Notes: generated by a model not told the origin, from the letters alone. A stretch of 63,848 nucleotides of DNA, filler included, from Calcarisporiella thermophila CBS 279.70 (GCF_041956535.1; 8 parts of 8 records of this genome joined end to end with filler, not necessarily neighbours in it); one strand, 5' to 3'. Positions 1-63,848 are shown, numbered from the whole stretch's first letter. A program made the numbers and translations.

Positions 1-8
1 GAAAAAAA
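1..8 (+). mobile_element. Probable poly(A) tail of a non-LTR element inserted in the 5' LTR (rest off-window)
   Basis: An A-run abuts GGATCCTTG, the same junction as the LINE poly(A)/TSD at 62074-62097 (minus strand). Confidence 0.5.
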
Positions 9-342
9 GGATCCTTGCCATTCGAGGACTCCTCTTATTCATTGCGATCACCTTGGTTGATGCAGACTTTATCATAATTTCCTCTTTATGTTTATATTTC
101 TAGTCAGATTTTCTATCTTTTCGAGCCATTTTTCTTTTACCGAATGCAACTAAGTGCTTAAATTGCGGTCACATGAATATTCTTTATTGTTTTTATCTTA
201 TTTTTTCATTCATATATAAGGAATCTTTCCCAACACATAAAAAAAAAGGAGAAGCAGAATAAAGTATTGTTTTTTTTTTTTCGTCCTCGGACTCGAACGC
301 GAGCTTACTGTCCTCACCACGAATCCCTAATTCCACATAACA
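8..342 (+). mobile_element. 5' LTR (family E, partial) of a Ty3/gypsy element
   Basis: Ends in CATAACA (342), followed by a PBS. Positions 8-29 match 21/22 nt of the LTR segment upstream of tRNA-Val, which starts TGTTGTG at 62666 on the minus strand. Confidence 0.7.
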
Positions 343-348
343 TTTTTG

Positions 349-366
349 TGGGGGCTCAACCGGGAT
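349..366 (+). promoter_or_regulatory. Primer-binding site complementary to the tRNA-Pro 3' end
   Basis: TGGGGGCTCAACCGGGAT lies just after the LTR end and is nearly identical to the classical tRNA-Pro PBS TGGGGGCTCGTCCGGGAT. Confidence 0.8.
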
Positions 367-452
367 TTTTAATTCATACAAGGATACCCACCTTGGCACC
401 CAACACGCGACTTCAAGCAAAAATAAAAACAACTACTAATAAAAAGGAAGGC

Positions 453-2546
453 ATGGCTGAACGGCGCCTCATTACGCCGATACCCTGGTACGGAATGCCG
501 ATAGAGGACCCGGTGGGTTGGCTACGCAGTTTCGAGAACGCTGTCAAGGCTAACAACTGGAACGATACAACTGCATGTAGAGTTGTTGGATCCTACTGCC
601 TGGGTAATGCAGCCACGTGGTACCAGCGCTACGAAGCAGAATTAGATACTTGGGAAAAATTCCGCGCGGCTTTCCTGGGGCAATATAAAACTGAATTCAG
701 GGAGGAGGTGTGGAGAACAGCGTTAAAAACCAGGCGTCAACAACCTGGGGAGCAGGTAGAACAGGTTGCTTCCGAAATTCAAACCCTTATGGAGAGGTTG
801 GGAGACAACCAGCCGGGGCGCGAACGTGAGAGAGTTCAAGTCTTAATTGACGCTTTTCGTCCGGAATATGGAGCGCAGATAAGACGAGCGAGGCCCTCTA
901 CGTCCCAAAAGGCGGTGGAAATAGCCCAAAACGAAGAGTTGATTTTGATGACTAGTGGAGGAGCGGCCTATGACATGCACCATTCCAATGGACGCACATC
1001 TTATTCGCAGGTAGCAGGAAACCAATATCATAATGGCTTCGCTTCGGGCTATATGCCGATGTTTTCATCTCCCTGGGATATGCCCAATCCAGTAGGAGCC
1101 CATCAGCCACCAGTGCATTTGATGCCAACTTTTTCGAATATCATTATGCCATCTCCAGTGAATGAGCCTTACGTTGAGCTGACGGAGAGATTGAGAAAAC
1201 TTGAACTCAATGTGTTCCAAGCGAACTCATCAACGGTTAAGGTGACGACACCAAGGACGGAGAGGAATGATCGGCGAGATTCAACGGCGCAACAACCTAA
1301 GGAAAAGAGATGCCATCGTTGCCAGGAAGTGGGGCATTTCGCACGGGATTGCCCGGCGCCGCGACCGGTACGCAGGGAAGATGCAACAAGGAAGGAGACA
1401 ACACCCATGACGACTCAAGGGAACGCTCAGGTGCAGGCTCCCACGTCACGATCGCTGAATACCTTCGAGATCCTGACAGAGGAACCTAAAGGTGTAGATG
1501 TAATGATGGCGGAGACGAGTAGACGAACGCGAGGGAAGACGTCGCGCCAGGAGAGCAACAGGGAAGATGCGACTCCGGTGGCGGATCTTGTTCCTAGCGA
1601 ATCAGAGACTTTGCTAGTAGAACAGCCAGCGGGACTTCAGCTAGCTCAGATTCCACTTATGGTAAATCACGAGCCATATTCGATAACGGAAGAGCTGACT
1701 AGCTCACAAGCCAATATCACGATTGGCCAGCTGTTATATCATTCTCCGTCGGTCAGACGAGAGCTGGTAGGTCTGTTGAAAAGAAGTAATGGAAATATTA
1801 ATCTCTTGGATATAGATTTGGAATTTGAAACCGACGATGATTCGAGGGAGGTGGAATTCGCCGCGACAAGAGCCTGGGTCAGTATAGGGGGGCAAGAAGT
1901 CGAGGTTCTCCTGGACACTGGTGCGGCCGCGAGCGTTATTAACAAGGGCTTGGTACAGAAGCTAGGTCTAAAGATCGAACTTCCTAAAGCTAAAACCTTA
2001 GTAATGGCGGATGGTGGTACGACCAAGACAGTGGGAACCATTACAGCGGTACCGGTCATGGTAGACTCCGCCCTAACACCGGCAAATCTCTTAGTATATG
2101 AGAGGGAGGGGGATTGCCTGATCCTTGGAAATGACTGGTTTAAACCGAACCGAGCGTTCCCTGATGTTGATCGTGGGGAGCTAGTGTTAAGGCGACCGGA
2201 GGGCAGAGTTACGATACCCCTGTGAGTCAACTATGAGGGGCAGGGTGACCAACATGCCGACATCTTCGGGATCATGATAGCGCGTGAAACAAAACCCGCC
2301 CGTACGACTGCACTGAGCGAGGAGCAACAGGGACAACTGGAAGATCTATTGACTCAGTATGAAGATATATTTGAAGGTCTTGGACGCACCACGGAGGCAG
2401 AGCACGCGATTGATACGGGAGACGCCGCACCAATTAAGTGCGCACCATATCGAGTGTCATGGGAGCATCAACAGGTGATAGACAGGGAAGTGAAGGAGAT
2501 GTTGGAGCGGGACATCATCGAACCATGTGTCTCACCGTGGGCTTTT
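453..2546 (+). mobile_element. Ty3/gypsy gag-protease-RT(N-term), disrupted and truncated
   Basis: Retrotrans_gag-like N-terminus, CCHC knuckle CHRCQEVGHFARDC, aspartic protease LLDTGAA. After a single in-frame TGA at 2223-2225 the same frame continues into the RT start (HAIDTGDAAPIK..PYR..IEPCVSPWA). Cut at 2546 by another LTR-like terminus. Confidence 0.9.
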
Positions 2547-3220
2547 TGTAACAGGACGGCTTATTTTCACTATGTGACGGTTAATTTCATTCATCATACT
2601 TATTTTAGGCTTATTATTATTACCTTTTTAATATTTGTTTTATTGTTTTATGAAAGCTGCATCTTAAGTCAGCCTTTGGAAAAGCCAGATTATGTCATAT
2701 TATTTGATTCCCTATTTTTCGTATATATTCATTCGATCTATTTTGTTGTTCCGGAGGGATCTGCTATTTGGATAAAGATCTTGGTCTACCATTCGAAACC
2801 ACAGGACGCAAGTTCCCGCGTCCTTAGAGGGAAAAATAAAACCTAGCTTTTGTGACTTCATCGCTTTATTATCTTTGTTTCTTTAACTGAGCCCTTTTGT
2901 GAGAATATTTAATATTATACGGTTGTTTATTAAGCCAACCTTATTTTATGATAACTTTATTGTATTGAGATTATGCCATTTTATTACTTTTATTATTTAT
3001 ATATTTCCTATGTGATACATTAACAACAGTATAAAAAGACCGATATTTCATTTACAATAAAGACGAGCTATTTTGTATTGAGATAGAACCGGATTAGTTT
3101 ACAATCCACTTTGTGTCGTTTATTAGCCTTCTGAAGTGTTTAGGGAAGGACGATCAAGAGCTTAGGGATAGCTAGAGGATTGTCGAGATAGACCTGATTA
3201 GACTAATATCCGACGCAACA
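2547..3220. mobile_element. LTR-like segments (one or two degenerate solo LTRs)
   Basis: Starts TGTAACA exactly where RT homology stops and ends ...CGACGCAACA at 3220. A degenerate inverted match to that end lies at ~3109. Internal boundaries are uncertain. Confidence 0.5.
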
Positions 3221-3225
3221 ATATT

Positions 3226-3940
3226 TGTTACGAGAAAATTGGTTTTTGTACGGGAAAGTCACAGAGGCAGTCACATAGACATTCAGGAAGCGCGATATCC
3301 TTCAACCAAAACACTTAGCTCCAATACGACCTTGCCAAACACCCTACCACCCGCATTCCAATTTTTTCTTTTTTTGTTTTATATTCTTTTTCTCTCTTGT
3401 ATAATACCGTCCTTGAAAAATAGGATGGTATTCACACGCTCTACCATTGCGTACATGTATTCCGTGTTTCGGAGAACTGTCAAGTCATTTTATTACTAAA
3501 AAGGATACTTTTCAATAAAGAACCTTTAAAAAAAAAATCCAGGAAGCGCGATATCTTTAAAGTGGAGCAGCCAATAGAAGTGATTACCGCTACGTTGCCG
3601 ACCCCTCGTGGTTACTCGCCGCCCTCGTGGTTACTCTTATGCTTCCTCATGGTTACTTTGTTGACGTTGATTGCTACTTTGTTGGTTTATCTTTGTTCAT
3701 CCTTGAACACCAGTTGAGCTATTTTCTTTATCTCTTAATTCTATTTAAACCCCTCTATTTTGTTTTACTGTTCCTCACCAATCTCTTATTTTTATTATTA
3801 AGGTGAGGACAAGCTATTATTTCATTATATTATTATTATTATTAGTCTTATTATTAGTCTTTTATTATAACACCAATCTCTTATTTTTATTATTAAAGAA
3901 TCCGCACAGCTCTCCACGAAATCTCCCTTTGCCTGTAACA
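3226..3940 (+). mobile_element. Solo LTR (family C) containing a LINE 3' fragment
   Basis: TGTTAC...GTAACA termini flanked by TATT on both sides (3222-3225, 3941-3944). Its 5' 65 nt recur at 4197, 40958 and 63690. Confidence 0.85.
3300..3537 (+). mobile_element. 5'-truncated LINE 3' UTR with poly(A)
   Basis: TSD CAGGAAGCGCGATATC at 3284-3299 and 3540-3555, with AATAAA and an A-tail. The 3' motif TACTTTTCAATAAAG is shared with the LINE end near 10660 (minus). Confidence 0.8.
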
Positions 3941-3944
3941 TATT

Positions 3945-4192
3945 TGTCATAATTCGAGTCACATATCAAGCTATCCCAACGATATTCAAGCTCCGACATT
4001 AATTAGGAACTAGTTATAAACCAGTATTCATTAGCTTTATTAGTTAACAGGTTAAATAGTTATTATATCTTATAGTATAAAAGGAACACTCTAATGAGAA
4101 CTTCCAACAGACATACCTTGTTCTTGAATAAACCTATAGTTTTACCTATGTTCCCCGAGTATCCCCTAGTTATCTCGCTCTAGTTTATGATA
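3945..4192. mobile_element. Solo LTR (family D)
   Basis: TGTCATAA...TTATGATA near-inverted termini, flanked by TATT on both sides. Confidence 0.75.
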
Positions 4193-4196
4193 TATT

Positions 4197-4265
4197 TGTT
4201 ACGATAAATTGGTTTTTGTACGGAGATGTCACAGAGGCTGTCACATAGACATTCAGGAAGTGAAG
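4197..4265 (+). mobile_element. 5' part of a family C LTR
   Basis: Close match to 3226-3290, then replaced by LINE sequence. Confidence 0.8.
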
Positions 4266-4450
4266 CCCATTATCAATCGGGCCAAGCTGGATAGTGAGGA
4301 GGCTATAGGAGCCGAACTAACAAGAGCCCGAATAAAGCGACAAATTGAACAGTTCCGAAGCAGGTGGTGTAAAATGGGCGCGGTGAAAGGAGCTAATAGA
4401 GCGGCTCTAGAACTGGATTGACGCAGTAGCCCCTACTACTACTTCAGACA
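4266..4450 (+). mobile_element. LINE ORF2 C-terminus fragment
   Basis: IINRAKLDSEEAIGAELTRARIKRQIEQFRSRWCKMGAV is homologous to the LINE C-termini at 40170-40538 and 62370-62601. Confidence 0.8.
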
Positions 4451-4942
4451 CTATGTCACGCCTTACGTTAAGCAAATTTTACATGTATATCAAGAAGTTA
4501 CATCAATATCGCGAAGAAATTAAGATACTATCGTAAACATAAATATATAGAAGCGTCCATTTATCTGTATTTCTTAAGATGACTAAAGAGGTTTAAACAA
4601 TAAGCTTTCTGTAGCTCAAACATTTTCTATCTATTATCGATATACAAATCATCGTAGGAAGTGGATCAGGGCAATTGGAGGAAATTGGCTCGACCGTGCG
4701 TACTAAATGTAGTATAATTGGCAGCAGTTAGTATGGCCTGTGATTTCATCCATCTCACAATACTTCCATAATTACCTCAGCCTCTTTTTACGTCATCACA
4801 CATTCTGTTCTGTCTTTAACCTTTTCTACATACGAAAAATAAAAATTTACATCTTAACAAATCGTATCCTTATCATTAAACTATAACCAGTCTTCATTTC
4901 GGAATAATTCATAAGGGAAAGAAAACAGGAGACCTTATCGAA

Positions 4943-7404
4943 ATGAGTGCACCAGCACTGCCTCCCCGCTCACACCATCGTGCTACTCAAGATTGGAACT
5001 CGACGTCCCATACATCTTCAACTCAACAACAATTACAACCACCGCCAAAACGAAATCCATTGTCTCCATCAAGCTGGGGTCTTCGCCGCACTCAAACGCG
5101 AAATCATTTTCCACCCGTGAAACCTGTGCGCTCTAGTGCCGCAGCGTCTTCGCCAGTGGCCGAGCGAGAAGATCCATTAATGCAGTGTCCTTCTCCTGTG
5201 TCTGTTTCTTCGTCCTCGACCTCTTCTTTATCAAGATCAGCTGCACTTGCTGAAGCACATAGGCGATTGACTTCTGGAGGAAATGTAAATTCCACTAGCG
5301 ACGCGCCGGAAGAACAGAGTTTAGCTGAGAAGCGGGAAAAGCGAAGCACAGTTGATGTAATTAGGAAGAGATCAACTCTAAAGAATGTATTCACATCGTT
5401 TGTTGGCAATGTGTCAGGTAATAAGCTGTATAGATGATTTTAAATTTTGGCAATTTCTTAAAGTAAGTTTGCATTAGATCTACTCTCTGGCACAGGAAGC
5501 GAAAAGAAAGGCGCATTCGATATATCATCGCCATATAATGCAACACATAATATTCATGTAGGATTTAACTCAGACACAGGAGAGTTTACAGGGTTGCCTC
5601 GAGAGTGGCAAGCGCTATTGCAAGCCTCAGGAATTTCGAAGCAAGATCAGCAGGCTCATCCACAGGTATTGTCAACATAGCATTCAGCCAAATATCCGGG
5701 AGGACTTGTTAAGCTGAATTGACTATTTTCCATTATTTAAGGCCGTGCTCGATATTATTGGATTCTATACCGAGAATCAGCGCAAAAAAGACGATGCAGT
5801 CTGGGCAAAATTTAATAACGCTCAGGTTCTCTCGAAGACAATTACTCAAGATGCAAATGAGATCCCGCTGGAACCAACAGTAAATATAGCTTTAATTTCA
5901 CTTTTTTTTTTACATCTCATTAACTCTTGATGGTATAGAAACCGTCGACTACTAAACCTTATGTTCCAACGCGTCTACCTCCCTCCCGTCCCCAGACTCC
6001 ACCTCCTCCCCCACGCACCTCCAAAGCACCCGGACGTTCTCAGTCACCGGCAAATCTCAAACCCATTACACCAAATACTGCGCAGCCCCACTCAATATCT
6101 ACAGTTCCCAACGATTCATTACCGCGCAAGGCTTCTCCAGCTCCAACTCCGCCACCAAAACCAGCCCATGTGAAAATGCGCCAACAAGAAGCTATTCCTA
6201 GACGAAGGCCACCTAAACCTTCTACGGAGAATGATGAAGTTATACACGCGAAGTTGAAAGAGATTTGCACGGATGCTGATCCGACAAGACTGTACCGTAA
6301 TCTCGTCAAAATTGGTCAAGGGTAAAATCTCAAAGTTGCTTAAATATTCCCGCATATGAATAATCCAACAGTATTTGACTACTACCAGGGCATCGGGCGG
6401 TGTCTACACAGCATATCAAGTTGGCACTAATCTTTCTGTCGCCATCAAGCAGATGAATCTTGAACAACAGCCCAAGAAAGAGCTTATTATCAATGAGATC
6501 TTGGTGATGCGCGAATCGCAACACCGCAATCTTGTCAATTTCATCGATTCGTTTCTTTATCGAGGTGCATTGTGGGTTGTCATGGAATATATGGAAGGCG
6601 GTAGCTTGACAGAAGTGGTTACGTATAATATTATGACGGAAGGACAGATTGCGTGCGTGTGTAAAGAGGTAATCAGGCACAAACTTAATGTAAATATTTA
6701 TATATGTGAACGGTTGGTTATTTTGGATAGATTCTCGAAGGCATACATCACCTTCACTCTAATGGTGTGATTCATCGCGATATCAAAAGTGATAATGTCC
6801 TACTTTCCCTAAATGGTGATATCAAACTGACGGATTTCGGATTCTGCGCCCAATTGAATGAGATGGATGCAAAGAGAACGACTATGGTGGGGACACCCTA
6901 TTGGAGTAAGCAAGCTTAAATATATATGATTAAATCTACACGATTATTTTTACGTGCATGCTAATCCCAGTTCTCTATTTTAGTGGCCCCTGAGGTTGTG
7001 ACGAGAAAATCCTATGGTCCTAAGGTCGATGTTTGGAGTTTAGGCATCTTAACGATTGAGATGATTGAAGGCGAACCTCCATATCTCTCTGAGGCTCCTC
7101 TAAGGGTATATACTTTATTTGAGGGGAATATATTATGTGTTTATGTATATTATTTAACCTAATGGCATTTTAGGCACTCTACTTAATTGCCACAAATGGT
7201 ACCCCGAAACTTCAGAATCCTGGTGCTCTTTCTCCAGTGCTCCAGGATTTTCTGCAGCGCAGTCTTACGGTAGATCCGGAGGCACGTCCTAACGCTGCAC
7301 AATTGCTCAAGCACCCATTCCTCGCACGACCTGACAGTTGTTCATCCCTTATCCCGCTTATCAGAGCGGCTCGAGAGCAAATGAAGAGGAAAGCCGCTAG
7401 TTGA
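4943..7404 (+). CDS. p21-activated kinase (PAK, Ste20/Pak1 family), multi-exon
   Basis: CRIB motif [22 protein letters not shown]. Kinase motifs [38 protein letters not shown]. About 7 GT-AG introns. Confidence 0.93.
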
Positions 7405-7830
7405 ATCTACTGATTTAAATTTCTAATTTTCTCATGGTCAATTGATAGATGAGGTGCTAATTATTTGTGTGTTTGTAATTTTACATTATTCCTGATCCGC
7501 TTTGTTTGTTTTACAATATTCTATTTCATATTCTATTTCATTTTATGAATACCCTTCTTTTCCCTTATCTCTTTTGTTTTAGTTTTCTTGTTTTTACAAT
7601 AACCATTTATATATTCTATCACAACCTAATACAGTTCTTTTTTTTTTTTTGGTTTGACATTAAAGAGTTTGAACTTAAAATGTGCATGCACAACTATTTT
7701 TAACTAGAAACGTGTTTTCTACTCTTTATTTCCAGATGAATGACAAAGAATACATTTGGTAAATGATAGAAATGGAGATAAGGATAGCTTCATAACTGAA
7801 AAAAAAAATAAAGTCATGAGGCCAAAAAGT

Positions 7831-9415
7831 TTAAATTGTATGCCGTGCGCAAAATTCCTTAAGGCGCTGCGCGGCTTCTTCAAGCGCCTCTAGCGGAGGA
7901 GCCGTCACAAGTCGCACAAAGTTAGGGCACTGGAAAATTGTTCCAGGCAACACGGCAATCGACTCCTCTTCGAGCAACTTTTCAGCAAAATCCATGTCGG
8001 AGCGAATATCGCGGAACTGCTCGGAACGGATGCCAACCATCATATACATTGCCCCTTGGGGTTCCACAATGCGAAGTCCGGGGATTCCAGAGAGAAGACC
8101 AGCAAGCTGCCGTGTATTTTTCTAAATAAGGGGCAACTTGAAGATTAGCGTTTTGGGGGGATACAAATGTAAGGTAGGAATGCTCACTTCAAGCTGCTGC
8201 ATCGTTTCGTCGTGGAAATTTCGTGGAGTCTGGTGCAAAATCTCCGGGAGAGCGGCCTGGATGATCGAATTCGGGCCCAGAATTATTTGGCTCAAGCTCG
8301 AGAGTCCTTGGCGCACCTCTTGTTCAAACAAATTGTTTCTGTCATGAATCAAGACCCAGCCCAGCCGCCATCCGGGTACGAGGAAGCGTTTAGCAATTCC
8401 TCCGACAGTTAGGATGGGTACAGTTTCGGTTAAAGATGAGAGTGGATAGAATGTATGACCTTCGAAAACCATATCCTCATAAATCTCGTCGGCAATTAGG
8501 GGAAGGTGGTATTTATCGCAGACTTGAAGAAGATCCAAGAGATGTTGCTTGGAGTAAACCGAGCCACACGGGTTTGAAGGGCTAGGATAAAAACATGTTT
8601 ACAATTAAAAAAAATCCATAGAGCAATACGATCTTTATAGTCTTTACTTGTTTACGATTATGGTAGCTGTTTTATCATCGATCAACGATTCAACATGCTG
8701 AATGTCCGCTTCCCAGTTACGATCCGGCTACCACAAGTGCATTAGTTCTTGATGGCTAGGGGACTAATATCGTAATTTCCCGCTTACCAAGAGATCATAG
8801 TAGCGAACTTCGACACCTTTACTCCGCGCCAAAGTGGCATACAACGAAAATCCTGGACGCGGAATAAGAATATTATCGCCTTCGTTGCATAATACGCTTA
8901 CGCAAAGTTCAAGCGCATGAGAGCAGCCACTTGTGATTATAACATCGCGAGAGGTAAGTGGTGCTTCCGATCTGTTGTAGCGTTCAGCAACAGCCTGGCG
9001 GGCGGATTCAGTCCCTAAGAAGTGAATGAATAACATTGTTCAATACACCAAATTGACTGTGAAAGCTTGATTGTATGAAAAATATGCACAAAACTTACCA
9101 ATTGCAGGAGGATATCCATTCGCCTCTGCTGACATTGCAATTCGAGCAATTGCACTAGCGCATGATTCATGAATTTTGAAATTTCCGAAAACAGTTGGAT
9201 CACCTAATGATAGATTCCATCAAAAAGATAAACATTGAGCACAACTATATTAATTAATCTGTCATTTGATTTTGAGGATGCACACCAAGTGTCAGATTGA
9301 TAACGGCCTTGTTTGGGTTGGGCTCCGCACGTTTGCCGTCCACTAGCTTGCGGATAGGGTTGACAGTGCGCTTGGCAACAATGCTAGCATCTACTTTCCA
9401 CGAAGTGCGAGGCAT
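7831..9415 (-). CDS. TAT: Tyrosine aminotransferase (class I PLP-dependent), multi-exon
   Basis: NPIRK N-terminus, [46 protein letters not shown] (PLP lysine). Confidence 0.9.
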
Positions 9416-9682
9416 ATTGGCTGCGTAAAATATCCGAGTTGAAAGGCAAAAGTCTCTTTTAGTTTTTCCCAAAGGGTTAAATGTATACACAAAGTGGAGA
9501 AGTAAACGGAAGTAGAGAGAACTCAAGTCAATTGGATAAGTTCAATGTGATGCATAATTTGTAAATTGTCTACAAACCTCTCTTAAACTCATAATCGTGG
9601 GAAAGTTCGCGTTTCAGAAGCAAAAACTTTACGCCCCGGGTAATAAAATATTTTAAATTCAAATCAAAGTCTTAGCCGCATA

Positions 9683-10620
9683 TTTTCTTTTATTGCGGGC
9701 ATATTCCATGACTTCACGGCCACTTTATATGGCAAGATGAATGACCGCCTTCACATATTTACATAATACCAATGGAGGTGAAATAGGAACGAAGGCAGAG
9801 TTGGATGAGATGAAAAATTTATCAGGTAAATACACCTACAGAAAATGAGTGGTACGATGATAATTAGGCTAAGAAAATGATTGCAATGCGTTTTTTACAC
9901 AGATAATCTAAAGTGGGAAAGGTTGTATCTTTTTAAAAAGTTAGGGCAGATTACCCAGATAATGTTCCTGGGTTGTTCTAAAGTTATTCTTTTCTTTAGG
10001 GGACGTAAAATTTTACGTCCACTTATATTTTTGCTGAAAGGAATGAGGGCAAACTTATGCATAAAATTAATCCAGTTACTGTCTATCTAAATAGATTTCA
10101 ATCTTTGAGGAGTGATCAGTTCGTTTTCAGCTTGGTTCTGGGGTTTTGACAAAGTTGCGGGGGGATCCATCTACGAGTGACGTGCATTTCTGAGGCCCCG
10201 CTTTGGGATGATCTTTGGCCGAGCTCTCTTGGAATGTTGGGCTGCTGACAATTTGAGAACCACTTGAATGATGATTCGTATCGAACCAGATATAGTTTTG
10301 TAATTTCCTTTTTGGAAGCACTTGAACCATATGTAGGTTTTTTCTCTCCCACGGGACATGAATTTTTCTACGTTTACCTGATAATTTTATCTGAGGAGAA
10401 TTGAAGGTAGATTTCTATGTCAAAATCACACAAGTACTGCTCTTGGTCTCCCATTTTGTATTTGGATTTCTCGTAAGGATTTTTGCCACCTATTGTGTAG
10501 CTGCTTGGTATTTCTAGCTTGTTGTCGATTATTGATAGGCGTAGAGCCCCGAGAATGGCTTGGCAAACTTTTAGGGCGGATGTCGCGTATGGGAATCAAA
10601 CTCACAGCCTAGTAATTCGG
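9683..10620 (-). mobile_element. Degenerate LINE 3' end (oldest of a head-to-tail trio)
   Basis: 10385-10600 is a diverged repeat of 11390-11610 with zf-RVT-like remnants (EKTYIWFKC). The left boundary is approximate. Confidence 0.5.
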
Positions 10621-10637
10621 CTCGAATCAAATGTAAA

Positions 10638-11614
10638 TTTTTTTAACAGAGAGTGAATCTTTATTGAAAAGTACTTTCCAATGGCTAGTGAATCGCGTTA
10701 CTAACTTTAAAAAAATAACGCTGCAATAATGGACAGAATTTAGAAAGGAAGATGCTAAGTGGGAAAGACAAGAGAAGAAAACATTCAAACAACAATCAAC
10801 GGAGATGAAAAGCAATGTAGATAGTAATAACAAGGTATAGCTATATGGTAAAGGGAATACTAATAATTTTCATGTATAAAGATTATGTAAGAATATTGGA
10901 TGAAGGGAAGAGGAAGTTGATAAGCCATCGAATCTTTGATTAGAAGCAAGGGAAAAGGGCAGCAGTTTTGATAAAACCTTTATCGAAGTTGGTTGGATGC
11001 TTTGGGTGAAGGATATCTTGTCTTCAAGGGCTCATATCCACTTTCCATACCAAAGCTCCTTGAGCGCTTCTTTAAGTTGTTCCGAGTGTAATTTCGCTTA
11101 GTTGGGCATTATCTTCTATGGTAGTTACTATGGATCGGTAGTTGATCCAAGTTGCCTTTTCATGGACTGTTGCCGCTACACCTCTTTGGCAACTCAAGGT
11201 TTAAGGTCCTTTCCAAAGTGTCTGCCCACTAGTGAACCGGGAATCCCAGGACCAATCATATATTCCTGCCCACTGTTTGCCATATCATAGATGGTTGACA
11301 TTAATTCCCATTGGTAGCACGTGATTCTGTCCTGTCAGTTCCCGAATTTTTTTCTCTCTTAGGATGTATTTTTTTACATCCACTTGATGATTTTTATCTG
11401 AAGGGAATGGAAGGGTAGACTTCTACGTCAAAATCACCCTGGTACTGCCTCTGGCCTCCCATTTTTGTGGTTGGATTTTTCCTAAGGATTTTTGCTAGCT
11501 ATTTTTGTAGCCGCTTGATATTACTTGCTTGTTGCTATACTATTGAAAGCGATTGAGTCCTGAGAAAAACCCGGTAAACTCTCATGGACGGGTGGCGAGT
11601 CCCGAGTATCAGAG
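10638..11614 (-). mobile_element. Degenerate LINE 3' end with 3' UTR and poly(A)
   Basis: T-run at 10638 and reverse-strand TACTTTTCAATAAAG shared with 3300-3537. Homologous to the adjacent copy. Confidence 0.6.
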
Positions 11615-11914
11615 TTTTTTTTTATTAATGTCGAGTCTTTATTGTATAGGAAGACTCTAAAATACAATTGTTACATTATTATAAGCAATAAAGTGAAAGA
11701 GAAGCCGAAGCTAAAGCTTTGGGTGATATCGTAGATCGAAATGATATGTTGGTCATATCGACTTTCAGCTCAAATAGGTAAGGGAATGGTGAAACTCAAC
11801 TAACTGTGGATATCAAAGGATAACATGAGAAGTGGGGTGGGGAGTAAACAAATGGAAGCAGAGGATAGGAAGGGGGATAGGTAGGGGTTGTTGCGTTATC
11901 CCAGTATCAGTGCT
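11615..11914 (-). mobile_element. Young LINE 3' end (runs into gap)
   Basis: Near-identical to 62089-62390, including ..ALILG* and the poly(A). Confidence 0.9.
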
Positions 11915-12403
11915 NNNNNNNNNNNNNNNNNNNNNNNNNNNNNNNNNNNNNNNNNNNNTTAATTAATTAANNNNNNNNNNNNNNNNNNNNNNNNNNNNNN
12001 NNNNNNNNNNNNNNGTATTTATGCTAAACATACCTGAGGAAAACTGTCGAAAAATACGCAAGCTAGAATCGTGCAAATCCATGGCGCATGATTATTTAGC
12101 CTGTGATCGATTTTAAAAGTAAAACGCAAGAAAAAAATAAAATTGAAGCCTATGGTAAAAGCAGATCAGACTCGGACTCTTGAGATGTGTAAACAGTTCG
12201 GGGTGCATATTCAAATGTCAACAGCATACCTCTCCAGCCCGCCCAAATTATTGTGTTCATTAGCAATAAAAGAAATGCGATGAAGTGTATGCTGGCTGAA
12301 GTTATGGGATACAAATATGGATTAAAGCATGAATACAGTCAGATGCATAATTGGTTAAATAATAAAATGTGGTAGTGGGTAAAATATCATGCTAAGAATA
12401 GGC

Positions 12404-14660
12404 TCAATCTGTGGATACCAGGTTAGTCTTCAAGAAAGGTGTGACGATAACGCTACGATCAAATGGTTGTTGGCACTTTGGGTTTCCTTGACCATCGTAG
12501 TAATTGACCCTTATCACCTCTTCAGGGAGTGCAATTGTTTCAGACACGCACAATCGCTCAAGTGCAGCCAACAGTGATTCCTCGAATCTGAAGGAACGAT
12601 AATTGGACATAAACCTGTAAATGGCACTATTATTATGCGAATGGGAAGAGTAACGGAGAGAAAAGGGAACGGTTGGTGAACTCGAACATCCCCATATTCC
12701 AACATGTTCACGTCGGAGAGATATGTAGAGGTGAAGGTGCTTTGGTATGTGCTCATCGAACCAGTTCACAACACATGACTCCATATTTTCAGAGTTCACT
12801 AAGATTTCTCTTGGGTTCTCCGATTCCTGATTCATAACCTGGATGGTGATACAAGAGTAAAGTCCATTTTTTAAACGAACTGGTAAAATTAGGTCTATCG
12901 ATCTATTGTTTCTGGGAAGAGTGATTGCTGCACGTCTCATCCAGCAAGTTTTAAGAAGGGTGGGATCGATTCTACATTGCGATGGCTTTCCCCAGAGGGT
13001 AAGAAAATGATTGAACGCTACTTCTCCGCTGCCAATTATGCCAAGAGTCAGCTCCAGTATGTAAGCATCCTGGATAAAATCAAAATATTGCCTGTTGACT
13101 ACGGGTAATTTGCTTTAAATAAGTTTAGATGCAGTGTATTGAAATCAACCTGAAAACGGGTCATCTATTTACTGACTTACCTCCTACCTAGCTTCTGCCG
13201 CTTGGCTGAGCGTTCTCCACCAAAAATTAATTGTGTGAAAAATTGACTCACAGTTACCGGCTCCCCAAAAATGGATCCTTTGGTTTGTTGCATCGCTCGA
13301 AGCACTGCGAGACGAACAGCGATTTCACCACATTCTCCTCCATGTGCAATTCCACGATGCAGAGCATCTACTAAAACATCAATGGATTTTGCCCATTGCG
13401 AGTCCGTTTTAAGCGCATTGAGGGCTCCTGCCGCAAGAAAGGGCTCCGATGGATAGGTAAAATATACCTCTGAGCGATTTGCTGCGATTCCTAGGACCGT
13501 TGCCATGTGGTCTGCAACCAACGTCTGTGCAAGTTTAGTCAGAGGTGAAAATTTTATGGCTGCCAAACAGGCTAACTGAGCCAATATTGCATATTTTTCG
13601 TCTCGTTTTGTGCCGGTCAATTTTATCTCAGCCAGTTTTACCACTTCCTCCAGAACCGAGCCTTCCGATAAAAGCGCCCCGAAAAGTGGTCGGCCGTAAT
13701 ACGCGAGTTGTTTCGGTGTTGGATACTCAGGCATATCAGAGGCAAAGACATCGATCATTGCTACATCGAAAAAAGGCTGAAAAAGAGTAAATGCCGCTTC
13801 GCGTGCAGAGGGATCAATCTCAAAACTTGGATGAAAGTCATTGAGCTTTCCGCTAGTGCTTAGGCATACAGAAAAGAACCCCTTCCATTGAAGCTTTCGG
13901 ATACCGCGACGCCAGATTCAGAATTTTAGGGAACAATTTGCACCCATAGCTTCATCAATTAATTCATGCGCCTCATCAAGACAGCACGTCAGCTGAATTC
14001 TACCGATATCCGCCCCAATAGTATCCCTAGTCAAAAAGTTCACGTCTTCAATCGCTGCCTTCGCCGCGTTTCGCGAATTCTCATCGTTAAAATAGCTGGA
14101 CGAGAAAATTTAGATATATATATACACTATCAGATTCAAAAATGATAGCATAGAAAAGCTACTTACCAATCATATGCACTCTTAATACAATTCCAAAATT
14201 CTTCGCTTTTTGATCGATCTTCTATTTGCATTTTCCAAAATTCACTAGCATTCAATTTACGACTCCTAATTTCCTCAGCAACAGCAAGCATGATCACCGA
14301 AAAATTTTCAAGACTAGGATCGGAATTGACTAGCTGGTTTAGGACCCAGTCAATCTGAGGAGAAGCCGGAGGAAAACCAGTCGAGTTTTCAGAGCGTTTG
14401 CAAATGTATAAAACGTGCACTTTTTGAGCAACTTTTGCAATCATCCGGGTTTTCCCGTAGCCTGAGCTTTGTATCACCGGCACATAAGGCGCGACCACGG
14501 GACGATCCTTATTCCATTCATCATGGCACCAATTCAAATAGGATATAAAATGTTGAACCGCGGCATTTGGATCTTTATAAGTGGTATTGAAAGCTTTTTC
14601 TGCCATTTGCGACCGGTTATCAAGCTCGAGTCTATTTAACAACGCTAATTTTTCTAGATA
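12404..14660 (-). pseudogene. Crinkler-associated-type P-loop ATPase gene, disrupted
   Basis: APYVPVIQSSGYGKT Walker A, LDEAH Walker B, YGRPLF, YPSEPFLA, GECGE and IDLILPV motifs. In-frame TGA at 13918-13920 and a frameshift near 12960. The 5' end is lost at the gap. Confidence 0.7.
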
Positions 14661-15474
14661 GGGGAAGTTAGGAATTGAATGNNNNNNNNNNNNNNNNNNN
14701 NNNNNNNNNNNNNNNNNNNNNNNNNTTAATTAATTAANNNNNNNNNNNNNNNNNNNNNNNNNNNNNNNNNNNNNNNNNNNNCTCCCATATACTGTAATTC
14801 GTACGAGATTGTAATTAATTATTCAGAATTAAATCTTTCTCTCTATCTCAAACCCTTGTAACAAGACACAAACTTATGAAATTGTTATAGGGCTCCTTGA
14901 CTGAAGTCGGATGTTCCCATTCATTTGTTTTACTTCCTGCGTAGCCATCCCTAGGCCAGAAATTGAGTGAGTAAACGGTAAATCTTGGGATGGAGAGATG
15001 ATTTCTTTATTGAATATGTGAGCCCACTGTGAAGATCTTCACTCGTATTCCATTTTAAGCGACATCTAGATCGCCATTGTCAAATGATTGGAGTAGTCTA
15101 TTAAATTGTAGATATTAAAAACGTCATCAACGAAAATTCGAGCTTGTGAAAATGATAAACGGAAGTATAATACGCATTATTTTGCGCTAATTTATTGAGC
15201 CTATACTTTGTATTGATTAGACGACAGAAAGCAAGGAAAGATGTACGAATTTTCTTGTAAGTATCAAAAGAAAGATTGAAAGAATATATCAAAATGTATT
15301 CTATAATCCTAACCTATCTATTTTATATATATTTTGCCAATCGAATTCATTACTACTGAAATCTATGTTTACTTAGATCTTAAATCTATAGCATGTAAAT
15401 ATAATATTCTACTAAAACATCCTCCTTAAATAGGCGATTAAACTACAGATTAATAGATTTACAAAGTCAATGTT

Positions 15475-16621
15475 CTAAAAGGTTGAATCTTTATAAAATG
15501 GATAATCGATATAGCCTTCCTTAGCACCAGCACTGTAAAACGTGTTGCGATTATAGTTGTTCAATCTCCACCCATTCTTGACACGCAGAGGCAGATCAGG
15601 ATTGGAAATAAAATAGCGTCCAAATACTATCACATCATTTTCATATTTTTCAGCAATTTCAGTGGCACTTTCAGGAGTGAATCCACCAGCACGCAATAAA
15701 GTTCCTTTCCAGATTTTTCGAAATGGACCCAATGACTGTATAGGATTGTCATTGTCTTGGTTATCATCGACACGAGACTCTACAAAGTGTAAATATGCTA
15801 ATCTAGGAAATTTTTCTTGGATGTTCTTCGTGAGAACGGAGAAAGTGTCAACGGGGAAAGCGTCGTGCATATCTTGGAAGCTAGAATATGGAGATAACCT
15901 AATGGCAGTTTTACTCTGCCCAATTGCTTCGCTTACAGCTCCAATTACCTCCAATGCCAATCGAATACGGTTCTCTGCTAGTCCTCCATACTGGTCTGTT
16001 CGATGATTTGAGTTTGATTGTAGGAATTGGTCAATTAAATAGCCGCTAGCTCCATGAATTTCGACACCATCGAATCCAGCCTCAATTGCATTCAAAGCAG
16101 CTTGCTTATAAGTGTCCACAATATGTGGGATTTCGGAGGTCTCTAATGCTCGAGGAGTGGGATATGTTTTGCCATTCAAATTGTGACCAGAGATGGGGAT
16201 GGCAGAAGCTGAGACGCTGGGAACAACATCTGCTCTACCCATGAACCATAGCTGCATGAATATAAGACCCCCTTTTGCATGGACAGCATTTGTGACCCTC
16301 CTCCACCCTTGGATTTGCTCCTTCGTATAGATGCCTGGCACATTAGGATAATTACCAGCAAGTTCTGATACATATGTTGCTAAATAATCCACGTCAGGGG
16401 TCTTAAAACAATAATACTCTTAACTGAAATTACTCACCTTCAGTAATAATCAATCCACCTTCGCTTGATCTCTGCTCATAGTATGTTTTGGTTAAATCTG
16501 TGGGAACACGATTCTCATCTGCTCTGAACCGAGTCAATGGGGCCATGGCAACACGGTGTTTGAGAATATAATTGCCTAGCTTAATAGGTTGGAAGAGCTT
16601 GAGAGATCTTGAAGTTGTCAT
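15475..16621 (-). CDS. Old yellow enzyme family NADH:flavin oxidoreductase, 2 exons
   Basis: HRVAMAPLTRFRA, GGLIITE, GFDGVEIHGASGYLIDQF, GRYFISNPDL, GYIDYP. One intron at ~16381-16436. Confidence 0.92.
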
Positions 16622-18455
16622 GTTTTGAAATTAACAAAGCTAATTCTTAGGTTAACCTAACTCATAAGGATCTTATCATTATATAGGATACCGAATTGAC
16701 TTATAAATCTATGCTTACAAATCGAAATGACGAGAAGAAAGGGATCGATCTCACAATTGTGCATTATTGGATAAGTGTTACCCATCATAATCCATTGATG
16801 TTTAAGTTTTAAATAATAGGATTTACCGAAATAGTAGTCACTATTTGGCAATAAAATTTCCTCTTATATTCGAATCTATGCTTAAATTTCTTAAGAGATG
16901 ATCTAAAAATGAATATGAATAATTTAAGGGCTAAAGTAGATATTATAACCATCAAGTTTTTGGGAACGCTGTGGTGTCAGTGCCTATGCTTAGAGAGTTA
17001 TACCTTGAGAATTTTGTTCCGCTAAAGAAAACTCGCGCAATGCGAAAGAGAAACCTTTCTCTTTTGGCCGTGTGCTATGGTGTAAAATCCAGAGATATGC
17101 CCGGCTACAGTAACACATCTCTATATAAGGTGAGTTAGTGAAGCTACCCCAAAATATTAGTTTCCAAATTTTTTAAAAGCAACGAGGGCACACCTAATTC
17201 CGGAGACAGTACAGTAGCAAGCAGGATAACAAAAATTCTGAAATCATTCCCACACAATTAGAAGAACGTTGTACTCTTATGCAAGATATAGGATATAAAT
17301 CTAAACACGATATAGACAGCAACTAACTGATCTCAGCAGCGATCTATGAAGGAATAATCCTCTCTGTGAGACATTACGACGAAATACTCTCCAAGAAATG
17401 AAATTAAGACACAATGGTTATATGACATTAGTCGAGCTTGTGAAGGCCAAATTCCTATGTGCAAGTGCCCAAGATGGATGAAATTTGGCTTCCACCCAAT
17501 ATGCCCCTATGGGCGAAGAGTTACGAATTCGGGATGCTTCTCAAAGCTGAAGTATAGATTAAGAAGAAATTATCCAATATTTTAGGTTCAATTTGTCGAA
17601 TGTTTCCACATATTTTTTATCGTATCGAGATCTGTTTAGAGCTCTAATATTTAACTACATTTCATCTCTATTTTGCATGCTTGAAGTACAAATCAAGGAC
17701 GGAAGTATCAAATTTTATCTTCCATTACAGGAGGTTAGGACCTTCAACCAAATTGATTAAATCCGAATTTCACTACTATTTAAACATAACATTTTGTTTA
17801 TATTTCACCTCTCTTATGTATATATTTAAGAAGGTAATTCAAATAGAACAGATTTAAAAAATTTTGCCTTCGAAAACAATTTATTTAATGCTTTAGCCTA
17901 TTATGCCACTTTTAAGATAATATAGCAATCCCGATACTAGATTCAAAAGTTCTAAAGTAATGAGATTTATTACAAGAAAAACAAATGCAAATTTGAAATT
18001 GCAAGCTAAGTGACAATATGAATTGGTAAATGAAACATTGTCATCTAATAATTATCCCCGGGAAAACTCATTGAGCTTGCCAGTTGGCCGATTTAGGGTT
18101 ACACATAATTACAGCCCCGTCCGAAATTGGAGGAATACCCAAGCCACATCTCCTTGGACGCCAAATGTTTCATCATCTTCTCATAAAATTAAAGTGAGAA
18201 AGTTATTATAAAAAAACTGCAGAGCCTACACTTTTTTTAGGGATATGTGCATGCCATGTTTAACAAACAAAAGTTGGCGCTCTGGGAAGTTGAAGTTATA
18301 AAAAGTGCATTTCTACATATTTCAATATCTTATATTTTGTATACAATTTCTTTACAATCGAATTTTTTTTGCTCTTTTATCCCTTTCTTCCCATTCTACC
18401 CCGATATATAAAAAGTGCTTATTCTCTAATAACAATATTGATAAGAGCTGCCAGG

Positions 18456-18827
18456 ATGAAACCCATCCCTAACAAGATCCGCGCTAGTATTATCCAGCGC
18501 GCAAAAGAAGGGGCCTCCTCACGAATGATTGCTGATGCTCTGAATATACATCACACCACGGCGGCAAAGGTCGTCAGAGAGGAAGCGAGGCAACGTCCTG
18601 ACCTTAAGAGGCCATCTGCCGGTCGCCCTCGAAATCTGAGTGAAAGAGATGAAAGAAAGATTGCTACACTATTAGTATCCGGCCGGTGTAAAAATGCAAC
18701 CGAGGTGACAAAACTCCTGAAAGCCGAATACGATATGGATGTGTCAACTAGCAACGTAAAGAGGATCATCCAAAGAAATGAACTGCTCACTCGAGTTCTT
18801 CCAAAGAAGCCTCTTCTTACAGCTTCA
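18456..18827 (+). mobile_element. Tc1/mariner transposase N-terminus (HTH, GRPR), runs into gap
   Basis: AGRPRNLSERDER...KKPLLT, homologous to 52100-52340. Confidence 0.85.
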
Positions 18828-18927
18828 NNNNNNNNNNNNNNNNNNNNNNNNNNNNNNNNNNNNNNNNNNNNTTAATTAATTAANNNNNNNNNNNNNNNNN
18901 NNNNNNNNNNNNNNNNNNNNNNNNNNN

Positions 18928-19830
18928 GTTCGATTTCGTAATCATCTAAATACCGAACCTGGATATACCTCTCACTATCATACCCTTCGTCAACTTCTTC
19001 TATCTCTAAGTGAATAAAATTTAGATTTAGATATTTTATAATTGGGATGAAATACCTTAAATCTTTTAAAGATGTTCGATTTCGAATCATCTAAATACCG
19101 AACCTGGATATACCTCTCACTATCATACCCTTCGTCAACTTCTTCTATCTCTTCCTCTCTCTTTCTTTTAAGAGTTCTATCTGCTGCAATCCGAGAGGAT
19201 TCTACAAGAAAATCCAAAACGATTTTGGGCACTATAAAATCGGGAATTCAGGATAAGTCAAAAAGTTCAAAACTCGAATTTCTAAAGGATTAGTACCTTT
19301 CTTGCGTTTAACTGCTCGCTTTGTTACTAAAGTGGGAGTTGAGTCAGTTTGTATGTTTGGCTGTCCTCCATTCAGCCTTGTATCGTCTGTATGCAATCAA
19401 TTAGGAGAGGTTAACAATATGAAAAAAAGTATACAAACTGACATTACCTTGTGAGGTTGACGATACAGCTTTCGACTTAACTTCCCGAGCAGTTCGCGGT
19501 TTGTTGTCATCAAATCTAAAGCTCAATCGTCTAAGAAATTCTCGGGGAAACTTCTCTGAGACTACTGAAGACAGTTTTTTCTTGATTCAGACTTTTCATT
19601 GACCTGAAGAATTGCAAGTTGACGAAGAGTTTGATAATAAGGATTATCCGTGTGCTCCAGTAGATGATTAAATAAAATTGTTCCATCTCGTGAGTCAAAA
19701 AAGATCTTGCAACTTCCTCTAGCTGTTCTTTATGAACAAGCGAAGAGGAAAAGTCCTCCAATCCTATCTGACAATTCTTCTGCGAAGAGGATAGTAAGAA
19801 ACGAGACTTAATCTGGGAAATAAAACGAGG
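18928..19830 (-). mobile_element. Partial second copy of the Sola-like transposase gene (5' part)
   Basis: PKIVLDFLVESSRIAADRTLKRKRE..EGYDSERYIQVRYL and RFDDNKPRTAR match 26200-26730. Confidence 0.7.
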
Positions 19831-20427
19831 AATAATGTGGAGAGAGCCGACATGATGAATATAAAAATGAATAAAATAATGCAGGATTTAGTATATGAAT
19901 TGTAACGAATTCAATGTAGATCAAAGAAGCGTAAAAGTGATTTCGAGAATAAGTATTCTTGAATATATATTGTATTTTTAAGGAAATATTAATACAGTTG
20001 CAGAGAGTTCTGAAATTCTGATCCTTTAAAGTCTAAATACGGTATATCTGATCAAGTTGAAAACTCCCAATTTCTAAATCCAGTATGTCTGCTTAGGCTT
20101 GGAATCTCCCAAAGAGTAACAGGTTGCAGAGAGATCTAAAACCTTGATTCTTTTACCTCTATGTATGGTATGTATGATCATATTTGGAATCTTCCAATTG
20201 CTAAATCCAGTATGTCTGCTCAGGATTGAAATCTCTATAAGATTATTTAATAATCTTATAATAGTGATTGCTTGCGTCTTTTCTTTTTACAATTTCATCC
20301 CAGCCTTCTATTCTTCTTCCATTATCTACTCTACTTCATTTAGTAACAACTCTTTCGCCCTTAACTCTCTCAAACAAGCTCATTTTCTAAAACATTTCAT
20401 TTATTAACGCACTATTAATGACACCAA

Positions 20428-23063
20428 ATGACGAACGAAAAAAGACTCTTTTGCATTCTTGAGGGCGAATCCACAGCATTCTCAATTAAAATCCCAAAAG
20501 AAGACACTGTGGATGACCTTAAGGGAGCTATCAAAGAAAAAAAGTTAAAGATCTTCGGTGACGTTGATGCTGACTCACTCATACTCTGGAGTGTCTTGAT
20601 CCCAGATAAAGGCATTCCAGTCAAAGTTGATGATGTTGAACCAAAGACTCTGCTTACCATGTCGACAATGACTATTTCGAGTGTATTTGGTGAGAACCCT
20701 GCGCCGAACACTATACACTGTATTGTCCAACGACCTGCCTCAGCACAAGGTATTAAATTAGAATGACTTGTTTTTCGGTTTTCTTAATGATCAATCAATT
20801 TGTATATACAGCGAAATTCGTTCAACAAGACCAGATTACTGCAACACTGAATCAGATCATCTCCATATCGAAAAAGAATCACAATGCTCACATAGTGGAT
20901 AAAGCTAGCGTCGAGCAGAGTCAAAAGCATCTATTCGGTCGCTTCTATAAATCCATTTTACCATATGGCCATACAGCGTCAGACATCAACCTACCAATGC
21001 TTGGAAAGTTGTTGGACATGGACCCAACAGTATCTTCAGATAATCCTCAAACTTTGCTTGATATTGTTAACGATGACGCTAGCAAGTCAACTGACCACTG
21101 CGTTGTGGCATTGATTGCTCGGTCAGGATCAGGGAAAACAGCCACAGTAGTTGATTTGGCAAGACATCACTTTGTTGTGTACGTTGTATGTTCTGATCCA
21201 CACTCTCGCAAACCACCCGGATTTCAGGATCCAAACTTTAAAAAGCTCGCGAAGGAAGCCTATGATTTTCATCGCAGGGTTTATGAGAAATCTCCAGAGT
21301 CATTTGATCAGGTATTATTCAAGGACAGTACGCTGAAAGACTTAATCGAAGATCGTATCAACCTAGAGTTCCTAGCTCGCCTGTTGTTCCTGTTGATGCT
21401 CTTCGACATTAACAGTGACCTCTCACCAGAACAGTTCTTCCGTGAGCAGACTACTACAGGAATTTCAACAATCGGAAAACTAGTAGGAGCACTGCGTGTA
21501 TATGATAACATTACAATTCAAGCAATGTTACAACAAGTTCAGGACATAATTGCGGAGAAGCTCGGTAATAGAGGACTCGCAATTGCATTAGATGAGGCGC
21601 ATATAGCAGATGAATACATCTTAAAAGGTCAATTCATTGCACCATCAGCAGTCAACAAGAGCGAGGAGGATCTAATGGACAACAAGTTAATGTTAAAGAG
21701 CATATATCGTCGTGGCTTTCTCACGCCTTTGTGCTCATCACTTTCCACCATACGCGCGACTTTGATTGTCCTTGGGACCTCGTTATCTCTTGGCAATGCA
21801 GAGCATGTCTATACGGCGATCGGCAAGCCTGAGAACTTTCTAAAGATTGTCAACTTCCCATCAAGTGATGGTGAGGATGTGGAGAGAATGTTAAAGAGGA
21901 CCCTAAACTTGGATGATTGCGTAATTGCTGACGCCAAGCGACAGAAGCTCAGTGGACGTGCTCGATTTGGAACCAGAGTTATTAAAGAGCTCTCTGCTTT
22001 ATGCGATTCTGGTACTGGATCCAAGCAAGAATTGATTGATAAATCTATGGATCAGACTATTCAACTGTTGAGAGTGGACCTAGTTGCAGAAATTGAAAGC
22101 AAAATTGAAAAGTACAAGGATATCATACCTCTTCTTTGTCGCATGGTTATGGCATTCAAACTTCATCGTGGCAAGATTTCATTCCCATACAAATCGGAGT
22201 ATGACTTCGTTAACAACTTATGTGCTCTGCGCCGCGATAATAATAGCTTCCATTGGGTCATGGATGAGCCATTGGTTATTGATGCTATAGAGGAGGTACT
22301 TCGAAATAAACGCATTGATGCATCATATATTACTCACCTTCAACAACTGGACTAAGTTATTCAACTTCTGGGTGCGAACTCGACTACTAAAGGAAACGCA
22401 TTCGAACCGCTAGTAAGACGTTCCTTACAACGTTTCAATGGATATCAGCTTTCAAATCTACCATTTCTAAAAGGATTAAATCTACCTGAATGGTGCAACC
22501 AGTTTACGATTCAAATTGATGAAATCAACACAGCAGAGGGCTATGGTTTTGGCAGCGGCGTGGAAGGCGACCTTAACTTTCTAGTGAATCGACCGCTACA
22601 TAAGCTGCTTGAAGAACAGCCTGGAACACGTCAGGACGGTGCTTGGTTCTTTAATAGAGAATATGCTGGCTCTCTTGCGATTAAACTCTACTCATCTCCA
22701 ATATCGAAGATAAGATGCAATGAAAACGATTCGTCAAGTGACATACGCCTTAGTTTTCTAAGTAAGAAAACCGACAAACATGAAGCACTAAAGGGAATCA
22801 GGCAAAAATTTGAAGAATCGAAGGTACCTACGGAACTTAAAGGAATACTACGAATCCACCTCCTATTTCCAAGAGTTCAAGACAACACCCCGAAATCTTA
22901 TGTGAAGCAGAGAATTGATAATGGCTTTGTGGAGGAAGATGTCATGGTCTATATCGACACTAGTAATATGGATAATTTCTTTGACGAGAATATTGAAGAT
23001 CAGAAAGAGTGTATCCACACTCTAAAGGAGATCATCAAGTTTGTGACGAAGGACCTGCAATAA
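20428..23063 (+). pseudogene. Crinkler (CRN)-family gene: ubiquitin-like header, P-loop ATPase, putative PD-(D/E)xK nuclease; one in-frame stop
   Basis: Header LFCILEGE..TVDDLK..ILWSV..IHCIVQRP. Intron at ~20749-20810. ARSGSGKT and LDEAH motifs. TAA at 22353-22355 is followed in the same frame by GNAFEPLV..RQDGAWF..IKL up to 23063. Confidence 0.85.
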
Positions 23064-23476
23064 AACGACTCGTCAATGATGACTATGCTATTGTTAAAGC
23101 CTATAGATAGCGCAAACATAGCTTCTACGCAAACAAAAATCGAAACATGGCACTATGAGCGGTCTATTGAATAACTGTTTCAATTAATTAAGTTTGCCTC
23201 ACCTTAGTAAATTCTACTTCAACTTGATTTATTCTTTATAACTAACTCCAACCTGAACAATAATTGTATATTATAAAATTCCACTTGAACGGCTTATATC
23301 ACATATACAATAGAATATCCGTCAATAGACTCCTTTAGGAAAAATATTCATTTAATCTGAAATTTTTGGAAATATGCCTATTGAAGTTATACATGGCTTT
23401 TGGCTTTTTTATCTCTTTCTCCATAAAGGCATAATAAACAAAAGCCAAGTTTCAGCATAAACATAGTACACTTGGA

Positions 23477-23878
23477 TCACCATCCAGTATATCCCCCTTT
23501 GGCTTCAAGAATGTCTTTTACCCGCTCAGGCATCGTGCTAATAAGCTTTTCATAAACATCCTTTGGGATAGATTCCCAGACGATGTTAATTTTTTCCCAT
23601 AAGTCATCCTTGCCTGTAATTTTCGGAAACATACTCCTCAGACGCCTCTTCACTTCGTCCCATAAGTTTTCAATGGGATTAAGATCAGGAGATTGTGAAG
23701 GCCAATAAAGAACTTCGACGTTGTTCTTTTTAAACCACCCATCGATCAACTTCGCTTTGTGCTTATGGTCATTATCATGTTGAAAGTTGAGCTCTTTCTC
23801 ATTTATATCGTACTACTGAAGAGTGGCCTTCAATTTATCGTCGAGGATTTGAGAATACAGTATTCCATCTAGACCATC
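23477..23878 (-). mobile_element. Tc1/mariner transposase C-terminus
   Basis: FQHDNDHKH, WPSQSPDLNPIENLW, KGGYT. Interrupted at 23879 by an LTR. Confidence 0.9.
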
Positions 23879-26030
23879 TGTAGGATTTCTCGAGTTCTGG
23901 AGTGATCGGAGTTCCAAATATTCCAAGTAATTCAAGATTAAGATTGATTAATCCTATTCATTACAAAAATTCAAGGACTATTTATAAACTCTAGAAAACA
24001 CTCTTTACATAATACAAGTGGGTATTAAATGGTCAATGAAAAACTGGAGTAAAATTACAAAACCAAAACTATCTATCTAAGGTAAAATATTCCAATTTGC
24101 TCTGAAGATAAGAGATAAGAAAAATACGTAAAGATAATTCAAGATATGTAAAGTTTATTCATTACAACTCTCCCCTTCTTAAAAATCACCGTTCGGTTAT
24201 TTTAAAGTTACTTAGTCGAATTTTCGTATTCTTCTAATGCTCGTTGTGCATTTTCTAAGTTCTGCTTAGGCTCCCAAGTAGAATCCGTTTCGTCGTAGCC
24301 GGCCCATTTGATTAAATATTCAACTCGTTCGTTGCGGTCGAATTTCCCTGCTCTCTTTTCCATGATGCGCTCGACTTCATATTCAAGTCCTTGCTCTGTT
24401 TCAATTGGCGGCGGGGACTGAACAACTCTGCTCGTTTATTCTTGAGGGCTCTCGTAGTATCGCTTCAGAAATGAGGCATGAAAAACTGGATGGACTCTAA
24501 GTGACTCGGGCAACTCGACTTTGTAAGCTACAGGCGATATCTTGTCTATAATCACGTATGGTCCGATGAACTTGTGATGTAAGTTGGGTGTTCACCGTCG
24601 AAATTGTGACCTTGTCTCCCATGTTGAACTCTTTTTCCTTGCAATCTTGGTTGGCGAACTGAGCTTGACGTGATTTCGCGATTGATAAATTATCCGTAGT
24701 GCTCTTGAGTAGGTTTGACATTCTAAGGATGAAGTCTTCAGTTGTTTGGACGTGGATTCTGTGTGGTGTGAAGTTCAAAAGGCTTGACAGTACTACTGGG
24801 TGTTGTCCGGCGTTAAGTAAAAATGGGCTCATTTTTGTTGACGCTTGCTTCGCGTTGTTGTATGCGAACTCTGCAGCCGTTAAACATTCGTCCCGATCAT
24901 CTTGTCGATACGAAATGTATGCTCGAAGCATTTGTGCTAGGGTGCAGTTGGTTCTTTCAGTTTGACCATCGGTTTCCGGGTGATATGCTGTTGATGTCGC
25001 GAGCTTCGTTTCTAAATAATTATTTAGTGCTTTCAGAAGTTACTAATAAATCATCGATCTCGATCTGATACCATCACTTGTGGTAATTCATGCAACTTGA
25101 AAACGGTGTCGAAGAATAATCTCGCTATCTCTGGCGCGTTAACTGAAGTGGTCGCTGGAGAAAAGTGTGCCATTTTCGTGAGTTGATCAACGAATACTAC
25201 TATCGCGTCGTATCCCTTCTCGATTTTGGCAGATGCGTTATAAGGTCCATCGATACCTGTTGCCACTTTTGCGTTAGAGTCTCGAGTGTTTGTAGAAGCC
25301 CTGCTGGAAGACTGTTGCTCGTCTTGGTTCTTTGGCATATCTCGCAACTCGTCACATATTTCTTGACGGCATCTCGTAATCTCGGTCAATAAAAAAATCG
25401 GTGAACTCGTTCGTAAGTTTTCTCAATCTCTAGGTGTCCTGAAGCTGGAATGTCGTGATGTTCTTGAAGAAGCTGAAGTCGTATCTCCTTGTCGTTCGGA
25501 ATGCATAATCTTTCCTTATCTCCTCCCTCCCCGAAGAAAAGAAGATCATCTCTTAAGTCGAAATACCTGATGCTGTGAGCTATATCCTTTGGAATTGGCT
25601 GTTCGGATCCTCGAGTTGTTCATAAATGTTAGCAAAATCTGGGTCATTTTTATACATGATTCTTATCTCGTTTAATATCCCAGTGGGCGGTTGAATTGTC
25701 GAAATTGTGTTGATCTCGAAATCAGGTCGTCTTGAAAGAGTGTCGGCTACTATGTTGGTCTCTCCTAGCTGACACAATATTTCAAAGTCGAATTCCTGAA
25801 TTATTTCCATCCATCTTGCTTGTCTTCGCGTGAGCGTTGGTAGAGTCTGGAAGTTTATTAGTGATATGTGATTCGAATAGATCTTGAAATGTTGTCCATG
25901 AAGATAGTATCTCCAAGTTCTAAGCGCATGAATAATTGCTATTAGATCGTTTTCGTGAGTTGCATAGTTCTGTTCAGCTGAAGTTAACTTGTGTGATTCG
26001 AAAGCTACTGGGTGAAGCATTGCTCAATTC
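23879..26030 (-). mobile_element. Chromoviral Ty3/gypsy 3' part: RNase H, integrase, chromodomain, PPT and 3' LTR (23879-24166); degenerate
   Basis: RNase H (HPVAFES..EQNY..WRYYL..ADTLSR), integrase (VDQLTKMAHF, SDRD, EFAYNN), chromodomain [21 protein letters not shown] at ~24230-24390. PPT AAGAAGGGGAGAGT precedes a TG..CA LTR. Confidence 0.9.
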
Positions 26031-26039
26031 TTTTTTCAT

Positions 26040-27885
26040 TCCAGAGACGGAATGCTTTTGTATACTCACTTACTAGAACACACAGATTATCCTTATCATC
26101 ATACCTTATGTCAGCTTGCAGTCCTACAGAGAGGTGAAAGTAATGAACTGAGAAAAAAGCTGTTTTCTGAAGTTTCTGAAAAGTTTCCCCAGGAATTTAT
26201 AAGGCGGCTGGACTTTAGGTTTGATAATAACAAATCGCGCACTGCTCGGGTAGTTGAGCCCAAAACTGCATCGTCTACTCCACAAGGTAATGTCTAGTTT
26301 TCAAAATCCTTACCCACCTTCTACTAATTTGAGATTATCTATTACACACTGACGGTGCACGACTGAATGGGAGCCAGTCTAATAAACAAAATAGTTCAAC
26401 TCCCACTCTAGAAACAAAACGAGCAGTGAAGCGTAAACCAGGTGAATATATCTTCAAAGCTTTTTATAAGTATCTTTGCTTATACTTAGTTATGCCTGAA
26501 TTTTTAGTGCCCAAGGCTGTTTTGGATTTACTTATGGATTCATCTCGGATTGCAGCAAATAGGGTTCTAAAAAGGAAGAGAGAGGATGTGATAGAGGAAG
26601 GGGCTGACGAAGGGTATGATGGTGAGAGATATATCCAGGTTCGGTATTTGAACGATACAAAGCTGAACATCTTCAAGAGTTTTAAAATTTCTCAACCCGA
26701 TTTTAAGATCTCAAAGTCAAAGTTTTATACTCTAATTCCGAAACATTTTAAGAAAGCGTGCAAGAAGACCGACATGTGCGAGGTGTGCGTCGAAGGCAAG
26801 ACGAACTTCGATAACCTGCGCCGTATACAGCGAGAAATCCATAATGATTGCATGGGAAACTGTTTCGCTGGAGACGTAGAGCTTTGTGAACGAGAAGTTA
26901 CTGAAGAGGATAAAAACCGACTCGAGCAACTGAAGGAGAAAGTTGCTGTATATATTTCCCACCAGCGCTTTGTGGAAGCTAGGAAGCTAGGAAGTCGATG
27001 TTCGAGAAGAGTTCCGAAGAACTCAAGGAAAACAAACGAATCCTTAAAATAGATTTCAAAGAGAATTTGCGATTGGGAGAAGGGCCGGTTGAGACTGGAA
27101 AAACCTATTTCTCGAAGCAACAATGTTCTTGTTTGGGCATGGTGTTACTCTCACCTGACGGACAGAAGGAGTACTTTGACTTTTTTTCCGAGAATTTGAG
27201 CCACGACACACTTCATGTCAAAGATTGCCTTGATATTTTATTTTCGAAAATATCGCTTGAAGGGTTCGAAACTCTTGAAGTTTGGACCGATTGTGGACCT
27301 CATTTTAAGTGTCAAGAATTGGCGCATTATCTGCTTCGCGAATTTCCGGTAAAATACATCAAAGAGGTTCAATGGAACTTCTTTGCCGAGTACCACGGAA
27401 AGAGCTGGGTGGATGGGCATTTCGATTTGCTCTCTCGTTGGTTCTCATCAATTGAATCGACAACTGGAACAAGCAATATCGACAGCTTGATCCAGTCCTT
27501 TGAAGACCGCCTACAGGCAACCAACGACGGCAGGGAACAAGCAAAAAAATTATCCATTAAGTTTTTCCGCTGAGCAATCCAGCAGATCGGAAACACTCAA
27601 GGTCTTGTCAATCGAAAAGTTTTCGAGCTTCTTTTCGTTTTCATACGAAAACAACAAGATTTATGCGTATAGCGGTTCTGCGGGAGACGAGAAAGTAGAA
27701 GTCAGCCAGAAAATCCTTACAAAAAAAGGATAAGCGGGCCACGAAGCGGCCTCCAAAGCATAATGAGGAGGCAGGGGAGAAGAGAACACCAGGGGTTAAA
27801 AGGCATATTACAATGATTGAATCACTTGGGCGAGCGCTAGATATCGAGGGATTGTGTAAACGGATTATGAAGTTGGCGCTCTGAT
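26040..27885 (+). mobile_element. Sola-like DDD DNA transposase gene with introns, frameshifted
   Basis: DMCEVC, IDFKEN, WTDCGPHFK and HGKSWVDG motifs. A GGAAGCTA duplication at ~26974-26989 shifts the frame. Superfamily assignment is tentative. Confidence 0.6.
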
Positions 27886-28080
27886 TATACAGTTTATTTG
27901 GATGGGGACTGGAAGAGGGAGAGGGGGAGAGGGGGAGGGGGGAGGGGGAGGGGGTACAAAAGGAAGAAAGTGGGAGACCGNNNNNNNNNNNNNNNNNNNN
28001 NNNNNNNNNNNNNNNNNNNNNNNNTTAATTAATTAANNNNNNNNNNNNNNNNNNNNNNNNNNNNNNNNNNNNNNNNNNNN

Positions 28081-28755
28081 TTGCTACTGGGCTACCTCCG
28101 AGCATACGCCACGTTTGGAACTGATTAAACCAGAACCCTCCTTTGCGTTTGAGCTTGGCAGTGGAGAACGTGGTGGCAAAGATGGCTGTACCGTAGCCTT
28201 CTGGAGCATACTTTCCTGTCAGGTTAAGAAGTGAGATGCATGCCCAAAGGGATACCGTCGGGTCCGATGCTGGTTTCTTCATTTCTCTTGCGAGTTTGGG
28301 AAACCATGATGCGAGTAGGGCAGTTGATTGTTGTCTAGGGAGAATGAGACCTAGGCCTCCCTCCTCTCGCGTTTTAGAAAGGAGGCTAAGACTGATCTGC
28401 GGGCCTCGTCCATCCCATAGAAATTGTCGTAAGATTGTGTCCAGTTCTTTGAAGAAATATTCAGGAGGGTGGATCACTGTGGCGACGTACCATATCCTGG
28501 ATAGGAGTCAGGAGTTGATCAGGTGAACTTTCCCTGGCATGCTGAGTTTCCGGATTTTCCACGACTGTATCGTCTGCCTCAGTTTGGATAATTGGCTCGT
28601 GTAGTATGCCTCACTTGGGTGTTCTGGCATAAGTGTGGGGTTGGCTGCTGACGGAAGATAGATTGGGATGCCGAGGCATGTAATTGCTCCCCCTGCAGGT
28701 ATGTATTCGCATCCAGGGTCGATGGAGGTGCGGGCTGCAGGGCTCTCGAGTCTAA
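28081..28755 (-). mobile_element. 5'-truncated L1/Tx1-like LINE, RT C-terminal region
   Basis: CLGIPI..WKIRKLSMPGKVHLINS..QFLWDG..REEGGLGL. The G-rich tract at 27905-27980 may be its 3' UTR across the gap. Confidence 0.85.
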
Positions 28756-29098
28756 TTTTTTTTTTTTTTTGATCAATCAATGGAAACTTTTATTTAATTT
28801 CCATATATTACATGAAGTTAATGTCAATGGACTTAACATGACAAGATATAGGTCCTTGATCGATAGACATTCAATCGATATGCGTGTATCGTAGTTGTCG
28901 TGAATAGCATGTACGTGAAACCGATGTAATCTTTTGTACTTATCTTAAGGGCAATCTTTTCAATAATCAAGACTCTGCTTCTGATCAAGTGGATAGCAGT
29001 CACAAGCTAAGAGTAAGTGCTGGTGGGGGAGGTGGGATTCGAACCCACGCCGTTCTCATCGGCATCCCAGGGATAGTCCACTACACTAACCCTCCCCC
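28756..29098 (-). mobile_element. tRNA-derived SINE, copy 1 (~330 bp plus poly(A))
   Basis: A box TAGTGTAGTGG, B box GGTTCGAATCC, GGGGGAG/CTCCCCC-ACCA head, LINE-like tail and poly(A). Near-identical to 61406-61743. Confidence 0.85.
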
Positions 29099-29172
29099 AA
29101 ATAGCAGGGCTTGAGGGATTACGTGACTTGGCTTGGTTGTCCTACTGCAGATATCTCGATACGATTCCAACA
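29099..29172 (-). mobile_element. Probable 74-nt LTR 5' segment beginning TGTTGGAAT
   Basis: Canonical TGTT terminus 10 nt upstream of tRNA-Asn, the same geometry as at the other three tRNA genes. No second copy in the window. Confidence 0.5.
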
Positions 29173-29182
29173 CAGCCAAATT

Positions 29183-29199
29183 GCTCTAGTGGCGTAATT

Positions 29200-29239
<40 letters not shown>

Positions 29240-29256
29240 GAGTCCACCCTTGAGCG
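29183..29256 (+). tRNA. tRNA-Asn(GTT)
   Basis: Cloverleaf with anticodon loop CTGTTAA and T-loop GGTTCGAGTCC. One T:T mismatch in the acceptor stem. Confidence 0.93.
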
Positions 29257-30369
29257 TTGTTCTATTAATACTTTTTATATTTTATTTCTTTTTTAACCTA
29301 AATAGAAGACATTTTGCAGTTCTATCGTATTTACCCATTATCATTTTTTACAAATTTGCACGTTTCCGATACACCCTCTAAATACCATCAGCTTCTCTTA
29401 TTTTGAACAGTCAACAGTAGAATTACGCTTTAGATATTCCGTAGTGCCTGGTTTCTTCGTTCGTCAGTAAAAGCTTCATTTCGCCTGTATTTTGGTGAAG
29501 CATTGGTTCATCCACAGTTGCGGTGGTGTGTATGATATGTGTTTTACAGGTAACTAATCTGAAATTAATAGCGTTGTCTATACATTCGGATTCCTCAGTG
29601 TTGTATAACTTGGAGATACCTAGTTACTCTGGCGTCGTGGTTTATGTGGCTCACAGGTATGAATTCTAGGCTATTAATCTACAAGATTTCGAAACTCACA
29701 GGGTTCTCTGGATTCAAACAATAACCTTATATTTCGGGTTTAACGTTAACAATCCGAACTACTTGCATTCATGATCGTTTTTTTGACGATTGGGAACGGA
29801 TTAAGATCGAATTGAGGATACTTCAAACCTTAATTCAATTTGTAAATACTCCCTTGCATCAACGGTTGATTTGCCGTATGTACATTTTTAATAAGATCTC
29901 TATTGAAAAACATCCTATTGATAAAAAAGTAGGGATTCTTTTATTTCAAAATTACACAGGTAATACTCCTTGACTATCTTTAAAGAAGTAAAAGCTTCGA
30001 ATCGAAATTTGTGTTTTTTTTTTTAAATAATATTATGCTTTAAACTACTACATTACATTACATAATCTGTTGCAATTCTACGGATCTAACAGGTATCAGC
30101 GATTACACATTAGGGACACTTTATCTCTGGCTAACGCACTCACCCTTTATCTGAAAAGGGCTAATGGCTCGATCCCAACATTGATTGTTACGCAGGAAGA
30201 ATTTCCTGATAAATATTTTCTAATCAATCTAATTAATTTATTCTCTGAATTTTCCTTTTGTTCTATACATAAAGTATAATTGTTCAAGAAGCAAGGTAGA
30301 GCGCAAAAAATACGTTTAAGAAAAAGGAGGCATCATATTGTTATATAACAAATAAATATCTCTAAATAT

Positions 30370-31941
30370 CTAATTTCTATCACTCTTCAGAAATTTTTCT
30401 TTCAAAAATCCAACCTCTTTCCGCATCTGAACACGCCACTCCTCCACATATTCTACTCTATCATTAGGTCCACTGTACTTATTGATCCAATTTGCTATCG
30501 CATTTTTATACTCGAGCTCTTTTTCTGCTCCAAACAAATGGTAAGCTTTTCGATTTGCAACCGGCTTTTTCTCATTTTCTAAATACTCCTGCCACATCGT
30601 TTCACGAGTGGGAAGTTTCGCTTTTCCTGAATATATTCTCGCAATAAGCAGCGATTGGTATTCAAAGAACGGGAATGGCACTACTTTAAACGGAATGCCA
30701 ACTAGAGCTAGCGTAGGGTTGTCTATATAAAAGAGGTGGAAAAATAAGCTGTGTACACGCTGTCCATCCGTCAAGAGTAGAGGACGACCATGCTTAGTCG
30801 GCACAGGAGGTGGGATGCATTGTTTTGTGTCCGTTTCAACATCTGCTGAATCGGCGATTAAATGCTTTAGGAATGGAAGAGTGTACAGGTAGCCTGTGGC
30901 ATAAATGACACAATCCACTCCCTCCATGATGCTCCCATCTACAAATTCAACAGATCCTGCTTCGAAATTATAACGTTGCACAGTAGGCTTAATTGTTACT
31001 CTGTCTCCAAATAAAGTTGGGTTATCCCCACTACTTCCTGAGGCAAAAGGAGTTCGTATGGACTGCCAAACAACTCGGGCATATTCTGATATTTCTTTTG
31101 CAATATCAACACCACTGAATCCTCCCCCAACGACCAGCACCGTCTTTGAATAGCAAAAAACATATTAATAAGCTACTTGATCCATTCAGTAGAGATATTT
31201 TTACCTTGTCGACAAACTCGTCTGGTAGCCTATAATCTTTTGAATGCATCACCTTTCGTTGTTGAGCAAACTCAGTTAAACCCTCAACCTCTGGAATATA
31301 TGGTGCATAAAAGTGCCCCGTTGCAACAACCACAGCGTCAAAACGCTCTTTCCTAATTGACCCATCTCTCCTTTTAAAGATTGTCAACATCCAACCACTC
31401 TCACCATCTTCCAATCTGTCCGTCGCATCAATCACTTCACAGTCGAACTCTACAAGTTGCGCTAAATTATTTTCATGTGCATAGGACACGAGATACTCAA
31501 GCACATCGGAATGGTGAGGGAAGAGTGTAAGATCTTCAGGAAATGGAGACTTGTAAAAGCTCATAATAGGATGTGGAAGATTAGTGTGCAGGTTTTTGTA
31601 GATTGCAGACGGGTGAACAGGTGAAGAGGCTTCAGGAACCAAAGGGGGATCAGCAACTTTCTGATGGGTACAAGGAATGGGAGGAGCTGACCCGACACGA
31701 TCGGTATAAATCCTAAAAATTCAAGTTGGATGAATTCGCTCAACAGTTGAAGCATATCCACATAAGTATGATTGTGATGTGAGTTGTTAACATACCAGGT
31801 ACCGCCAAATGTATCATTACGTTCGAAGATTTTTACTTCGAATCCATGTTGACTAAGATTTTTCGCCGCGATAATCCCAGCAGCTCCTGCACCAATAACT
31901 CCAACTCGCTTTATGATCGGGAGAGAAAAGGAATTGGTCAT
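30370..31941 (-). CDS. Flavin-containing monooxygenase (Fmo1-like), multi-exon
   Basis: GVIGAGAAG, FER..GGTW, VVATGH, FMO motif F...VMHSKDYR, VGGGFSG, YATGY. Confidence 0.9.
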
Positions 31942-32205
31942 TATGAGGGCATGAATGACGTCTGCACCAAAAGAAATACTATTAGCGCCGAGGGTTGAGG
32001 GAATAACGTGAACATGCACGATTTTAATGATGGAGGTAAAATGAAATCTGAGCTGATTGGATCGGGCGAGTGGCAAAAAGCAAAGATAATCTCGCGCAGT
32101 CACCTGGATTTTTGAACCTTTTTGCCCCGCTCGATAAGAACAAGAACACTCAACATTTTCCGCTTTTCTTTTTCCATTCTCTTTGCCTCAGCCAGCTTTT
32201 ATGAA

Positions 32206-34243
32206 ATGCAAGCTATGTTAAACGAGAAACGCTCAAGGTATATCTTTCGTATACACCAATTACTATCGGAAACTATGCATTGCACAAGAATGTGTCGTGC
32301 TCCAACCAACATTGCACCCTCGCGCAAATTCCATTCCTGCTATGGCAAGGCGAAGTTACAAGCATCATCACAACGCGGAAATTTACAAATACGGTTCTAC
32401 TTCGCTACGGCAAGCTCATTGCTGGAGTCATCGTCCGCACTATCAGCTCATATCTCAAGCCCACGCGAGGTAAAAATAGAGCCAAAAAGATAAAATTCAA
32501 ATTATCTTGCGAACCTTAATTTTGGCTAATATATTTCCACGGTTCTTCCTCTTTATATTAAAGATTGCCAAACATTTAAACGAGTACGTAATAGGCCAGA
32601 CCGCTGCAAAAAAGACCCTTTCCTGTGCCGTTTACAATCATTACACGCGGTTACGTGCCAATTTTGAGCAACTTGCTCGGCAGCATGAGGAGCAAGTACT
32701 AGAGCGGTTAAGGCAACATGACCACCATCTGTCTCCACAGGAAGGCGCGATGGTAGTGCGAGAGAGCGGCGGATTAAGCAATGCATTAATGCGTGTAGAG
32801 TCAGGATACGATGAGTGTAAATACTAATTAAGCATTTAGAAAGTGTAGATGGCCAATTTTTGGTTGTCATTTTAGTTAGGCAATCTATTCCCGTAAATGG
32901 TGGATATCCTCAGTATTCATGGACACAGGCAAATGACTTCAACCTGGAACCTCTGGAGTCTACCTCAGTGTCAGTCATCGAGAAAAGTAACGTTTTGCTC
33001 CTGGGGCCATCTGGTTCTGGAAAATCTTTGCTTGCCCGCACGCTTGCCCAGATTCTGCAAGTGCCATTTTCAATGTCTGACGCAACCCCCTTTACTCAAG
33101 CAGGATATGGTAAGTTTTCGTCCGAAATCGAAAATAGTGGCTCGTTAGTTAATTCATTGCTTCTTATTGGGCATGAAGTTGGTGAGGATGTAGAGCTAGT
33201 AATACAAAGGCTACTTCAAAACAGTGATTATAATGTTAAGCGGGCTGAGCGTGGCATCGTGTTTATCGACGAGATAGACAAGATCGCAAGGAAATCCGAT
33301 ATACACACCGCATCAAGAGATGTATCCGGTGAAGGCGTGCAGCAAGCACTCCTGCGCATACTTGAGGGAACCATTGTACATATTACAGACAAGAATGGAG
33401 GGGGGACTCGTGGTAAAGGAGCAGGGGGAGGAAGCAGTGGCGGAGGATCAAAAGATGTGTATTCCATAGACACTAGTAATATTCTATTCATATTAAGTGG
33501 AGCCTTTGAGGGGTTGGAAAAAATCGTAATGGACCGTGTTGCAAAAGGAGTAAGCATCGAAACCATATTCCAGCTTGAAACTATGGTTTATTTACCAAAT
33601 TTTGCAATAGTCAATCGGTTTCGGGGCCCCTATACACAAATCAGATGACGAGCACAAGGCTGGAAATCATCGAGGAGAGAGCGATTGGAATCCCTTATTA
33701 GAAGTGGAGCCTATTGGTAAAACGATTTTATGACCTTTGGGTTGGTCAAGTTACTTACATATACGTGACATAGATTTAATCAAATATGGCCTTATTCCGG
33801 AATTTGTTGGGAGGCTACCCGTTGTAGCTTCCGTTCGTCCCTTAAGCGAATCCGATCTCATCCGTATTCTGACAGAACCGAGGGGAGCCCTCTGCTCCCA
33901 ATACGCCACTCTACTGCGAATGAGCGGCGCAAATCTGCGCTTTTCCCACTCTAGTCTCCGTGCAATTGCTCATTTAGCTCTTCGCAATCGCACAGGAGCA
34001 CGTGGTCTGAGGCGGATCATGGAAAATGTCCTTGTAGAGGCAATGTATCGGGTCCCCGAGTCCGAAATACGTCACGTCGTGGTTACGAGAGAGGTTGTAA
34101 GAAGTGGACAAGAACCTTTGTATTTTACAGAGGGTGAAGAGAATTTGGTGGAACAAGTTCTCAGAGAAGATGACGTGGCAGAGCACGGGGATGGGGAAGA
34201 GGTGGAAGAAAAGATGAGAATTTGTATAAAGGGGGATATTTGA
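32206..34243 (+). CDS. clpX: Mitochondrial ClpX (Mcx1-like) AAA+ chaperone, multi-exon
   Basis: [68 protein letters not shown]. The start codon is uncertain. Confidence 0.9.
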
Positions 34244-34430
34244 TATCCAATGTTTGGAACGGATAGTGAACTTTTAATGCAAATGACAAATGAGTTACTT
34301 TTTTTTTCAACTAACGCTGCTCATTCTAACTTTTTATCTAATTTTTTTGCTATTTTATTGTACAATAAACACACATATGGTGGCCTCCGTTATCAATAAC
34401 AAGTCTAATATTATAATACAGTGAAGTGTA

Positions 34431-36701
34431 TCACTCTCCCTCAATGGTATGTGTTCCTCGCTCTCCACTGTCTGTCATTCGGGCAGTCCTCGCTCCAAAC
34501 TGTACTGCCCGCTTCCATTCTCGACTCGTTAACTCGAGACCTAGTTTCTGCGCCAATAATCTAAGTAGCAGTTTCTCTCCTACACCCCTAGGATATCGAG
34601 GGTCTGCCTTCAAATTCACTGGGAGAGCACAGAGAAAAGAGGTGACACGAGCACCAAGATAGGGAAATCGAACCTCCTTGCCGTGATCGGAGATAATACG
34701 ATCATCTCTTCCGAGATTTCTCTCAGATATCCGATCGTAATCCAATTTAATCTGTAGCACAAGCAATGGAGTTGAATTGGATAGGAATATCTGGCACATT
34801 ATTCCACTTGCAATGTTACCTCGTTTACCAGACGTTCCCATCCCCCTAATCTGAACGCTTCGCGATGTCTTGAGTATCCCCCGAGTTGCTCATCAGCACC
34901 TAGCCCTGAAAGTAGAACTCTTGCATTACTCTGATACCCTATCATACTCTTCAAATAATAATGGATCAATTTCGTCCTATTTTATATTTCCTCTCGGCAA
35001 CTAAATTACCCACATTGGTAGATGGACAGTAAACACTGCCTTTTCCTCTCGCAGCAAACCAAAATGCCATTGCAATGCTCTAAGTATAATGAGAAAAGTA
35101 GGTTATATACCAATTATTCCATTTATAGAGTATTTAAGCAGCGTTACTCACCAAATCCATCACTGTGGAAGAAGGAGCCATTAGAGACATTATTTCTCTT
35201 CTCTTCTCCATTGCTTCTTCGTATGGTATATTGATCTCCACCAGCCTCCATTCCCGTGGAGCCTCGCGTTTCAACTCCTCAATCCCTTGGCGCGCGGTTT
35301 TCCGGTCGGGAACGGCGTATGGATCGGACTCTATCTTTTTCTTATTTTTCATAGTACGCGGATTTTCAAACGCAACATTAAGCAAGTCGATAGGCTCAGT
35401 GGGTGGAAGATAGCGATGCGCTAAGATTGCAAGGCACATACAATCCAGTCCACCAGAGAAAAGAATGGCAATCCGCGGACTCATTGGATCACTAATGATA
35501 TAGCATATGTATATAGATTAAGTCGGAATATGGATAATGGGCTAGAAGTTCGATTACCCTGGGTTAGGTACGGTAGTCACACGCCTACATACGGAATCAC
35601 CAAGAATCTCCTCAAAGTTTTCAATAGCCATTTCCATAGGATGTGAAAGTGAGGGAAAGTTTGAATCCTTTTCATTTGAAGCAGGTGGGAGGAGATCCTC
35701 TGGTGCTGGTATTGACCTATTCATGTCACAATATGAGGAAGTCTAATTGTGGGGTTAAATATAGTGGAGGCAAGGTCTAAGAATTTCGAAAATACTTACA
35801 AGCAGCTGATTAATTTCTCCATTCACGGTTGAGGATTTCCAAGAATAATGTTTCAATGAATGCTCAAATTCGGCTATCAATAGCTATTGAACACTTATAA
35901 GATCATAAATTATATGAAAGAAAAACAAAAATCGGAACATACCTTTTCTGAATTCATCAATGTTTTTATATCCAAGCAATACACACCCGAGGCAGGCACC
36001 TCTTCAAAATTTAATTTTGAACTAGATACACCTACGGAGGATAAGACAAATAATTCGTCTTCAACGGGACGGTGCCAAAGCATCGAGCGTCGACCTAATA
36101 TATCCCGAGAGAACCACAATTTCCCTTCTGTATTCTGATAGTAATAAAAATATAGTATACATTATCCGACAACATAATAATCCTATAAATATGCAACCTG
36201 CCAGTAAACAAACGAAAATGGCCCCTCTATTTTAGATATAGTTTGAAGTACGCCTTCCTCTTTATTGTCTCCTTTATTTTTTTGGAGCAAGTTGTATACT
36301 ACTTCGGTATCATTCTCCTCCTGTGCAACCTGTTACAACATGTAAATATATTCTCTTTGAAAAACAAAGGATATTTCCCACTTACATTAATCCCATCGAA
36401 AACTTCTCCATTCCAACAGAATACATCCCCGTTTTCACCTACTATAGGCTGAGGTTTTAGATCTCGACCGCGGAGGTGCAAAACACAGCCAAAAAACGAA
36501 AGGCAAGACTGTCTGGTTCCAATTAACTGCACTTCATGGCTTTTTTGAAAATCAGGTCCTACAGAGGGATTCTTTTCATCAGTCCATCCTTTCGTTCTGA
36601 ATTCTTCAAGAAGCCTTACCTCGCTTTGTGTTGGCTAGCTTTAATGTGTCCCAATCCGGTATGCTATGTGCATCATGAAGCGCTAGGAGTATTCCGCACA
36701 T
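34431..36701 (-). CDS. ASNSD1: Asparagine synthetase domain-containing protein (ASNSD1/YML096W-like), multi-exon
   Basis: MCGI N-terminus, [57 protein letters not shown]. Confidence 0.9.
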
Positions 36702-37205
36702 TGCAACGAAAGTAATAACAAAAATTCAGTCACATCAAATTTGAAATTCAAGCGTTTTCAAAGATTGTTCAGATAAATTTTCTCGGTTAACTAGTAAAAC
36801 AAACTGGCACTATATACAAATTTTAAGTTATCGAAAATTCAACAATGTGGTTCTCTATTAAGCTGTTATTATTGAAGAACAAATAGATCCCAAATATATA
36901 CGTCTTGATTATCCTCAATTATGCACTCATTTATAGCATAGCATTCCACGGCATTGATAATTGGGAGCAAACTCGTAATTATTTGGAAGGATATATAGGA
37001 ATAGGTGACTAGGGGTTAAAGCAAAAAATATATAGAAAATAAATACTATTAGCAGCCTAATGTTAAGGATATAAGGAAGAATTAATCGGTAAAGGACTTA
37101 AAAAACTGCATCTTCCTATAACTCCTAAGCTATTCCATCAGCTCTATCATTTATCTGGAAAAAGCATTACATAATAAGATGACTAATTATCAATCATGTT
37201 AATTC

Positions 37206-37484
37206 TCAATATATTAAGAACTTACCACTCAAACCACTTGCATTGTAGATCTCACTGCTACGCATTATTCTCGCACTTTTATTTCGCTTTAGTGATGATA
37301 TCCATAACCCAGAGTTTCGATGTGGGGAGGTGTTCGATCGCACATATACTCCATCTGCGTAATTAGTTTTATAATAATCTGGATCCTGTGACTGAAATTC
37401 ACCATTTAGCACAGTGCGGCGTTTAGTATATTTTTCAATTTTGAAAAATTCGTAGGTTGCCCTGATTTTCTCCTTAATGCCCAT
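37206..37484 (-). CDS. Small hypothetical protein (~90 aa; the 3' end is probably spliced)
   Basis: ATG-initiated ORF with protein-like composition in a gene-dense block. GTAAG donor near its end. Confidence 0.5.
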   Translation of the reverse strand: MGIKEKIRATYEFFKIEKYTKRRTVLNGEFQSQDPDYYKTNYADGVYVRSNTSPHRNSGLWISSLKRNKSARIMRSSEIYNASGLSGKFLIY

Positions 37485-37774
37485 AGCGTAAAAATGGAAT
37501 GAAGGATGAAAAAGGAGAGTATAAATAGGTAAATATGAAGAATAATAATGAAAGACTATCGGATAGGGACAAGAAGAGAATTATGATGGAGGTAATCTAA
37601 TTAGACAAGATATCCTCGAGATTTATTGTGCTATGATGGGAATGGTCTTTAGAGAAAAATGGGAAGAAATCAAGAGAGTTCGGTTTACAAAAAAAAATCT
37701 ATCGGATTCGCAAAAACTTTAAATCTAAGCTTGATCGACTCCTACAAAAAAATTTTGCCATATAACTGATAATC

Positions 37775-39017
37775 ATGAGCACGAAATCTCAATCTTCGTC
37801 ACCACCCAATCCCTATCTCTCAACTATAAAACAGAAAACTAAAAGGAGGCGACAAATACTCGATTTCAGCTCCAGCCAAAAGCGTCAACAAGTCTTACAT
37901 ACAACAAAGAGTAATCAGAAAGATAAAAAACAACCATTCGTATTTCCATACGGAAATTATGCCTTTTATTATGGGTAATGAGCATACATTTTCACGTTAA
38001 ATCCAAAAACGCTAATTTTTTTGGCCGCGTATAGATATCGTAATAAAGGGGAAGCCCAGGATCCACGCTTGCGACTGATGCAACGCGCATGGTTTGAAGG
38101 AAGAAAAGTGCTCGATATTGGATGTAATTCTGGAATTTTAACGATTGACGTAGGTGAGTAGGTGATTCACTTTTAATCAATTTTTTTTTATTTTGGTAAA
38201 TTTTTTTTTTGGATATTAGCAATTCATTTTCAACCTTCCCAGATACTTGGAGTAGATATAGACCCATCACTTGTACGTAAAGCAGAACGAAACGTGCAAC
38301 TTCAATATTCGACACTCAAACCACCTCGTAAGTGCAATAGCGCTGAAACAGAAAGTGAGGACGAATTGCAAGTAGGTTATTTCCCAATATCGATGCCACT
38401 TCTCTTTGGCACTATCCCACTACCTGGAGAGAATTGTGGTTTCCCAGGAAATATAACGTTCAGATGCACAGATTGGGTTGAAAATGAAGATGAAGACAAA
38501 GAAGCTTTCGACGTAGTTCTGGCGTAAGTAAGAAATTTAGTTAAAGTGTTTTATTTATTAATCTCGTATTTTTTCCCTGTGGATAGACTGAGTATCACAA
38601 AATGGATTCATTTAAACAAAGGCGATACTGGCATCAAAAGGTTTTTCAAAAAAGCTTACAGTGTTCTTCAGCCTGGTGGAATGTTTATTCTTGAGCCGCA
38701 GTTATGGAAAACATACGCAAAACGCAGTAAAATAAATCAGGTTAGCTAGAGGTTTATAGTGCTGGAATTTGATGTATATTAAACGCTTTCTCTAATATTA
38801 GAACATGACAGACAACTACCGTCGTACTCAGTTTTACCCCTATCAATTTCGAGAGTACCTTCTAAATGAAATTGGATTTCGAGAAATGCGAGATCTTGGT
38901 CGGCCTGAGACGTTGTCCAAAGGTATTCTTCCATTTACTTACTAGTTGTATATAGTTTCCTCTTACTTCTTATTAATAATAGGATTTCAGCGACCAATGG
39001 AGTTATACATAAAATAA
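37775..39017 (+). CDS. Bin3/MePCE/Bmc1-type RNA methylphosphate capping enzyme, multi-exon
   Basis: [40 protein letters not shown]. Confidence 0.9.
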
Positions 39018-39105
39018 ACTATTGGTATATAAAATAAAAAATCTTTATTCTATTATCATAGCTATCTACTGTTGAAAATAAATATTTAAAAAGAGGTAGT
39101 TAATA

Positions 39106-39176
39106 TGCATGGTCCGGGAATCGAACCCGGGTCTGCCGCGTGGCAGGCGGCAATTATACCACTAAACCAACCATGC
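39106..39176 (-). tRNA. tRNA-Gly(GCC)
   Basis: GCATGGT/ACCATGC acceptor stem, CTGCCAC anticodon loop, GGTTCGATTCC. Confidence 0.95.
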
Positions 39177-39186
39177 GAACATACAC

Positions 39187-39609
39187 TGTTACGGGAATAT
39201 CGGTATTTCGTACAGACAGTCATAACTGCGCCACTACAAGCCAAAAAAAACTTCTTTTCTTCTTAAATTTTATGCACAATTAGTTTTTGTTACCTTTATA
39301 ACCTTTCGGCAAATTACTAGCGCTTTGAAAATTTTATTCAAGTTTGTTCTGTTTTGTTAAACTAGTTGTTTAACCAGTTTGTCTATTCAGTTCGTTTAAC
39401 CAGTTTGTTTAATCGGTTCGTTCTATTTAGTTTAATTTTGTTATATAAGAAGAGATTCAAACGTGAGTGAACGGGGAGGCGGATTAGTTTTTTTATATTG
39501 AGTAATAGTCTTGAAATTTATTGTCTTATTTTTTTCTTTTTTAAGAAAATCTTTCATTTGTTTTCTTTACGTACAAATATTCACGATAAACCCCAAAACC
39601 CACGTAACA
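39187..39609. mobile_element. Solo LTR (family A), 10 nt upstream of tRNA-Gly
   Basis: Perfect TGTTACG...CGTAACA inverted termini, flanked by ACAC/ATAC. Confidence 0.85.
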
Positions 39610-39613
39610 ATAC

Positions 39614-40953
39614 TTTCGTGTGCTCAAGATAGTTTAAGGAGCTATTTGAAAAGAGATTGAAAATATAAAGAAACTAATAATACCCCACGGAAAGGCTAAA
39701 AAGAGCGTGCGAACGTCGCTATAACGATTTTTCCTTAGAATGGGAACACGGATACCTTATCCTGCCCCCCAACCTAGTAGAGAAAATCACGAACTGTTCT
39801 GCCATACCCCGACAACACCCGCCTCCTCGTTTCCCACTCCACCTTTGTCACCTGGCTGGCGCGCCCGTCTCGGAATACTCCACTCGACAGGGAAGGCACT
39901 TCCAGCGAAATGGCTCTCCGGAACCAGAAACACTGACGCCCCAATCCTGGCCAGAGGTTGCATCCACGGCAAAGGAATGGGAAAAGGTCTGGACCTCCAT
40001 TCAAAAACGGCCAACATTCCCAAAACACAGCACACTACGCTGGCGAATCCTCGTAGAGCGTGTAATTACAAACTCGACATTCCCTGGTCATGACCCGAAA
40101 TGTACCCGCTGTAACGCCCCGAGGGACACCATCCGCCACACCTTCTTCGAATGTCCCGAACTCACATCAGTGTGGCATTGGACGGAAAGGTGTATCAACA
40201 CCATTTCAGGCCCCCTAAACACTCAGGTGCTGAGCCCCAGGAACCTCGTACTTGGCGACCTACCAGAAGCCCCGAGGACAGTAAGACACGCGGCTCAAAT
40301 CGTCTTCGATTCGGTGCTATGGCAAATCCATCGGGACCGAATCGCCTACCATTTCGAATGCACTCGAGCATCACCCGAGACAATCATACTCCGTGCCAAA
40401 ATGGACATCGAGGAGGCTATCGGAGGTGAACTGATAAAGGCACGTAAAAGACGAGAGATAGAGTTATTCCGAAGAAGGTGGTGCACTCAGGGAGCGGTAA
40501 TAGAAAGTTCGGATAGAGCAAGACTAAAACTGGAGTGACGAAGCAACCCTTCCTCTCTCCCAATCCGCTCTTTCCCTCCTCCTTACTTCATACCTTTCAC
40601 CAAATACCCGATCACTATATACATCTAATTTACCCTTTATTCCCCCCTTTCTTATTTCATTGTAATCATTAAACTCTTGTAAGCTACGGAAACTAATAAA
40701 AGTCTCCGTTGATTTATCAAAAAAAAAGAAACTAATAATACTCTTGTTACTTCTCTTGTCCTTACAACACTTAAGATCTAAAGACTATTTATACACTTAA
40801 ATTACGTAAAGTAAGTCACAGAAAATATAATCCGAAGGCTGAACCAAAGTCTCGCTACGGAATATTAAATAGTAACAAACTATTGTCCGTGAAACCGCTA
40901 CTATTCGCCTATTTATCCTAGCTTACAGCATATCCCTTCTCTAGCACACGACA
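39614..40953. mobile_element. Solo LTR (family B) interrupted by a LINE
   Basis: TTTCGTGTGCT...AGCACACGACA termini (one mismatch), with ATAC on both sides. Confidence 0.8.
39684..40727 (+). mobile_element. 5'-truncated L1/Tx1-like LINE (zf-RVT, C-terminus, 3' UTR, poly(A))
   Basis: WEKVW..FPKHSTLRWRI..CTRCNAPRDTIRHTFFEC..LWQIHRDR. TSD GAAACTAATAATAC at 39670-39683 and 40728-40741. Confidence 0.92.
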
Positions 40954-40957
40954 ATAC

Positions 40958-41023
40958 TGTTACGAGATAATTTGTTTTTGTACGGGGAAGCCACAGAGGC
41001 AGTCACATAGACATTCAGGAAGC
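40958..41023 (+). mobile_element. Family C LTR 5' end (runs into gap)
   Basis: Matches 3226-3291. Confidence 0.85.
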
Positions 41024-41495
41024 NNNNNNNNNNNNNNNNNNNNNNNNNNNNNNNNNNNNNNNNNNNNTTAATTAATTAANNNNNNNNNNNNNNNNNNNNN
41101 NNNNNNNNNNNNNNNNNNNNNNNTTGAATTCTATTCTTTAAGAATAAGGATATCTAACAGTCCTCAAAAACTGTTACACATTTTTACCCTATGAACCACA
41201 CTCCTATTATCGCCTGACCTTCTTGCTCAATTTGGAATATAGGATAACATATTGTCGTTATATAGCCTCATCGATTTGGACTCTCTCCGGGAATACAAGT
41301 TTGAGTCATCATTCCCAATAATGTTGGTGCGAGCTCAGGCGACTTTATCCGACAAAGTTCATAAATGCGATGTTGCATTCCGTTCGTATCCGATCCAGAA
41401 TGAATATAAGGAACGTGAATACAGATACTTGGATACTTTGGTACCAACTTTCATCCATAAGAGCGAAGTACATCAAATCCCAGCTTTCACTTAAC

Positions 41496-41952
41496 ATGTT
41501 CCTCTCACAACCCTGGCGAGTCGGCCTCACTGGCCTCGGAATCACCCTCAATGCCTTTACAGTCATTGTGCATACTAAATATGGGTTTGATACTGCGCTT
41601 CCACAATTAGCTTCGCACAAGAAGCCCCTCTACAACATAATTGGCGTCTGTTTCATTCATCTTATGCTCCTCCCCGTCATGTCAAGTAAGTGACAACCTG
41701 TTAAATGCACTGTCAGTTACTGCAGTGGACAAATCAGATTGATACCAGTTCCATACTAATCACATGGTACCAGGTATCCTTCAGCTGAAGTGGCTGCAAT
41801 TCGGCCTTGATTCGCCCTATGACAGGCCTTTGCTCGCTTGCTATGTCCTTGGGCATTTTGCATTTGGCTGTTGGTATTATGCATTGGGCGCCAGGGCACC
41901 TTTGCTTTCCACTGTAGTGTCTCCATTAACAACACTACTCTGTCTGTTGTGA
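41496..41952 (+). CDS. Small hydrophobic integral membrane protein, 2 exons
   Basis: Two hydrophobic ORFs joined by a GTAAG...CAG intron (~41686-41773), with several predicted TM stretches. Confidence 0.55.
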
Positions 41953-42201
41953 GGAGAGCAAAATGACGGCTTGTTCGTTGTTATTAAAGGTCTGTAAAAG
42001 ATGGAATTTGTGCCTGATAAGTGACACGAGATTGTGTTTATGGAAACAGTTCATTAAGGTTGATTTCAGATGGTCGAAGCATTTGGGCGCAGTGTGACAT
42101 TTCAAAGTTTCATTAAAAAAAATATGTATTACATTAATATATACGGTTCTGTGATTTTAACGATTTATTTTATGGGTGAAGAGTATGGAAATTATAGATA
42201 A

Positions 42202-42476
42202 TGTTGGAACTGATTAAGAGTATATTAATAAAAGGAAAGAAGACAGATAGAAGGGATAACACAAATAACACACACTACTTGATTAAAAAGAGAGAAAGCA
42301 CATACTATATATATATCTGATGGGATAGGGTAGGATATAAAAAGAAATAAAGATGGTGAGACGCATGCTCGTACATGTAAGGCGCGTGCTCGTACAAGTG
42401 TGCTATTAACTGACGTAACACATATAATATCTGGAATATATTCGGACTACCAGTCACGCCTGATCGTTCTCCAACA
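42202..42476. mobile_element. Solo LTR with a 5-bp TSD, not next to a tRNA gene
   Basis: TGTTGGA...TCCAACA termini, with GATAA on both flanks. Confidence 0.85.
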
Positions 42477-45400
42477 GATAAATTGCAGAAAAATTACAGA
42501 AGTTATTTGGAAATTATAAGGAAACTGATATGTTCACCAAGATTTCCACATTGTTCCCTTAAATTTTACCTATACGCACTTATAGGGCACTTGTTGTATA
42601 GTACGACTCGCAGTATTCCTTTTTTATGTGACGTTTAATTTTACTCTTCATTGTAATGAATTAATATCACGTATTTTTCATATTTTAACTGAACATAATT
42701 GGAAGGTTTATTGCCCTAGATAGATGATTTTAGTTTGTAAGATTTCGCCAACTTACATTGACCTTTTAATGCCAACTCCCAGTAAGAAGTCGGGGGGTAA
42801 GGGATTAACTCGGAAACACATGCAGGAAAATGACGTAAAACTAACATACAGAAAGTGAGCAATTCCCTATATTGATTATCACATATATAGAAGATAATGG
42901 TGCTCAATTACACCATGATTATAATGATATCATGCCAAAAATATATAGAATTATTTATTCAATTAATATTTAAAATACTTTTTAATGCTGCATTAGCATT
43001 TACAAATCATGGAATTAGGTTCATAGAAAAAAATGTCCGAAATACTTTTTATTCAAAAAAATTGGCCACGTACGGTATCTTAAATTTTTTTTCCAAAATA
43101 TTTTCGCAGTAGAGTGGCTTATAACTTTCGTGAATTCAGAGATTGAACGTCATCATAAATATTTCTCATATTAGAGTTATATTATAGAGTTATAAGATGA
43201 GATTGTTAATATATTTCGAGGACAGACTTCAATGATAAAGGGCAATTGAAAGTTGGATTGCCTTAATAATCAATGAACCCCATTACATGCTGTTGCTTTT
43301 CAATCCGTATTAAGTAAGTAAAAGTTAAATAATAATAATGTAGGCAAAATTGGAGCGACAGTGTTCGAGACTCTATCGACAGCTTCACCAGAAATCTCCA
43401 GGGTAATAGATTTGTTTGTAGGATGTTGCTTCGAGAGTTATGGTCCAGCTTGTAATCTTTGTTAGAGGAACTCCTTCCAATTATAAATGGAGCTTGAAAG
43501 AACCATGGCTAAGTTTTCTCACCAGAGCTTGCCGTGGATTCATCTCGTCAATTCTTTCATCGACAGTACTTCGGCAAAAAAGTTGGGAGTATTAAGACAC
43601 GGAGGCAACGCTTTGAAATATATTTTGACGATCCAAGATTATTTCAGGAAGGAGCCTAAAGTTGGAACCTGATTATCGTGTGTATTATTTTAGCCCTATA
43701 CCGCGTAAGGCAATCCAATTCATCAGAAAATTGGGGCATCACTTTCAGCACGTTATACTGATACCAACATCCATTATCTCTAAGTTTTGGACATTATGTA
43801 CTTTAGAAAAGGATCAAATTTGTTTTGTGAATAACAGGGCATGCAGCAGATAATACTCCAACGATAATCGAATCCGGAGCCTGCGAACGAGAGAGGAGTA
43901 TTTTTAATATAGCCTTCAACTGTTTCATAGTCTGCCTACAAATGTTGTTAACCTAGCCAATTCCACAGAGTGCTGAAGGCCCTAACATATTGGTGGAAAT
44001 ATACTATATTTCCATTCTACTTGTTCCACTGGGCTCGGGCAACTTTAGTGAAAATACACTTGACTGCAATACGATGGACTGAACTGTTCCAAGTACTCAC
44101 AGTTTTAAATAAGAATAATAACTTATAGTTATACGGTACAGTGTTTATTGATTTTCTCTGCTAATTAGTGGATTTGAAACTAATTCATCGTCAACATGGT
44201 TGCAATCTTTACGGAATATGAAATCCTAGAGTAAATAATACTACTGTATTTTTATAAATTATACCAGAAATCAAATTCCTCAATCATAGTGAAAATAGGA
44301 ATTCTTATCACTACAATAATAATTGAAATACGAAAATAATAACGAAATATAATACAGTGGTTTGCAGCTTATGTTTCCAGAGTTTGCAAACCCAATATAT
44401 GCAAAGCTAGAGAATTAGGTTGGGGGGGGGGGGTCTGAGTTCTTTTTATTGAGATCTAAGGTAAAGAAGAGTGATATTCTACAAGGTAATATCGTGATTT
44501 ACCTACTAATTAAATAGAGAAATTGAAGAGAAAAAAGAGGTAGATTTCTTCATTAGATTCAAATTAATTTCAATACTTGTGTATTAAAGTGATGGTACAT
44601 ACGGACTAATTTTGCGATTGAATAGTAATATTAATATACAGATAATTGTGATGGAATGCTAAATAGCAGTATAGTCTTTCATTTACTACCTGGCTCGTAT
44701 CTTTTCACCTTCATTATTAGGAATGATGCCAGCTGTTGCAAACTGCTGGATTGCGTAAATGACGATTATTTTGACAACCTGCATTTTTATTACAATTTGG
44801 AAGAAATTTTGTTATTAAAAGTTAAACGAAAGATTGGTTGTACATCAACTGAAAAAAAAAATAGAAATTTCAAAAGTTGTGTTGTGAACTACTATGTCAA
44901 AGGAATGAAATCATAACGTTTAGAATTTGTCCCCCAATTGAGATAGATAAATGTATTGTAGACACGTGACCAAAGTATATATTTTGGAAGTTAAAAGGAG
45001 AAATATAAAAAACAGACAATATGAATGACAACAAGCTTTTAGAGGAAAAAGCAATGCGCCAATGTCGTGAAACAACCGCTCCGTATGAATCCCGGAATTC
45101 TACTAAAACCTAGGATAATCTCCGATCCGCCTTCAGATCTTGAATAAAATGTGAAACATATACAATTTCTACGCCTATTCAATTTAGATGTATAAATTAT
45201 ATAAATCGAATATAAAATCAGGGAAAATTAATATATAATTCAGGAAGATGAAATAGGTAAACATTTATAAGCAAAAAATCCACGAAAAAAAGCGATTAGA
45301 AACAAACCATCAGCATAATCACGAAGAGCATAGATAGGGGACCAATATACATCATCATGAGCAAGAGCAGCACAAAAGCGTCGTTTCACGAAAGGACCAT

Positions 45401-46009
45401 GTCACAAGCAAACATACAATATCATGAAACACTCATACTGCACGAAGCCTGACGCGCTGCTAAACATCGGAGAAACAACTGTTAACAAGTGCAGTTAGCA
45501 AACAAAAAGCGAACTTTTATGCATTCTAGATCTGGCAATCTGACAAATATTTAGCAAAACGACAAAATAGCGTTTTCTATGCCCGAGTTTAGCACGAAAT
45601 TGATATCATAGCGGGTAGAGAAAGGGGAGTGTTTGGCGTGCGCATGAGAGGCTCTCACCAACACACTTACTCTCTGAAACAGATTCAATTACGTATTTTC
45701 GGTACTCTTGAAAGGCCTCCTTATTCATGGAAAGTTGATGAGACAACTAGCCCTGATCAATATGATTGACTAGCAGAGTTATAGTGACTTCATAAGCACA
45801 CTCTTGGTGGAAAAATTCTAGTCAATTTGTTGAGAAGAGCCTTTGGAATTCGCAGCGGATTTCTCGGATTATTCCTTTCCGAAATTTATTTGGACGTTCC
45901 GTTCTTCTGGCAAGTGTGATATATAAGATAACATTGTAAACGGGAACGAAAGTAAAAAAAAAGAGATAAGAATACTATAAATACAAATATTCAATTTATC
46001 ATATTTCAT

Positions 46010-47731
46010 ATGTGGGTCAACTCCTACGTTTTCGTATTTTTTACTTCTGCATTGATCGTAAAGGGTCAATGTAAATGCCGATGTCTACCGAATGATAGCT
46101 GTTGGCCTGATTTAAATGCATGGAATGAATTCAACGTCTCAGTCGGAGGGCAGCTTTTGGTACCCACACCACCTGCGTCCCCTTGCCACGATCCTACTTT
46201 TAACGAAACTGCATGCGACATCGCGAAGCAAAAGAGAATAAATCCATTTTGGCGAAGTGATCAAGCTGGTGCAATGCAAAACACGAATTGGGAAATGAAC
46301 GGAAATGAAAGATGCACGGTGAGTGAAGATAGGACTGCACCCTGTCTTCCTGGTGCAATTCCGGCGTATGCTGTTAAAGCCATCGGAGTATCGGATATTC
46401 AGAAAACGGTAGAGTTTGCTGCCAAGCATAATCTGCGCCTTGTTGTCAAAAATACGGGCCATGACTACCTCGGCAGAAGTACCGCACCGGGATCGCTTAG
46501 CATTTGGACTCATTTTCTTAAGAACTACACTTTCCACGATTCTTTCATTCCCGAAGGCTGCGACTCAAGCGCGAATGTTCCAGCGGTTACAGTGGAGGCA
46601 GGAACTCAATGGGATGAAATCTATGATGCTGCCGAAAAAAATAATTTGACGGTTGTTGGTGGAAATTCTCTTACAGTTGGTGCAGCCGGAGGATATGTTC
46701 AAGGGGGTGGACATAGTGCACATTCGCCAAAGTATGGACTGAGCGTAGACAACATTATTCAATTTACAGTAGTCACAGCCGATGGGAAGCTACGAGTGGT
46801 CAATGCATGCCAGAATAGGGAGCTCTTTTGGGCACTCCGTGGGGGAGGTGGAGGAACTTATGGAGCTGTGGTTACCGTAACGCACAAGACCTATAAAGCA
46901 CCGGATAATGTTTCAGGGTTTTACTTCTCTGCCAACACCACTGACACTGAAAACTTTAAGGAGTTACTAAAAGAATTTCTCCGAATTAATCCTTCGCTTG
47001 CTGAGACTGGCTGGGGTGGTTATTTCTACATAAGCGATAACTCACTTCTAGTTACATACTTGTATCCTGATACGAACTCATCACTGGCCAATGAAACGGT
47101 TGCACCTCTGTTGAACTATGCAAATAATCGTACCGGAATATCTAGCATGGGGATAATGACTAATCACGCATCTTTCTATGCATGGCATCGCAGTATTTCA
47201 TGCGCAGCTTTCAAAGATATTTGCACTGATCCCGTTGGCAAGAATGTATTACTTGGTTCGAGGTTGATTCCCAAGGAGTACTTCGAGAATGAAGATAAAA
47301 TGAAGCTATTTATCGACACACTTATAACCCTTTCAAAAGAGAGGGGCCTTCTTGGTCATTTAGTGGCAGGTGGTGCTGTAATTCGGAACAATGGCAGTGA
47401 AACTTCAGTAAACCCTGCTTGGAGGAAAGCTATTTGGCATATTGTCCTTACAAACGATTTGGCTGATAATGCGACCATTGAGCAGCAAAAGGCAGTTGCA
47501 GAAGATATAACGCGGTCCACTCAATTGCTCAGAGATATCACACCTGACTCGGGTTGTTATCTGAACGAAGCGGATGTGAACGAACCCAACTGGCAACAAG
47601 CCTTCTTTGGGGAAAATTATTCTCGCCTCAAAACAATCAAGGATGAAATAGATCCTGATGGGTTATTTGTGTGTAAGAATTGCGTGGGAAGTGAAGAATG
47701 GTCGCCTGACTTAAATTGCTCTAAGAATTGA
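46010..47731 (+). CDS. Secreted FAD-linked oxidoreductase, berberine-bridge-enzyme-like; intronless
   Basis: Signal-peptide-like N-terminus, CRCLP..CWP, NTGHDYLGRS (covalent FAD His), GGGHS, ALRGGGGGTYG, BBE tail YLNEAD..FFGENY..K..DP. Confidence 0.92.
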   Translation: MWVNSYVFVFFTSALIVKGQCKCRCLPNDSCWPDLNAWNEFNVSVGGQLLVPTPPASPCHDPTFNETACDIAKQKRINPFWRSDQAGAMQNTNWEMNGNERCTVSEDRTAPCLPGAIPAYAVKAIGVSDIQKTVEFAAKHNLRLVVKNTGHDYLGRSTAPGSLSIWTHFLKNYTFHDSFIPEGCDSSANVPAVTVEAGTQWDEIYDAAEKNNLTVVGGNSLTVGAAGGYVQGGGHSAHSPKYGLSVDNIIQFTVVTADGKLRVVNACQNRELFWALRGGGGGTYGAVVTVTHKTYKAPDNVSGFYFSANTTDTENFKELLKEFLRINPSLAETGWGGYFYISDNSLLVTYLYPDTNSSLANETVAPLLNYANNRTGISSMGIMTNHASFYAWHRSISCAAFKDICTDPVGKNVLLGSRLIPKEYFENEDKMKLFIDTLITLSKERGLLGHLVAGGAVIRNNGSETSVNPAWRKAIWHIVLTNDLADNATIEQQKAVAEDITRSTQLLRDITPDSGCYLNEADVNEPNWQQAFFGENYSRLKTIKDEIDPDGLFVCKNCVGSEEWSPDLNCSKN

Positions 47732-48719
47732 AAGCTCGACATTAGGATAGTATTTTTTGCAAATTCTCAAGTATTTACTAAAGCAATATAAGTAATAAGT
47801 GAACTAATGTCTTTTACTGATCTCTGGAATTATGTATCATTAGATATAAATTTTAGTTTGCTAATTGTTAAATTAATAGTTATTTTTGCAAATCTAAGTT
47901 TTTAACTTGGAGTAAGAATCGAAACCTTTATGTTACCTTATTAACTTCTATAGTTTATATGGGATCCCAAGTTAATTTTCACAACTCAAAATAGGCTATA
48001 TTAACTAGATGCCAGCTAAATAAGTCGTAATATCATTCTAACATTAAGTTGTATTTAGTCAAATAAGGTTTATCCCAGGGATTCTTTAACTATCCTTTAG
48101 CTCTCTATTGCTCTTTTCCACACATTTCAGAATATTCACAATGTTAGAATGTGGATTTGTAATCGGATATTCACTAAAGCACTTAACCATTATAGTTTTA
48201 GACATACACTCTATATACTAAAGATGATGTATCGCAATTATTATTAGAGGCAAGGCTAAATAAACAAATAGAATAAGATAAGAGATAACTCTAATTCACA
48301 AAATATACCAATAAAACCACCAAAATGTACATCAAGCTAATAATATATTATTAAAGTAAGCCACTAAAACTAAGCCTTCCCCCCTTACCATTCCATTAGC
48401 TCATATTGCGCCAACTTTCCTCAAAACAACTTCCAGTAATTAATAATCTAACTCATGTAACTCCATGCCTCAAATGATACTCAGCAATGGTTTTCTTGGT
48501 CAACAATATTAATAGGTTTCTTGCCGCAAACCACGACATCCCCTTAATTTCCCGAAATATGACATAATATTAGCTTATCCTTTTGATTCCTAAACATCCC
48601 GAAAAGTAAAAGCGTAAATTGATTTAGCATAGATCGAGCTAAATTGAATGTATAAATATGATGTTTCAACAACATATTTATCTGCTAACTGACATACTCA
48701 GCTTGAATACTAACAAACA

Positions 48720-49710
48720 ATGGAGTACATTGATGAATCAAAGTAGGTGCTCTGCGTGCATTGGCACTTTGCCTCGAAAACTTGTTAATATTCTGTAAAT
48801 TTAGGCTAGAAAGCGATCTTCAGTACCGATTCGCTTATGTATCGAAATTCGTTGGATTCGGTGAGAAGGATATAAAGATGATAAAAAATGCAGCCACGTT
48901 TTTGGAACCGCTAGTTCCAGTGATTGTAGACAAGGTGTATGAAAAGCTTTTTTCTTTCGATGTTACTAAAGTAAGCTCAGAAATCTACCTGAAAGATTAG
49001 TGTGCTCCTTGCTAAATATATTGCTTTAGAAAGTGTTTCTGATACGCAACGAAGGCTTTGCCGGGGACCTCCCAGACACTTTGGAGCATCTGACGCTAGA
49101 GAGCGATCAGATTCAATTTCGCAAGAACTTCCTCGAGAAGTAAGTCAAGTATTAGAGCGGATTTAGCCGATTCATCTATGAATTCTTATTGCATCCCATA
49201 GGTACTTGAAGAAGTTGGTCACTGGAAACTATAACGAGAATTTCATCAAATATCTTGGTGAGTAGTCGAAAGCCATTTAGTATCAAAAATCCATTATGAT
49301 GTATAATTTTGTTTATTACAGATTGGGTGGGAAAAATTCATGTTGATACTCCCGATAAAAAGTCTAGGATAAACGTGAATTACATTCACGTCAATGCCCT
49401 CTTCGGCTTTGTCCATGCCAGCTTGGAGGATATTATTCTATCCTCGACAAAGAGTCGAAACCCTGGCTCCATAGACGCTCTGGACGATGAAATCGCACAT
49501 AAAACGGTGTGCGCATTCTCAAAACTACTTTGGATCCAAAATGACCTATTTGCAAAATATTACTGCACGCCGATATATCGCTCTAAATCTCGATGGGCCT
49601 CCATCCTACAAACATTAACGAGCGAGGTAAGGTATATGCCTGTTCTCTCCCTCATTTCGGTTGCAATTGCGGGTTTCATAATAGAAACTAAACTATATAA
49701 ATCCTCATAA
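48720..49710 (+). CDS. Protoglobin/sensor-type single-domain globin, 5 exons
   Basis: RFAYVSKFVGF..LVPVIVDKVYEKLF..RKNFL..YL..DWVGKIH..NYIHVNAL..KLLWIQNDLF, with GT-AG introns. Confidence 0.8.
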
Positions 49711-52014
49711 AGTATTGGAGATAATTTCTAGATTAATTGTATATTTAATATTTAAAATGGGATTAACTCACGTATTATCCCATGTTGATTCGAACTCTAG
49801 TTTTATAAATCGTGATGATAATAAAAGAACACTGAATTCTAGAATAGGCATACCCCTGAACAATGCGATTAAACAGACAATAAAAGATCGGAATGCTCCA
49901 CTAAACCTCGGAACTCCAATACTCTTCTAGCAACTTTGAAATGCTTTCTCTTCTCAATGAATTGGCCCTTTCAGCTATCATTCTATCAGTTGGTAGTGTT
50001 ACAAAAGGAAAACTAAAATCACATTTCATCCAGAACGGTTTGTCAAGAGTTTGAGGTGCATTAAGTACAATATAAGAAATTGGAGAGGTAGCATTAATTC
50101 AATAGCTAAATAGAGTTGATTTTCCGGAAAGCGCTCCATGATATATTGGTAACATTTTCCTTACAGATGGTTCTCATGAGGTCACGGTAAGGCTAGGTAT
50201 CCATAGGAAATTTAAGAAATTGCGAGCTTAAGCTCTTTAATTTCAAAAAACCTTGGTGCACAATGGGATGAAAACTCAGAGCTTGAGGCATCAAGCTATG
50301 AGTGCAGCATTTAAAGCGCTCAAATGACATTCTTGTTAAATAGTGCTGTAAATATGCTCAATAAAGATATCTGAAAAGGTGCAGACAATGTGTTCAATTG
50401 TATTTGTGGACTTTGGCTGGAATCGCGTCAGGTCTAATTTTTACTAGCAACTGCATAGATAAGTAGTGGTTGGAAGAAACCTAATTGGATGAGCATGAGA
50501 GTCATGGCAAGACGCCCTTTCTAATTTTCAACCATTACAGTTGTTATCGGTCCATTAATACCCAATAATCTCGAATCAAGGGCTATTTTAAGGGCGAGGT
50601 ATTGCCAAGGAAATATTAATGAAGTATCTGTAGTTTCTAGCATTGACAAAGAACTTTTGGACTTCTCTTGTTTATCTTGATACTCGTCATTCGCTATTAG
50701 CGCATGTAATTTCTAATATTTTTCACACTAGAGTAGGAGTAAGCAAGGGTTTATGGATGTAATAAAATGAAATATCAAGAGGCTTAGTATAAACAATCGA
50801 ACTGTGACGGGGGTTTTTAGTTGGAGAGAAAGATTTAACTCCTTGTGATTTATTACAATTTCAAATATACGTATATAATATATACAGGTTGTGCAATAAT
50901 TGTTGATGTGCTAAGCCACATTTTCATTATGATTTAATAATTTAATAACTACCCTAGAAGAATGATGGGAAAGGTTATTGTAAAAATATTTGGCATCTGC
51001 GCTATTTTTAGGAATACATGCAAGCCATGTGTAAAGAGGAGNNNNNNNNNNNNNNNNNNNNNNNNNNNNNNNNNNNNNNNNNNNNNNNNNNNNNNNNNNN
51101 NNNNNNNNNNNNNNNNNNNNNNNNNNNNNNNNNNNNNNNNNNNNNNNNNNNNNNNNNNNNNNNNNNNNNNNNNNNNNNNNNNNNNNNNNNNNNNNNNNNN
51201 NNNNNNNNNNNNNNNNNNNNNNNNNNNNNNNNNNNNNNNNNNNNNNNNNNNNNNNNNNNNNNNNNNNNNNNNNNNNNNNNNNNNNNNNNNNNNNNNNNNN
51301 NNNNNNNNNNNNNNNNNNNNNNNNNNNNNNNNNNNNNNNNNNNNNNNNNNNNNNNNNNNNNNNNNNNNNNNNNNNNNNNNNNNNNNNNNNNNNNNNNNNN
51401 NNNNNNNNNNNNNNNNNNNNNNNNNNNNNNNNNNNNNNNNNNNNNNNNNNNNNNNNNNNNNNNNNNNNNNNNNNNNNNNNNNNNNNNNNNNNNNNNNNNN
51501 NNNNNNNNNNNNNNNNNNNNNNNNNNNNNNNNNNNNNNNNNNNNNNNNNNNNNNNNNNNNNNNNNNNNNNNNNNNNNNNNNNNNNNNNNNNNNNNNNNNN
51601 NNNNNNNNNNNNNNNNNNNNNNNNNNNNNNNNNNNNNNNNNNNNNNNNNNNNNNNNNNNNNNNNNNNNNNNNNNNNNNNNNNNNNNNNNNNNNNNNNNNN
51701 NNNNNNNNNNNNNNNNNNNNNNNNNNNNNNNNNNNNNNNNNNNNNNNNNNNNNNNNNNNNNNNNNNNNNNNNNNNNNNNNNNNNNNNNNNNNNNNNNNNN
51801 NNNNNNNNNNNNNNNNNNNNNNNNNNNNNNNNNNNNNNNNNNNNNNNNNNNNNNNNNNNNNNNNNNNNNNNNNNNNNNNNNNNNNNNNNNNNNNNNNNNN
51901 NNNNNNNNNNNNNNNNNNNNNNNNNNNNNNNNNNNNNNNNNNNNNNNNNNNNNNNNNNNNNNNNNNNNNNNNNNNNNNNNNNNNNNNNNNNNNNNNNNNN
52001 NNNNNNNNNNNNNN

Positions 52015-52082
52015 CTTGAATCTTGAACCTTGAACTCTGAATATTAATCTTGAACCTTGAACCGAATCCCGAATCTTGAATC
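52015..52082. repeat. Degenerate short tandem repeat (CTTGAAY-like units)
   Basis: cttgaatcttgaaccttgaac... at the edge of the N gap. Confidence 0.6.
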
Positions 52083-52099
52083 CGTATTGTTACAATTGC

Positions 52100-52928
52100 A
52101 GGAGAGAGGTGGCATCGCCCTGATTTCAAAACCTCTCCAAGTGGTCGCCCTCGAGTTTTGAGTGAGAAGCAAGAGAGAAAGATAGCTACACTACTATCAT
52201 CGGGTCAGTGTAAAAATGCAACTGCAGTTAGAAAGTATCTCAAGGACGAATATGAGCTCGATGTGTCCATCGGTGTTGTGAGGCTAGCAGTCAAACGTAA
52301 CGAACTGCTTACCCGTGTGCGACCAAAGAAGCCTCTTCTCACAACTGCTCACCGAAGACGGAGGATGGAGTTTGCGAGGAAGTATAAAGATTGGACTGTG
52401 GATGATTGGAAGCGAGTAGTATTTTCAGATGAAACGCAGATTACCTTCGTGAATTCAACTGTAAGAGAATACTATTATAAGCACAAAGGCGAGCCACTTC
52501 GCAGTCGCCATATTAGGTCAATGCTAAAACACGGTGGTGGGTTTTTGATGGCGTGGGGCTGCGTCACTTCACAGGGCATCGGTAATTTGTGCCGTATCGA
52601 TGGAGGGTTCGACTCCGTATTGTACACAACTATCCTCAGTGAAGACTACCTTAAATCGCTGGAGTATTATGGGATCCCTAAATCACAAGTCATATTCCAG
52701 CATGACAACGACCCCAAACATACCTCCATTATCACTCGTGAATGGTTGCGGAATAATAGGATAGAGGTACTAGAGTGGCCCTCCCAGTCTCCAGATCTTA
52801 ACATTATGGAGCACATGTGGAGTGAGTTGAAGCGAAGGCTCAGGTATTACCAAAGACTGCCAAAGAATATGACTGAGCTATGGGAACGAATCGAGAAGGA
52901 GTGGGATAGCATAGATCTTGAACCCTAA
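52100..52928 (+). mobile_element. Tc1/mariner (DDE) transposase, truncated at both ends
   Basis: GRPR, KKPLL, VVFSDET, FQHDNDPKH, WPSQSPDLNIMEH. Confidence 0.92.
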
Positions 52929-55900
52929 ATAGTTGGAGTGGAGTTGACTGGCGCATGGCTGATAAGATTTTCCCAGAGATCTGTTGACGGCATGTTTATA
53001 ACCAAAAAATCTCTCGGGTCCTGGTTTTCATATGGTATTAAATTGTTATCCCCAATGTCGAAGGTGGAAGAGTTCAATTACTGTGGAATTGAGTACGATT
53101 CTGGGATTTGTACCTACGTATCGATAAAGATTGCATTTACTTTCTCCAAAGGTTTGATATGTGCGCCTACAACCTTGAATGATTTATTCCGTCTTAATTC
53201 AAGCAGAGCTTCTGGTTTCTAAGTCATGAACAGAAGCGCCAATAATTGTAACAATTGGATTTGGATTAATATATAATGCCATGATATGATACAATATTCT
53301 GCTATATCCGAATTGGATCTACAATTCCTATGATAAGTCGGGCGGATATTTTGGGGGAGACATCAATAATTGAGGTTCAGCAGATAGCTTTGACGCTGCC
53401 CTCACAAATGGTGCGTATGGTGAAATCCACTGATGTCCCTGGTTGGCTTTAACATCGTAGTTTTTGTTTGACAATTCTGATTTTCGCTATTGTCAGTATC
53501 ATATTAGACCGAAATATCTAGTACTTTATTTGCGATATTGATATATGAGAATTGGCCCTTTATACTCTGAAACGCTTGATTTATGCTTTCCAAGTTAAAA
53601 TAATATAGTTTTTGCTTTAACCTAAAAGAATAATGAGATTTACGAGATGAGATAACGTTTGTTTTAAGGAGACCTTTATATAATTTAGAAAATACTATGC
53701 TTCCACGACATTATGGCATTGTTAATATTTATAGTCATGACTCCTTCATATTCTCCTTAAGTTAGATATATATATATCAGGGTGTAAAAAGGGTTATTCA
53801 AACGCTTGTTTTAATTATGATAAGGGGTTTTCTGTGGAATTGTAACGCGAAAATGATATTAGTCAGATAATAAAAATCAAATCATATTTTTATCATATAA
53901 AAGTGAAATCTCCTAAAACTAATCCAATAAATATTTCAAATTTCCATTAATATACAATGTATTACCTATCGTGTTAAATGAAACTACCCTCAGAGTCGAT
54001 TTTATAAAGAAAATGCAGTCATGAAACTGGAAAGCCTATAAGCTTGTAGGTTCGGCATTTAATTAGAAAAATTTTCCCAAAGCACTAAATTAGAATTCAA
54101 AGTTGCTGTGCAGACCCCTTAAAGCAAGAAAAACAAATGTGCCAACAATTTATCCGAGGATAAAGTTTGAGATTATTAATTTATATAATAAGAGGAATCG
54201 CAAATACTTCTGATTACGAAGAAGAAAACTATTCAACTTACATCCATTCTAAGACCTTTTTCTAAGATAATGAAGATTCTCTACAACTTCTGCATTCAGC
54301 CTTCACTTAGCGCAATACTTCCCTCCGAACTCCTAAGGCTCTCGGGCTTTGAAGCAATTATGCCATCCATGTATTATCAGTTGACTGTCCCATTCTAATA
54401 TATGTAGAACAACCATCATCTTAATCGAGGTCCACTCATATTCAACTATAGGACCCATAATAATAATCTTAATAATAAGAAAATATTGCCTATATCTCTT
54501 TCATAATTTTTACTCAAAGTACTTGTAATGAAACACCTCAGAGTTTGGTTTATATTAATAAGGCTGACCTAAAACATGTATCATGGCAAAAAAAAATAAC
54601 GGTATAGTAAGTTTAGTATAATCGTTTGTTCAAAGTTTCAATCTAAGTGATGCTCGAGCACGAGGTGGGAAATATTATGCAAGTAGTTATAATTACGGAA
54701 ATGGTTTATTTAAATTTTAGATGAACGAGGTCAAGTTGATTGTCATCGCCAGATTTAAAATCACAACTTTGAAGCTAAGATTCCAAATGATATGGTTGTT
54801 GTAATGTCCCTTAGGATTACATATGTGTCAATATAGAATAAGGCAATCATAACATACCAAATCCCAATTCCTAAATTAGAGCAATAAAACAAAACAAATT
54901 CATATTAAATTCTTCACATAAAATGAAAAACAACTATAATGTAATTTCGAACGATATCCTATAATGTAATGAGAGGAGCCGCAGAAGAGCATATATTCGC
55001 GAACCCACAAGTGGTTGGACATTATATGAGCAAATCTAAAGTGATACAGATTATGAGATACCTCCATGAGGGCGTTCATCAACGACCAAAGCGTCATTAG
55101 GCTTCAAAAGAACTGGCTAGACTTTAGGATCTGTTACTATCCACACCCCGTTAGAAAGTGCTTGAGATAATCTTGCTGTTAATTAAAGGTGACATGGTTC
55201 ATTGCATATTCCTCTTTCAACTTCATCCTTTCGGTCAGTTCGAGTATTATTAATACTCTGGGAATAAATTCTTCAAGATTTTTGCGGATTTCAGTTGTTG
55301 AGATTTTAACAAAAGAAGAAAACTTCTACATATTTCTCTACCTCATTTGATTCAATTAGCGTCCCTCTTGGCAAATGGTAAGCATATGAAAATGTCTACT
55401 ATATTGTTAGGTTAAAGTATTGAGAGGAAAATGATGATTATTTTTTCAAACCCTAAAGGAATTAGTCGGAAAATAAAAAAGCACCGGGGAAAACCTTGAG
55501 CGTTTATACACTTTACTGGCATTCCAACATCCGGGTATACTGCTCTGCTTAATTTTAGATTTATTGGATAAATAAATAAGAAAAGGAAACTTCTAACCTG
55601 TGAGCAACCAACTTTTTTCTTTACACGTAAACAATCGAAGGTAAATTAGCCTAAAAGGGAAGTAATTGCAGAGATATGTGAACTTTTCAAAAATAGTTTC
55701 CAGCTATAATGCTGTGTTTATTCAATGAAAGTATCGTCCCTAGTGCTGAGGCTTATTTTGAACGTGTCAAAGACTCCTTGAATTACAGAAAACAGACCGA
55801 AGGAATAGATAGAGAAAATTAATATCAACGAGGGATAGTGGAGTGTAAATGATGGGTGGCTAATCTTGTTCAAGATTGGAACGATGAATGTTCGAGTGCC

Positions 55901-57214
55901 TTGCTGATCTCGTCGCCCCAAGCTAATTCTACGATCAACGAATCAGTCGCCTCGTTCAAATTCTTACTCTAAGCCTCCAAAAATTGGTTGTGTAAAGCGC
56001 GTTTTGAGAGCAAGAATAAAGCATCAGCAAGTTGTGCTACATTGGCTGTGATTCGTGTAAAACTAAGAAATCTACATTGTCAGCATTTAGTATGTTTTAT
56101 TTCACTTCAGTAGAAATACTTTATTTAGAGTAATGGTATCAAGGATTTTTTCACTCTTAGGTTCTCTTGGCTGGTAAAAAAAGGAATATTAGCTAAGATG
56201 ATTTCCTCTTAGTACTAAACATCGTAGATAAAACCTGAATCCGGGGAAAACCTGGCAATCATCTCCAAATATTTTTCAATGTTTCATTCATGTGGCTTTG
56301 TACACGAAAAGTAGACACCACATAGAGGAGAATAAGCTCTCAACGTTTTTGCGAGATGATTGATCACACATTCCTAATGGCTTTTTTATTATACCTCACG
56401 GTTGGTTTGTTTTTAGAGTTCTATTTCCCGAGTCCCGAACAAACGGTCGTTTCAATTAGTCGGCGTCCATACCCATTTGGACATTCACAGCCCATCGGAT
56501 CATCCCGTGAAACTGTCCATATTTGTTTGGTTAAATTGATTTGTTAAAGTGTTTAATCTCTGGGAACTGAAACAAATAACAAATATTCCACGATTTAATA
56601 TACCGAGGAGATTCAAGGAGTCGTGTTTGTCAAATGATTTGACAAATGACAGAGGAGCCGCACTATCACTGCACACGGATCAGAAGAGCTGAGAAATATC
56701 ATGGCTTACCTTGGTGTGAGCACAACAATCTAAATCAAGGCCCCATTCACTGCACACGATGTGTTATCATAATGGATCAAGTTGAACAAATGCCCGTGGG
56801 TCCAGCTTTCTGGGGGAGCGAACCCAGCTGGCGATACGCAAGGGCCAACTCTGCGATACACTTGTGAAACAGAAGGACGAGTCACAGTGCTCCATCCCAT
56901 GAGCTGATTAGTGTACCAAAGGTGGGACAAGAATTTATTGAGGGAGATAGCCCGTTATAAAAAGCAAACGCCTTGTGAACTACTGCTTCGGCTCTACGGA
57001 GGTACTGCATCAATGGTTCCCTCAAACTTCTAATGTGATATCCAATATCTCACGACGTGCCTAGCGTGGGGAAAAGAGTAAGCTTAATACTTGAATGAAT
57101 CCGGTCTCACCTGGATATTTTTGCCCATAATCTGTGGCTTTATTGATTTTCCGTTTTACCTGACAAACTCAGGTGACGTCGATTGATTGGCCAGGTATAT
57201 GCCACTGGAAGAGC

Positions 57215-58368
57215 ATGAAATTCGCTGATATTCGAAAGCGGGACATTTATAACTACCTCGATTGCACCGAGTCCCCCCTCCCGCAAACCCCAAGACTGTT
57301 GAAGTTGCTGGATGAAGCGACTAAGAATCAAACCATCATGGATGACCTTTACAGACCTCTAGCTTGCTATGGAGTAGGTTTATCTGTGGCCACCGTCATC
57401 GCGTCCATGGCTGCGCTTCTAACGGGGAGCACTCATACTCTACGCAAATGGACGCCAGTGCTTCTCTATTCGCTAGGCATCACGGACATTGTGTATGGGC
57501 AGATTAAGGTGATGCAGTTGAATTCGCACGGCCTCAGCTGCGTCCTCATCGAATCGATGTCCGTTCTGTTTTACATTGGTGCCAGCGTAATCCAGTATAT
57601 GTTCCTCCTAGCTCGATATATTGAAGTCTATGGCTTCCACGACAACAAGAAGCGTGTCATACTCGCCCTGATACTTAACCTCGCCTACACAGCTTGTATA
57701 CCAGTTTCCATGTCCATGAACAGAACCACCAGGAATGAAGCGACCGGAGAGTGCGAAGTATTCCACCCCCCTGTTTCTGCCTATATGCCCACCGCAATAG
57801 GAATCTTAACATCGGCATACATGACCGGCATATTCGTGGGTCCTCTCCTCGGAAGAAGAGGCAGCGGTCACCAGCGAGAAACCATCACTATCGGCAAGAT
57901 TCTGCTAATCACTAGTATTCTTGCCACATTCTCCGCTGGAGCCTTCAATGTGACCCTTGCCACTCCATTGGGTCGTTTTGCCTCGGTTCTCTCCATGGCA
58001 GACCTTGCGTTCAACTATGTGATGCTCTCAATTCCGTACTTGTAAGCTGATGATGTTAAACTCTTTTATATCCTTACCATTAATTCCAAATGATCGGGTA
58101 TAGTGTTGCCCGGATTCGAGCGGCCGAAAAAATGCGATCGATGGTGTCGAGAAGTTCGGAAGATTTCCCTCGCGGGCAGAATGACTACAACGATCTCCAG
58201 ACTACGGATGGTGAGCTGCACGAATCCGAATACCCCAAAATCCCTGGTCCCGTCTATTCTTCTGACAGTCCTGCGGCAAAAGACATTGAAATCACAATAG
58301 CATCCGACTGTGATCCCGGTGTTCCAGTGAGGGAAAACTCAAATACTACCTTATTGAAGTGTTCCTGA
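57215..58368 (+). CDS. GPCR-like multi-pass (about 7TM) membrane protein, 2 exons
   Basis: About seven hydrophobic segments, Cys before TM3 and in the TM4-5 loop, intron at ~58042-58102, acidic C-tail. The start is uncertain (57215 or 57338). Confidence 0.55.
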
Positions 58369-60035
58369 AAACGACGGTGCGAATTTTCAATCTTGCATTC
58401 CACTCTTGCAATATCTTACTCTTTTGAGGAGAAATATCCCCATGGCACGCTCTCCGGCTTATATCGACACTATCGGAGACCAAAACGCGCTTGAGATTTT
58501 TAGCCTATTGAACTCTATTTTCGTCAGACGCCAATAATGTGTTTTCTCAATCCTCTATTCTTCTACCACTCGCAATGTCCGTTGGACTTTAATTCAGTGC
58601 GGGGTAAATAAAAGCGCTGTTCTTCTCTCTAAATGCTTCCGAGTGTGGTGAATGCCATCGCAGCAAAAATTGAGAGCCAACCTTACCAACTCTATTTTTC
58701 CCATTCATACACATCGCATTAGTGTGCGCACAGAGTAAAAAGAAAAAGTAATATAAAACTTCTCAAGAATTACTCTTTCGGCTGGGTCAATTTTTCTTTT
58801 ATGGCTTGTGGTACTTAGATTAGGCTCGCCCCAGTGAATGCCTTAACTATTTCAACTAATGAGTATATAGGTGCCTCACCAATGAAATTCTTGCTCAAGA
58901 ATTGATCCTATGAGTTCTCTCTGCCTTAATGATCGCATCGGAACATGCCATCTTCTAACGCTACTATCATATCTCATCATCCTAATTTCTATTAGACGCA
59001 ATAAATTCTAATTGTTCGCATGGAACTGTAGTATTATAGGGACACATTCAGACAATTGTAACCTGGCATCAACGGGGCTTGAAGTCAGAAACGGCTTCAG
59101 TGTCAATGACATTAGTCCTGGGATTTGACAATTGACTATTCGTCTTTGTGGGAAAATGTCAATGCCTTTTAGGATGGTGCTCTAACTCGTTTCTGTCTTG
59201 CATATTAATTTACTAAAGCATAAGTGTATCCAAATGCAGTTTAACTTTTTGCCTGCTTATAGATATATTTCTCCTAGTATCAAGCATCGAAATGCCACCG
59301 TCTTTCTTATATTCTCACTCCACATGAAAAACGTTTCCACTTCAGTACTTGGACAACTTTCACGCNNNNNNNNNNNNNNNNNNNNNNNNNNNNNNNNNNN
59401 NNNNNNNNNTTAATTAATTAANNNNNNNNNNNNNNNNNNNNNNNNNNNNNNNNNNNNNNNNNNNNAAAGATTACTGCAGGCGATAATTGAACGAGGAGTT
59501 TTTTAAAATGCTGCTTTTTGATAATAACTTGAATTATCAAAAATCGATGTAATAGAGGATATATTTTAATAAATATTTCCTTGTGCTGTTTGCTATACAA
59601 AAAGAAATAAAGTTCAATATGTCTTTCTAATTCTCTTCTGACTCAAATGAATCCAAAGCTATTGAAGCTCCGATTAATTACTCGGTACCTGCTAAAAAAT
59701 AGATTATTCCTACCAAGTTCTGAATTGATGGATTTTGAATTAAGCTCAAACTCTAAACTCGCCACAATGAGTACAAGCGCTACATCGACAATGATAGTCG
59801 AAGTAAAATTTTCGAGGTAACTAGCCACCACCACGCCAGCGATATTGAATACACTATGATTCATTTTTTTTTATTGCTTCTGTGGAGATTGCCCAATGCC
59901 TTCAGCCTCATTCTGACATTTTATGCTCTGACTTGTAATAAACCAACGAGATATACATTTTATTGATACCGATATCCTTATGCTATCCATGTTCTATCGA
60001 AATAATAAAAATTCAAAACCTTACATTACAAATAT

Positions 60036-60400
60036 TCACAGAATGCATCCGCCACTCCACCGCAGTCCTCCCTGATCAGAATAATCAAAATAAGTGACTG
60101 GCTTCAGAACCATGGCTCGTTGAACGCGGTTTAAGCTAGTTTGCTGCTTCACCTCTTCTGGTTCAATCCCCTCCATTACCTCTATGCCCGCCATAGAACC
60201 AAATGTATATGGAGGTTCCTGCATAGATTTTGTCGAGCAGTTTAAACGTTTTTGCTCGGACTATGAAAATTGAGCAAAGAAATTAATCAATGACTGTCAA
60301 ACACTTAGTTCGTAAATTTGGGGTGTAATCAATGTACCCTGTCCAAAATGTCTGCTCCTTTTCGCTTGACTCCAATCTGCTGAGCTTCCACAAGTACCAT
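60036..60400 (-). CDS. Small hypothetical protein, 2 exons
   Basis: MVLVEAQQIGVKRKGADILDR, then a GTACAT...CATAG intron, joined in frame to SEQKRL...WSGGCIL*. Confidence 0.45.
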
Positions 60401-61405
60401 TTCTTTGGCAAAGTATTTCGTGTAGAAATACAACGGAGTTAAATAAAATAAATATAAAATAGAGGGAGAGGAACAAAAATTTAAGGAAGAGAACAGAAAT
60501 TTCAGGAGTATCTCAATAGGCAATTAAAAAATATTATTATACCCCTGGATTAGTTATGGAGAGTTTTTATTTCACAAGAAAAATGGCCAATTATTTCGGA
60601 TCTTTTTATCAGGGATCGAATTTCGATGGTTGAAACAAGCAGTGTGAAAATTGATTTCCAATCCTTATCAAAATTACCCTAACCTTTAGTGAGTTCTAGG
60701 CTCAATTTTTAGAATTGAAAATGAGCTGTGAGAGAAGCCAGATATTTTGTGGCTCATCGCACTTCTACTCCCTCTTGAGGCTTTATCACTGCGTCCAATC
60801 CGGAGAATATTGAGTAGTCCCTGTACTGGACTCCCATGCGTGGCAATCTACATATTCCGACCCTCTCTTTAGTAAAAAATGGGAAGGGCTGATGGCCGGC
60901 GTGTATTAATTATGACATGCTCTATTATCACTGAAGTTTCAGCCATAACATCTTCAATAAAGGAAGACAAAAAATGAGAAAGCTAAACAACAACCAAACA
61001 TTCATGCACATTGTTTTATTTTGTTCACATAGCGTCCTCACCCTAGACTCAAGCTGTAAGCTCTGCAACGCTGAGCACGGAATACACAATTAACTGAAAG
61101 GCACCGAGCTCAAAGTGGGAGCCAATAAGCTTAGGGAAAATGTATGCGATGGTTTTGGATCTGTGGCGTTGTACAGGTGTCATCCATCTCAGCAATCTTC
61201 TGCGCTGCAACCTGCTCTCATGCCGCAAACGAATTTATCCGAACTGTACTAGAAATGGCTGAATAAACTTTGATCCTAAATTTCTGGAATTAAATTATTT
61301 AATTTGTTATTCTATAAAGAAACTCGCCACTCTTACATAAAGAAAGTGTATACAATAAACTTAAAAAGCGTGTTAGAAGCTTTTTATCAATAATCAAAAG
61401 TGTTA

Positions 61406-61743
61406 TTTTTTTTTTTGATCAATTAATGGAAACTTTTATTTAATTTCCATATATTACATGAAGTTAATGTCAATGGACTTAACATGACGAGATATAAGTC
61501 CTTGATCGATAGACGTTCAATCGATATGCGTGTATCGTAGTTGTCGTGAATAGCCTGTACGTGAAACCAATGTAATCGTTGTACTTATCGTAAGGGCGAT
61601 CTTTTCAATGATCAAGACTCAGCTTCTGATCAAGTGGATAGCAGTCACAAACTAAGAGTAAGTGCTGGTGGGGGAAGTGGGATTCGAACCCACGCCGTTC
61701 TCATCGGCATCCCAGGGATAGTCCACTACACTAACCCTCCCCC
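61406..61743 (-). mobile_element. tRNA-derived SINE, copy 2
   Basis: Perfect 16-bp TSD ATAATCAAAAGTGTTA (61390-61405, 61744-61759), poly(A), A and B boxes. Confidence 0.92.
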
Positions 61744-61924
61744 ATAATCAAAAGTGTTAAGTGCGAAGGGAAATGGAAAAACAATTAGATTATAATCATC
61801 AAACTGAAAAAAAGTTCTGTTACANNNNNNNNNNNNNNNNNNNNNNNNNNNNNNNNNNNNNNNNNNNNTTAATTAATTAANNNNNNNNNNNNNNNNNNNN
61901 NNNNNNNNNNNNNNNNNNNNNNNN

Positions 61925-62066
61925 AATCTCGTTTTCCGTGATTCGACGGTCTTTTGTAACTTGGCTCTCAATTCTTCGAAGTAGCTTTCCCTCGGGAAGA
62001 TGCTCTTCGTGTTAAAGGGTATTCCCAGCAGAGTGAAGGATCCCTCTTCCTGTATATAGCGGCATC
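61925..62066 (-). mobile_element. 5'-truncated LINE RT fragment (older insertion)
   Basis: CRYIQEEGSFTLLGIPF..YFEELRAKLQKTVESRK, homologous to CEYIPAGGAITCLGIP at ~28670-28715. Confidence 0.75.
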
Positions 62067-62088
62067 GTCCTCGAATGTCAAGGATCCT

Positions 62089-62601
62089 TTTTTTTTTATC
62101 AATGCCGAGTCTTTATTGTATAGGAAGACTCTAAAATACAACTGTTACATTATTATAAGCAATAAAGTGAAAGGGAAGCCAAAGTTAAAACTTTGGGTGA
62201 TATCGTAGATCGAAATGATATGTTGGTCATATCGACTTTCAGCTCAAATAGGTAAGGGAATGGTGAAACTCAACTAACTGTGGATATCAAAGGATAGCAT
62301 GAGAAGTTGGGTGGGGAGTAAACAAATGGAAGCAGAGGATAGGAAGGGGATAAGATAGGGGTTACTGCGTTATCCCAGTATCAGTGCCGCTCCGATCGCT
62401 CCTTCTCTAACCGCACCCAGCTTGCACCATCTTTTTCGAAACTGTTCGATTTGCCGGTTTTTTCGTGCTCGGATTAGTTCGGCTCCTATCACTTCCTCAA
62501 TATCTAGTTTGGCCCGGCTGATGATTATTTCAGGTGAGGCTCGGGTGCTTTCGAAATGAAAGGCGATCCGATCTCGGTGGATTTGCCACAACACCGAGTG
62601 C
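62089..62601 (-). mobile_element. 5'-truncated young LINE (C-terminus, 3' UTR, poly(A))
   Basis: TSD AATGTCAAGGATCCT at 62074-62088 and 62602-62616. Encodes SVLWQIHRDRIAFHF..RWCKLGAV. Confidence 0.92.
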
Positions 62602-62666
62602 AATGTCAAGGATCCTCGGCTCGATGGCCAACTCCTCATTGGTTAAAACTACCACACTTCACAACA
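62602..62666 (-). mobile_element. 5' segment of a family E LTR, 11 nt upstream of tRNA-Val
   Basis: Begins TGTTGTG. Its continuation matches window positions 8-29. Confidence 0.65.
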
Positions 62667-62677
62667 TTATAGTGTTA

Positions 62678-62751
62678 GTTTTCGTGGTGTAGTTGGTTAT
62701 CACGTCTGTCTAACACACAGACGGTCTCCGGTTCGAATCCGGACGAAAACA
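62678..62751 (+). tRNA. tRNA-Val(AAC)
   Basis: GTTTTCG/CGAAAAC stem, TCTGT-CTAACAC-ACAGA anticodon arm, GGTTCGAATCC, downstream T5 terminator. Confidence 0.95.
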
Positions 62752-63604
62752 GTTTTTAAATTTTTAATCAAATAATAATAATAATACAATTTCAATATTG
62801 AATATCAATAGAATGAGCAAACCATCTTCCAGTGTTTTAATTTAATCATAAAATGTTAATTTCTATATATTTTAAAATATAGTTCTATTTCGATATAATT
62901 TACTTACGAAATTTAGCTAGATTATTACATGAATTTCTTACCAATATTGAAAATATAAAGTAATCCAAAGCTCCGTGGATTGTGCTCGTGGACCTGTTTA
63001 AAGCACATAACTATCAACGCAAAAGACCTCGAGTGCAACCCAAAGTGTACTCGTAATGATTTAAGTGATACAATTCAAAAATAAATTTTTGAATGCTCAA
63101 ACCTGCAGCAGTGTGGCAGTGAGCGAAGAGGTGTATCCACATCATCACAGGCCGCGAGCATGTCCAGGTATTTACCCTTCAATATCTTATATTGGGATTT
63201 TTACACGTAAGCTATTAAAAGAACGGTAAAAAACGGTAAGAAATGTTACCCGAATTATGCATGACACGAATAGCTGGCATTATACCAGGATCATAGTGGA
63301 TTCTGCGCCAGCAAAATCGTATATCTTTTGGGGCATTCACCGGCCATGCCAAATATAATATTGAAAATACCACAGAAGTCGAATTGATAAGAGAAAAAAC
63401 AGCAAGATATCGAGCAATTCCGAACGAGGGGGAAATATTAGAGTGGGGCGATGGAGAAGTAAACTGAAAGAGATTCACTATATTGGAAAGACGCAACAAT
63501 ATCTCTATTTTTACACTTTACATTTCTTATATTCTCTTTACAGTAAATGAGGGATCAGGATTCAACAAAAATATTTAGAGTTTAGAACATAATAGGAAAA
63601 TAAA

Positions 63605-63675
63605 TGCGTTAGCGGGGAATCGAACCCCGTCCTTTTCCTTGGAAGGGAAATATTGTACCAGTCAACTACTAACGC
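63605..63675 (-). tRNA. tRNA-Gly(TCC)
   Basis: GCGTTAG/CTAACGC stem, TTTCC-CTTCCAA-GGAAA anticodon arm, GGTTCGATTCC. Confidence 0.93.
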
Positions 63676-63689
63676 ATCAAATCACAGTT

Positions 63690-63760
63690 TGTTATGAGGA
63701 TATTGGCTTTTGTTACGGAAAAGTCACATAAGCAGTCACTCAGATACTAGGGAGGTGAAG
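63690..63760 (+). mobile_element. Diverged family C LTR 5' end, 14 nt upstream of tRNA-Gly(TCC)
   Basis: TGTTATGAG..TTGG.TTTTGTTACGGAAAAGTCACA..GCAGTCAC aligns with 3226, 4197 and 40958. Confidence 0.8.
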
Positions 63761-63848
63761 GAAAATGATCTCTTACGCCAATGTCGCCAAGAAACGCACT
63801 GGACAAACCAGTCTCCAACACGACCCCCCAATTAAACGCTCCTACTAA

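Follow-up and report, generated by a model that had tools for sequence, protein, structure and literature searches.

Why should tRNA genes of a fungus carry the ends of LTR elements at one short distance upstream, and the 5′ ends of LINEs and a SINE at another? The question is raised by a window of 63,848 nt (the whole stretch of DNA that was analysed) from Calcarisporiella thermophila CBS 279.70 (GCF_041956535.1), in which 8 records are joined with filler. The host is an early-diverging soil fungus of the Mucoromycota. Since eight linker gaps of 100 nt and one gap of 973 nt interrupt the window, distances spanning gaps are not readable, and all position counts given below apply to this gapped scaffold only, with n=4 tRNA genes:

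29183..29256, plus strand: tRNA-Asn(GTT) gene, mature start 29183
39106..39176, minus strand: tRNA-Gly(GCC) gene, mature start 39176
62678..62751, plus strand: tRNA-Val(AAC) gene, mature start 62678
63605..63675, minus strand: tRNA-Gly(TCC) gene, mature start 63675

Many extra intron-bearing tRNA calls made in the window by ARAGORN under relaxed settings were without Rfam support and were discarded.

The first register is marked by the tetranucleotide AACA (TGTT on the other strand), which ends 10, 10, 11 and 14 nt upstream of the Asn, Gly-GCC, Val and Gly-TCC genes, respectively. Across the window, the AACA background for such a 5-nt register is 0.026 per site, which gives 4e-7 for all four genes. 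The adjoining DNA comprises the following:

39187..39609, plus strand: complete solo LTR (TGTTACG...CGTAACA), 10 nt from tRNA-Gly(GCC), flanks ACAC/ATAC, without a non-LTR insert
63690..63757, plus strand: LTR head 14 nt from tRNA-Gly(TCC), matching a repeated LTR family and related to D4
62602..62666, minus strand: likely LTR head, 11 nt from tRNA-Val, resuming at 62067-62088 behind a LINE copy (LINE-A)
29099..29172, minus strand: candidate LTR head of 74 nt beginning with TGTT, 10 nt from tRNA-Asn, which may be native flank

An earlier note on this DNA had taken the TGTT 10-14 nt before each tRNA gene for an LTR terminus. The motif is indeed present at all four genes; LTR identity, and with it the LTR end within ~20 bp of the mature tRNA that is typical of Ty3-type elements, is shown at both Gly genes, likely at Val and unproven at Asn. 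The LTR tier could be over-counted, with the AACA at Asn, and possibly at Val, being a native start motif and the upstream DNA no LTR. In yeast tRNA genes the Pol III start lies within a TCAACA motif (PMC6673722), the Asn flank TTCCAACA resembles this motif, and sequence comparison within the window yielded no second copy of the 74-nt flank. At Val, the frame of a second LINE family (LINE-B) is open, on the empty site, to ~20 nt from the tRNA gene, but the L1 profile did not align there upstream of the RT-end segment, and the match of 20-22 nt which alone ties the Val head to an LTR leads to one with a primer-binding site and gag behind it. At both Gly genes, LTR identity follows from structure or family membership. 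Over-counting is regarded as rather unlikely; it would trim the first tier and leave the LINE tier intact. Taken alone, the LTR tier carries Ty3 behaviour into a new phylum, as would be expected.

Further LTRs lie behind the proximal one at Gly-GCC and in contig 1; they are listed here together with the gypsy-type sequences of the window:

39614..40953, plus strand: second LTR of the Gly-GCC stack, 11-nt terminal inverted repeat with one mismatch, flanks ATAC/ATAC
40958..41023, plus strand: third LTR of the Gly-GCC stack, family D4; the contig ends after 66 nt
3226..3940, plus strand: complete D4 solo LTR, flanks TATT/TATT, holding a poly(A)-tailed insert
3300-3539, within that D4 LTR: the poly(A)-tailed insert of 240 nt, 16-nt duplication, offset 74
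3945..4192, plus strand: solo LTR of a family other than D4, flanks TATT/TATT, without insert
4197..4435, plus strand: D4 LTR head with a LINE-A 3′ fragment behind it, joined at offset ~64-72
10..342, plus strand: LTR remainder behind a short poly(A), its first 20-22 nt matching the Val LTR from offset 50, ending in CATAACA
349..366, plus strand: primer-binding site, presumably tRNA-Pro-like, its complement ending in CCA
453..2546, plus strand: Ty3/gypsy-type gag, zinc knuckle, protease and start of RT (directly after the protease), truncated
24021..26023, minus strand: chromodomain-bearing gypsy remnant away from tRNA genes, with no LINE in its LTR; a contrast outside the system

These LTRs were delimited by hand and then checked, as an automatic search for terminal repeats with exact flanks yielded chance pairs only. 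Stacked LTRs are separated by one repeated 4-5 nt spacer, which is the same within a stack (two copies of ATAC at Gly-GCC, three of TATT in contig 1) and varies from stack to stack. The Ty3/gypsy traits present are TG...CA LTRs with a short target duplication, a primer-binding site and the order gag-protease-RT, while integrase and RNase H of the gypsy-type element are not in the window. Gag-protease relatives were absent from viral contigs and the protein collection returned only the query itself; the exact LTR-head pattern had no match in metagenome contigs. The solo LTR of the chromodomain-bearing remnant also lies away from tRNA genes and is without a LINE. At 48055-48162, distant from any tRNA gene, one LTR family has a decayed match.

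The second register is occupied by non-LTR elements, which occur in the window as follows:

28081..28755, minus strand: 5′-truncated LINE-A, retained from the end of the RT domain on and immediately following the SINE poly(A)
39684..40724, plus strand: 5′-truncated LINE-A lying 70 nt into the second LTR, with a 17-nt target duplication, zf-RVT and poly(A)
62089..62601, minus strand: 5′-truncated LINE-A whose 5′ end lies 76 nt from tRNA-Val, with a 15-nt target duplication and poly(A)
61925..62066, minus strand: 5′-truncated LINE-B, end of the RT domain
63758..63848, plus strand: candidate LINE 5′ end with ORF1-type N-terminal motif, ~82 nt from tRNA-Gly(TCC)
9900..11914, minus strand: head-to-tail LINE stack of a LINE-A 3′ end and two third-family pieces, running into a gap
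62944..63212, plus strand: decayed LINE-A fragment, 3′ of both tRNA-Val and tRNA-Gly(TCC), an exception to the pattern
28756..29098, minus strand: SINE with tRNA-like head ending in CCA, LINE-A-type tail and poly(A), 5′ end 84 nt from tRNA-Asn
61406..61743, minus strand: second SINE copy, 96% identical, with 16-nt target duplication

Judged by its sequence, LINE-A is an L1/Tx1-like element, with RT followed by a C-terminal zf-RVT, a poly(A), 5′ truncation and a long target duplication. The zf-RVT scores above the Pfam cut-off at 39681-40535, the RT-end segment at 28081-28755 aligns to L1-like ORF2s, and the best PDB match to a profile of LINE relatives is human LINE-1 ORF2p. The APE endonuclease and ORF1 are absent from the truncated window copies; APE is present in the relative P0212, and an ORF1-type motif is found at 63765 only, in the Gly-TCC candidate, a 27-codon frame that stops at the window end. 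Full-length ORF1, the endonuclease and most of the RT domain are missing from the window, and a word search found no longer relative of a LINE fragment. No tRNA gene is visible beside the LINE stack at 9900..11914. Annotated gene models at other Calcarisporiella loci repeat these head-to-tail joints, the SINE tail running into a third LINE in P0121 and LINE-A running into the third LINE in P0139. The reading of all DNA beyond the Val LINE-A as LTR was dropped, as part of it proved to be a second LINE. The SINE is tRNA-derived on the features that can be read from it, namely A and B boxes, a LINE-derived tail (~81% to that of LINE-A over 59-66 nt), a poly(A) and two copies with target duplication; the fold of its head has a z-score of -1.6, weak by itself. 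Its second copy lies 81 nt from a contig end reading TGTAACA, and the anchor is not visible.

The 5′ junctions lie 84 nt upstream of the tRNA gene for the SINE at Asn, 76 nt for LINE-A at Val, 83 nt for LINE-B at Val (counted on the empty site) and ~82 nt for the ORF1-like head at Gly-TCC, always with the 5′ end toward the tRNA gene (head-to-head). The chance of such clustering at 76-84 nt lies between 2e-9 and 4e-5, according to the interval width that is assumed. This TRE5-type trait of fixed distance and orientation upstream of tRNA genes is found at 3/4 genes in the window; at Gly-GCC the proximal LTR has no non-LTR insert, which sits instead in the second LTR of the stack. The earlier note had described non-LTR elements at this distance with 5′ ends facing the tRNA gene, and this is borne out at those three genes, but its statement that nothing had inserted 3′ of any tRNA gene is contradicted by the decayed LINE-A piece at ~62944-63212. 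Of its general proposal, that LTR elements, LINEs and a SINE use tRNA-gene Pol III complexes at two registers, the registers and the orientation bias stand, and the calling of LTRs at all four genes is not confirmed. The best reading of the layout is probably Pol III targeting of both a Ty3-like and a TRE5-like kind.

LTRs with no visible tRNA gene beside them hold non-LTR inserts as well, ~65-74 nt from their proximal end (junctions at 3300, ~4265 and 39684); none of these is beside a tRNA gene now, and contig 1 is a sequence without one. They are independent cases beyond those used in the earlier note. Altogether, the offsets of seven junctions in LTR or candidate-LTR heads are confined to ~65-74 nt, a band that none of 2,000,000 uniform simulations reproduced (some LTR lengths being assumed), and the orientation is the same in 7/7. 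With inserts at the same offset, each with a duplication of its own, the displaced LTRs and the stacks read like a fossil record in which position-specific insertion occurred again and again. The target duplications of four inserts, 15-17 nt long, differ in sequence and nick context, and sequence-specific LINE targeting was discarded since there is no common nick sequence.

The same offsets would arise if only the LTRs aimed at tRNA genes and the LINEs and the SINE aimed at LTRs, via a fixed offset from an LTR end or an LTR-bound factor, with the tRNA distance being secondary. Every well-defined LINE junction does lie in an LTR or candidate LTR head, including the three in LTRs not presently adjoining a tRNA gene, and the Val-family LTR was nicked at the identical base at two loci. 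The LTR-end offset is also as tight as the tRNA distance: over 5 junctions the spread is 3.5 nt when referenced to the LTR and 3.2 nt when referenced to the tRNA gene, equal within noise, so that the window does not separate the two anchors. However, the receiving heads are unrelated in sequence and differ in nick context, only the tRNA-proximal LTR end receives inserts, chromoviral LTRs are without them, and, if the Asn flank is native, the SINE lies at -84 without any LTR. Aiming at LTRs is thus considered improbable. A further explanation dispenses with tethering altogether: the LINE endonuclease would cut where DNA first becomes accessible next to the Pol III complex or the first nucleosome, and inserts elsewhere in a gene-dense genome would be purged by selection. 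A nick without sequence preference suits this, as do the ordered upstream nucleosomes at yeast tRNA genes, which shape Ty1 insertion (PMC5911963). Yet passive access leaves both the single orientation (7/7) and the ~10-nt-wide band unexplained, and young copies of LINE-A or the SINE are absent from the long AT-rich intergenic stretches of the window, which makes this explanation a quite unlikely one.

By analogy with known systems, it is likely that the LTR elements at 10-14 nt and the L1-like LINEs and SINE at ~76-84 nt upstream are placed via contact with the Pol III complex. A gypsy-type intasome would dock on TFIIIB/TFIIIC and integrate at the transcription start, like Ty3 and DGLT-A. Each incoming LTR would insert in front of the previous one and shift the older LTR outward, its AACA end recreating a start-like motif. 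The LINE particle may dock on the same Pol III complex, in analogy to TRE5-A ORF1 and TFIIIB, make its first nick ~61-63 nt upstream, just past the protein-covered DNA, and complete insertion 15-22 nt further out. It is proposed that the LINE lands inside an LTR because an LTR usually occupies that ground, and displaced LTRs would preserve the record of such insertions. The SINE would use the LINE-A enzyme via the common tail and thereby inherit its targeting.

A wider proposal, made tentatively and with the balance somewhat against it, is that a widespread undescribed lineage of fungal L1-like LINEs docks on the Pol III complex, and that every tRNA gene of Calcarisporiella is shared, at two registers, by two or more LINE families, a SINE travelling with them and several LTR families of the Ty3 kind, each locus recording the order of arrival. 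A search with a 5-sequence LINE alignment gave 12 distant loci in metagenomes and no match in viral or prokaryote contigs. None of the 12 shows a tRNA gene, a point against Pol III targeting, though they are just 24-36% identical to the query and most end inside the element; two relaxed intron-bearing tRNA calls inside the ORF2 of these relatives were rejected as noise. If the wider proposal is true, it adds the first LINE-SINE pair from outside amoebae with position-specific targeting of tRNA genes. With its different register, a fungal case offers a test of whether LINE proteins have converged on TFIIIB and of what sets the distance; a SINE inheriting the aim would show that targeting can be passed in trans to a Pol III passenger, and safe-harbour non-LTR enzymes are of interest for gene insertion tools.

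Among known LTR elements, Ty3 of Saccharomyces, Tj1, Tyl3/Tyl6, Tca8-beta and Dictyostelium DGLT-A likewise have LTRs of the Ty3/gypsy type where Pol III transcription starts (here 10-14 nt before the mature tRNA), integration at the start site being described for Ty3 and DGLT-A in PMC5911963 and PMC6101501. The contacts of such systems, integrase-TFIIIB for Ty3 and RNase H-Tfc4 for DGLT-A, would apply here by analogy. Differences are the Mucoromycota host, where Table 1 of PMC5911963 has ascomycetes and amoebae only, the stacking of several LTR families at one site, spacers of mostly 4 nt as against the 5-bp Ty3 duplication (PMC6673722), and the presumably tRNA-Pro-like primer site. Other fungal L1-like LINEs with a strong site bias are Grem-LINE1 of Mucor circinelloides, which is pericentromeric and in whose preprint the main text does not contain the word 'tRNA', and Zorro3 of Candida albicans, which enters poly(A) tracts (PMC7175516), whereas the target duplications here are of mixed sequence.

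The closest parallels are TRE5-A/B/C of Dictyostelium discoideum and NLTR-B of Polysphondylium pallidum, which are also L1-type, lie upstream of tRNA genes with the 5′ end facing the tRNA, are frequently 5′-truncated and mobilise non-autonomous passengers in trans (PMC3159450, PMC5006619, PMC5911963). TRE5-A inserts ~50 bp upstream in the same orientation (PMC3159450). The register here, about -76 to -84, differs from the -40 to -54 of TRE5 (Table 1 of PMC5911963) and the -39 to -64 of NLTR-B, and the 76-84 nt junctions thus lie outside the ~40-54 bp of the TRE5 family. The host is a fungus, landing occurs inside LTR heads, and the passenger is a tRNA-headed SINE instead of a deleted copy. The likeness to TRE5 is one of layout within the window, and contact of the candidate LINE proteins with TFIIIB would be by analogy. 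The open-literature papers that were searched yielded no position-specific tRNA targeting by LINEs outside dictyostelid amoebae. In Dictyostelium, DGLT-A and TRE5 already form such a two-tier layout; the novelty lies in the host, the register and the SINE.

The window, eukaryotic DNA with four tRNA genes on which ARAGORN and Rfam are concordant, is interrupted by eight linker gaps of 100 nt each and by a further gap of 973 nt. The earlier note had placed an LTR terminus upstream of all four. As far as spacing is concerned this holds: the AACA end lies 10, 10, 11 and 14 nt from the mature tRNA 5′ end, with a background of 0.026 per site. In yeast, TCAACA is a known Pol III start motif (PMC6673722), so that the AACA statistic by itself is no proof of LTRs. 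At tRNA-Gly(GCC), a 423-nt element with inverted termini is flanked by ACAC/ATAC, and the head at tRNA-Gly(TCC) matches the LTR family D4, which is present three further times (z 17-21). At tRNA-Val, a stretch of 20-22 nt is shared with the beginning of contig 1, the first contig of the window, where an LTR end follows and, after it, a primer-binding site and gag-protease. LTRs are thus shown at both Gly genes and likely at Val; at Asn, where the upstream head has no match elsewhere in the window, the LTR is a candidate. The primer-binding site of the gypsy element (349-366) begins 6 nt past the LTR end and, by its look, is presumably complementary to tRNA-Pro; among the four tRNAs of the window it has no match.

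LTRs also occur in stacks. Three successive LTRs stand at tRNA-Gly(GCC) with the spacer ATAC both times, and in contig 1 three more LTRs come after an LTR end, spaced by ATATT, TATT and TATT. A spacer that recurs within a stack and is different between stacks would be expected from repeated integration at one site, each new LTR copy inserting in front of the previous one. The tRNA gene expected to the left of contig 1 is absent from the window sequence.

Non-LTR 5′ junctions upstream of tRNA genes
tRNA-Asn, 29183..29256 (+): SINE 5′ junction (copy 28756..29098, −), 84 nt
tRNA-Val, 62678..62751 (+): 5′ junction of the LINE family LINE-A, 76 nt
tRNA-Val, same gene: 5′ junction of LINE-B, a second family, 83 nt, measured on the empty site
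tRNA-Gly(TCC), 63605..63675 (−): 5′ junction of an ORF1-like head, about 82 nt

A second position for non-LTR elements, 76-84 nt upstream, had also been claimed; it is found at three of the four tRNA genes (Asn, Val and, as the weakest case, Gly-TCC) and does not extend to the fourth. With 11-14 junctions in the window, the probability of three of the four genes being hit by chance lies between 2e-9 and 4e-5 when widths of 9 to 200 nt are assumed; the band was picked after the data had been seen. Displaced LTRs with a non-LTR insert show offsets of 74 (3300), about 64-72 (near 4265) and 70 (39684). Seven offsets lie together at about 65-74 nt, a clustering matched by 0 of 2,000,000 uniform simulations. 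Some LTR lengths were assumed in this test, and two of the seven junctions belong to one locus. All seven inserts are directed away from the proximal end. Suggestive only are another D4 head, where the contig breaks at offset 66, and a short poly(A) that opens contig 1 at the Val-LTR base also nicked by LINE-A. Two complete LTRs (39187 and 3945) carry no insert. The four target duplications, each 15-17 nt long, have neither a sequence nor a nick context in common, so that the choice of insertion site is positional.

The pattern at the four loci is real and non-random. Its best reading, which we consider probable, is that LTR and LINE/SINE elements dock, each tier at a register of its own, on the Pol III complex. 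The LINEs and SINE might instead aim at LTR ends rather than at tRNA genes. As tRNA-based and LTR-based measuring are inseparable in the window, LTR-end aiming and passive chromatin access with no docking are each kept as an unlikely explanation.

Several elements stand outside the pattern. A chromodomain-bearing gypsy remnant (24021-26023), interrupted by a DNA-transposon-like element (26029-27890), and its own solo LTR (copy at 42657-42777) lie away from tRNA genes and without a LINE. A decayed LTR match at 48055-48162 counts against the pattern. So do the second SINE copy (61406..61743, −) and a LINE stack at 9900-11914 (−), both without a visible anchor; in the stack, the 3′ end of a LINE-A and two fragments from a third LINE family lie head-to-tail and run into a gap. 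That no insertion lies 3′ of any tRNA gene, as previously stated, is contradicted by a decayed LINE-A piece at about 62944-63212, in the interval 62751-63605 between tRNA-Val and tRNA-Gly(TCC), which stand tail to tail; the piece may go back to an old, TRE3-like insertion downstream. Pieces of Tc1/mariner-type transposases occur at 18457-18827, 23470-23870 and 52080-52928, the last with DDE_3 and HTH, and the frames at 12404-14681 and 20415-23063 are, from their N-terminal motifs, what we take to be Crinkler-type genes.

The two SINE copies are 96% identical, with a tRNA-like head that has CCA at its end and a tail sharing about 81% identity with that of LINE-A. At the Asn locus (28745-28770), the SINE poly(A) adjoins a truncated LINE-A with no duplication visible, and this join may be explained either by later insertion or as a template-switch chimera. 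Two gene models at other Calcarisporiella loci, P0121 with a SINE-to-LINE join and P0139 with a LINE-to-LINE join, support stacking and are silent on tRNA genes.

LINE-A combines zf-RVT with an L1-type RT end, and the first PDB match to a profile of five relatives is human LINE-1 ORF2p. The Atlas look-alikes consist of zf-RVT clusters, and Mucoromycota predominate in two of the top three (a lead only). A search with the LINE fragment gave 96 matches; the 18 of them at 58-92% identity are all gene models from Calcarisporiella thermophila and spread over 13 scaffolds, told apart by their lengths. The closest named relative of a host oxidoreductase is likewise from C. thermophila (79%), which makes the host a Calcarisporiella (Mucoromycota), likely C. 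thermophila. One gene model, P0123, spans both the Asn and the 39684 fragments, which therefore belong to one family, LINE-A. In another, P0132, from C. thermophila, a LINE-A piece precedes sequence that by eye is gypsy-RT-like, with no Pfam match. The target duplication at 39667-39683 resembles part of the 3′ tail of its own LINE-A copy (about 40685-40700), which may be chance or microhomology. Five of 12 distant metagenome LINE loci have ORF1 starts similar to the motif that precedes the Gly-TCC gap; a tRNA gene was found in 0/12 of these, four of which extend at most about 520 nt ahead of ORF1. In a distant LINE (L012, 1483-1650) the ORF2 end and the ORF1 of a following copy lie close together in head-to-tail tandem. 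Two weak matches to LINE-A in related basidiomycete yeasts are too distant to demonstrate kinship.

A review table (PMC5911963) lists tRNA-targeted non-LTR elements for dictyostelids only and tRNA-targeted LTR elements for ascomycetes and Dictyostelium. Searches of the open literature, a scope without most subscription journals and Repbase, listed no fungal tRNA-targeted LINE or SINE, and within it the two-register tRNA-gene pattern appears undescribed in fungi. The Calcarisporiella system functions like DGLT-A plus TRE5 of Dictyostelium, with LINE/SINE junctions that lie outside the TRE5 register.
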